NCBI GenBank assembly: GCA_905250025.1
Contig: CAJNOJ010000203.1
Coordinates: 1 to 24,335, forward strand
DNA length: 24,335 nucleotides
Origin: Adineta ricciae
Taxonomy: Eukaryota
Direction of reading: 5' to 3'
The notes beneath the pieces were generated by a model that worked only from the letters and a program-made list of their open reading frames with translations, made no database searches and was not told the origin of the DNA. The position numbers were made by a program, and so were the translations under genes. Shown here piece after piece: positions 1-24,335 of this stretch (positions are counted from its first letter, which is position 1; the number at the start of each line of letters is the position of its first letter).

Positions 1-555
1 TGAAATAGCCGCCGGGGTCTAGTGGACATTCGTTGAGTTCTGTTAAGTCACGATCTGTCATTTCCGCGAGAAGACAGTATGCTGAACGCAACATGATGGG
101 TATATCGCCGATATGTACCTTTTCATACTTTTTCTCTTCGGGTGGTGAATTATCTTTATAAACAGTTTTATTTAGATCGACATATAAGGGTGCTGCATAG
201 GTTAAGTTTCTTAAGCGAGCTTCATTAGGCCAAAGATGGGCTACTCCGTCATTGGCTTGGTGAACTGGTTTGGACAAATAGACTTGTCCGAATTTAAGGG
301 TACACTTTAGTGCTGCTTTATGAGCTGTATGAGTATATTGTGCTTGTGCTTGCAGTTCAATCGGTAGAGAATCTTCTACAATGCGTTGTACAGACATCTG
401 AATGAACTCATCGAATGAGTCAAGTTGCTGACGAACAAGACCTTTCTCGTCGAAATAGGATGATATGACTGTCCAGCAAGCTTCTTGCCAAAGTTCAGGT
501 GTAATATCTCGATCATCATCGTTTTCGATTTGCGCTTGGTCATTGCTCGAATACA
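1..555 (-). CDS. POLR2B: RNA polymerase II second-largest subunit (RPB2/POLR2B), N-terminal ~185 codons; gene continues beyond window start
   Basis: Minus-strand translation from the ATG at 555-553 gives [70 protein letters not shown]...[36 protein letters not shown]. This is near-identical to human POLR2B ([45 protein letters not shown]..., [32 protein letters not shown]). No intron in this stretch. The listed 74-aa ORF 376..600 is a different, spurious frame. Confidence 0.93.
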
Positions 556-876
556 TGTTATTACTAAGTTGTTCTGCAATGAAATAATGAAAAATCCCAA
601 ATGACGGTGCTTATATGCGCCTGAGAAGCAAAAAGATGGCCAATCCGATAAATTGTACCAAACTAGATGTTTTCAAATGTTCTCGAAACTTTCACGGTTG
701 AGTTTTCTGAGAAGCTGTAGGTGTTTTTCTAGTTTCGATTAAAGATGGCTCTGTAGTCTAATGAAAAGTAATCATTGGTGCGCATCTCACCAATCGAAAT
801 CATCGAGTTTACAGACAAAATCAGAATGCATGTTTTCCGTTTTTGAAAACAGTACAGCACGCGGAAAGGAGAAAAG
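556..876. promoter_or_regulatory. Short (321-bp) divergent intergenic region between the POLR2B (minus) and NDH-2 (plus) start codons; putative bidirectional promoter with CCAAT boxes, and a polypyrimidine-AG acceptor 17-24 nt upstream of each ATG
   Basis: CCAAT at 640-644 and 790-794 (plus) and ATTGG at 774-778. The acceptor ttcattatttcattgcAG on the minus strand ends about 17 nt upstream of the POLR2B ATG. The acceptor tttttgaaaacAG (about 841-853) lies 24 nt upstream of the NDH-2 ATG (877). Confidence 0.4.
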
Positions 877-3144
877 ATGTTTTCTCGGTCGAATCTGGTT
901 CTTCAACAATTACTGATAAAGAATGCATCCCGGAATAGTTCGCTGGAACAAGTTCAATATGTGAAGCCAATACTTACTCGTAATCTTGCTTGGTTCCGCG
1001 GTCAAGCAGTGAAGGAAGCTTTTGGTATGTGAATAAAACAATATTTTGCTATGACTTGAGCTTATCTGTCGAATGTGACTAGGGACAAGGCTGAAGCGGC
1101 GCTTAAGAAATCTTCTCGTCGTAACGATTGTGGGTGGTGGTTTTTATTACGGTTATCGTAGTTATAAGAACTATAAGTGGTATCAAGAAATAACGGAGTC
1201 GGATGAAGTTATTGGTTCAAAGCCTCGGATCGTTGTATTGGGATCAGGTAAGTGATTGATTAATTATCGATTGAATGGAAATCAAGGTTTGTTTAGGATG
1301 GGGTGCTGTGCCATTATTAAAACATCTGGATAGCAAAAAATATGAAGTTGTTTGTGTCTCTCCGCGGAATTACTTTTTAATGACGCCTTTATTACCATCT
1401 GTTAGCGTTGGAACGGTGGAAACTCGAACAGTAATAGAATCGATCCGTTCATTAGTTGGACCACGTGTGAAATATGTGGAAGCAGATTGCGTTGATATTG
1501 ATCCGAAATCAAAAACTATTACATGTAATAGCGATGGTGCGAATCCAGTGTCTCGTGGTGATGATGTCAAAGCTATAGTTAAATCATCGAAACGCGAAGG
1601 GGGTGCATCATCACGAATAATCAAAGATTCAGGTACAGGAGGCTTAATATGAACTAACTTTGAGCCAGTCGTTCGTTTGAATTTAGCGCGTAGTAGACCA
1701 CAATTTCAGATGAAATATGATGCACTGGTTGTCGCAATTGGTTCTGAGAATAACACATTTAATACTCCTGGCGTTGAAGAGCATGCTCATTTTTTGAAGG
1801 AAGTCCTCGACGCTCGACGTATACGGTCAGCGATCAGTGATGCATTCGAATCAGCTAACACGCCGTCTCAAACTGATGAAGAAAGAAAGCGGCTTCTTCA
1901 TTTCGTTGTTGTTGGTGGTGGACCAACAGGCGTCGAATTCGCCGCCGAGGTAAGAATAATACGTAACCGATCGCGAAAAATCTGCCCTTTGTTTTCTGTA
2001 TGTAGCTTGCTGATTTAGTTCGTGAAGATCTTCATCATTATTTTCCACGACTTGTTGCCAATGATGTGAAAATAACATTGATTGAAGCACTTGATCATGT
2101 CCTATCTATGATGGTTTGACATCATTCTTTTGCTAAGAATCTAAACATCTCTTTTCATTTATTTACGTGTAGGACAAACAAATTAGTGACTATACAGAAA
2201 AACATTTTCGTCGTGAAAATATCGAAGTTCTCATGAATACATTTGTGAAAGAAGTGAAACAACGTGAAGTTGTTATTCAATTCAAAGGTTCCAATCAATT
2301 AACATCTATTCCATGTTCGGTTGTCGTTTGGGCAACAGGAATCAAGGCACGACCGTTAACAAATCGTATCCGAGAGATCATTGGCCTAAAAGTTCAAAGC
2401 AACCGCATGGGAATTCTGACTGATCGGTATTTACGTGTCAAAGGTGTCGAAGATGGTTCGATCTTTGCTATTGGAGACTGTGCTACCATTGAACAACCTA
2501 AACTAGTCGATCAAATTCAAACATTATTCGAAGAAGCAGATACACAACATCGTGGAGCACTTGATCTTCAGCAATTTAAGTTATTGGTCGAACGAAAAGT
2601 GGCTGAGTTTCCACAGGTAATGTTCCTGTACGTATCACCTTTCAATATTATTGGCTGGTTTTTCTTCTAGCTTGACATCTTCTCGAAAACAATCGAAAAA
2701 ACGTTTCAAGAAGCTGATAAAGATAAATCAGGTTTTCTGACTCTCGCTGCACTTCATTTGGCACTCGAAAAAGCTGATCGCAAAATTCGCGCCCTACCTG
2801 CAACCGCTCAAGTCGCCTCTCAGGAAGGCCGATACGTTGCTGATCTACTTAACCAAATACCAAATTTATCAGCCAACGATTATCAACAACATGATCTCAA
2901 ACCGTTTCGCTACAAACATATGGGCTCATTGGCTTATGTTGGTAGCGATTCTGCTGTGTTAGATTTTACTGGTACAAGACCTATTCTTGATCTCTTCAAC
3001 CTACAGCCGCTATCCGGCCGTAGTGCTGCTTATCTCTGGAAGTCATTTTATTTTACCGAAATGTTTACAGGACGCACGAAGACATTACTGGCATTTGATT
3101 GGATCCGTACGCACTTGTACGGACGAGATATAAGTCGCTACTGA
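877..3144 (+). CDS. Type-II alternative NADH:quinone oxidoreductase (NDH-2, NDI1/NDE/NDB-like) with an EF-hand-like insertion; 7 exons
   Basis: Exons: 877-1024, 1083-1247, 1297-1632, 1687-1949, 2006-2113, 2173-2616, 2671-3144 (stop TGA 3142-3144); all GT-AG, introns 46-59 bp. Protein: an Arg/Ser-rich N-terminal presequence [20 protein letters not shown]... that looks like a mitochondrial targeting signal; a hydrophobic segment [15 protein letters not shown]; then [50 protein letters not shown] (dinucleotide fold 1, split by an intron between GSG and WGA). Further: [41 protein letters not shown] (fold 2), [48 protein letters not shown]. These match yeast Ndi1/Nde1 block by block. A ~75-aa insert between GDCA and LPATAQVA contains two EF-hand-like loops ([15 protein letters not shown] and [15 protein letters not shown]). 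The exon 3/4 junction (1632|1687) is the least certain boundary. Confidence 0.85.
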
Positions 3145-3288
3145 ATACTCAGTCTTTATCATATATTTTTCCCTAGAGAATGTAGAACTCCTCTTTTATC
3201 TCATAATTTAATCTCATTTTTTATGCTTTATCATATATTTATACACAAACTTTCCTCTGACGAAATGAATTACCTGGTCATTTAAAAA

Positions 3289-3312
3289 AATAAAAAGTCA
3301 ATTTCGTTTTAG
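3289..3312 (+). promoter_or_regulatory. Intercistronic processing region: AATAAA (3289-3294) of NDH-2, followed 17 nt later by the 3' splice acceptor tcaatttcgttttAG (AG 3311-3312) that abuts the LSM1 ATG (3313)
   Basis: Sequence ...tttaaaaaaataaaaagtcaatttcgttttag|ATGgattta. The NDH-2 stop is at 3144 and the LSM1 start at 3313. The polyA signal to acceptor to ATG spacing is typical of trans-spliced operon junctions. Confidence 0.55.
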
Positions 3313-3841
3313 ATGGATTTAAGTATCGTAAACGATGATTATTACCTATCCGGTATGGCTGCTTTAGTTGGTGATATTGATAGTGAGTGATTGTTTCACA
3401 GACTTGCTACATATGGAACATATTTGCTTAGAACAGTTGATGATTATGTTACGTGATGGTCGAACGTTGATTGCTCACCTACGCAGTCTTGATCAGTTTG
3501 GTTGGAAACTTCATGAAGAATTCTCTGCTCTATTGTGAGTTTTATTATGTTTAGGTAATCTTGTGCTTCATCAAGCATTCGAACGTATCTGTGTCGGTCG
3601 ACACTATGCAGATATTCCTCGTGGTTTATTCGTTATCCGTGGCGAGAATGTTCTGTTCATTGGCGAATTAGACTTCTATCAACCTTTACGCGTTCCGTTG
3701 GTGGAAGTAACCATAGAAGAAATACTCAAATTGCAGAAAGAAGACATCGAAAAGAAGGAACAGATCGAAAAAGTTCGACGGAAAGCGATGGTTGAACATG
3801 GCCTAGTCGATGAAGGAAATCCGATTGAAGAGCAATATTAA
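3313..3841 (+). CDS. LSM1: LSM1 (Sm-like protein of the cytoplasmic Lsm1-7 mRNA-decay ring); 3 exons
   Basis: Exons 3313-3382, 3432-3500, 3555-3841 (stop TAA 3839-3841); introns 49 and 54 bp. Protein ...MAALVGDIDKQLMIMLRDGRTLIAHLRSLDQFGNLVLHQAFERICVGRHYADIPRGLFVIRGENVLFIGELD... aligns with human LSM1 (LIEDIDKKHLVLLRDGRTLIGFLRSIDQFANLVLHQTVERIHVGKKYGDIPRGIFVVRGENVVLLGEID). The start may instead be the internal Met (MAAL) at about 3355. Confidence 0.85.
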
Positions 3842-3861
3842 CTTGTTTGAAGCAAACGTCT

Positions 3862-4006
3862 AATAAACTATTGTTATTCTTGTTGTTTTTGCCTTGTGAT
3901 GATTGTAAATGTCATCACTCTCTTTTTTTTCATAGTCAGATTACCCGATGTACTTTTCCGTTCATCTTGTTTATCAATCGCATTTTGATAGAAGAAAATT
4001 TCAGAT
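3862..4006 (+). promoter_or_regulatory. Intercistronic region LSM1-PAN2: AATAAA at 3862-3867; candidate acceptors tctttttttttcatAG (AG 3934-3935) and gaaaatttcAG (AG 4003-4004), the latter 2 nt upstream of the PAN2 ATG (4007)
   Basis: The LSM1 stop is at 3841 and the PAN2 ATG at 4007 (165 bp apart). Two polypyrimidine-AG acceptors lie in the spacer; the second leaves only 'at' before the ATG. Confidence 0.5.
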
Positions 4007-5888
4007 ATGGATGGCTCTGGTGATACCCCATATGCATTGGATTATTCAGAATCCATGGCATTTTTTAATAGTGCATACAATCAAACAAGTGCACAGTCGA
4101 TAACAGCGACGGAATTCGATAGTACTCAAGAGTTACTCTGGGCGGGAAGTAATGAGGTAAGGATTGATGATGTTCTCGGGAAATTATCTTTTGAAGTCCC
4201 ATTAGGGACGTGTGGCATCATTTTATGGTTGTGAACTCCGAAAACATACCGGCTTTCGTGTTTCAACAACTTCCGACATTCGAAGTATATTATCGATTGC
4301 ACAAGGACCACTCATACTCGCTTCCGATTCACTTTCATTGTATACAAGACAAGGTTTAAATATCTTCACTCATAGGTAAATATTTGAGATATACCACTCG
4401 TTGGATTGGTGTGTCTTTTAGAGCTCCTTATCTTGACAATATGCAGTGTATGTTAATACCACAATCTCATAAACAAAAGAAAATCTATGTCGGCGGTTAT
4501 AACGGACAATTATGTGAAATGGATTTTGATAAACGAACGTTGCTTCGTCAGGTAATCATGTGAATTAATACGAAAATTACGCTTACCTTTTGAACGATGT
4601 TTCGTAGGTGACCGTCGATGAGGGTGATTGTATCATATTGAAATATTGTACGCGAAATTTCATTGCAACTGGCTCGACCAACGGTGTCGTGAATCTACGC
4701 GACCCAAATTCACTTCAAGTTATTCAACGTTTTACACCTCATCATGGAAGTTTGTCTGATTTAGATATCAATAATATGTATTTAGTTACGTGTGGTTTTA
4801 CACGAAAGTAAATCTTACACATTGAAAATACCTATGTGTTCTAGAAATCTTCGTGTTTGCTCTAGAATGGATCATATGAATCTCGATCGATTCCTTGTTG
4901 TTTACGATCTACGAAACATGCAACAATTAGCGCCGGTACCGGTTTATATCGATCCATGTTTTCTTCATTATCATACAATGACAAGTACATCGGTTATGGT
5001 TGCCTCTCAAGTAACGATAGTTTCTAGCGAGATTTCATCCAAAAACTCCGCTTTCTAGTATGGACATCATACACAAGTTGATTTAACAGGTGGTTTAACT
5101 CATACCTACTCACCGATCATTAATCTAACAACTAATCCTGCTGGTATTATAACAACATTTAGTGTTTCAACCAGTATGCATTGTACAGCATTTGGCCATT
5201 CAACAGGTAAATGACATATTGAAATTCTCAATAGTTTGGCAAGTTTGATCTTAGGTACCATACATCTATTATATAAAAATGATCCACAGTGTTGTTTTAA
5301 CTATCAATCGGTTGAAACACAATTTGCCAATCCAGTACGTAGTTTTTCATTTCGCATTAGATCTCGATGTGTATTACATTCGTATATATCTCTGTTTCAG
5401 CCAGTTGATCCAAAAGTAGGAGATCTTAACGATCCAATGAGCTCTCTGTCGAGCGTACCTATTCCAATAACATCACATAAACTCTTGTCAGATATGCCTA
5501 AACAATGGACCAAATCGATCGCCAGGTAGGAAAAACAAATCAACAAAGAATGAAGTCAACAGGGGTATCTTGTTTTAGGCCAACACCGAAGATTCCAAAG
5601 GAGTTTCTTGATAATGTTCGTGTGTTTCAAGGTCTTGCTTGTGTTAAAAATCCATCAACACGTCGTGCTAATCAATGGCCCTATCCACCCGATGCAGACA
5701 CGTTGGCACCACGTGAACAAATAAAATTTTTACCTGACGAAGATGAAAATACGAATCCGAACGAGAAAAGTAATCCAGACGGAACAGCAAATGAAACTGA
5801 AGCCAACAATCTTAATTTCGATGCTCTATCACTTGATCAACAACCTCAAGATAAAGCACCAACACCTCCAACAACAGCGAACACATGA
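4007..5888 (+). CDS. PAN2-like protein comprising only the N-terminal WD40 beta-propeller and the PAN3-binding linker; no UCH-like or DEDD exonuclease domains before the stop; 9 exons
   Basis: Exons 4007-4156, 4206-4375, 4422-4551, 4608-4807, 4845-5010, 5059-5206, 5255-5334, 5401-5525, 5579-5888 (stop TGA 5886-5888); introns 37-66 bp. Colinear matches to human PAN2: ELLWAGSNE|GRVASFYGCELRKHTGFRVSTTSDIRS (human EEMLWVGSHGGHATSFFGPALERYSSFQVNGSDDIRQ); KIYVGGYNGQLCEMDFD; FIATGSTNGVVNLRDPNSLQVIQRFTPHHGSLSDLDINNMYLVTCGF (human FFCGHTSGKVSLRDLRTFKVEHEFDAFSGSLSDFDVHGNLLAACGF); LDRFLVVYDLRNMQQLAPVPVYIDPCFLHY (human CDRFLKVYDLRMMRAITPLQVHVDPAFLRF); GLACVKNPSTRRANQWPY (human GYAPNPRTRLRNQIPY). The ORF then runs into a low-complexity acidic tail and stops. 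Only AT-rich non-coding sequence with an AATAAA (5989-5994) follows before CRIPT. Confidence 0.8.
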
Positions 5889-6238
5889 AATGTTATTAGT
5901 GAAACTTTCTTTCCCTTTTATACATACTTTTGTCTTCATTTATTCCATATTTTGTTGTTGGTTATTCTTATTGCGTATACATATATAGAATAAAAAAATA
6001 TTTTCTTTTCGTTTCTCGTATACAGTGCATCTCTGTACGGATCATCAACACATTTTCCAATGTATCAATTGGTGCGAGGTACATACATATGCATGGCAAG
6101 AACAAGCTCCATCTATGCTCAAAAGAGGACGCGAGTTGTTTCTGGCAACTATATATTGGTTGAGTTTTGTACAGAAGAAAAGAGTGAATCTATAATATTG
6201 TCGTCGTTTCATTTCATTTCGTTTACCTAATAACAATC

Positions 6239-6753
6239 ATGGTTTGTGATGCATGTAAGTTTGCCTTCGACTTATTTGTCTGAAATAAAGACGAAATGTT
6301 GATTTAGGTCAAAAGAAAGTTGGTCGTATCGCCACTCAAGATGTTTGGAAAAGTATGTTGAAGAAATGTTATAACTATTAATTATTGATGGTTTTCATAT
6401 TTTAGGTGGTTCACGCAATACCGTCGGTATGATGACTTTCCCCTCAATTCATTCTGCATTCGTTTTCTCGTTTTAATAGAAAGTGGCGGTAAAAAACTGA
6501 ATGAAAACAAATTGCTATCAGGCAAATCTTCTCGGTATATTGGATTTCGAACAATAACTTCATTCTTATCATCTCTTACTCTTATAGGTACAGCCCATAT
6601 ACGACAAAGTTTAACAAGTGTAAACTCTGCAAATCAACAATTCATCAGCCCGGAAGTGCTTATTGCCAAGGTTGTGCGTACAAATTAGGCATATGTGGCA
6701 TGTGTGGAGTGAAAATTTTAGAAACAAAAAATTATCGTCAGTCTGCTGTTTAA
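6239..6753 (+). CDS. CRIPT: CRIPT (cysteine-rich PDZ-binding protein); 5 exons
   Basis: Exons 6239-6254, 6308-6352, 6406-6426, 6480-6534, 6588-6753 (stop TAA 6751-6753); introns 53 bp each. Protein MVCDACQKKVGRIATQDVWKSGSRNTVESGGKKLNENKLLSGKSSRYSPYTTKFNKCKLCKSTIHQPGSAYCQGCAYKLGICGMCGVKILETKNYRQSAV aligns along its length with human CRIPT (MVCEKCEKKLG...CRICKSSVHQPGSHYCQGCAYKKGICAMCGKKVLDTKNYKQTSV). The C-terminal -QSAV is a PDZ ligand like human -QTSV. Confidence 0.85.
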
Positions 6754-6793
6754 ATCGATCCCTTTTGCGTTATGATTGTAATTACATACGAGT

Positions 6794-6829
6794 AATAAAG
6801 ATCTCCTCTAATTTGTTTTTCAGATAAAT
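6794..6829 (+). promoter_or_regulatory. Intercistronic region CRIPT-HINT: AATAAA at 6794-6799, acceptor atttgtttttcAG (AG 6822-6823) 6 nt upstream of the HINT ATG (6830)
   Basis: The CRIPT stop is at 6753 and the HINT ATG at 6830 (76 bp apart). Sequence gagtaataaagatctcctctaatttgtttttcag|ataaatATGtcg. Confidence 0.55.
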
Positions 6830-7267
<438 letters not shown>

Positions 7268-7433
7268 TAGTTTTGTGGTGGAGATGCTCTTTTTTCAAAA
7301 AGACAGTTTAGTTTAGTGGTGCAGGCCTTTCTCGCAAGAATTTAATAAAAGATATTGCAAAAATCATTTTGAAAATCTCGCAATGATTTATTTAATTATA
7401 TGAAAATATGAGGAGAAAAAGTTGACAATGATC

Positions 7434-9717
7434 TTATTTCGGCATCCATCCGACTGGATAACCTTTAGCTGCATTTTCAGTTTTCAACCATTTGTATAGC
7501 GGTTTAAAGAAGTCCAGGACTGCATTGGACTCAAGTTTTCTTTCACCGGTTAACTGTTCTAAAATGTCCGACCAGGACTTTGATGAACCCATCGCTAGCA
7601 TTTCTTTGAATCTTCGTCCAACTTCTTTGTTGCCATAAATATTACACATGTACAAATCCTCTGTTTGCCCTTTGATTCGACAAAGTGCTCGATAGAATTG
7701 AAACTGAAGAATATGTGCTATGAAGTATCTTGCGTAGGGCACATTGGATGGAATATGATATTTCGCTCCAGCATCGAAATGAACCGCATCATTTCGATGT
7801 ACAGCTGCCATGATACCGCCATGTTCGACACGTAATGCCCACCACATTGAATTTAATTCATAATTACGATTGATTTGATTACGGAAAAGTGCAAAACGGT
7901 ATTTGTCCATGGCGTAAGCAAACGGAAGAAAGGCAACTTTTTGCAATGCTAGACGTAGAAGATAGTTGATTTTAAATTGTTCATTGACAGCATTTTCATC
8001 GAGAAAGCCCAGCTTGATTAAATTGGCCGGAGAAACTTGAGTTTGCATAGAAAACGACAAAGTTTGATGTGCAATTAATAGCGAAACTTACTTGCAAACA
8101 TGCCGATTGTATCGCCGATAGCTTCGTGAAAACCGGAATTTGCTCCAGAACGGTACACAAATGGTTGTGCTTTGTCGTATGACATATAATATTCAATATG
8201 ACCCATTTCATGATGAATGGTATAAAAGTAATCATCGTCGATTTGTGTACAAATTTTCGTGCGATAGTCATCATGGTAGCCCAGATCAAAGGCCGAGGCA
8301 TGACAAACAACATCACGATCTTTCGGCTTTTTGAACATGCTGCGTGCCCAAAATTTCGGTGTCATAGGATAAAGGTCGATAGATGTGAAGAACTGTTCAG
8401 CTGTTTTATACATTTGATGAATGGAAAACTTTTGATCACGTAACACTTGAGTAATATTTGGAACTGGAGCATTTGGATAAGGTATAAAATCATCAAAACG
8501 CGATTCCCAACTCTGAGCCCACATGTTACCTAAAAAGGGCTTTACAATACAAGATATTCTTAGTAAGAAGAATCTACCGAGCAGATGAGCAGGAATAGGT
8601 CCATTACAACTGAATTTATTTGGATACATCGCACACAGACGACCGCGAACATATGCATGAATTTGCTCATACAACGGTGCGATATCTTTGAGAATTTGAT
8701 CCAATATACCTTCAAATTCGGTAGCATTTCCCATCTCATAGTCCTCGATCCATTCTTCCTAAAAGAAAGAAGATCAGTGTTGCTGTATTCGTATAAGGGA
8801 TTTACCTACAGACAAATCACTATAACCGTTTGCTTTGCAGTTCTTATTCAATAAATCGATGTATGTCAGATAAACAGGTCGAACTTTCATTCCGCATGCA
8901 TCATACCATCCTTCCCATGCCCATGTTAAACGGTCGTAATCTTTCTCTTTTTTCATCAATTCCGTTAAATAAGGCTCAATCGTGTGACACTGTTTAGTAT
9001 TATTCAATTCGCAAACAGTTGTCGTTCCGAAGATCGATTCTAACTGTGAGCTCAACTTCGAGGCTACTTCAACTTCGTTATCGTCGTAACTTATTGTACC
9101 TCTTGCACATCGATTCATAACACGTTTCAGGTCTTCGTTTGTCGAATTTTTCAATTGTGCATTGAACTTCTTTGCAATCGGTAGCGTCAGTCGTGCAAAC
9201 GGAGATACCAGCAGGTTCTGATTACTCATTAGTTTCGCATTTTCAGATGTAATGTTCGTTTCATAATTCCATTCAAGTAAACTACTAACCTAAGGCAAAC
9301 TTCGATATATCAACATTCAATTCTTAATCTTACTTGAGAGTAACGTTGTGAAATTCGAGTGTGCCATTCTAACCATCGTGCTGCAGTCGCTTCGTCAGCA
9401 TAGCTTTTAATTTGTGGCATCTTTTTGATCTCATCGCTGTTCAACTGGTTCCATAAGTTAATGTCGACGTGATCGTTCGGATCGACTTGATCTCGAAACT
9501 TTTCTAATGTGTCCAGATCATCGATGTTAGGCTTTTCCCCGTATACCTTCCATAAGATTTCTTCCGTAAACTCAACGCCGTACTCTTCATGAAGAAAAAC
9601 AACAAATGCTTTTAATTCACGTTGAGAAAACTGTGTCCGTTTCTTTAGCGAAGAAGCGAAATGAATCGCACTGATCAACAAAAGAACACAAATTGTATTC
9701 TTCATTTGCCGCTGCAT
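7434..9717 (-). CDS. Angiotensin-converting-enzyme-like M2 zinc peptidyl-dipeptidase; single catalytic domain, secreted/soluble; 4 exons
   Basis: Exons (minus) 9717-9334, 9289-8810, 8758-8092, 8035-7434 (stop TAA at 7436-7434); introns 44, 51 and 56 bp. N-terminal signal peptide MQRQMKNTICVLLLISAIHFASS. ACE-family blocks: WNYETNITSEN, LTWAWEGWYDACG, PAHLLGNMWAQSWE, HASAFDLGYHDDYRTKICT, the zinc motif TIHHEMGHIEYY (HEXXH), GANSGFHEAIGD (second zinc ligand), FLPFAYAMDKYRFALF, GAKYHIPSNVPYARYFIAHILQFQF. The sequence ends ...GYPVGWMPK with no C-terminal TM anchor. Confidence 0.88.
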
Positions 9718-10342
9718 CTACGAACTAAAAAAAGCATACAATCATCTCGTTTTGCTATCTGAATGTATGTTTTCCGCCTTCACTCAGTAAAAGAGTAGGC
9801 AACAAAATAACGAACGCGACCAATATGCTGTTGATTTGTTACACCGAAAGGTAATCAAGCGTGATACTCTTTCTTTTTCTTACCTGAAAATCGAATATTT
9901 TTTCATTATGTTTCAATCGTCCTGAGCGTAGCGTTTATGTGACAGAAAAATAACACAATCAGTTCTTTGCTACGTTAACGCGATTACTGATATCTACATT
10001 GAAAGGCACATGTTAGCATGAAAGAAAAGATTCCCTGTGATATTCTTTCATACATGGACAGAACGAAAATATGATTCACATTTTTTATTTCTATGTGCTT
10101 ATTACGATTGTGCGCTGGATTTATTTCTTTTTTTTTAAATACACACGATGACATGTAATGAAAAGAAAAATATTGTCTATTGGAAGAATCGACTTGGTCA
10201 TAGATATTCATTGGATTATGGCTAAAAATAAACAAAATAATGAAATTCCAATTTACGGAGAATTAAAAGAACAGTGAGAAAATTGTGAAAGGGAAACATG
10301 CGAAGGTGGAGTGTGCAGACGAGACTTACTCAGCAAAATGGA

Positions 10343-11929
10343 TTACGCTAGAGGAGACTATTTTAGGAACGAGATTTCGTTTGGTATGTGATGACTAACC
10401 TGCTTTTCTATTTGCATTTGCTGTATGGTTTTGGGTGCTGCTGAAGGGAAAAATGATTCTTTGGTAGTTTTAGCTGTTGCCCCGGGATTGAAGCCTCCTA
10501 AAATATCAAGGCCAGCAAATGGACTTGTGACCGGCGGTGGAGGGGTCGGTGAGATAGGCGAAGGAGTCATCGAACTCAATTGGGATTGTTGAGGTTGAAG
10601 AAGTATTGATGTAGGTGTGATTGGACGTTGTTGCTGCGTTTGTGGTTGAAGATAATTCGGCATCGTGTTTATTGGATTTGTTTGAATAGGTGTAGCAAAG
10701 GAATTGCCGTATAGATTAGGTAATTGTGTTTGCGGTGTTGTGATGGGAGTAGAAAATGCATCCAGTAATGAGTTTGTAGTAGTAGTTGTTGTTGTTGATG
10801 GCGCCGATGTTGTTGTAAAAGAAAGATCGCCAAAAACGCTGTCCAAAGACTAAAGATAAACACATGCATAAAAATACTTTTGTCAAAGATCTCTTTGCTT
10901 TCACATTGAATATGTGATAAGATAAGAAATATTGCGAGGAAAAGAATTTTTCGAAGTCTTGAATGGTTTTATTCTAGTTTTCTAAATCCTACCTCTTCAG
11001 CTTTTGGTGCCGGATTCTGTGCAACAGCTGGTGTAGAGTCGTTTGTACCCCATAAGTCTAGACCACTGCTAGCAGCAGCAACAACAACAACAGGTTGAGT
11101 AGGTGGCGTCGTTGGGCTCGGAGTTGTATCCCAGATTGAATTATCATCCAGAAGTGATCCCTTCAAGCATATGGGCATTAGAAAAATTGAACTAGTCGGA
11201 CAAGGATAATTACCGCTGATGGTGAAATGATCGAACCTGCATTAGCTTGTGGTGGCAATACTGGCGATGTAGCACCATTTGGTGTTGTTTCCTAAACAAA
11301 AATTAATTAAGATGATAAATACGGTAGGTAATCCACTCACTGCAGGTTTGCTTTCGCTTTCTTTTAGTTTGACGTCATTCGTATATTTCTCAAAAGCTAA
11401 CTCGAAAAGTTCTTTCAACGCCAGTACTGTTGCTGCGGCAGCTCGTTCCGTTTTAATAGCCCAAAATTGATGACGATCGTCCGATGTGTTATAAATATAT
11501 CCGAATGCTCGAGTGTCACGTGGATCAATTACGACAAACGATATACGTTCAATTTCATGGCAAGCAATTTGTGCCTAAAAAATGTACATTAGCACGAGAA
11601 AAAGATCTGATTTCTTTTCTTTTTCAACAACGTACTTTAGTAGTCTCATCGGTGATTTTTACTGTCGTCATCGTTAAGTTCAATTGAATTCGTTGTTTGT
11701 GTTCACCACGGGCACGCACAACAGCTTTCAATTTAAACATCGAATCAAGACAAATTTTTTCATCTCGATCCACAGTTAAATCTTCCATTCCGATTAATTT
11801 GGCTCGAAATGGAAGTCCATCGCCTTCGAACTTCTTCGTGTTAGCCGCAGCTGTTGTCGCGGCTTTCTTCACTTCATCGTCTTTCGGCGTTGGACTTGCT
11901 GGCGGAGTAGTTACTGCCGGTTCAGACAT
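10343..11929 (-). CDS. Disabled (DAB1/DAB2-like) PTB-domain endocytic/signalling adaptor; at least 5 exons with a tentative short terminal exon
   Basis: Exons (minus) 11929-11636, 11574-11341, 11291-11214, 11160-10993, 10849-10400, plus a tentative terminal micro-exon 10357-10343 (…IEKQ|SPLA*). PTB domain: KKFEGDGLPFRAKLIGMEDLTVDRDEKICLDSMFKLKAVVRARGEHKQRIQLNLTMTTVKITDETTK|AQIACHEIERISFVVIDPRDTRAFGYIYNTSDDRHQFWAIKTERAAAATVLALKELFELAFE. This matches Dab1 ([36 protein letters not shown]...[85 protein letters not shown]). The C-terminal half is Ser/Thr/Pro/Gln-rich low complexity with DAFS and FAGLDILGG motifs. The 3' end is uncertain. Confidence 0.75.
10763..10800 (-). repeat. Coding ACA/ACT (Thr) triplet repeat inside the DAB C-terminal exon (poly-Thr TTTTTTT)
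   Basis: Minus-strand sequence acaacaacaacaactactact(aca) encodes STTTTTTTN within ...FTTTSAPSTTTTTTTNSLLDAFS. It is a short, imperfect trinucleotide microsatellite. Confidence 0.6.
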
Positions 11930-12428
11930 CTTCGTATAACTTGTGATAGATGCTAAATGAATCAAACGAAAGACAAATGCAACACCGCTGCAGCCGTGTA
12001 GATAGATGATAAGAAGATATTCTTTGATATACTCAGGTCGTTTTCTTATTCGTTTGAATACCTTAAGTTAAATATCAGCTAGAAGTGTTGGCCCGTAGGT
12101 GTAAAATGCAGCAAGAAAAAAAAAGATAACTCAATACAACAGATAAGCAGATAAACTCTCGCGTCTTTTGGTTCTCATACAAGGAAGCTTTTGTAATTCG
12201 TTGAATACCGTAGTTATCACGAAATTTTCTTACTTACAAAGCGTATGTGTAGAAAAGCGCATCCGTTCGTCCTCCACTTCGATCATCAATTGTATTGCTC
12301 ATGTAGTATCAATGATCGCTACTGATTAGATAAAACTTCTTATTTCGCGTTTCGAATTTCTTTATTCGAACAATGAATCAATAACGACATACAATACAAA
12401 GAGAAAGGAAGGAGGAACTAGGGAGTTG

Positions 12429-13583
12429 TTATAGTTGTGGCTGTTTCCACCGGTATCCGATTGTAAAACTACCTGTCGTACGTATTGATGATGCTGTCGG
12501 CTGACGGATAAGCTGAAATTGTTCATAGTTCAATGAATTAGTCGGATTTATCGACGTATCATTATCATAAACATTAATCGTCTCAAAATAATGCGACATT
12601 TTAATTTGACATTTAATTAGAAATCGTCTTAATTCTCGTCGAAATTTTGAGCCGAAAAAAATGTAAATATAAAAGTTCATTGCAAATGAAATGTGATAAA
12701 TCAAATGAAAATAATGTTCTAATTGTTTAAAGAATTTCGTTTGAAATCTTTCATCATTAGACAGTAAACGCCATGTATGAATACACGCATATGGTGCGCA
12801 AACAATTAGATACGATGTCGAAACAGTTAACAACAACTTGGTCATTGAACGCGACGCTTTGCATCGTGTTAAAACATGAAAGTTCTTCAATTGAGAGTTG
12901 TTCGTTTGAAATAACAGTTGATGCTGGCTATTCCTCATTCGTCGTAGTGATATCAAGATGATTGCATTCATGGTTATAATCATCATATACGGAATGAGAA
13001 AAACGATCAAACAGTCGATAATATCCATGATCGCATTTAGTTTGCGAAATTTTTCGTAGGAATAACAATATCCACCGACAATACCGACAATGAATGGAAT
13101 GTACGAATAGATCAAACAGGCAATAAGAACGATACATAAAGCCAAACAACGTGATCGATACCATGAGAGAACATAAGAAACACGAATAGGCTGTGTAACA
13201 GCAAATAAACGTTGAGCCGTGAATGCAACTGTATAATACGCATTGATAAAATTACAAACGTACGTTAGGTATAAACTTGATTGACAAATGATTGGATGAT
13301 GTAAAATATTGATATAATTTGTCAACCATAAACAAAACAATACCGATAAATACATCGTATCTGATATAGCCATGTAGAATAGAAATGGATATACGGACAT
13401 CGTTGTTCCAACGGTTGTTCGTAAGGCTCGTTGACCAAAAATGATAATAACAAAACCATTGCCGATACATCCGATAATGACTAATAACAGCAAATAGATG
13501 TGTGTAAAGAAGAAATTGACAGGATTGAATTCAGTTGATAGTAGAGTGGTGTAATTAGAAGGCATTGATGTCAGATTCGCCAT
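12429..13583 (-). CDS. Intronless class-A (rhodopsin-like) orphan G-protein-coupled receptor, 384 aa
   Basis: Single uninterrupted 1155-nt ORF. It has seven hydrophobic segments, N-glycosylation sites in the N-terminus (NLT, NYT), and a GNGFVIIIF TM1 motif. The DRY position is occupied by AQRL, there is a TM6 CAPY motif, and TM7 carries NFYIYIFF (NPxxY-like) followed by a basic helix-8 (GSKFRRELRRF). No closer family assignment is possible from sequence alone. Confidence 0.75.
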   Translation of the reverse strand: MANLTSMPSNYTTLLSTEFNPVNFFFTHIYLLLLVIIGCIGNGFVIIIFGQRALRTTVGTTMSVYPFLFYMAISDTMYLSVLFCLWLTNYINILHHPIICQSSLYLTYVCNFINAYYTVAFTAQRLFAVTQPIRVSYVLSWYRSRCLALCIVLIACLIYSYIPFIVGIVGGYCYSYEKFRKLNAIMDIIDCLIVFLIPYMMIITMNAIILISLRRMRNSQHQLLFQTNNSQLKNFHVLTRCKASRSMTKLLLTVSTSYLIVCAPYACIHTWRLLSNDERFQTKFFKQLEHYFHLIYHISFAMNFYIYIFFGSKFRRELRRFLIKCQIKMSHYFETINVYDNDTSINPTNSLNYEQFQLIRQPTASSIRTTGSFTIGYRWKQPQL

Positions 13584-14877
13584 CGGAATACACTTTGATG
13601 AACTAAAAAAGTCGAGATAATCGTTGATAACTACGAGAGTCAGTTACGAAATGTTTGCAACTACGCAAATTGCTCTGCAAGGAGGTGAAACATGCTCTTG
13701 TGAATAATAATAAGGGGGAGAAAAATAATGCTTTGCACTCGTTATAACCTGGGATATCTTTGATAACCCCTTTGACATTGAAGCGGTTAATTGATGGAGA
13801 AAAAAATCTAACAGAATCAAAGGTAATCTAGATTATGTGATTTTCTAGCTGATAAAACTGTCTTTACTACAATGTTATTTCTCTTCAATCTACGTACTCA
13901 GAAAAAAAGGATTCGTGCTCGATATGCAAGAGAATAGGTAACAAACTTTTGACTCGACCGATAATTAACGGAATGACGAGATAAGTACTTGTTGTCATGC
14001 ATCATCAATTATGTTAGAAGAAAAACATCTGCGTTTTGAACTGTTGGGACAGAGTAGAGCTATTTTAGTGAGCACTATCGAGCGGAATGCTTTTTCTAAA
14101 TAAGATACACCGGAGACACACACGAGAGAGCAATCAAAACGAGATAAAAGAAAACAGAAAAACAAAACTGTCATTCTCCCGACGCACATCGGTTTTTTTC
14201 TCTGGAAATCTTGACCAGACTTAAGAATTCTGCCTCTGTGCATTATCAAAAGCACCTTTAAAAAAATGTCATTCATTTCCTCAGAGGACAAAATTGAGAT
14301 TTTATGTCATTATATTTTATAAAATAAGGACAACGCTTCTCAATGAAGCAACATAAAATAGAAACAGTTTTTCGAACCGTATTAGATATTTATAAGACTA
14401 ACTAATAAGAATTCATTCATTTTGCATGTCTTCAATCAGCACACGCGATCTGGGTACGCTGAACAATCAATCTTATGTTTCATTTCTCTCTCGAGGAGAA
14501 TATAATTCCCGCCTACATTGTATACATGTCGCAATAATGATAATAACCGAGAAATTTCGTAAGTAGCAAGTTCAACAGTATGGCGGAGTACACCTTCTTT
14601 TAATTAAAAAAGCTTATTAACGTCGAACTTATCTCGCATTTGTCTATCCTTCACGAGTACAGGTTACTGGATGCTCGTAACTTTTCCTTAGATAGATTTA
14701 TTATGAATATCTTCAGGATATTTCCATTTTCGTTATGTTGTATGCCACAGACAGAACATAATCAATAAATCTACATGATTTTATTAGATGTGATAACTAA
14801 ACAATTACAAAGCAATCCCAGAAATGACCTACAATCATCAAATCTTCTAAAATTTATGTCAAATTTGAATTAAGTTT

Positions 14878-17102
14878 TCAGTTCGTAACTTTCTTTGAAA
14901 AGTTCGCATCAATTTTTAAAGTTATTTTATGCCAGGAATTATTCATCACACCGCGAATATTCCATATACCTAATGGAGAGTCAGGTTGCGAATTCGAATG
15001 GACGTCCATTGCGCGACAAACGACGTCGAAAGGCTCCGAAGGGAGATCTTTCAATGGAATGTGAGTAGACCAAAGAGTCCATGCCCATGCACGCATATAC
15101 GGTTGAGCAAGTTGTTCCAAATCAGCTTGCAACCAAGTTTTCCTGTAGAAAGAAAATAAGAACTTTATCTTGACACATATATGATTAAAAATTCTTTTCA
15201 AAAACAAGTTCTTGTCTCGTGAACTTCCTATACAATAAGTATAAATAACAGCTACTTATATATTCAAAGGCGCAAATCTCGATAATATCAAACACGAATA
15301 GATACTGTTCTTCATTAGAACCAGACACTCGGTATTATTTGGTTAATGCGCCATATAGAGTAGAAAAGAAAACGGACGTTATTCTCCGCTTCTGCTGCCC
15401 ACGTTGTGTTCGCTTGTTTCTTTTACATTTATGTCTCGAGGTCATTCTAAACTGGTGATTAGCTTACCCATGATCGAGACTGATCTGCACGTTTTGAACT
15501 TGCCTTCCGCCTCCACCGACTGCGTAACCTTTGATTGTTAATGTTTGATTTTTAGCATCCTCACCAGTCGGTTTAACCGAAAGAATTTTCACTTTATTCC
15601 CATCTTCAGTCGATGCAGGATAACAAATCGCTGATTGAACATTTGATTCTTGTATTGCTGGTACACGATCATAATCGGCTTGTTGTGGCTGTTTGATGGA
15701 CTGTGGCAGAACTTTATAATCAGCCTTTTGCCAATGGCTATCCGATTCCTCGTTGGAAACAATAATTCGATTGACCCACTTGACACTTCGCGCGCCGACT
15801 GTGCCCGGGACAATAATACGTAGAGGATATCCATGATCACTAGTTAGAGTTTCATCATTCATTTCATATGCAATGAGAACATCATCACTGAGTGCTTTCT
15901 CCATTGGAATCGATGCACCATAACATCTAAAAAGTAAAATAAACATACGTTGCATTTTTCTGGGTCAATCAAGCTTTTTTAACCTTTGTGATGTATCACA
16001 ATCAAGTCCCACAAACTGCACATGTTTGCCCTCTTTGAGTAAGCCAAACGATTCTAAGACGTCGCGTAATTTCACACCTGTCCACCGAGCATTGCCAATA
16101 GCGCCAACATACCATGGTGTGCCTTGTACAGAACCTTGTGCATCGTTATTCATAGCTGCACGACGATTTCCTGCACATTGTAAAGCAGATGTAACTGTAT
16201 GCGATTGGTATTTATCTTTTAAATCATCGTAGGAAAGAGTATGTGCTGAAGTTCCATCGCCAATCTCCAGTTTGAACTCGTTAATGTTGACGAAGGGTAC
16301 GTGCATATGATTTCGAACATAGAATTTTTCGATTGGTGTCAGAAAAGATGAAACGAGAACTGTAGGCTTTGTTTCGGCATTGAATGGCTTTTCCGAGCGA
16401 ATGAAAAAGTTTTCAGTCGCATTGATTCGCTCAGGATCGTATTGAAATAAATCAACGACTTCCTCTTGAGCTTTCGCATTTGCTTCGCGTTCACCTACAA
16501 AATTCGACGCTGAAAACAGAAACAGATATTCCTGCTCGTACGATACCTGGTGGAAGATTTCCTATGCGATATTGTTCTAAGGTCTCGTACACATGATCAA
16601 TTTGATGGATAGTAAAGATTTTCCAACATGCTTCTAAAGCTTTACCGGCAGTTTTTAAAATTTGTTTTCCTCCGGGATGATTTTCAACGAATGCGCTTAT
16701 ATCATAGACTCCATCTTTATAAGCGAGCCAATAGCCTTAAGAAAAATTCCATTGAAATTTTTTCCGAGAAGATGAATTTTCAAATTTCTATTTGTTTCTG
16801 GTTTTTAGAGAAATCAATACCATTTTCTTTCGTTGTATGCTTTGCTACTTCAGTCATGCTATACGTCGGTAAAGATGATTTATGTTCACCAATAACGAAC
16901 GGAGTTTTTGTTGTGTCAGCATAAACTACTGGTCTGTATTTGTTGAAAAGATAACCTTTAAAAGAAATGGGACAGTATTACATTTCATGGTCATGTGTAC
17001 AGATAAAATGATTCTACCTGCAGCTAAACTACTAGTGAAACCAATAGTAAGAATAGATGCTTTGGATTTTTGGCGAAAAATAGTTGTTATTCGTGATCGC
17101 AT
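14878..17102 (-). CDS. SUOX: Sulfite oxidase (mitochondrial; cytochrome b5 + Moco + dimerisation domains); 6 exons
   Basis: Exons (minus) 17102-17018, 16955-16821, 16735-16547, 16509-15984, 15926-15468, 15142-14878 (stop TGA 14880-14878). Introns are 62, 85, 37, 57 and 323 bp. Presequence MRSRITTIFRQKSKASILTIGF. Cyt b5 heme motif HTTKENGYWLAYKDGVYDISAFVENHPGG. Moco domain FNAETKPTVLVSSFLTPIEKFYVRNHMHVP, LQCAGNRR, GTPWYVGAIGNARWTGVKLRDVL, YGASIPMEKALSDDVLIAYEMNDETLTSDHGYPLRIIVPGTVGARSVKWVNRI, SHWQKADYK. Dimerisation domain TIKGYAVGGGGRQVQNVQISLDHGKTW...RAWAWTLW...NIRGVMNNSWH. It is colinear with human SUOX. Confidence 0.9.
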
Positions 17103-17300
17103 TTTGTTGAGGTCAATTAGAATCTAAATTTGAGTCATTTATCATTCTTAACACCATCTTTGACATTTTACACGATTGATCAATTGTTTCAACCAATAAG
17201 ACGCTGTCCTATTTGTCTTCCGCAGTCAATCGTACGATTTGTTCTTTTACCGTCCACATTTGACTCATTAATACTAATGAAAATTTTCTGAAATTCAACC

Positions 17301-18520
17301 ATGAGTTTAACAGGAGTTGTGTCGGAAACACCCAATGTTTTACTGTCGCCCGAAAGACTTCTTATGGAAGTACCACAAGGTCTACATAACTCCATGGCAA
17401 TTGCATCGTTAATTATTTGGTACGTTTCATCTGCTGCAACACTATTCTCAAATAAATATATCCTAAGTACTTACAATGGCGATGCATTTTCACTAGGTAT
17501 TCTACGCAAATTTCGTTCATTTGGATCAATTTTATTTGTTTCGTTCAATTCGTTTAGGAATGAATCAACTTCTTCTATCCGTGATAACAGGCTATGTTCA
17601 AATGCAAATCATGAATAGAATCTCGACGCAAATCCATAAGAATCCATCGACTGCCAAGGCAGTCTTTCAAGATATGTTTTTTATCGGTGCATTTCGTTGT
17701 GTTACAGTTATCCTCGGCTTAATCGCACTTAAACACATTGCTGTTTCATTTGTGGCAACTATCAAATCGTCTTCGCCTTTGTTCACTGTGATTATTAGTC
17801 GGATAATTTTAGGAGAAAAAACGGGCATTTGGACAAAATTCTCAATGGTGCCAATCACAGTTGGTCTTGGCCTGTGTAGTTCATTTGAATTGAGTTTCAA
17901 TATATTTGGCTTTCTGTGCGCCTTGGGAACAAATATTTTCGAATGGTAAAACGAAAAGAGAGATTTCCGATAAGGAAAAAATATTTCTTCTCCTTTTAGC
18001 TTACAAAACGTCTACTCAAAAGTGCTCATAAGTGGCGAACGCTATCGTTATACAGCTGTTGAATTACAGTTTTGGGCAAGTTTGGTCGCATCTGTTTTTC
18101 AGATACCTCTACTGTTTTACAATGTTCCTGTTTTGTCAGCGATACGTTCGACTTCTCTGACACTTTTTCTTTTATACATCTTTAATGGGATTTCATATCA
18201 TATTCAATCAGTTGCTGCTTATTCTGTCATGGCCTATATCTCGCCCATAACACATAGGTAACGTGTTAAGGTCTAGAGTTTGGTGTTGATTCATATCATT
18301 CCCTTTTAGCGTGGCTAATACGGTTAAGCGAGCATTGTTAATTTGGTTATCAGTATTGATTTTTCACAATCCAGTTACATTTCTTAGCGGTTTTGGTACA
18401 TTAACAGTTATCTTTGGGGTGATATTGTACAACGAAGCACGAGACATCGAGAAGAAGGCGGGAAATTCGTCTACTTCAGCTAATAATAACGGTCCAGTCA
18501 TAGCATGGAGAGATATTTGA
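17301..18520 (+). CDS. SLC35E-like nucleotide-sugar/triose-phosphate transporter family membrane protein; 4 exons
   Basis: Exons 17301-17496, 17558-17945, 18000-18257, 18310-18520 (stop TGA 18518-18520); introns 52-61 bp. The protein is multi-TM. Matches to human SLC35E1: [19 protein letters not shown] (LLWYALSAGGNVVNKVILS); [20 protein letters not shown]...[30 protein letters not shown] (VKATMPIWVVLLSRIIMKEK...[25 protein letters not shown]); [10 protein letters not shown]; [37 protein letters not shown]...GVILYN (LSYSVANATKRIMVITVSLIMLRNPVT...GVFLYN). Confidence 0.8.
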
Positions 18521-19362
18521 AGCAATCCGCAAAGTTCAGTCTCAGTATTTGTGATATTTATCCTGACGCAGATTTAATTTTATTTAAACGAACATAAAAA
18601 CTAGACAAATCTTTCAGCAGATACAATCATGTCCTTAGCATTTTCTTTTTATTTATCTATAAGACGTTGTTCTTTGCTTTTGTTTAAAGAAAAAATATTT
18701 GTTATTGATTTCATCCAATATAAGAGTATTCGTACAGTGAAAAATTCCTAATCTTTACTCTTTTCAACTATCATCATCACAATTTCAAATTAACATACGA
18801 TCAATCTATATCTACAGATGTCACAGAAAAAATGTAGAGTAAAGCCTGGATGGTGAATATCTATGAAAAATAAATTTTACCTCAGACTGGGTAAACAAAA
18901 GCAAACGAAGTCGTGTTAATCATAACTGCAGAGAGAAATATTTCTGACGAAATGACTTTTGCAATTGCAGAAAACTGACACGTAATGTCTTTTCACAACA
19001 GTAATAGGCTGATATGCAACATAATTTTTCACAATCTCGTTGTAATATTGTATAAAATTTCGGCCCCATATTTTTCCTGTTCTTCTCTCATTCACTCTCC
19101 GACAGCCCTTTTACTTTTCCTGTCCTTATTTACGACGTGAATCAACCTTATTCAACGGTTATTGTCGACAAGTATTGCAAAGCTCGGTGGCAACTACCAC
19201 TGATGTCATTTCGCAATCGAGTGAAAACTAGATGTTTTTCTTCTTTGAATTAACCCTTCTATGTCTTATTTTTTGTCTAAACGGACAATCGCATACATAA
19301 AAGGAGTTATTTTTCTTGCAGATTCCTGTCGTTTTTCTGTTGCAAAGCGAAAGAAGCATACT

Positions 19363-22300
19363 ATGGCCGATTCAAAAGTTAGCGGTGGTAAGACCAGTCA
19401 TCGGATGTATACAATACGAAACTCTAAATGTGTTCTTTGCTACTTTAGTCTATCGAATTCCTCCTTTCTACTATTTACATGTACTTGATCAAAATACCAA
19501 CGTCACTCGACTTGAAGTTGGTCCAAAAACCTTCGTCAAGCAAGATCATGAGAAGGTCATCCTCGGACCTGAACGCATGTTAATCATTCCGTATGTTCGC
19601 ATTCAATGTGATCGAAAGTAGTCATCTTATTTCTTTCGTATTTTCCTCTTTAGACCACGTCACTATTGTGTAGTGGAGAATCCAGCCATTCGAGACAAAG
19701 ATGGCAAAGTTGTTACAGATTCGAATGGTCAAGTGAAATTGCTTCACTCAGATGTTGATATTCGTTTCGCCCAAGAGCCATTTCCCCTCTATCCAGGAGA
19801 AGTTCTCAAACAAGCAGTCACACCATTAAAAGTCATTGAGCCTAACTGTGCATTACGTCTTCGTGCCGTCTTGGATTTTGTTGATGAAAACGATAAACAA
19901 ATTCGAGCTGGAGACGAATTTCTCTTTCAAGGACCTGGTATGCTTTGAAAAAAAAACCATCTCGTGTCAGTCATTCTTTCCCTTTCTTTTAGGTACCTAT
20001 CTTCCTCGTAAGGAGGTTAGTGTTGAAGAACAAATCAAAGCAGTCATCTTGAAACCAGGCGAAGCCGTTCGTTTACGTGCTAAAAAAGAAATGACAGATC
20101 GCGATGGTATTGAACGCGAAACAGGCGAAGAATGGCTGAACCGAACAGTCGGATCCTACTTACCCTTAGCCTATGAAGAAGTTGTCTCAACAGTCAAAGC
20201 CTATGTGCTTACTGATAAAGTGTGTATTTACCGCTACGATCTAATTCAAAATACACGACGAATGTTTGGGTTTGTTTTGTAGAAAGCACTTCATGTCCGT
20301 GCACTGCGCACATTTACGGATGCATTCAAACACAAACGTCTTCATGGTGAAGAATGGTTAATCTATGCCAGCGATGCCGAAACCTACATTCCCGACGTAT
20401 ATGAAGAGGTAGATTGGACAGCACTGTTTTGGAAAATAATATGAATTTGAATTTGATAGGTTGTTGGCGTTGTATCTGTAACCGTGTTGAACTCTCGTCA
20501 ATATTGCGTCATTCTTGATCCAGTTGGTTCTGACGGTAAACCACAGCTTGGAAAGAAAAAACTCGTTAAAGTATGATGCGCTCCAACTTGTATAAAGCAG
20601 AAAATATATCTAAATATCTTTTATAGGGCGAAAAATCCTTCTTCCTTCAGCCCGGTGAAAAATTAGCTAAAGGCATTCAAGATGTCTACGTTCTTGAAGA
20701 AGATGAAGGTCTTATCCTACGTTGCACAGAATCATTCAAAGAAGATGGGGTAAGTTTGTGACCATCGATCAATACATAATAAACTGTTTTGACGTTTTAT
20801 AGAAAGTCGTTAGAAATCCTGGTGATCGCTGGATGGTTCGCGGGCCTAAAGATTATATTCCAGCTGTTGAAGCTGAAGTTGTTCTTCGTCGTAAAGCAAC
20901 CCCATTGGATGTCAATGAAGGAATTTACGTTCGTGATGTTAAAACCGGTAAAATTCGATCGGTCATCGGCAGTACATATTTATTGACTGAAAATGAAGAA
21001 CTTTGGGAAAAAGATTTACCAGCACAAGTTGAGCAATTGATCACTTTAGATCCACGATACTTTGAAGATAAAGCAGGACTTCCTACTACTATTCCACCAC
21101 GTGATAAATCTAAAGTTGTTGTCTACCGTGTGCCACACAATGCATGTGTACAAATCTACGATTATAAATCAAAGAAGGCGCGTATTGTTTTTGGTCCTGA
21201 ACTCGTTATGCTTGGTCCCGATGAGCAATTCACCGTTTTGAATCTTTCCGGTGAAAAACCCAAAGTACCCAACAAAATCCGTGCTATCTGTCTTCTCTTG
21301 GGCCCGGAGTTTTCCAGTGATATTGTTACCATTGAATCAAGTGACCATGCTCGTCTATCTCTTCGACTTTCTTACAACTGGCACTTCGAAGTACGAAGAA
21401 TAGATTTCAGCAAACTAGATTTCATTGACGGTTTTGTTTACTTGTAGGTTACTGATCGTAATGACCCGAAAGAAGTTGCTAAACTCTTTTCAGTCCCTGA
21501 CTTCATCGGAGATTTCTGCAAAGCTGTTGCTGCCAAGATCCGTGGTGCCGTTGCTGCTATCCCTTTCGATGATTTTCATAAGAACTCAGCTAAAATCATT
21601 CGTACATCAGTATTTGGCCTTGATGAAAATAAACGAGTCAACAACCGATTACTATTTCCACAAAATAACTTGGTTTTAACTTCAATTGATATTCAAAGTG
21701 TCGAACCTGTTGATCAACGAACACGTGATGCACTTCAGAAGAGTGTCCAATTGGCTATCGAAGTATGTTGCGAAAGACAAGATTGAATTGTAGATAGAAA
21801 ATAATGATGATGATGATATCATTTAGATCACAACCAATTCACAAGAGGCTCAAGCTAAACATATGGCCTCTCGAACTGAACAAGAAGCCAAAGGTCATTT
21901 GGAACGACAGAAGATTACCGATGAAGCTGAAGGTAAGATTGAACCTGGCGAAAAATAGGACCGGGAAAACATCTATTGTTTATTTTTTTCAGCTGAAAAG
22001 GCTCGACGAAAACTATTGCAACTTCAAGCACTATCAGCTGCTGTTGAATCAACCGGTCAATCGCGTGCTGAAGCACAATCACGAGCTGAAGCTGCTAAAA
22101 TCGAGGGTGAAGCAGCAGTTGAACAAGGTAATATGATAACATTCTTTTGTTGAATAATTTTTAAACAACATAATTTCATTTTTTTTAGCCACACTTCGTG
22201 CCCAAGCAGCTAAGATCGAAGCTGACATCGAACTTTACCGATTAACTCAAGCTCGTGAATTGGAATTGAGCTATTCGAAATTAGTTTCTGATCTTGAAAT

Positions 22301-22588
22301 TGAAAAAGCCAAACGATTAGCTGATATCGAAACTGAAGAATTCAAACAACATGTTTCTGCTATTGGACCTAAGACCATACAAGCAATCGCAACAAGCGGA
22401 CCTGATAATCAAGTACGACTTTGCTTTTTGGAGTTCAAATTGATCTTTTTTATGAAAACCTTTGTTTTTAGGTCAAACTTCTTCAAGCACTTGGTATCAA
22501 ATCAACTTTGATCACTGATGGACGTAGTCCAATCAATCTTTTCAACACAGCTGTTGATTTAGTTGGAACACCAGCTGTGCAACAATAA
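19363..22588 (+). CDS. MVP: Major vault protein (MVP), complete copy A; 13 exons
   Basis: Exons 19363-19387, 19449-19590, 19654-19937, 19993-20219, 20283-20408, 20460-20570, 20627-20749, 20803-21390, 21448-21762, 21827-21932, 21993-22127, 22189-22412, 22472-22588 (stop TAA 22586-22588); introns 51-64 bp, all GT-AG. It is colinear with human MVP along the whole length: [29 protein letters not shown] ([28 protein letters not shown]); [14 protein letters not shown]; GEEWL repeats; [24 protein letters not shown]; [52 protein letters not shown]; [34 protein letters not shown]; coiled-coil cap [40 protein letters not shown]; and the C-terminus [27 protein letters not shown]. Confidence 0.92.
21688..21846 (+). 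repeat. 159-bp tract ~99% identical (2 mismatches) to the inverted tract at 24077-24235 in MVP copy B; spans the end of one exon, an entire 64-bp intron (21763-21826) and the start of the next exon
   Basis: Direct comparison of 21688-21846 with the reverse complement of 24077-24235 gives gatattcaaagtgtcgaacctgttgatcaacgaacacgtgatgcacttcagaagagtgtYcaattggctatcgaag GTATGTTGCGAAAGAMAAGATTGAATTGTAGATAGAAAATAATGATGATGATGATATCATTTAG atcacaaccaattcacaaga. The flanking coding DNA of the two copies is only about 70-75% identical, and that divergence is mostly synonymous. Confidence 0.85.
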
Positions 22589-23401
22589 TCAGCACTCATG
22601 CAAACAACTAAAACCCATATGAGTGCCGTCAGATTTTTCAAAAACAAAATCCAACACTTCATTGTGACAGTTCTTACCTTTTTGTGTAACCTATAGAAAA
22701 TTTTGTTTTCAAGCATCATTTAAGAAATAAATACTATACATATACATACGTTAAAGTTCATATTTTTACTCAAATGTTCAGAACGACAATAGAAGATCGA
22801 TCTGAAGTCGGTTGATTATTCGTGAGATTTGGTGACTGATGTGTAAAGAAAAAATATTTATATCCGAAGGCTTATATGTTGATAAAACGCAAAAGGTAGT
22901 GACGTCAAGTGTTTGCGTTTATTGTCCCTATATCCCTGCCGCGCATAGCAAGGAACAACAGTATTGGGTTATGTCTTTCTATAGAAAAAAAAAACTACGA
23001 AAACCAATTTCTTTGTCGAAGTTTAGTGAATTCACATTTCTCACTATGATTCATTCTCAACTTCGAACCCTCGACAAATGACCTCATTTTCACCTTTATA
23101 AAGTCCACGATGTGAGAATAGAGGGATGAGGTGTGCGAGCTCCTCCTACTTCTTCTTCTTCGTAGCACCTGGGAAATTTTCTCTATTCTGTATCTGCAAA
23201 AATGATTGAACAATGTTGGTCAAGCCATCCTCATTTTTAGCGACAATCGAGAAGCAATACGTTGGCAAAAGAACGTGTTTAGTTTTGTTGTCAGATTTAT
23301 TATTCATACATAAACTTGAAAGGAGAACATAATCAAGCTAAAAGTTTTATTATAAAATAACATGAAGACAAGTGCACGAAGTTCTCAATATCGCATCGGG
23401 T

Positions 23402-24335
23402 TTATTCGTTTTCGACGACTTGATATCCGTTTGAAGTGTTTCGGGATGCTCCAGCATTTCGGTTGGTGTTTGTGGTTAAACCACCAAGAAGGCCTTGGCC
23501 AAATCCCATAAGATTGATCGGTGTATGACCATCGGTGACAAGCATTGATTGAAGACCGAGTGCTTGAAGAAGTTTGACTTGAGTATCTGGACCAGAGGTA
23601 GCGATGGCTTGAATGGTGGACGATCCAATGGATTCGACTTGTAATTTGAATTTTTCTGTTTCAATGTGTGACATTTCGGCTTTTTTACTAATTTCTAATT
23701 CATTTTGATCATGAAGAAATTTGATCTCAGCTTCACGAGCTAATTTCAAGCGTGATAATTCAGCCTCGGCTTCGATACGAGTAGCTTCAGCTTTGAGACG
23801 AGCTATTCAAAAGAAGAAATTAGCAATGTGAAGAGGTCGAAAAAACTTTCTCTACCTTGTTCGACGGCAGCTTCTCCTTCGATTTTGGCAGATTCTGCTC
23901 GACTTTGAGCTTCAGCTTTAGCTTGGCCAGTTGATTCGACAGCAGCTGATTGTGCTTGTAATTCGAGAAGTTGTTTACGAACTTCCTCAGCTTCAGCTTC
24001 ATCTTTAATACGTTGTCGTTCTAATAAACCTTTGGCTTCTTGTTCACGCCGTGAAGCCTCATGTTTAGCGGCAGCTTCTTGTGAATTGGTTGTGATCTAA
24101 ATGATATCATCATCATCATTATTTTCTATCTACAATTCAATCTTTTCTTTCGCAACATACTTCGATAGCCAATTGAACACTCTTCTGAAGTGCATCACGT
24201 GTTCGTTGATCAACAGGTTCGACACTTTGAATATCGATGGATGTGATAACGAGATTATTTTGAGGGAAAACAAATTGATCGCGAACGCGTTTATCAGCAT
24301 CAAGACCGAAAACTGCGGCACGGATGATTTCTGCT
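23402..24335 (-). CDS. MVP: Major vault protein paralog (copy B), C-terminal three exons; gene continues beyond the window end; convergent with copy A
   Basis: Exons (minus) 24335(partial)-24161, 24096-23856, 23802-23402 (stop TAA 23404-23402); introns 64 and 53 bp. Protein ...[58 protein letters not shown]|[80 protein letters not shown]|[108 protein letters not shown]... It is about 70% identical to copy A in protein sequence. It lacks two introns that copy A has, at the DEAEAE|K site and before VKLLQ. Its C-terminal tail differs. Confidence 0.88.
24077..24235 (-). repeat. Partner of the 21688-21846 tract (inverted orientation) inside MVP copy B, including its 64-bp intron 24160-24097
   Basis: See the 21688-21846 entry. 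The intron length (64 bp) and sequence are conserved except for one C/A difference. Confidence 0.85.

Follow-up and report, generated by a model that had tools for sequence, protein, structure and literature searches.

Probable spliced-leader acceptor sites and candidate operons in a compact region of the Adineta ricciae genome

In a 24,335-nucleotide stretch of the genome of the bdelloid rotifer Adineta ricciae (called the window here), T-rich sequences ending in AG lie 0-41 nt before about half to two-thirds of the ATGs. These are very probably acceptors for spliced-leader (SL) trans-splicing, with operon processing as the likely reason for their arrangement. The leader, supplied by a separate SL RNA, would be linked to the AG by the spliceosome and the sequence upstream dropped; in the resulting mature mRNA the SL would be followed by 0-41 untranslated nt and then the ATG. 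Credible SL acceptors are found for LSM1, HINT, ACE, DAB, GPCR and MVP-A, and also for PAN2-N (weak score, conserved position); POLR2B possibly has one, and NDH2, CRIPT, SLC35E and SUOX are without. It is presumably at these exact AGs that the SL is joined in A. ricciae.

Pouchkina-Stantcheva and Tunnacliffe reportedly described SL trans-splicing in bdelloids in 2005, in Adineta ricciae and a Philodina sp. A. ricciae is the species of the first rotifer description (PMC1925144; PMC3795323; PMC4824033), in which the 23-nt leader GGCTTATTACAACTTACCAAGAG is found on >50% or ~60% of the mRNAs (PMC1925144; PMC3795323 Table 1; PMC4824033). The first-pass annotation had read the window as SL trans-spliced with short 5'UTRs, which is supported and was already known: the species is the same, the suffix of the same 23-nt leader is present on contig L007 (see below), the fraction of acceptor-bearing starts (50-62%) is compatible with the published fraction of mRNAs, and the short acceptor-ATG distances agree with short 5'UTRs. 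There is no difference in kind, the window being a genomic-side instance of the published system. The annotation's figures for compaction hold as well, with one gene per 1.87 kb, 49 of the 52 introns at 42-66 nt and the other three at 85, 143 and 325 nt, and a compact metazoan genome is the correct reading of the window.

Scoring and enrichment of acceptors before start codons

By composition an AG is expected within 45 nt of any position with an estimated frequency of ~93%; therefore site quality was scored instead of AG presence. Thirteen curated gene models in the window yielded the 52 cis-introns from which a 3' splice-site matrix was derived; six of the seven models looked up (HINT, LSM1, CRIPT, SLC35E, SUOX and PAN2-N) are exact deposited A. 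ricciae proteins. The consensus is T-rich, then TAG with G after the junction (T at -3 in 45/52 cis-introns), and the cis acceptors have a median score of 9.2 bits. The matrix, which stems from cis introns, was applied to candidate trans acceptors. A site was termed acceptor-grade when it scored at least 6 bits and lay at most 60 nt before the ATG; the threshold was picked post hoc, after the scores were known, and cut-offs of 5 and 8 bits leave the conclusion unchanged.

A strong acceptor had been claimed at 11 of 12 starts. The AGs listed are all found in the sequence at about the distances given, but acceptor-grade sites precede only six starts (LSM1, HINT, ACE, DAB, GPCR and MVP-A), or seven at the 5-bit cut-off, and four or five of the eleven claimed sites have matrix scores at chance level. 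The first-pass annotation is thus wrong only in degree. Its statement that the pattern is more regular than chance holds modestly for the window alone, where random intergenic stretches of 60 nt predict ~2.1 such starts (P = 0.01) and dinucleotide shuffling predicts 2.6 (P = 0.02), and strongly for 39 bdelloid starts pooled from the window, its A. ricciae ohnologue (L088; the sister copy from an ancient genome duplication), A. vaga (L085) and A. steineri (L086). In this pool 24 of 39 starts (62%) carry an acceptor versus 18% expected, a ~3.4-fold enrichment with a P of ~2e-9 that is optimistic, since orthologous starts are non-independent. For the A. ricciae starts only, the count is 13/24 (P = 4e-5). 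The tabulation of acceptor-ATG distances against shuffled and random controls, which the annotation had proposed, covered the window and the pool and likewise found enrichment: the 0-29 nt bin before the ATG holds 24 sites versus 1-7 per bin farther upstream, and the pooled median is 12.5 nt.

Could chance and composition explain the pattern, T-rich 5' flanks and common AGs letting the eye pick out a polypyrimidine-AG close to nearly any ATG? For single sites this holds. A score of 6 bits is attained by about 17% of 60-nt windows drawn at random from intergenic sequence, and four candidates score at shuffle level. The NDH2 site tttttgaaaacAG (840..852, plus strand) has 0.0 bits at 24 nt (shuffle P = 0.77) and is probably unused; RNA contig L093 has 43 nt of non-SL sequence ahead of the NDH2 ATG, which is weak evidence, as its 5' end may be incomplete. 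The SUOX site gactcaaatttAG (17124..17136, minus strand) has 1.0 bits at 21 nt, and the 'tacgaAG' directly before the DAB ATG (0 nt) has -3.9 bits and is not credible. The distant CRIPT candidate, already called weaker by the annotation, has 3.9 bits at 213 nt. For the acceptors as a class, chance is refuted by the enrichment, its concentration within 0-29 nt of the ATG, the antisense control (4/39 starts) and the conservation of positions between species, which leaves it a very improbable explanation of the whole.

Equally improbable is that the AGs are ordinary acceptors of cis-spliced 5'UTR introns with upstream non-coding exons, which the annotation had named as the refuting case. Some deposited models lean this way: P0122 takes the HINT AG as acceptor with an invented 5' exon, reading 'MIINMSDE...' via a GTAATT donor 46 nt upstream, and DAB+ACE and MFS+cyclophilin are annotated as fusions. 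However, the best donor 42-70 nt upstream of the ATG-proximal acceptors has a median of -0.7 bits, compared with 7.7 bits for true cis introns and 0.3 bits for random positions (Mann-Whitney P = 1e-11). A donor of at least 6 bits stands at intron distance in 78% of the cis introns and behind only 4% of the ATG-proximal acceptors, which is the random level; acceptors without a cis donor at this distance are evidence against ordinary 5'UTR introns. Moreover, the spacer is present in full and unspliced in RNA contigs from which all flanking cis introns are gone, and the HINT spacer is just 76 nt, so that a 5' exon would fall in the CRIPT 3'UTR.

Still less probable is a core-promoter or translation-context element in place of a splice site. 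The motif does lie very near the ATG, and 5'UTRs can be very short in a compact genome. Against this stand a 20-position match to the cis 3' splice-site matrix, obligatory AG included, a variable distance to the ATG (0 to 41 nt), the location of the motif inside transcribed spacers of polycistronic RNA and an SL junction found at such a site in a paralogue.

Individual acceptor sites

The LSM1 acceptor aatttcgttttAG (3300..3312, plus strand; 8.2 bits) has its AG abutting the ATG at 3313 (0 nt). A. ricciae copy 2, A. vaga and environmental bdelloids likewise have an AG close to the ATG (distance 0-13 nt), and in L093 the LSM1-orthologous spacer terminates with 'tatttgtAGat' ahead of the ATG. 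Sixteen nt upstream of the LSM1 acceptor AG lies an AATAAA (3289..3294, plus strand), the predicted poly(A) signal of NDH2. The putative PAN2-N acceptor aagaaaatttcAG (3992..4004, plus strand) scores only 0.7 bits, with its AG 2 nt before the ATG at 4007; it is conservation that points, weakly, to its use in A. ricciae. The AG is exactly 2 nt before the ATG in 6/6 bdelloid sequences, with 9.4-11.9 bits in three and 8.6 bits in L093. The predicted poly(A) signal of LSM1 (AATAAA, 3862..3867, plus strand) is 21 nt past the LSM1 stop codon.

The HINT acceptor atttgtttttcAG (6811..6823, plus strand; 6.7 bits) is 6 nt before the ATG at 6830. In 8/10 bdelloid sequences the pattern is 'AATAAAGATCT...TTTCAG', its AG lying 6-7 nt from the ATG; the remaining 2/10 have 'cgcttcAG' at 10 nt. 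The predicted poly(A) signal of CRIPT (AATAAA, 6794..6799, plus strand) lies 22 nt upstream of the HINT acceptor AG. CRIPT itself has no acceptor of at least 5 bits within 60 nt of its ATG; directly before this ATG an acceptor-free element, gtttcatttcatttcgtttacctaataacaatc (6206..6238, plus strand), is conserved between A. ricciae and A. vaga and is a candidate promoter or 5'UTR.

On the minus strand, ACE has tandem acceptors, atgctttttttAG and 'ttcgtAG' (9718..9737; ATG at 9717), with 12.1 bits at 7 nt and 8.3 bits at 0 nt, both retained in A. ricciae copy 2. Of the two DAB sites in the first-pass annotation, the tcatttAG site stands: the acceptor ttgattcatttAG (11953..11965, minus strand) scores 8.7 bits 23 nt before the ATG at 11929, and TTTAG is at 23 nt also in A. 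vaga and A. steineri. The GPCR acceptor tcgacttttttAG (13603..13615, minus strand; 7.1 bits) is 19 nt before the ATG at 13583, and in A. vaga an acceptor of 12.5 bits lies at 9 nt; assembly GCA_905250095.1 contains GPCR. The MVP-A acceptor atttttcttgcAG (19309..19321, plus strand; 9.7 bits) is 41 nt before the ATG at 19363. The POLR2B candidate tatttcattgcAG (574..586, minus strand) has its AG 17 nt upstream of the start codon at 556 and, with 5.0 bits, is borderline; A. ricciae copy 2 reaches 6.0 bits with a site at 12 nt, and A. vaga offers only an AAG (0.2 bits), at 11 nt. SLC35E, as the annotation had observed, has no obvious acceptor, with zero AG within 60 nt before its ATG. Across bdelloids the positions of the HINT, PAN2-N and DAB acceptors are kept, whereas for LSM1, GPCR and NDH2 an ATG-near acceptor is kept and its position shifts.

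Gene arrangement and candidate operons

In A. ricciae 11/15 co-oriented downstream genes have an acceptor versus 1/8 divergent-promoter genes (Fisher P = 0.008). The acceptor-free genes are not randomly placed; they adjoin divergent promoters or head co-oriented clusters. Acceptor presence tracks gene arrangement likely because the clusters give polycistronic RNAs. Two candidate operons are discerned, both on the plus strand: NDH2 - 168 nt - LSM1 - 165 nt - PAN2-N (877..5888), from its spacers and orthologous RNA contigs, and CRIPT - 76 nt - HINT (6239..7267), from an orthologous RNA contig and conserved adjacency. Each is likely transcribed as a single polycistronic RNA, from which single-gene mRNAs would arise by 3'-end cleavage at the upstream AATAAA and joining of the SL to the acceptor that follows it after 16-22 nt (or ~135 nt). 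We infer that the polycistronic RNAs are productive precursors and that the clusters lack an internal promoter.

The RNA contigs come from other bdelloids and represent orthologous and ohnologous clusters. All have their introns removed and their spacers retained: L093 and L094 span NDH2-LSM1-PAN2N, colinear with the window exons; L004 LSM1-PAN2N; L002 CRIPT-HINT (5/5 introns out, 82-nt spacer); L005 and L008 cyclophilin-CRIPT-HINT2; and L006 and L007 HINT2-X. L007, from a Logan RNA-seq assembly, opens with CTTACCAAGAG, the SL's final 11 nt. The junction lies 25 nt upstream of the start codon of HINT2, which is ohnologous to the window HINT, and the sister contig L006 begins exactly at this junction. 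In the ohnologous cluster, a single contig thus has the SL attached to an internal gene and continues into the next one. The 11-mer occurs once in the 404 kb of fetched sequence (0.18 expected by chance), and this sole SL junction observed belongs to HINT2 of a Rotaria-like species, not to A. ricciae or a window gene.

An alternative that is unlikely, yet carries appreciable weight, is that the SL sites are real and each gene has its own promoter, the contigs being read-through, unprocessed nuclear RNA or assemblies of overlapping UTRs. GPCR, DAB and ACE have strong acceptors though they are 499-1294 nt behind their upstream neighbours, which indicates that acceptors are not limited to tight clusters; trans-splicing can thus proceed without an operon, and in C. 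elegans, too, many non-operon genes are SL-spliced. Contig retrieval was longest-first, which favours polycistronic contigs, and these may be rare unprocessed or read-through RNAs. On the other side, fully cis-spliced polycistronic contigs stem from eight different samples, three of JGI and five of Logan origin, and represent five gene junction types, spacers of 55-168 nt leave little promoter room, and downstream gene position predicts acceptor presence. With an AATAAA 16-22 nt before the acceptor, mature 3' and 5' ends would barely overlap, and bridging by an assembler would require precursor reads. The clusters have been preserved in A. vaga, A. steineri and Rotaria sp. Silwood1 as well as in the A. 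ricciae ohnologue, hence between the lineages of Adineta and Rotaria and in either ohnologue; the adjacency of CRIPT and HINT holds in these two Adineta species, in Rotaria and in the A. ricciae ohnologue. Taken with the contigs, this suggests SL-resolved operons in bdelloids. We found no report of such operons in rotifers, for which operons are given as 'not determined' (PMC2481426 Table 4) or 'not reported' (PMC7986045).

The window shares with the SL operons of nematodes (C. elegans) co-oriented genes, short spacers, a 3' splice site before the downstream gene and the upstream gene's AAUAAA shortly ahead of it. In the SL2 type of C. elegans the intercistronic regions are ~100 nt, which LSM1 to PAN2-N (~135 nt from AATAAA to AG) resembles; in the SL1 type the poly(A) site abuts the trans-splice site, as would be similar for NDH2 to LSM1 and CRIPT to HINT (16-22 nt). 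Unlike in nematodes, a single SL is listed for rotifers (PMC3795323; PMC2481426 Table 4), and nothing turned up that speaks for a second leader specific to operons or against one. In tunicates (Ciona, Oikopleura) and chaetognaths, operons are served by a single or non-specific SL, and their genes are separated by very short intercistronic regions or none. As would hold for the window, one leader type serves operon and non-operon genes in these animals, whose genomes are compact and in whose very tight spacers the poly(A) signal adjoins the acceptor; they differ in being independent lineages with another leader sequence. Chaetognaths, which are grouped with rotifers in Gnathifera, have 18% of their genes in operons (PMC12460157).

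The genes of the window and the candidate acceptors at their start codons

The window has a G+C content of 37.7% and holds 13 genes in tight packing, with very short introns (42-66 nt in 49 of 52 cis-introns). The gene models were curated by hand. Pfam agreed with the identity of all ten proteins scanned, and six of the seven spliced proteins looked up (HINT, LSM1, CRIPT, SLC35E, SUOX and PAN2-N) are exact deposited Adineta ricciae proteins, so that the start codons of most genes are independently validated. The single-exon GPCR was found on the A. ricciae assembly GCA_905250095.1, and the MVP-A model had no exact match to a deposited protein. The start codons lie at 556 (POLR2B), 9717 (ACE), 11929 (DAB), 13583 (GPCR) and 17102 (SUOX) on the minus strand and at 877 (NDH2), 3313 (LSM1), 4007 (PAN2-N), 6239 (CRIPT), 6830 (HINT), 17301 (SLC35E) and 19363 (MVP-A) on the plus strand; MVP-B extends past the end of the window.

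The first-pass annotation had noted a polypyrimidine-AG ahead of 11 of the 12 start codons and had proposed that the transcripts receive a spliced leader (SL) by trans-splicing. Base composition by itself makes an AG within 45 nt almost certain, and we therefore scored the quality of the site rather than its presence, using a 3' splice-site matrix built from the 52 cis-introns of the window, whose acceptor consensus is a T-rich tract, then TAG and a G after the cut (T at −3 in 45 of 52, CAG in only 3). When this matrix was run over the 60 nt upstream of each ATG, with at least 6 bits taken as acceptor-grade, six of the 12 starts passed: ACE (12.1 bits), MVP-A (9.7), DAB (8.7), LSM1 (8.2), GPCR (7.1) and HINT (6.7). 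POLR2B was borderline (5.0 bits), and the sites of PAN2-N (AG at 2 nt, 0.7 bits), SUOX (1.0 bits for the site originally listed) and NDH2 (0.0) were weak. SLC35E has no AG whatsoever within 60 nt before its ATG, and CRIPT no credible acceptor in the same interval. All the AGs originally listed are present, but the count of 11 of 12 is overstated, six to eight of the twelve sites being credible.

Three further candidates were discarded. The "tacgaAG" directly before the DAB ATG scores −3.9 bits, the distant CRIPT site at 6025 scores 3.9 bits, and a CRIPT AG 64 nt before the ATG (7.1 bits) is missing from the second A. ricciae copy of the locus.

On its own the window gives a modest signal: 17% of random intergenic windows reach 6 bits (P = 0.01 for 6 of 12), and dinucleotide shuffles of the same upstream regions predict 2.6 such starts (P = 0.02). 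Four further loci were brought in: the second A. ricciae copy of this region (L003), an A. ricciae ohnologue, i.e., the sister copy from the ancient genome duplication (L088), and the orthologous loci of A. vaga (L085) and A. steineri (L086). The window, L088, L085 and L086 were pooled, giving 39 starts. An acceptor of at least 6 bits within 60 nt was found at 24 of the 39 versus 18% expected (P about 2e-9, a value that, like the other pooled P values, is optimistic because orthologous starts are not independent); cut-offs of 5 and 8 bits led to the same outcome. As a control the antisense strand was scored, which gave 4 of 39, and the A. ricciae starts alone gave 13 of 24 (P = 4e-5). The sites cluster close to the ATG: the 0-29 nt bin holds 24 sites versus 1-7 per 30-nt bin farther upstream, with a median distance of 12.5 nt.

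Several of these sites are conserved among bdelloids. In eight of ten sequences HINT is preceded by AATAAAGATCT...TTTCAG with the AG 6-7 nt before the ATG; the remaining two sequences belong to a single environmental bdelloid, in which the site reads "cgcttcAG" and lies at 10 nt. The AG of PAN2-N lies exactly 2 nt before the ATG in six of six sequences, strong in three and weak in both A. ricciae copies and in A. vaga. The TTTAG at 23 nt before DAB is common to A. ricciae, A. vaga and A. steineri, and LSM1, GPCR and NDH2 retain an acceptor near the ATG across species, its position shifting.

CAG occurs at 7 of the 24 ATG-proximal acceptors versus 3 of the 52 cis acceptors (P = 0.009), although the matrix penalizes CAG. 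In the window this excess concerns the acceptors at 6823, 19321 and 574 (minus strand); the HINT acceptor is CAG in 10 of 10 sequences. Trans acceptors may, to judge from these counts, have a consensus slightly different from that of cis acceptors.

Cis versus trans splicing and the spliced leader of A. ricciae

The AGs could alternatively be the acceptors of ordinary cis-spliced 5'UTR introns, and a donor would then be expected at intron distance. Cis acceptors have a donor of at least 6 bits 42-70 nt upstream in 78% of cases (median best donor 7.7 bits). The 24 ATG-proximal acceptors have one in a single case (4%), with a median of −0.7 bits, and are thereby indistinguishable from random positions (median 0.3 bits), unlike cis introns (P = 1e-11). 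This lack of donors argues against 5'UTR introns, one of the findings by which the trans-splicing proposal was to have been refuted.

The description of SL trans-splicing in rotifers was based on two species, and A. ricciae was one of them. Its leader, GGCTTATTACAACTTACCAAGAG, measures 23 nt and is carried by >50% to about 60% of the mRNAs (PMC1925144; PMC3795323 Table 1; PMC4824033), with which the 50-62% of starts that have an acceptor are consistent. Enriched acceptors lacking donors, together with the published frequency of the leader, support SL trans-splicing at these genes. The leader is predicted to join, on the plus strand, right after 3312 (LSM1), 4004 (PAN2-N), 6823 (HINT) and 19321 (MVP-A) and, on the minus strand, at the AGs ending at 9725 and/or 9718 (ACE), 11953 (DAB) and 13603 (GPCR); POLR2B (574) is an uncertain case, and no junction is predicted for NDH2, CRIPT, SLC35E and SUOX. 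The process itself is published biology of A. ricciae and already known, so that the original observation rediscovers a property of the same species and adds little new biology; it does make clear that SL trans-splicing can be recognized from raw genomic sequence.

A junction with the leader was seen once, at HINT2 (the ohnologue of HINT) in a bdelloid other than A. ricciae. The contig concerned (L007, from a Logan RNA-seq assembly) begins with CTTACCAAGAG, identical to the final 11 nt of the SL, and the HINT2 ATG follows 25 nt after the join; its sister contig L006 begins exactly at that junction. No second copy of this 11-mer is present in the 404 kb of sequence fetched. Nucleotide identity to the genome of Rotaria sp. 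Silwood1 is only 68-74%, too low for the 5'UTR of L007 to be aligned, and the junction was therefore not placed on a genomic AG. Among the RNA contigs, all from other bdelloids, none had an SL junction on LSM1, PAN2-N or HINT. Exact-protein look-ups with A. ricciae proteins returned genomic records and no transcript contigs, and the window contains neither the SL gene nor the SL sequence. No SL-derived peptides were seen at the N-termini of HINT-family open reading frames. A metagenome scan with CRIPT returned no SL-bearing transcripts; its matches were mostly genomic contigs, with many non-rotifer sequences, and the collection apparently lacks the metatranscriptome samples behind three of our RNA contigs (L002, L004 and L005).

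For genome annotation these orphan acceptors matter, since they seem to mislead gene predictors into inventing 5' exons (HINT) and fusing neighbors (DAB with ACE, MFS with cyclophilin). Deposited gene models apparently affected include those at 6772-6829 of the window and in the annotations of L001, L003 and L090. The A. ricciae HINT model P0122 ("MIINMSDE...") takes an ATG of the CRIPT 3'UTR as its start and runs from a weak GTAATT donor to the acceptor at 6823; DAB and ACE are deposited as one 1077-aa product, and MFS and cyclophilin are fused in a Rotaria assembly.

Gene arrangement and polycistronic RNA

The acceptors are distributed by gene arrangement. In the window none of the four genes at divergent promoters (POLR2B/NDH2 and SUOX/SLC35E) has an acceptor of at least 6 bits, versus six of the eight genes downstream of a co-oriented neighbor; with the ohnologous locus included, the figures are 1 of 8 versus 11 of 15 (Fisher P = 0.008). 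NDH2, LSM1 and PAN2-N are separated by 168 and 165 nt, CRIPT and HINT by 76 nt, and the gaps in the ohnologous locus are 131, 55, 115 and 111 nt; a study of chaetognath operons used a spacing criterion of <250 bp (PMC12460157). Predicted poly(A) signals (AATAAA) at 3289, 3862 and 6794 lie 16, about 135 and 22 nt ahead of acceptor AGs, and the AATAAAGATCT motif ahead of HINT is conserved. With the signals of NDH2 and CRIPT 16 and 22 nt before the acceptors of LSM1 and HINT, cleavage and trans-splicing would nearly coincide; cleavage is expected 10-25 nt past each AATAAA.

The spacer of 350 nt between PAN2-N and CRIPT has no conserved acceptor, its 3' end is an element conserved with A. vaga, and none of the RNA contigs recovered bridges it. 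Strong acceptors also occur at GPCR, DAB and ACE, whose spacers measure 499-1294 nt, so that trans-splicing extends beyond tight clusters.

RNA contigs containing two or three adjacent genes were recovered through orthologous proteins, all from bdelloids other than A. ricciae and by a retrieval biased to long contigs. L093 is colinear with the NDH2 exons, the LSM1 exons and the start of PAN2-N in the window; in its aligned part the introns are removed, whereas spacers of 102 and 133 nt are kept, each with a good acceptor at its end, 2 nt short of the ATG, and its 5' end consists of 43 nt of non-SL sequence. Together with L094 it represents polycistronic RNA with introns removed and spacers retained. 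L004 carries LSM1 and PAN2-N; its LSM1 part still contains one intron and has used an alternative acceptor for another, which marks the contig as derived from RNA. L002 carries CRIPT and HINT, with five of five introns removed and the spacer retained. L005 and L008 contain cyclophilin, CRIPT and HINT2, L008 being colinear with the ohnologous A. ricciae genome minus introns, and L006 and L007 contain HINT2 followed by a gene X (an ORF of 126-128 aa with no Pfam hit on record). HINT2 stands fourth in the cluster MFS-cyclophilin-CRIPT-HINT2-X; L007 has the leader on this gene, and the same RNA runs on into X. This five-gene cluster is conserved in A. ricciae and Rotaria sp. Silwood1, and in the latter the spacers measure 85-141 nt and every downstream gene is preceded by an acceptor of 8-11 bits.

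These contigs, with introns out and spacers kept, suggest operons, and polycistronic RNA explains why the acceptors are found on downstream genes. On the simplest reading NDH2-LSM1-PAN2N and CRIPT-HINT would be two transcription units, and polyadenylation coupled to SL trans-splicing would resolve the single polycistronic pre-mRNA of each; the polycistronic RNAs recovered may be minor precursors. The model would place a single promoter upstream of each first gene, for NDH2 in the 320-nt divergent region that it shares with POLR2B, and none inside the spacers; indirect support comes from the first genes, which lack acceptors, and from the conserved acceptor-free elements before NDH2 and CRIPT. 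The Adineta and Rotaria lineages both keep the clusters, as do both copies left by the ancient duplication.

Rotifer operons were entered as "ND" ("not determined") in a source of 2008 (PMC2481426 Table 4) and as "not reported" in a source of 2021 (PMC7986045), and no published report of them was found in the literature searched, the coverage of which excluded the primary SL paper of 2005. That bdelloids have functional operons, in clusters such as NDH2-LSM1-PAN2N, CRIPT-HINT and MFS-cyclophilin-CRIPT-HINT2-X, and that these are at the same time still unreported, we put at slightly under an even chance. The operon-like organization is the more interesting result and worth following up. If confirmed, rotifers would be the second gnathiferan lineage with SL-resolved operons, beside the chaetognaths, which would bear on single versus multiple animal origins of trans-splicing and operons and would account for the persistence of certain gene neighborhoods in genomes otherwise stripped of ancestral gene linkage.

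Further observations on the locus and the contigs

Two short acceptor-free elements, catgttttccgtttttg just upstream of the NDH2 ATG (about 812-836) and gtttcatttcatttcgtttacctaataacaa just upstream of the CRIPT ATG (6206-6238), are conserved in both A. ricciae and A. vaga and may be promoter or 5'UTR elements of the genes that open the two clusters. On L004 (1-230) intron 1 of LSM1 is spliced at a CAG 5 nt past the normal TAG, which shifts the frame, and intron 2 is retained; the counterpart of the alternative acceptor in the window is "gcttAGaacAG" at 3425-3436. The 3' end of L094 is an Illumina adapter (AGATCGGAAGAGCACACGTCTG), a minor contamination of the public assembly.

The ohnologous locus (L088, A. 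ricciae CAJNOR010001163.1) has LSM ... CRIPT-HINT2-X on one strand, followed by ACE, DAB and GPCR on the other, cyclophilin and MFS taking the place of PAN2-N and NDH2 in the window. This parallel gene order fits the degenerate tetraploidy of bdelloids.

The product of PAN2-N (4007-5888) is 485 aa long and consists of just the N-terminal WD40 domain, lacking the UCH and exonuclease domains; its size is steady across bdelloids (about 480-487 aa). SUOX has an intron of 325 nt (15143-15467, minus strand) and DAB one of 143 nt (10850-10992, minus strand); Rfam gave no match at either and no family matching the window. Intergenic stretches of 0.8-1.3 kb without gene model or Rfam hit lie at 13584-14877, 18521-19362 and 22589-23401.

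MVP-A and MVP-B are tail-to-tail paralogues with an inverted arm of 350 nt (21588-21937 and 23986-24335) that is 84% identical and contains a near-identical 64-nt intron; the rest of the two proteins has diverged in parts, and the arm may be a gene-conversion tract.

Follow-up and report, generated by a model that had tools for sequence, protein, structure and literature searches.

A probably horizontally acquired, algal-type and predicted external NADH dehydrogenase in the bdelloid rotifer Adineta ricciae

The analysed window (the whole stretch of 24,335 nt from Adineta ricciae, contig CAJNOJ010000203.1 of assembly GCA_905250025.1) carries a spliced gene for an alternative (type II) NADH dehydrogenase, NDH-2. 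Taken jointly, the results make it quite likely that the product is a functional, nuclear-encoded and mitochondrially targeted NDB-type enzyme of an algal-type subfamily, and that the bdelloid ancestor most likely obtained its gene by horizontal transfer. The gene is already among the predictions in public bdelloid assemblies. A literature search, the scope of which stopped short of the reviews of McDonald & Gospodaryov 2019 and Matus-Ortega et al. 2011, returned no report of a rotifer NDH-2, and the supplements of Boschetti et al. 2012 (PMC3499245) hold no NADH-dehydrogenase entry.

The splice model and the remaining features of the locus are collected in Table 1. The spliced coding sequence of 1938 nt is open throughout and encodes 645 residues followed by TGA; all six introns are of the GT-AG type and measure 49-59 nt each. 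Per-exon mapping revealed an identical seven-exon layout in A. ricciae, A. vaga, the A. ricciae homoeolog, Rotaria socialis and an A. vaga paralog. The protein is 97% identical to A. ricciae P0001 and 86% identical to A. vaga P0002. In silico analysis of its sequence revealed the following features: (i) the Pfam domains Pyr_redox_2 (PF07992; aa 98-452, E 3e-50) and NDH2_C (PF22366; aa 571-641, E 9e-17), both above cutoff, and a Pyr_redox match covering aa 288-373; (ii) the FAD motif GSGWGA (aa 103-108), which spans intron 2 and is invariant in the homolog alignment; (iii) the NAD(P)H motif GGGPTG (aa 293-298) with G293, G295, P296 and G298 invariant; (iv) the GD motif IGDCA (aa 440-444); (v) the AQxAxQ motif, the quinone site in NDH-2, in the form ATAQVASQ (aa 532-539), with T533, A534, Q535, V536, A537, Q539 and G541 invariant in 56 homologs. 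The NDH-2 core is intact, with both GxGxxG motifs, GD, AQxAxQ and the C-terminal membrane anchor.

The protein aligns with yeast Ndi1 at E 7e-86, and its AlphaFold model (pLDDT 83.7) was matched by Foldseek to 5jwb (TMt 0.91) and 4g6g (TMt 0.87). Ndi1 and Plasmodium PfNDH2, for which structures are solved, share this fold and the same cofactor and quinone motifs, but are only 30-32% identical to the window protein and possess neither of the two insertions described below. Calculated exon by exon, dN/dS amounts to 0.08-0.12 overall, with values of about 0.05 in the core and 0.08-0.11 in the EF-hand insert; the gene is under purifying selection. The gene is a real and full NDH-2 with six introns in the genome of its animal host, as the preliminary description had proposed.

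Table 1. Features of the NDH-2 locus and its flanks (positions in the window; aa, residues of the NDH-2 protein)
Feature	Position	Strand	Description
RPB2/POLR2B	2-556	-	neighbour gene
Divergent intergenic region	557-876		about 320 bp, between RPB2 (minus) and NDH-2 (plus)
ATTGG	774-778		upstream of ATG; inverted pair with CCAAT
CCAAT	790-794		second element of the pair
Pyrimidine tract	831-845		upstream of ATG
AG	851-852		follows the pyrimidine tract
NDH-2 gene	877-3144	+	ATG to TGA; splice model with 7 exons, 6 introns, 645 aa
Exon 1	877-1024	+	aa 1-49 and a split codon; basic presequence-like N-terminus
Exon 2	1083-1247	+	Gly-rich hydrophobic segment; FAD GxGxxG motif begins here
Hydrophobic segment	1106-1159	+	aa 58-75
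Exon 3	1297-1632	+	first half of FAD domain; bulk of subfamily-A-specific insertion
Subfamily-A-specific insertion	1536-1703	+	aa 185-222 (38 residues); spans intron 3
Exon 4	1687-1949	+	end of insertion; start of NAD(P)H-binding domain with GGGPTG
GGGPTG	1914-1931	+	NAD(P)H motif
Exon 5	2006-2113	+	NAD(P)H-binding beta-alpha-beta unit, including Glu331
Glu331	2084-2086	+	within VKITLIEA
Exon 6	2173-2616	+	remaining NAD(P)H domain, GD motif, first EF-hand
IGDCA	2470-2484	+	GD motif
EF-hand pair insert	2485-2793	+	aa 445-529; spans intron 6
EF loop 1	2539-2574	+	aa 463-474 (12 residues); Gln3, Arg5, Gln12
Intron 6	2617-2670	+	phase 0, ..FPQ^LD..
Exon 7	2671-3144	+	second EF-hand, quinone motif, NDH2_C membrane-anchor domain
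EF loop 2	2716-2751	+	aa 504-515 (12 residues); Ala at position 12
ATAQVASQ	2800-2823	+	quinone-site motif
NDH2_C	2917-3129	+	PF22366
LSM gene	3313-3841		called from frame translations and an annotated syntenic ortholog with PF01423

The grouping called here subfamily A ("algal-type" NDB-like NDH-2) is defined in the present work, and several of its sequences come from read-archive or metagenome assemblies. Its members belong to bdelloids, red algae, cryptophytes, Tetraselmis and one choanoflagellate, Salpingoeca macrocollata. One subfamily-A contig, L001, carries an intronless gene at 40% GC. In all of these groups an insertion of 35-45 aa with the motif SSSR-x-[IV]-x-D-[SG]-x-R-x-RP-x-F has been identified between the hairpin strands of the FAD domain; it was not found in plants, cnidarians, a sponge or amoebae, nor in Ndi1 as aligned. 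An 18-residue stretch of the insertion in the window protein carries the motif, and aa 185-213 are predicted to be disordered (AlphaFold pLDDT below 50).

The trees, which are of the distance (NJ) type only, gave 100% bootstrap both to the split between subfamilies A and B and to the monophyly of bdelloids, and the two results hold with two distance measures and with the EF-hand insert, the N-terminus and the insertion excluded. Within subfamily A, the candidate bdelloid sister is Porphyridiophyceae, at only 32-50% bootstrap, the single choanoflagellate being placed in the same subfamily. The sponge Oscarella and the cnidarians form a separate animal clade inside subfamily B, and no bdelloid sequence fell inside that clade in the NJ trees. 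The gene had been regarded at the outset as one more scattered "animal NDH-2"; this view is not sustained, as the 100% bootstrap places it with the red-algal and cryptophyte subfamily and a private insertion is common to both.

The closest non-rotifer homologs are the red-algal and cryptophyte enzymes, namely the "External alternative NAD(P)H-ubiquinone oxidoreductase B1" of Porphyridium purpureum and those of Erythrolobus, Rhodosorus marinus, Purpureofilum, Guillardia and Baffinella. The identity is 53-59%, and the best matches are red algae (693 bits for Rhodosorus). These proteins share with the window protein the site of the EF-hand insert and the acidic NADH-type residue. Unlike in the window protein, at least one of their EF loops is canonical, in most cases loop 2. 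Compared to the algal enzymes, the best metazoan match (Dendronephthya) reaches 40% identity and 443 bits, and the sponge and cnidarian proteins as a group 38-42% identity. The HGT index, that is the best non-metazoan minus the best metazoan bitscore with a threshold of 30 (Boschetti et al. 2012, PMC3499245), amounts to about 250 (693 minus 443) when calculated from HMMER bitscores instead of blastx, with rotifer matches left out as self.

Horizontal transfer is probable, since the nearest relatives are red-algal and cryptophyte enzymes and not the enzymes of other animals; the phylogeny proposed in the preliminary description as a means of separating the two modes of inheritance thus favours horizontal acquisition over vertical animal inheritance. 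Together with the host flanks and the host-like GC3 and introns presented below, the HGT index suggests an ancient, domesticated horizontal acquisition, which is probable, if not proven. The position and phase of intron 6 match exactly an intron of the Rhodosorus marinus homolog, a coincidence with a naive chance of about 0.03. It is the only one of the six bdelloid introns shared with Rhodosorus; none is shared with Dendronephthya (six introns), and the plant NDB genes have no exactly matching position. Given this single shared phase-0 intron, the gene, if captured, may have arrived as intron-containing genomic DNA.

The alternative is vertical inheritance, according to which subfamily A would be an ancient eukaryotic or holozoan NDB paralog kept by bdelloids and one choanoflagellate and lost in the other sampled animals. 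The subfamily-A protein of S. macrocollata (EukProt EP00052), with its insertion, fits this reading, as do the poor support for the bdelloid sister and the repeated loss of NDH-2 and AOX in animals (McDonald & Gospodaryov 2019, cited in PMC13286374). Some introns are also ancient, as Rhodosorus and Arabidopsis have two positions in common. However, a general search of 5.8 billion proteins yielded no other metazoan among the subfamily-A matches, and all named non-rotifer members are algae except for the one choanoflagellate, with which the bdelloids never pair specifically at a bootstrap of at least 10%. Subfamily A is also small (of 1.84 billion representatives clustered at 50% identity and listed without names, about 5 belong to it), the sponge and cnidarians have subfamily B, and many independent losses would be required. 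Moreover, about 8-10% of bdelloid genes are documented as foreign, some of them algal (PMC3499245). Vertical inheritance is therefore considered unlikely.

The second alternative, in which the gene derives from an algal or protist contaminant or an assembly artefact, has a negligible probability. It would agree with the algal affinity of the closest non-rotifer relatives and with the occurrence of food organisms in bdelloid cultures and wild samples. Nevertheless, RPB2 and the LSM gene lie 320 bp and 170 bp away on the same contig; both had been named as metazoan neighbours (POLR2B and LSM1) in the preliminary description. NDH-2 is physically linked there to further metazoan genes, ACE, a GPCR and major vault protein, and the window contains a sulfite-oxidase-like gene as well. 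The window DNA is 93.5% identical over 13.1 kb to A. ricciae CAJNOR010001244.1, and the order RPB2, NDH2, LSM, PAN2_N, Cript, HIT, ACE, GPCR is identical in A. ricciae and on an A. vaga chromosome. NDH2 and LSM are linked at the homoeologous locus as well, and likewise in Rotaria socialis. The synteny is repeated in three independent assemblies, among them the chromosome-level A. vaga assembly and Rotaria. The homoeologs are paired in the bdelloid style. The short introns and the GC3 of 0.305 (0.32-0.34 in the neighbours) are host-like, whereas the Porphyridium gene is intronless, with 55% GC. The contaminant origin was rejected on synteny, intron style and GC3; neither a position inside a bacterial or fungal clade nor contaminant-like flanks were found, which excludes contamination. 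NDH-2 has occupied the same locus since before the Adineta/Rotaria split. In the divergent intergenic region, both A. ricciae and A. vaga retain the inverted ATTGG/CCAAT pair, and the pyrimidine tract followed by AG is partly conserved in A. vaga; these elements may represent a promoter or a trans-splice acceptor.

The targeting, membrane side, substrate and Ca2+ response of the enzyme are predicted here from sequence rules and from the characterised plant and fungal relatives. Residues 1-55 contain 10 K/R and 2 D/E, the first acidic residue being at aa 24. The Gly-rich hydrophobic segment, with a 15-residue run at aa 60-74, is kept in subfamilies A and B, and the AlphaFold model has a long helix at aa 51-91. 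An N-terminal presequence and an anchor-like segment had been noted earlier, and both a basic targeting-like region and the hydrophobic segment behind it are indeed present. Such an arrangement of a basic presequence and a stop-transfer-like segment, found also in plant NDB proteins, would anchor the enzyme to the inner mitochondrial membrane on its outer side, in contrast to Ndi1, which faces the matrix. Glu331 is the acidic "NADH-type" selectivity residue, and the paralog clade has VKITLIQS in place of VKITLIEA. The enzyme would thus oxidise cytosolic or intermembrane-space NADH and reduce ubiquinone with no proton pumping, resulting in a rotenone-insensitive bypass of complex I. An external NDB/NDE-like enzyme bypassing complex I is the best functional reading, judged from the sequence and from analogy. 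The search for a co-occurring alternative oxidase suggested in the preliminary description was answered by the literature, AOX being reported for the bdelloid A. vaga (PMC7730656); together with it, NDH-2 could provide an overflow route that conserves no energy at all.

The insert between GDCA and LPATAQ falls between Ndi1 residues 356 and 357 and is about 80 aa longer than the corresponding part of Ndi1. Its presence had been recognised earlier, although at 85 aa it is slightly larger than the approximately 75 aa then estimated. It had also been assigned to the second Rossmann domain, but it sits between the GD motif and AQxAxQ, outside the Pyr_redox match, in a region which, from the Ndi1 structure, we take to be the returning part of the FAD domain. 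Novelty of the insert was rejected as well: it occupies the site at which plants, amoebae, red algae, sponges and cnidarians also carry theirs, and this positional homology makes it a hallmark by which the NDB-type family as a whole is defined. What sets the bdelloid insert apart is its degeneracy alone.

With regard to the loops themselves, EF-hand_1 was detected at aa 496-520 (27.4 bits against a cutoff of 25.4), and the EF-hand_7 pair model remained below its cutoff. AlphaFold predicts two helix-loop-helix units, paired by bridges at aa 470 and 511, with a pLDDT of about 80-89. Neither of the two loops in the window protein matches PROSITE PS00018, and no loop of its close orthologs does; loop 1 departs from the pattern at positions 3, 5 and 12 and loop 2 at position 12 only, the latter being canonical at positions 1, 3, 5, 6, 8 and 9 (Asp1, Asp3, Ser5, Gly6, Leu8, Thr9). 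The replacement of the position-12 Glu by Gln and Ala is exactly as quoted in the preliminary description. Loop 1 is almost invariant across the main Adineta/Rotaria clade, and Glu12 of loop 2 is present in R. socialis, R. magnacalcarata and Didymodactylos. Some accepted NDB-type members, such as Hydra, also fail PS00018.

In EF-hands, Ca2+ binding is usually abolished or much weakened when the bidentate position-12 Glu is lost. As both loops lack this ligand and loop 1 ligands 3 and 5 besides, the enzyme probably does not depend on Ca2+ or responds to it only weakly, by analogy with Arabidopsis NDB4, an NADH-preferring, Ca2+-independent enzyme facing the intermembrane space (PMC6821020). The EF domain may then be retained as a structural or regulatory module. 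Loop 2 retains five of the six ligand positions, so residual binding of Ca2+ or Mg2+ is possible. It is conceivable, though rather doubtful, that Ca2+ regulation persists, with water or backbone replacing Glu12 in loop 2 or with another cation or pH being sensed, so that the enzyme would resemble NDB1/NDB2 and not NDB4. The nearly complete loop 2, the EF-hand_1 score, the confidently predicted EF-pair fold, the Glu12 of the three sister lineages and a purifying selection on the insert about as strong as that on the core speak for such regulation; against it are the loss of Glu12 from both loops, the three ligand positions missing from loop 1, the unmatched PS00018 in the protein and its close orthologs, and the precedent of a Ca2+-independent EF-hand NDB in AtNDB4.

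Plant NDB1 and NDB2 have the NDH-2 core, an EF-hand pair at the homologous site and an N-terminal hydrophobic segment, as in the window protein, and are non-proton-pumping external NAD(P)H:ubiquinone oxidoreductases, a function predicted for the window protein as well. External NADPH oxidation in plants is Ca2+-dependent (PMC4587368). However, these enzymes belong to subfamily B, with 39-41% identity and without the subfamily-A insertion, and their loop 1 is canonical and loop 2 degenerate, whereas both loops are degenerate in the window protein. NDB4, the predicted functional analogue, is of the plant subfamily-B lineage and lost its Ca2+ dependence independently of the loss proposed for bdelloids. 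The NDH-2 of Oscarella pearsei, Dendronephthya, Rhopilema, Clytia and Hydra has the same NDB-type architecture, and in Hydra both canonical loops are lost, as in the window protein; nevertheless, these sponge and cnidarian enzymes group in subfamily B with plants and amoebae and lack the subfamily-A insertion.

It is moderately likely that, in a eukaryote-to-animal transfer, an NDB-type external NADH dehydrogenase passed from a red or related alga to the bdelloid ancestor, where the gene received host introns and a targeting region, was duplicated and lost its Ca2+ control, the enzyme forming with AOX a foreign-derived, fully non-proton-pumping bypass. The horizontal acquisition from the algal-type subfamily would have been followed by domestication, with the gain of six introns and a host-like GC3, and by a duplication that gave rise to an NADH-type clade with Glu and an NADPH-type clade with Gln.

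In practical terms the gene adds little that is new: predictions of it exist, the enzyme family has been described thoroughly, EF-hand insert included, and extensive horizontal transfer is an established feature of bdelloids. NDH-2 and AOX are under study as gene-therapy tools for defects of complex I and complex III/IV and as stress-tolerance factors of invertebrates. The gene described here adds a naturally animal-adapted NDH-2, spliced, predicted to be targeted and apparently free of Ca2+ control, with NADH-type and NADPH-type paralogs in one animal lineage. A foreign-derived bypass, if confirmed, could help to keep redox state and ROS in check while the animals dry out and rehydrate. Should the algal origin hold, even the core of the mitochondrial electron-transport chain has been reached by horizontal transfer in bdelloids, and "animal NDH-2" is not one vertically inherited family, a point of weight for reconstructing where in Metazoa alternative respiratory enzymes were gained and lost.

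The gene encoding the type II NAD(P)H:quinone oxidoreductase (NDH-2) was modelled by locating donor and acceptor sites in positions 1-4000 of the window. The model contains six introns of 49-59 nt, all of the GT-AG type, and its seven joined exons form an open frame of 1938 nt (645 residues and a stop codon). The coordinates, intron number and motif strings of the preliminary description agree with this model and its translation, and the flanking genes, RPB2 and LSM, were also named correctly.

Coordinates of the NDH-2 gene, its inserted segments and other genes of the window
Feature	Window position	Residues	Strand	Remark
NDH-2 exon 1	877-1024		+	splice-site model
NDH-2 exon 2	1083-1247		+	splice-site model
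NDH-2 exon 3	1297-1632		+	splice-site model
NDH-2 exon 4	1687-1949		+	splice-site model
NDH-2 exon 5	2006-2113		+	splice-site model
NDH-2 exon 6	2173-2616		+	splice-site model
NDH-2 exon 7	2671-3144		+	splice-site model
Subfamily-A insertion	1536-1703	185-222		35-45 aa across the subfamily
EF loop 1		463-474		[12 protein letters not shown]
EF loop 2		504-515		[12 protein letters not shown]
RPB2 N-terminus	2-556		-	neighbour of NDH-2
LSM gene	3313-3841			neighbour of NDH-2
Angiotensin-converting-enzyme-like peptidase M2 (ACE)	7434-9229		-	other window gene
Rhodopsin-family GPCR	12429-13583		-	other window gene
Sulfite-oxidase-like molybdopterin oxidoreductase	15464-16306		-	other window gene
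TPT/EamA transporter	17521-17949		+	other window gene
Major vault protein	19836-21447		+	other window gene

Pfam analysis of the protein revealed Pyr_redox_2 (residues 98-452, E 3e-50), Pyr_redox, representing the NAD(P)H-binding unit (residues 288-373), NDH2_C (residues 571-641) and EF-hand_1 (residues 496-520; 27.4 bits against a cutoff of 25.4); the EF-hand_7 pair model scored below its cutoff. In the PDB search, yeast Ndi1 was matched at 7e-86 in three aligned blocks, and two insertions relative to Ndi1 lie at the block breaks (residues 185-222 and 445-525). In the window protein both GxGxxG motifs, the GD motif, AQxAxQ and the C-terminal anchor domain are intact, and across the aligned family they do not vary. 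The AlphaFold model, built on a 56-sequence alignment, reaches a mean pLDDT of 83.7 and a pTM of 0.79, and as a whole superposes on PfNDH2 of Plasmodium and on Ndi1 with TM values of 0.87-0.91. All testable defining features of NDH-2 are present, together with the EF-hand-bearing, NDB-type architecture. The finding is real and its sequence-level description holds, but as a member of a well-known enzyme family, in a lineage already noted for carrying foreign genes, the protein is ordinary.

The top database matches are all bdelloid rotifers, with identities of 97% in Adineta ricciae, 86% in A. vaga, 81-83% in A. steineri and 72-80% in Rotaria species. DNA identity to A. ricciae contig CAJNOR010001244.1 is 93.5% across 13.1 kb, indicating that the window is an allelic haplotype of A. 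ricciae or a very close relative. The order RPB2(-), NDH2(+), LSM, PAN2_N, Cript, HIT, ACE, GPCR is common to A. ricciae and A. vaga chromosome CP075492.1, and the NDH2-LSM linkage recurs at the homoeologous locus of A. ricciae and in Rotaria socialis; the gene was already at its present locus before Adineta and Rotaria diverged. As a prediction it is not new, since public assemblies carry it under the automatic names "EF-hand domain-containing protein" and "NADH:ubiquinone reductase (non-electrogenic)". The public A. ricciae model (P0001; L002, CAJNOR010001244.1) starts 28 codons too late, at MKPILTRN…, and loses 28 N-terminal residues; the ATG further upstream (MFSRSN…) is shared by the window sequence and by A. 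vaga, the homoeolog and Rotaria. RPB2 and NDH-2 diverge from a 320-bp spacer in which an inverted ATTGG…CCAAT pair (774-794) is kept in A. ricciae and A. vaga; given this conservation, the pair probably belongs to a bidirectional promoter.

Outside rotifers, the best matches are red algae, namely Erythrolobus (59%), Porphyridium (56%), Rhodosorus (53%, 693 bits) and Purpureofilum, followed by cryptophytes (Guillardia, Baffinella), Tetraselmis and environmental sequences. The top metazoan match is the octocoral Dendronephthya (40%, 443 bits). The horizontal transfer index of Boschetti et al. 2012, defined as the best non-metazoan minus the best metazoan bitscore with a threshold of 30 (PMC3499245), is thus about 250 when Rhodosorus is set against Dendronephthya. 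Four land-plant matches (P0026, P0027, P0042, P0055) are 1035-1128 residues long, about twice the normal length, which suggests that tandem NDB genes were merged in the models or that an adjacent gene was joined on; their scores in the match lists are inflated as a result.

A neighbour-joining tree of 67 sequences (542 columns with <20% gaps, Kimura distances, 200 bootstraps) divides the family in two with 100% bootstrap. Subfamily A, the algal type, comprises bdelloids, red algae, cryptophytes, Tetraselmis, the choanoflagellate Salpingoeca macrocollata and environmental sequences; subfamily B comprises land plants, Amoebozoa/Heterolobosea and a sponge-plus-cnidarian clade. The latter unites Oscarella, found through EukProt, with the cnidarian set retrieved by the Dendronephthya protein (Rhopilema, Xenia, Hydra, Clytia, Sanderia). 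Bdelloids, including Didymodactylos, are monophyletic at 100%. Both the split and bdelloid monophyly stayed at 100% in a core-only tree (405 columns, BLOSUM62 score distance), from which the N-terminus, the subfamily-A insertion and the EF insert had been removed. The window protein is consequently not an animal NDH-2 of the sponge/cnidarian type, and neither a canonical Ca2+ loop nor the animal-clade features were found in it. The phylogeny proposed in the preliminary description for separating vertical from horizontal descent thus places the protein in subfamily A, where the Porphyridiophyceae appear as the bdelloid sister group with only 32-50% bootstrap in the distance trees.

Independently of any tree, the subfamily-A insertion, with the conserved motif SSSR-x-[IV]-x-D-[SG]-x-R-x-RP-x-F, is private to red algae, cryptophytes, Tetraselmis, S. 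macrocollata and bdelloids; alignment and PDB comparison did not find it in subfamily B or Ndi1. Most of it is disordered in the AlphaFold prediction. Among 1.84 billion 50%-identity representatives, subfamily A amounts to about five clusters, beyond which scores fall and alignments break at the insertion. The S. macrocollata sequence is P0037 (EukProt EP00052), and further members came from Logan assemblies (P0030, P0033, P0035, P0041; L001), the L001 gene being intronless with 40% GC.

All six bdelloid introns are common to orthologs, homoeolog and paralog clade, and therefore predate those duplications. None coincides with the six introns of Dendronephthya, and none exactly with the nine of Arabidopsis. 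Intron 6 (2617-2670, phase 0, …PQ^L…), located between the two EF-hands, matches exactly one of nine introns in Rhodosorus marinus (L009). By a naive estimate, one match of this kind would arise by chance with a probability of about 0.03, yet the coincidence is only suggestive as evidence of origin, since introns tend to insert at CAG|. Rhodosorus and Arabidopsis have two intron positions in common (HFLK^E, TAQV^A), both absent from the bdelloid gene. The Porphyridium gene is intronless, with 55% GC.

A horizontal origin of the bdelloid NDH-2 is probable. The donor to the bdelloid ancestor would have been a red alga, or else a related alga or protist, a reading held with moderate confidence, as it best explains jointly the position within subfamily A at 100% bootstrap, the insertion confined to that subfamily, the lack of any other metazoan found there, and the well-documented foreign gene load of bdelloids (8-10%, about 6% of it algal or plant; PMC3499245). 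The main rival is vertical descent of an ancient paralog kept by bdelloids and one choanoflagellate only. The S. macrocollata sequence and the low bootstrap of the bdelloid sister group speak for it; nevertheless, it needs many independent losses and the gene occurs in only one choanoflagellate, and we regard it as unlikely. Contamination is exceedingly improbable and was ruled out by the RPB2-to-GPCR order, the linkage in R. socialis and a GC3 near that of the neighbours (0.305 for the NDH-2 coding sequence, 0.34 and 0.32 for fragments of RPB2 and ACE). A bacterial or fungal affiliation with contaminant-like flanks, which the preliminary description had thought unlikely, was not observed, the flanks being RPB2 and LSM in conserved order. 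A literature search, which did not extend to the two reviews likeliest to list animal NDH-2 taxa, found no link of NDH-2 with rotifers.

The EF insert lies between the GD motif IGDCA (residues 440-444) and the quinone motif AQxAxQ (residues 532-539). This puts it C-terminal to the NAD(P)H-binding unit and not, as initially proposed, in the second Rossmann domain; on the Ndi1 structure, the site falls where the chain returns to the FAD domain. Nor is the insert unusual, because it aligns by position with those of land-plant NDB, cnidarians, sponge, Amoebozoa, Heterolobosea, red algae and cryptophytes. It is an NDB family hallmark, and degeneracy alone is particular to bdelloids. Hao & Rasmusson reportedly examined in 2016 how the Ca2+-binding motifs of this family, and the residues that govern its substrate specificity, have evolved.

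AlphaFold models the insert as two helix-loop-helix units (H452-462/H472-482 and H496-503/H513-525) with paired single-residue bridges at residues 470 and 511 (pLDDT about 80-89), which in the prediction is a classic EF-hand pair. A PROSITE PS00018 scan found one or two canonical loops in most non-rotifer members and none in the window protein and its close orthologs, confirming that both loops have lost the position-12 Glu. Loop 1 (DT[QE]HRGALDLQQ) hardly varies among Adineta and Rotaria and has lost the ligands at positions 3, 5 and 12; loop 2 lacks Glu12 alone, replaced by Ala or Thr in the window protein and close orthologs. Glu12 of loop 2 is retained in R. socialis, R. magnacalcarata and Didymodactylos, and that of loop 1 in a second bdelloid paralog clade. 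In exon-by-exon codon comparison, dN/dS was 0.12 for the whole gene, 0.048 for the core and 0.08 for the EF insert against A. ricciae, and 0.078, 0.048 and 0.106, respectively, against A. vaga. These low insert values indicate that the degenerate domain is conserved and not decaying; the degeneracy is lineage-wide, yet maintained by selection. Arabidopsis NDB4, from the same EF-hand-bearing family, is NADH-preferring, Ca2+-independent and intermembrane-space-facing (PMC6821020), and is taken here as the functional precedent.

The first 55 residues contain 10 K/R and 2 D/E, and are followed by a Gly-rich hydrophobic segment (residues 60-74) conserved in subfamilies A and B; residues 51-91 are modelled as a long helix. 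This bipartite layout would fit an inner-membrane protein facing the intermembrane space. The co-occurring alternative oxidase (AOX) that the preliminary description suggested looking for is reported in A. vaga (PMC7730656).

In the NAD(P)H fold, the second strand ends in Glu331 (VKITLIEA), from which a preference for NADH is predicted under the acidic/non-acidic rule for this position attributed to Michalecka et al. (2004) and to Hao & Rasmusson (2016). The other bdelloid paralogs, at 62-70% identity (A. vaga P0021, A. ricciae P0025, A. steineri P0020), form a second clade that carries Gln instead (VKITLIQS), the non-acidic, NADPH-type state likewise present in plant NDB1, which suggests that these paralogs may use NADPH. 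The A. vaga Gln-type copy (L007, CP075496.1) lies about 170-190 kb from the chromosome end, and the subfamily-A insertion is partly lost in this clade (P0021). The points worth keeping are the algal-type affiliation with a probable horizontal origin, the degenerate but selected EF-hand pair, and the Glu/Gln pair of bdelloid NDH-2 paralogs.

What the first reader, a model, noticed from the sequence alone, without database searches (positions are those of the whole stretch)
4007..5888. PAN2 homolog truncated after the WD40 propeller and PAN3-interaction linker - no UCH-like or DEDD exonuclease domains
The 9-exon gene aligns colinearly with the first ~450 residues of human PAN2: the WD40 blades and the linker that inserts into the PAN3 dimer, with GLACVKNPSTRRANQWPY matching GYAPNPRTRLRNQIPY. 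It then runs into a short acidic low-complexity tail and a stop (5886-5888). A polyA signal (5989-5994) and the next gene CRIPT follow. Canonical PAN2 is about 1200 aa and its deadenylase activity resides in the C-terminal DEDD domain. This locus therefore encodes either a catalytically dead PAN3-binding decoy or regulator, or the N-terminal half of a split PAN2 whose nuclease half is encoded elsewhere.
Basis: partly seen in the sequence, partly recalled or inferred. Interest (0 to 1): 0.7.

Follow-up and report, generated by a model that had tools for sequence, protein, structure and literature searches.

The report
Nuclease-less PAN2 conserved across rotifers
Rotifers carry an expressed, strongly conserved version of the mRNA-tail-trimming enzyme PAN2 that keeps only the part that docks onto its partner PAN3 and lacks the enzyme half; I could not determine whether that half is lost or encoded elsewhere.

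Summary
Window 4007-5888 (+) holds a clean 9-exon gene (all GT-AG, introns 46-66 nt) encoding 485 aa. It is identical to an annotated Adineta ricciae protein, so the window comes from a bdelloid rotifer. Residues 12-325 form a PAN2-type WD40 propeller and 331-420 form the PAN3-interaction linker. The last 65 aa are an acidic, disordered tail. There is no UCH-like or DEDD domain in the protein or anywhere in the 24 kb window.

The truncation is not an artefact. Spliced cDNA contigs from related bdelloids confirm all eight junctions and the stop. Proteins of 479-487 aa occur in Adineta, Rotaria and (as a partial model ending at the same point) Didymodactylos. Homologues of 465-516 aa occur in monogonont rotifers such as Brachionus. 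dN/dS is 0.04 for the propeller and 0.07 for the linker.

The most likely function is a non-catalytic PAN3-clamping subunit. I could not determine whether a separate nuclease half, or a full-length paralogue, exists elsewhere in rotifer genomes, because the capped searches could not reach them. I found no literature on this. It is a new variant of a known kind and moderately to highly interesting.

The parts
4007..4156 (+). Exon 1 (start codon 4007-4009). An AG at 4003-4004, two nt before the ATG, is conserved in the bdelloid cDNA contigs and may be a spliced-leader acceptor.
4206..4375 (+). Exon 2
   Evidence: AG/GT borders. Junctions confirmed by a gap-free alignment of the predicted mRNA to cDNA contig L088.
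4422..4551 (+). Exon 3
4608..4807 (+). Exon 4
4866..5010 (+). Exon 5
5059..5206 (+). Exon 6
5255..5334 (+). Exon 7
5401..5525 (+). Exon 8
5579..5888 (+). Exon 9, ending in TGA at 5886-5888
   Evidence: cDNA contigs L087 and L088 read straight through to the equivalent stop.
4040..5286 (+). Region encoding the PAN2-type WD40 beta-propeller (aa 12-325; introns included in the span)
   Evidence: Pfam PAN2_N E=4e-47. AF2 pLDDT about 90. Foldseek top 5 hits are all PAN2 WD40 structures. dN/dS 0.037.
5302..5690 (+). Region encoding the PAN3-interaction domain / linker (aa 331-420). It contains LLSDMP (5479-5496), the beta-hairpin VRVF..GLAC (5616-5645) and RRANQ (5661-5675).
   Evidence: Alignment to human and C. 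thermophilum PAN2, mapped onto the interface described by Wolf et al. 2014. dN/dS 0.074. Hairpin predicted by AF2.
5691..5885 (+). Region encoding the acidic, disordered C-terminal tail (aa 421-485). It carries the bdelloid-conserved motifs APREQ[IM]KFLPDED and NLNFDxLS.
   Evidence: Composition. pLDDT 32-45. dN/dS 0.35. Alignment.
5989..5994 (+). AATAAA polyadenylation signal
   Evidence: The colinear 3'UTR with AATAAA is present in cDNA contig L087.
3563..3841 (+). Last exon of the upstream neighbour LSm1. It lies 165 nt from the PAN2N start and is co-transcribed with it in a related bdelloid.
   Evidence: PDB best hits are all LSm1, E=2e-15. L088 spans LSm1 3' exon, intergenic spacer and spliced PAN2N.

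Best explanation
This is a genuine, expressed rotifer gene for a nuclease-less PAN2, here called PAN2N. It consists of a PAN2-type seven-bladed WD40 propeller, the linker that wraps around the asymmetric PAN3 dimer, and a short disordered acidic tail. It corresponds almost exactly to the 'WD40-CS1' fragment that structural biologists excised to crystallise with PAN3.

Shown:
- the gene model, its splicing and its expression;
- the absence of UCH and DEDD domains from the protein and the locus;
- the same architecture in bdelloids and monogononts;
- strong purifying selection on the propeller and linker.

Inferred:
- PAN2N still binds a PAN3 dimer through the conserved linker. It acts as a non-catalytic subunit that locks and positions PAN3 on PABP-coated poly(A).
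- The rotifer PAN3-PAN2N particle therefore works as a poly(A)-RNP recognition or adaptor module rather than as a deadenylase.
- Tail removal would be done by another nuclease, either CCR4-NOT or a detached UCH-Exo protein if one exists.
For: - Gene model: nine GT-AG exons giving 485 aa, identical to an annotated A. ricciae protein.
- Homology: PAN2_N E=4e-47; human PAN2 aa 75-457 E=8e-60. The AF2 propeller has pLDDT about 90, and the top five Foldseek hits are PAN2 WD40 structures, including the 4CZY and 4D0K 'PAN2 (WD40-CS1) with PAN3' complexes.
- Transcripts: the predicted mRNA aligns with zero gaps over 1418 nt to cDNA contig L088. L087 continues colinearly through the stop into the 3'UTR and AATAAA.
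- Bdelloid conservation: complete proteins of 479-487 aa in two A. ricciae copies, A. steineri, A. vaga, three Rotaria species and a bdelloid metatranscriptome contig; the partial Didymodactylos model ends at the same place. Synteny LSm1-PAN2N-CRIPT-HINT is conserved in Rotaria.
- Monogonont conservation: about 12 clusters of 465-516 aa carrying only PAN2_N, including Brachionus calyciflorus. Four independent ~1.65 kb contigs each encode the same 499-aa ORF.
- Selection: dN/dS is 0.037 for the propeller, 0.074 for the linker and 0.35 for the tail, at dS about 0.9.
- Linker features: the hydrophobic anchor L..M/W, the beta-hairpin and the RNQ groove motif that contact Pan3 are all retained.
- Experimental precedent: Wolf et al. 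2014 showed that removing UCH+Exo does not impair Pan3 binding and that the linker is the binding determinant.
- No UCH or DEDD coding sequence in the window, in six Rotaria loci or in two monogonont contigs.
Against: - PAN3 binding is inferred from sequence only. I could not even confirm that rotifers have PAN3.
- I could not search rotifer genomes for the UCH+DEDD half. 'Non-catalytic complex' is therefore not separated from 'nuclease supplied in trans' or from 'a canonical paralogue also present'.
- The bdelloid anchor tryptophan is replaced by methionine (LLSDMP), although single-residue changes there did not break binding in vitro.
- The rotifer N-half is more diverged from other animals (about 34-37% identity) than other phyla are from each other (about 45-50%). 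This could mean an altered function.
Confidence: 0.55

Rival explanations
1. Split PAN2. An ancient gene fission left the WD40+linker half here and the UCH-like+DEDD exonuclease half as a separate gene elsewhere in rotifer genomes. The two products reassemble on PAN3 into an active deadenylase.
For: - The break lies exactly at the domain boundary, just before the UCH domain starts (alignment).
- The N-half is as strongly constrained as a subunit of an active complex would be.
- Wolf et al. note residual activity and contacts outside the linker when the linker is deleted, so some trans association is conceivable.
- Nothing here excludes a C-half gene.
Against: - No C-half within 18 kb downstream or 4 kb upstream in the window, within the six Rotaria loci, or within 8-10 kb in a monogonont contig.
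- Among 80 metagenome and metatranscriptome PAN2 C-half loci, none was rotifer-like. Every locus with enough upstream sequence had the N-half fused. Rotifer N-half transcripts, by contrast, are present in such data.
- A detached UCH-Exo would lack the high-affinity tether and cannot bind RNA alone (Wolf 2014 abstract).
Confidence: 0.25
2. Accessory truncated paralogue. Rotifers also keep a canonical full-length PAN2, and this gene is an old duplicate that competes for, or modulates, PAN3. This would be a true decoy or regulator.
For: - Short N-half-only PAN2 entries are also annotated in some insects that do have full-length PAN2 (Vespula 473 aa, Gryllus 452 aa). Such forms can therefore coexist, if those entries are real.
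- The rotifer N-half is unusually diverged.
- My searches could not label most of the full-length hits by organism.
Against: - In the exhaustive phmmer search, no full-length protein is closer than about 37% identity to the rotifer N-half. The ten top full-length hits that could be named are lobster, snails, nematodes, Ciona, a fungus and an ichthyosporean.
- Word-based searches seeded with bdelloid and monogonont proteins returned only truncated rotifer proteins.
Confidence: 0.15
3. Artefact or dead gene. The stop would be due to an assembly or sequencing error, the locus would be a pseudogene, or the annotated product would be a minor isoform of a longer gene with unrecognised downstream exons.
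For: The finding rests on one window. Single-individual bdelloid assemblies do contain errors; for example, a duplicated partial copy appears in one Rotaria contig.
Against: - The stop region is shared by many independent assemblies and species and by spliced cDNA contigs.
- dN/dS is 0.07 overall.
- CRIPT begins 350 nt after the stop, and no PAN2 C-half coding sequence lies anywhere in the window.
Confidence: 0.03

Closest known systems
Canonical PAN2 (human PAN2/USP52, yeast Pan2), catalytic subunit of the PAN2-PAN3 deadenylase
   Same: - N-terminal PAN2-type WD40 propeller and PAN3-interaction linker, colinear with human residues 75-457.
- Same fold.
- The linker motifs that contact PAN3 are retained.
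   Different: - Lacks the whole catalytic unit. In human PAN2 the UCH-like plus DEDD/RNase-T exonuclease unit spans residues 516-1202. The protein therefore cannot be a deadenylase on its own.
- It ends in a 65-aa acidic disordered tail.
- In all ~60 non-rotifer eukaryotic loci examined, the two halves are fused.
Engineered PAN2 'WD40-CS1' / PID fragments used for PAN2-PAN3 crystal structures (PDB 4CZY, 4D0K; Wolf et al. 2014 ctPan2 truncations)
   Same: - Almost the same boundaries as the natural rotifer protein.
- These fragments bind the PAN3 pseudokinase/C-terminal dimer with 1:2 stoichiometry without the UCH-Exo unit.
   Different: Those are laboratory truncations of full-length genes. 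Here the truncation is the natural gene product, fixed in a phylum.
Non-catalytic or regulatory variants within deadenylase complexes (e.g. the two human PAN3 isoforms with antagonistic effects, RNA 2017, PMC5558910)
   Same: Precedent that PAN2-PAN3 output is tuned by subunit variants that differ in PAN2 engagement. I saw only the title and abstract of this paper.
   Different: Those are splice isoforms of PAN3 in a system that retains an active PAN2. Here the variant is PAN2 itself, and it may be the only PAN2.
Short N-half-only PAN2 database entries in insects (Vespula squamosa 'isoform X1' 473 aa; Gryllus bimaculatus 452 aa)
   Same: They contain only PAN2_N and are of similar length.
   Different: - These species also have ~1300-aa PAN2.
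- The short entries may be partial models or minor isoforms.
- I did not check them for conservation or expression.

Membership tests
PAN2 (PAN2-PAN3 deadenylase catalytic subunit) | N-terminal PAN2-type seven-bladed WD40 beta-propeller | tested here: met
   Pfam PF20770 PAN2_N E=4.3e-47 against a cut-off of 26.6 bits. AF2 propeller aa 12-325 with pLDDT about 90. Foldseek top 5 are PAN2 WD40 structures, TMt 0.71-0.87 for the four WD40-scale targets (9qtu_C, 4d0k_A, 4czv_A, 4czy_A); 0.24 for full-length yeast Pan2 6r5k_A.
PAN2 (PAN2-PAN3 deadenylase catalytic subunit) | PAN3-interaction linker (PID/CS1) between the WD40 and UCH domains: hydrophobic anchor, beta-hairpin, RNQ groove motif | tested here: met
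   - Colinear alignment to human 372-457 and C. thermophilum 325-405.
- ctPan2 F357/W360 correspond to L370/M373 in bdelloids; monogononts keep W.
- The hairpin corresponds to VRVF/GLAC at 396-405, which AF2 predicts as a hairpin. The groove motif corresponds to RRANQ at 411-415.
- dN/dS 0.074.
PAN2 (PAN2-PAN3 deadenylase catalytic subunit) | Inactive UCH-like (USP) domain | tested here: not met
   The protein stops 65 aa after the linker and has no Pfam UCH hit. tblastn of UCH+Exo halves against the window, six Rotaria loci and two monogonont contigs is negative.
PAN2 (PAN2-PAN3 deadenylase catalytic subunit) | C-terminal DEDD (RNase T/D-type) exonuclease domain with poly(A) 3'-exonuclease activity | tested here: not met
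   No RNase_T hit in the protein and no coding trace in the locus. Activity itself is not testable here.
PAN2 (PAN2-PAN3 deadenylase catalytic subunit) | Physical 1:2 complex with a PAN3 homodimer | not testable with these tools
   Inferred only, from linker conservation and from Wolf et al. 2014 truncation data. The presence of rotifer PAN3 was not verified.
Split (fissioned) gene pair | A complementary gene encoding the missing C-terminal domains exists elsewhere in the same genome | tested here: inconclusive
   - Profile search: only the best 120 of 581 hits were shown, none from rotifers.
- GTDB scan: empty.
- No tool could scan a rotifer genome.
Processed or unprocessed pseudogene | Disrupted ORF, relaxed constraint (dN/dS near 1), no expression | tested here: not met
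   Intact ORF with canonical introns. dN/dS 0.073. Spliced transcripts are present in metatranscriptomes and RNA assemblies.

The most novel reading that the evidence does not exclude
Rotifers as a phylum have completely lost the PAN2 nuclease (UCH-Exo) yet have kept the WD40-plus-linker module under strong purifying selection since before the bdelloid-monogonont split. This would be a natural separation-of-function allele. It would show that the PAN2 N-half/PAN3 scaffold has an important nuclease-independent role, such as poly(A)-PABP RNP sensing, GW182 or RBP adaptor function, or hand-over to CCR4-NOT. In bdelloids the gene is co-transcribed with the decay factor LSm1.
Probability: 0.4. Interest if true: 0.75.

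Novelty: new variant of a known kind. Interest (0 to 1): 0.6.

Why it matters
PAN2-PAN3 is treated as a universally conserved eukaryotic deadenylase whose WD40 and linker exist to serve the C-terminal nuclease. In every non-rotifer locus examined here the halves are fused. A whole animal phylum that keeps only the PAN3-docking half, under dN/dS of 0.04-0.07, implies one of two things. Either the scaffold has a function of its own, or a deadenylase can operate with its catalytic unit untethered. Either outcome would give a natural experiment for the debated non-catalytic roles of PAN2-PAN3 in poly(A)-RNP recognition and miRNA- or RBP-mediated decay. It may also bear on mRNA storage in organisms known for desiccation tolerance and dormancy. 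In practice, automated names such as 'PAN2-PAN3 deadenylation complex catalytic subunit' for these rotifer proteins are misleading.

Tried and rejected
1. Looked for UCH/DEDD coding sequence near the gene. I ran tblastn of five metazoan C-halves against the window (both strands), six Rotaria sordida loci and two monogonont contigs. Result: only noise.
2. Profile search of the 5.8-billion-protein collection with an alignment of six C-halves. Low-complexity spacers probably polluted the candidate set. It was uninformative for rotifers.
3. Metagenome-contig scan with the same alignment gave 80 loci, none rotifer-like. Candidates without an N-half were contig-edge truncations (L018/L023 are single-exon ends of ordinary multi-exon genes; L024 is 5'-cut) or a divergent full-length protist PAN2 (L051).
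4. GTDB genome-contig scan: no relatives.
5. C-half-only entries among the top hits (P0173, P0193, P0232) are fragments or partial models from molluscs and corals, not split genes.
6. Stop-codon readthrough was considered and rejected. It would add only 34 non-homologous residues before a TAA (sequence).
7. A PAM2-like reading of the tail motif NLNFDALSL was rejected. The key Ala and Phe positions are not conserved among bdelloids.
8. Literature searches for rotifer or bdelloid PAN2/PAN3/deadenylase and for PAN2 gene fission found nothing relevant.
9. The DNA of the 4180-nt contig carrying monogonont-like P0006 could not be retrieved.

Full report
**What is there.** The window is AT-rich eukaryotic DNA with very short introns. 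From the ATG at 4007 a nine-exon model (4007-4156, 4206-4375, 4422-4551, 4608-4807, 4866-5010, 5059-5206, 5255-5334, 5401-5525, 5579-5888) has GT..AG at every intron. Introns are 46-66 nt long. The CDS is in frame for 1458 nt and ends in TGA at 5886-5888. The 485-aa product is 100% identical to an annotated 'unnamed protein product' of Adineta ricciae (CAF1284076.1/CAF1347260.1; UniRef name 'PAN2 ... N-terminal domain-containing protein'), so the window comes from a bdelloid rotifer. AATAAA lies at 5989-5994, and CRIPT starts about 350 nt after the stop.

**Homology.**
- Pfam finds PAN2_N (E=4.3e-47, aa 32-319) and only weak generic beta-propeller families otherwise. There is no UCH or RNase_T hit.
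- Against PDB sequences the best match is human PAN2 (9qtu_C): residues 75-457 align colinearly with aa 31-419 at E=7.7e-60. Next come the fungal 'PAN2 WD40-CS1' constructs and yeast Pan2.
- An AlphaFold2 model built on a 38-sequence alignment gives three regions. The propeller (aa 12-325) is confident, with pLDDT about 90. The linker (331-420) has low to moderate confidence but contains a predicted beta-hairpin at 396-405. The tail (421-485) is disordered.
- The five best Foldseek hits in the PDB are all PAN2 WD40 structures, including the two 'PAN2 (WD40-CS1) with PAN3' complexes.

**The linker.** Wolf et al. 2014 (PMC4158885) showed that the ctPan2 linker (316-458) is the Pan3-interaction domain and that deleting UCH+Exo does not impair Pan3 binding. 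They also showed how the contact is made: two hydrophobic anchors (F357, W360), a hairpin (384-393) pairing with a Pan3 'ear', and residues 399-403 sitting in a conserved Pan3 groove. Using the alignment, these map as follows:

| ctPan2 feature | Rotifer equivalent |
|---|---|
| F357 / W360 anchors | L370 / M373 of LLSDMP in bdelloids; monogononts keep the W |
| Hairpin 384-393 | VRVF..GLAC (396-405) |
| Groove residues 399-403 | RRANQ (411-415) |

The natural rotifer protein is therefore essentially the minimal PAN3-binding module.

**Is the truncation real?** Yes, on four lines of evidence.
1. *Transcripts.* Two JGI metatranscriptome contigs from related bdelloids (L087, L088) are fully spliced copies of this gene. 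The window's predicted mRNA aligns to L088 over 1418 nt with no gap at 84% identity. This confirms all eight junctions. L087 differs only by two single-base insertions (one in a homopolymer run) and one in-frame 6-nt deletion. Both read straight to the equivalent stop. L087 continues colinearly for 85 nt into the 3'UTR, including AATAAA.
2. *Independent assemblies.* Complete proteins of 479-487 aa occur in two A. ricciae copies (98% identical), A. steineri, chromosome-level A. vaga, Rotaria sordida, R. socialis and R. magnacalcarata, and in a bdelloid metatranscriptome contig (P0165, 479 aa). The Didymodactylos carnosus model (539 aa, partial, with an LSm1 tail fused at its N-terminus) ends at the same place. 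Identity to the window protein is 76-90% in the other species. Gene order NDH2-LSm1-PAN2N-CRIPT-HINT-ACE(-) is the same in R. sordida.
3. *Selection.* Against L088, dS is about 0.89. dN/dS is 0.073 overall, 0.037 for the propeller, 0.074 for the linker and 0.35 for the tail.
4. *No hidden exons.* tblastn with five metazoan UCH+DEDD halves finds nothing on either strand of the window (18 kb downstream, 4 kb upstream) or in six Rotaria loci. The rest of the window encodes unrelated genes.

**How old is it?** An exhaustive phmmer search of 1.84 billion cluster representatives gave, as best non-bdelloid hit, a 484-aa protein (P0006, 40% identity) that also ends about 60 residues after the RNQ motif. 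Searching with P0006 recovered about a dozen clusters of 465-516 aa with only PAN2_N, one of them from Brachionus calyciflorus, so this group is monogonont. Four independent run assemblies each give a ~1.65-kb contig with the same 499-aa ORF and short flanks. Two monogonont-like genomic contigs have no C-half within 8-10 kb. P0006 and the bdelloid proteins are reciprocal best relatives by a small margin. The truncated architecture therefore predates the bdelloid-monogonont divergence, which from general knowledge is very ancient. In contrast, among 80 PAN2 C-half loci from metagenomes (animals, fungi, protists), every locus with enough upstream sequence has the N-half directly fused.

**What could not be settled.** The key question is whether a UCH-Exo gene, or a full-length paralogue, exists elsewhere in rotifer genomes.
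- The profile search with C-halves lists only the best 120 of 581 hits, none from rotifers.
- The GTDB scan was empty.
- No tool scans a rotifer assembly.
- The named top full-length hits to the rotifer N-half are lobster, gastropods, nematodes, Ciona, a fungus and an ichthyosporean. None exceeds about 37% identity. This argues weakly against a recent canonical paralogue.
- I could not verify PAN3 in rotifers either.

**Mechanism and ranking.**

| Reading | Probability |
|---|---|
| Non-catalytic PAN3-clamping subunit (best supported) | 0.55 |
| Split PAN2, nuclease half encoded elsewhere | 0.25 |
| Truncated paralogue beside a canonical PAN2 | 0.15 |
| Artefact, pseudogene or isoform | 0.03 |

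In the best-supported reading, PAN2N uses its conserved linker to wrap the asymmetric PAN3 dimer. Together with its WD40 domain it helps PAN3 recognise PABP-coated poly(A). In the yeast cryo-EM complex 6R5K the WD40 domain contacts the poly(A) RNP; that point is established knowledge, not tested here. The nuclease step would be carried out by something else.

Under the split-gene reading, the break sits exactly at the WD40-linker/UCH boundary, but a detached UCH-Exo would lack the high-affinity tether and cannot bind RNA alone.

**Comparison and novelty.** The protein passes the membership tests for the PAN2 N-terminal module (propeller, PID). It fails the two catalytic-unit tests (UCH-like, DEDD). 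It should not be called a 'catalytic subunit'. No paper in the searchable library mentions a truncated or split PAN2 in rotifers. The proteins exist only as automatic database entries. I rate it a new variant of a known kind, with interest 0.6.

**Context noted.** The upstream neighbour is LSm1, another mRNA-decay factor. It lies 165 nt away, and in L088 it is on the same transcript as spliced PAN2N. An AG two bases before the ATG is conserved in all three sequences. This is consistent with an operon-like, spliced-leader-resolved pair in bdelloids. I did not test that further.

Noticed in passing
window 3563-4006 (LSm1 last exon 3563-3841, AATAAA 3862, AG at 4003-4004); L088 1-600: The gene immediately upstream is LSm1, a subunit of the Lsm1-7 mRNA-decay ring (PDB best hits are all LSm1, E=2e-15). 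It ends 165 nt before the PAN2N start. A bdelloid cDNA contig carries the LSm1 3' exon, the intergenic spacer and fully spliced PAN2N on one molecule. An AG two nt before the ATG is conserved. This suggests an operon-like pair of mRNA-decay genes resolved by spliced-leader trans-splicing. The adjacency is also seen in Rotaria and Didymodactylos, but not in the two monogonont contigs.
   Followed up: partly
L004 2410-5588 (Rotaria sordida CAJNOO010003192.1): A second, partial copy of PAN2N (exons for aa 1-351, with most exons 98-100% and one block 85% identical to the R. sordida protein, matching the main copy block for block) lies upstream and is merged into the NDH2 gene model as a 682-aa 'PAN2_N + Pyr_redox' protein. 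It is most likely an assembly duplication in that single assembly.
   Followed up: partly
proteins P0313 (Vespula squamosa, 473 aa), P0327 (Gryllus bimaculatus, 452 aa), P0311-P0315: N-half-only PAN2 entries of about 450-480 aa are annotated or assembled in insects that also have ~1300-aa PAN2. They could be partial models or genuine short isoforms resembling the rotifer protein.
   Followed up: no
window 5691-5885 (tail); alignment: The bdelloid tail keeps two conserved motifs, APREQ[IM]KFLPDED and NLNFDxLS. MAFFT aligns the second with the canonical ...IKYSKLGLEDFDF... segment that opens the UCH domain, so it may be a vestige of the lost domain's first strand. Monogononts have a different conserved tail motif (E[TS]SI.L..MIQKPLET).
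   Followed up: partly
window 12429-13583 (-): An intronless 384-aa ORF encodes a rhodopsin-family GPCR (7tm_1 E=8e-12; Srw-like). It stands out in a window where the other genes have many short introns.
   Followed up: no
window 6240-7267 (+): CRIPT and a HINT-type histidine-triad gene follow PAN2N on the same strand. The spacer between CRIPT and HINT is about 75 nt. This extends a same-strand cluster LSm1-PAN2N-CRIPT-HINT that is conserved in Rotaria.
   Followed up: no
JGI sample 3300059473, 4180-nt contig carrying P0006 (no DNA available): The monogonont-like 484-aa ORF occupies 159-1613 of a 4180-nt contig, and no other gene is called on it. The content of the remaining ~2.5 kb could not be inspected.
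   Followed up: no

Follow-up and report, generated by a model that had tools for sequence, protein, structure and literature searches.

A probable case of recent gene conversion in a convergent pair of ancient major vault protein duplicates of the bdelloid Adineta ricciae

The stretch of DNA analysed here (the window) comprises 24,335 nucleotides of contig CAJNOJ010000203.1 of Adineta ricciae and harbours two genes for the major vault protein (MVP). MVP-A is a complete gene on the plus strand (CDS 19363–22588). Its spliced model has 13 exons and 12 introns of 51–64 nt, all of the GT-AG type, and yields an uninterrupted open reading frame of 840 amino acids with 88–90% identity to bdelloid MVPs; the Pfam families Vault, Vault_2/3/4 and MVP_shoulder were all detected above their cut-offs. 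The second gene, MVP-B, is located on the minus strand (23402–24335). The spliced model covers its C-terminal 271 codons plus the stop codon, the rest lying beyond the end of the window. MVP_shoulder was found above the cut-off in this fragment, and MVP-B is the orthologue of the B-type genes of Rotaria and Adineta, which code for 888–893 amino acids. For the C-terminal 251 amino acids, alignment with MVP chains of known structure from human and rat gave E = 4.5e-88. Pfam and the solved structures together recovered the features of the MVP family: vault repeats, the shoulder domain and the region of the cap-helix. Exons were first mapped with a human MVP query; database homologues, Pfam and solved structures then bore out the resulting models.

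A preliminary description of the window had placed the two genes tail-to-tail at a distance of about 0.8 kb and had noted that MVP-B lacks two introns of MVP-A. Both statements agree with the gene models: the stop-to-stop gap amounts to 814 nt and is formed by an intergenic spacer with the two 3' UTRs (22589–23401), and the MVP-A introns at 21933–21992 and 22413–22471 (plus strand) are absent not only from MVP-B but from every B-type gene. Another intron position is common to both genes and served as a control. It follows the sequence ...AAVEQ and is occupied by an intron at 22128–22188 in MVP-A (plus strand) and, according to the spliced model, at 23803–23855 in MVP-B (minus strand).

Within this gene pair, a tract of 159 bp is nearly identical. 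As had been described, positions 21688–21846 of the plus strand (MVP-A copy) and the reverse complement of 24077–24235 (MVP-B copy, minus strand) agree at 157 of 159 positions in an ungapped comparison. The two copies are inverted and separated by 2,230 nt of the same chromosome. In MVP-A the tract covers the codons D623–E654, i.e. 25 residues followed, behind an intron, by ITTNSQE, and it corresponds to the most conserved MVP peptide, a stretch of 33 residues at the junction of shoulder and cap-helix. The intron is contained completely, as had also been claimed; it is 64 nt long in both copies (21763–21826, plus strand, phase 0, in MVP-A; 24097–24160, minus strand, in MVP-B), and 63 of its 64 positions (98%) are the same. 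One of the two mismatches of the tract is intronic (21778, C/A), the other is a synonymous exchange (21747, C/T; GTC/GTT), leaving exact runs of 59, 30 and 68 nt. Identity between the paralogs drops abruptly at both edges. At the right edge (21847–21859, plus strand) the first paralog-specific codons appear (QAK in A, AAK in B), so that the end of the tract coincides with the start of paralog-specific residues. No other exact inverted match of more than 20 nt between MVP-A and MVP-B was found in the window, and the tract is the sole segment of the pair in which windows of 50 nt reach 94% identity.

The right edge region also includes a site of intron loss. MVP-A of the window has no intron at 21858/21859, where all other A-type genes retain one. 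A single conversion from MVP-B is an unlikely cause of this loss, as A-type codons (CAA GCT ... ATG) are present on both sides of the site.

The similarity of the tract stands against a background of strong divergence. Over the comparable C-terminal parts, for which about 70% protein and 70–75% DNA identity had been estimated, we determined 71.6% (169/236) for the protein and 71.3% for the coding sequence; outside the tract both values are 67%. The proposed contrast in synonymous divergence was also recovered: Ks (Nei-Gojobori) ranges from 0.73 to saturation in the flanks and is 0.10 in the tract, a value that is based on only ~21 synonymous sites and has a wide error. Codons for the same amino acid are identical in 30 of 32 cases inside the tract compared to 76 of 137 outside (Fisher p = 2.6e-5), and a permutation test for the longest run gave p = 0.004. 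The intron provides an independent measure. Unrelated bdelloid introns have a median identity of 33% without gaps, and the binomial probability of 63 matches in 64 positions is ~3e-24. The control intron shows 62% identity between A and B, which is background level (shuffled mean 63%), in comparison to 98% for the tract intron. Neutral sites, that is the intron and the synonymous positions, therefore share in the identity of the tract. Constraint on the protein fails to explain this DNA identity because a block of 105 nt coding for an identical peptide differs between A and B at only 2–5 sites in converting pairs but at 20–22 sites in two non-converting pairs. A large palindrome with arm-to-arm homogenisation was rejected as well, since long near-identical arms are not present and, apart from the 159-bp tract, the arms share only 61–75% identity.

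Rotaria socialis, Rotaria sp. Silwood1, Rotaria sp. Silwood2, Adineta vaga and Didymodactylos carnosus all retain the convergent arrangement of MVP-A and MVP-B. The view that the two genes are old duplicates is borne out by the presence of the pair in all bdelloids sampled and by an identity of A to B (67%) that equals that of A to non-rotifer MVPs. In A. vaga the introns at the tract position match completely between A and B (100%); the figure for Silwood2 is 93%, obtained again from a second assembly (L012), and that for R. socialis is 76%, which hardly exceeds the best shuffle (75%). The introns are unrelated in both remaining pairs, with 66% in Didymodactylos and 62% at a divergent Silwood1 locus. 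Between species, introns at this position share only 52–69% identity, i.e. background, even if orthologues are compared, and the B intron of A. ricciae bears no relation to the intron of A. vaga. The comparison with related species thus points to concerted evolution: the paralogs share the tract in A. vaga and Silwood2 and in a decayed form in R. socialis, each with an intron sequence of its own.

Neighbour-joining trees reflect this pattern. The flanks separate all A-type from all B-type genes with 100% bootstrap support, and the tract sequences group by species (A plus B of the window 99%, A. vaga 78%, Silwood2 69%). Moreover, the tract ends vary between species, with that of Silwood2 reaching ~45 nt further to the left, and additional islands of identity are present in A. 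vaga and Silwood2; both features argue for separate events. One island found in these two species falls in the region that corresponds to about 21113–21215 of MVP-A in the window (peptide starting YRVPHNA). Orthologue Ks values between the window species and Rotaria or Adineta are 0.73–0.95, which indicates that the conversion in the window post-dates those species splits. Pairs that are still converting have their tracts at a spacing of 2.2–3.4 kb, non-converting pairs at 4.6–6.4 kb. Across the sampled pairs, this ~160-bp island has undergone separate homogenisation in three or four lineages at the least and has escaped it in others.

We conclude that the tract very probably goes back to a recent event of non-allelic (interlocus) gene conversion, in which the partners were two bdelloid MVP genes that are convergent and stem from an ancient duplication. 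This interpretation, already put forward in the preliminary description, is supported by the Ks of the tract, the background identity of the control intron, the species-grouped trees and the species-specific introns. The data likewise support a parallel, recurrent and DNA-templated conversion that is confined to a small island of homology. The donor was genomic DNA rather than cDNA, since introns were homogenised, following the logic applied to fungal genes (PMC6993855). The process is of a known kind, ordinary non-allelic gene conversion, but it recurs at one spot.

Presumably, one copy suffered a break or gap, and its inverted counterpart at a distance of 2.2 kb on this chromosome served as the template for repair, most likely through synthesis-dependent strand annealing without crossover, by which ~160 bp of genomic DNA including the intron would have been copied. 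The event in the window would be one of many: the near-invariant peptide stretch at the junction may retain sufficient DNA identity for a homology search, and every conversion would renew this identity, making the patch a self-sustaining conversion island. The flanks, in which paralog-specific residues are fixed and silent sites saturated, would have escaped, and the positions of the edges could be set by heteroduplex rejection, by selection against converting paralog-specific residues, or by both. For the direction of transfer a single diagnostic site is available, the Gln codon at 21736–21738 (CAG versus CAA), at which MVP-A of the window carries the B-type CAG. This one site hints at MVP-B as the donor in the window and at MVP-A as the donor in Silwood2 and A. 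vaga. A fixed inversion, in which a crossover between the tracts would have swapped the 3' ends of the genes, was rejected, because each gene shows one and the same paralog type on either side of the tract.

Template switching during replication from one nearby inverted copy to the other, either as a quasi-palindrome-type correction or by fork stalling and template switching, would leave a similar product, and sequence alone does not separate it from conversion by double-strand break (DSB) repair. The inverted orientation and close distance of the copies and the shortness of the tracts (~95–170 bp) would fit such a switch, and so would the conversion of the closer pairs, although this proximity effect fits DSB-repair conversion equally. 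Against it, junction microhomology scars or added bases are absent from the tract edges, and extensive conversion by homologous recombination has been documented in bdelloids (PMC6264785); we regard template switching as unlikely. Another conceivable source of the identity is an artefact of assembly or polishing, by which reads of one paralog corrected the other in a short, highly similar region. Conservation of the exons within the tract is high enough for reads to be mis-mapped there, but a truly different intron of 64 nt would not draw reads of the other copy, two differences between the copies persist in the window, and the same pattern is found in independent assemblies made by different technologies (the chromosome-level A. 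vaga sequence CP075497.1 and two assemblies of Rotaria sp. Silwood2). Such an artefact appears extremely improbable.

The identity of the intron might instead be kept by selection on an embedded element needed in both genes, such as a snoRNA, a miRNA or a splicing regulator. Introns can host such RNAs, and this one is situated where the gene is most conserved; however, introns of different species, orthologues included, show no similarity above background, two A/B pairs have unrelated introns at the tract position, and homogenisation extends to synonymous sites in the flanking exon. A search of the whole window against Rfam at the gathering score gave no match, and a search of 21600–21950 at E-values up to 10 returned only chance-level hits to MicF and snoZ105, with best E-values of 5.9 and 7.6. 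The tract intron, folded on both strands, did no better than shuffled sequences, and neither did the control intron or the intron of A. vaga (z-scores of +0.69 and +0.79); with z = +0.69 the tract intron shows no excess stability. An embedded conserved RNA, which the preliminary description had set against gene conversion, is excluded by the cross-species background identity together with Rfam and folding, and selection on any such element can be given next to no probability. Precise intron loss is a classic outcome of recombination with cDNA, and the precise loss of the neighbouring intron from MVP-A is in line with conversion by a reverse transcript, as is the higher similarity of the exon part (87/93) than of the intron (76%) in R. 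socialis. A spliced cDNA, however, cannot donate an intron, and the intron itself is homogenised in the window, in A. vaga and in Silwood2 (logic in PMC6993855). This renders cDNA-mediated homogenisation of the copies very unlikely in general and refutes it for the tract in the window; it may apply only to the intron loss and the exon patch of R. socialis.

Interlocus gene conversion and concerted evolution are known from the inverted hsp70 pair of Drosophila, the primate gamma-globin genes and the palindrome genes of the Y chromosome. The MVP pair resembles inverted duplicates of this kind in that neutral sites, introns among them, are copied from paralog to paralog within a chromosome in short, presumably non-reciprocal tracts, and in that genes cluster with their conspecific paralog within the tract but with their own paralog type beyond it. 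Systems of the palindrome type, in contrast, homogenise whole arms, whereas the MVP arms are very old (67% identity, silent sites saturated) and exchange only an island of ~160 bp. According to a theory of duplicated-gene divergence reportedly developed by Walsh in 1987, escape from conversion is sequence-dependent; like in the MVP genes, conversion needs local identity, diverged regions escape and constrained ones stay trapped. The MVP genes would be an empirical example with both states, trapped in four pairs and escaped in two or three. Parallel concerted evolution has been described for duplicated ribosomal protein genes of fungi (PMC6993855) and for duplicated yeast histones (PMC4700949), which like the MVP genes are ancient duplicates coding for subunits of large homo- or hetero-oligomers with repeated, independent conversion in several lineages. 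In the fungal ribosomal protein genes, however, mostly coding sequence is homogenised, pointing to cDNA donors, while the converted MVP intron points to genomic DNA, and conversion is restricted to a small part of the MVP gene. Bdelloid gene conversion has been reported between former alleles in collinear pairs (PMC3464624, PMC6264785), i.e. in the same organisms, presumably with the same recombination machinery and with similarly patchy tracts of identity. Former alleles differ by a few percent, whereas the MVP paralogs predate the bdelloid radiation and are arranged in cis and inverted. Our literature searches on MVP and bdelloids and on rotifers and interlocus gene conversion found no earlier description.

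A more far-reaching reading, which we put forward tentatively and consider rather doubtful, is that the island is older than the divergence of the bdelloid families, that its edges are set by selection against converting paralog-specific residues, and that its persistence is favoured by the need for an identical shoulder/cap-helix junction for co-assembly in one vault shell of 78 subunits. If true, the locus would offer a natural reporter, replicated across the phylogeny, that tells how often non-allelic homologous recombination occurs, how long its tracts are and how much divergence it tolerates in an animal clade with a disputed recombination biology. Even more speculatively, read-through transcription of the convergent pair may generate a perfect hairpin stem of 159 bp and thereby small-RNA regulation of both genes.

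In practical terms, this MVP segment will mislead gene trees or analyses of 'allele sharing' that include it. In A. vaga, both irradiation and rehydration switch on MVP genes (PMC10809525), which places the locus in genes relevant to the stress response of bdelloids. The pair represents a clean and internally controlled case, in which an intron was carried along in the conversion and a second intron at a shared position serves as negative control. It extends bdelloid gene conversion, so far discussed mainly for former alleles, to non-allelic inverted repeats in cis, and the locus could serve to estimate the frequency, extent and divergence range of bdelloid recombination.

The two major vault protein (MVP) paralogs were modelled with GT-AG introns and uninterrupted reading frames on the window sequence, after their exons had been located by tblastn with a human MVP sequence as query. 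MVP-A (forward strand, CDS 19363-22588) codes for 840 amino acids in 13 exons, which are separated by 12 introns of 51-64 nt; MVP-B (reverse strand) has its stop codon at 23402, continues past the window end at 24335 and contains two introns in its visible part. Pfam confirmed Vault, Vault_2/3/4 and MVP_shoulder for MVP-A and the end of MVP_shoulder for the MVP-B fragment, and the C-terminal 251 residues of MVP-A align with solved MVP chains (E = 4.5e-88). The preliminary description had placed the genes tail-to-tail about 0.8 kb apart, with about 70% protein and 70-75% coding identity; in our gene models 814 nt separate the two stop codons, and identity over the comparable region is 71.6% for the proteins and 71.3% for the coding sequences (67% for each outside the near-identical tract). 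That B lacks two introns of A was likewise found (21933-21992 and 22413-22471, forward strand). Two intron positions are common to both genes, one within the tract (A 21763-21826; B 24160-24097; 64 nt each, phase 0, after ...QLAIE) and one outside it, the control intron (A 22128-22188; B 23855-23803). The upstream genes (window 1-18500) have an ordinary appearance: an NDH2-type NADH dehydrogenase (about 1275-3144, forward), an ACE-like peptidase M2 (7434-9229, reverse), an apparently intronless rhodopsin-type GPCR (12429-13583, reverse), a sulfite oxidase (about 14.9-16.7 kb, reverse) and a TPT/EamA sugar-phosphate transporter (about 17.1-18.5 kb, forward). Sulfite oxidase, TPT transporter, MVP-A and MVP-B follow each other in window order in R. 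socialis, and GPCR and TPT are syntenic with A. vaga.

Base-by-base comparison of 21688-21846 (A, forward strand) with the reverse complement of 24077-24235 (B, reverse strand) gave matches at 157 of 159 positions, whole 64-bp intron included, the same count as originally reported. The mismatches are a synonymous C/T at 21747 (GTC/GTT) and a C/A at 21778 within the intron. Identity falls to about 70-80% immediately beyond the tract on both sides; a repeat finder returned a wider inverted similarity of 350 nt at 84%, and the exact inverted matches of 68, 59 and 30 nt all lie within the tract, the next longest having 20 nt. The two copies, 2,230 nt apart, code for D623-E654 (...|ITTNSQE), which runs from the last shoulder-domain residues into the beginning of the cap-helix; this peptide has only two residue differences to human MVP. 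The shared intron carries an (ATG)4 run followed by the palindrome ATGATATCAT (window 21800-21822), its sole predicted hairpin, with a stability no better than that of shuffled sequence.

Where A and B have the same degenerate amino acid, the codons are identical in 30/32 cases in the tract vs 76/137 elsewhere (Fisher p = 2.6e-5), and a permutation test on the longest identical-codon run gives p = 0.004. The Ks comparison proposed in the preliminary description (Nei-Gojobori) yielded 0.10 for the tract codons; the left flank is saturated, the following 150 nt have a value of 0.73 and the remainder 1.36. Unrelated bdelloid introns compared without gaps show a median identity of 33%, against which the binomial probability of the 63/64 intron match is near 3e-24. 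In a gap-tolerant global alignment the control intron is 62% identical between A and B and the tract intron 98%; shuffled sequences aligned in the same way reach a mean of 63% and a maximum of 75%.

The two genes are old duplicates, as had been assumed, and have diverged like MVPs of different phyla. A shares 67% identity with B and 66-67% with the MVPs of molluscs, brachiopods, hemichordates and cnidarians, whereas B reaches 72-74% with these non-rotifer proteins. A, B and the monogonont Brachionus MVP form a near polytomy in a protein neighbour-joining (NJ) tree; the A/B duplication is therefore older than the bdelloid radiation. B is the conservative and A the faster-evolving copy, and B has the longer C-terminal tail (about 890 aa protein in other species). 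The best protein matches of MVP-A are bdelloid rotifer MVPs (R. socialis 88%, A. vaga 88% (partial), an unnamed JGI protein 90%, Didymodactylos carnosus 79-80%), with an orthologue Ks of 0.73-0.95 between the window and the sampled species. The convergent A(+)/B(-) pair is present in three assemblies of R. socialis, on A. vaga chromosome CP075497.1, in two assemblies of Rotaria sp. Silwood2, at two Didymodactylos loci (L007, L010) and at a divergent locus of Rotaria sp. Silwood1 (L005/L006) that is taken to be an ohnologous pair. This second, divergent pair in Silwood1 and the presence of two pairs in Didymodactylos suggest that the inverted duplication arose before the bdelloid genome duplication. 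Intron positions are conserved in this region, five in A-type and two in B-type genes.

Comparison of the intron after ...QLAIE covered A/B pairs of one species as well as genes of different species. The A and B copies of this intron are 98% identical in the window, 100% in A. vaga, 93% in Silwood2 (repeated in the second assembly, L012), 76% in R. socialis, 66% in Didymodactylos and 62% at the divergent Silwood1 locus. Between species identity is at background throughout (52-69%, orthologous A-A and B-B comparisons included), the A. ricciae B intron being unrelated to that of A. vaga, and the control intron shows background similarity in every within-species A/B pair. Since the intron sequence is species-specific, homogenisation took place separately in each lineage. 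In the 105 nt coding for SIDIQ...NSQEA, A and B differ at 4 positions in the window, 2 in Silwood2, 5 in R. socialis and 2 in A. vaga, but at 20 in Didymodactylos and 22 in the divergent Silwood1 pair, although nearly the same peptide is encoded; the DNA identity of the tract is therefore not accounted for by constraint on the protein. Flank identities follow paralog type (A-A 76-90%, B-B 76-93%, A-B 58-75%), and NJ bootstrap support for all A vs all B is 100% in the flanks; in the tract A and B group together by species (window 99%, A. vaga 78%, Silwood2 69%). This flip of the tree is the classical signature of concerted evolution, and the tract is indeed shared by A and B within A. vaga and Silwood2, a comparison that the preliminary description had called for.

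Neutral-site identity, tree flip and species-specific introns support the earlier reading of interlocus gene conversion between A and B, and support a conversion that is recurrent, lineage-independent, DNA-templated and limited to a small island of homology where the most conserved MVP peptide is encoded. A functional RNA embedded in the intron, named beforehand as a refuting finding, could keep it identical; it is excluded by a lack of cross-species conservation, of any Rfam match at gathering score and of excess folding structure. An assembly or polishing artefact is unlikely, as the same pattern occurs in independent assemblies of other species. The sequence pattern would be compatible with replication template switching between the inverted copies as well as with break-repair conversion, and we consider such switching quite improbable. 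The donor of the conversion was genomic DNA and not cDNA because the intron itself is homogenised, and cDNA-mediated conversion is refuted for this tract; the same intron-based logic gave the opposite result for fungal ribosomal protein genes (PMC6993855). cDNA-mediated conversion could, however, be behind an intron loss at 21858/21859 and the exon-biased similarity in R. socialis. At this site, between ...SQEAQAK and HMASR..., a phase-2 intron was precisely lost from window MVP-A; it is kept in every other A-type gene examined (R. socialis, Silwood2, A. vaga, Didymodactylos and the divergent Silwood1 locus) and never found in B-type genes. The site is 12 nt from the right tract edge and A-type codons persist on both sides, a pattern better explained by cDNA-mediated loss or by patchy conversion than by one simple B-to-A tract.

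The ends of the converted tract vary by species, with homogenisation in Silwood2 reaching about 45 nt further to the left (Ks of the left flank 0.29). In A. vaga, A and B share another island (113/119; 11767-11885 vs 15403-15285 of its locus L004), homologous to about 21113-21215 of window MVP-A, and the visible MVP-B stops short of it. Silwood2 has several further near-identical patches, including L008 16285-16373 and 16691-16803; no extra islands were found in the Didymodactylos or divergent Silwood1 pairs. The flank Ks of 0.62 between A and B in Silwood2, lower than the 1.0-1.9 of other species, suggests wider past conversion in this lineage. On the right, the window, A. vaga and Silwood2 have almost the same tract boundary, which directly precedes the first codons fixed for paralog type (A QAKH, B AAKH), a coincidence that fits either heteroduplex rejection at the mismatch cluster or selection against conversion of paralog-specific residues. 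Tract copies are 2.2-3.4 kb apart in converting and 4.6-6.4 kb in non-converting pairs; with seven pairs, an association of closer spacing with conversion is only suggestive. At the tract position the introns of the non-converting Silwood1 and Didymodactylos pairs are unrelated, and the two genes of these pairs are spaced more widely.

Former alleles or collinear pairs are well-documented partners of gene conversion in bdelloids (PMC3464624, PMC6264785); our literature searches returned no account of MVP paralogs converting each other, nor of interlocus conversion in rotifers as such. In A. vaga, the set of genes induced following irradiation and rehydration includes MVPs (PMC10809525). The phenomenon belongs to an established type, interlocus conversion between neighbouring inverted paralogs that recurs in parallel in several lineages; close analogues of such lineage-by-lineage conversion are the ribosomal protein genes of fungi (PMC6993855) and the histones of yeast (PMC4700949). 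Here it operates between duplicates whose divergence is otherwise that of MVPs from different phyla.
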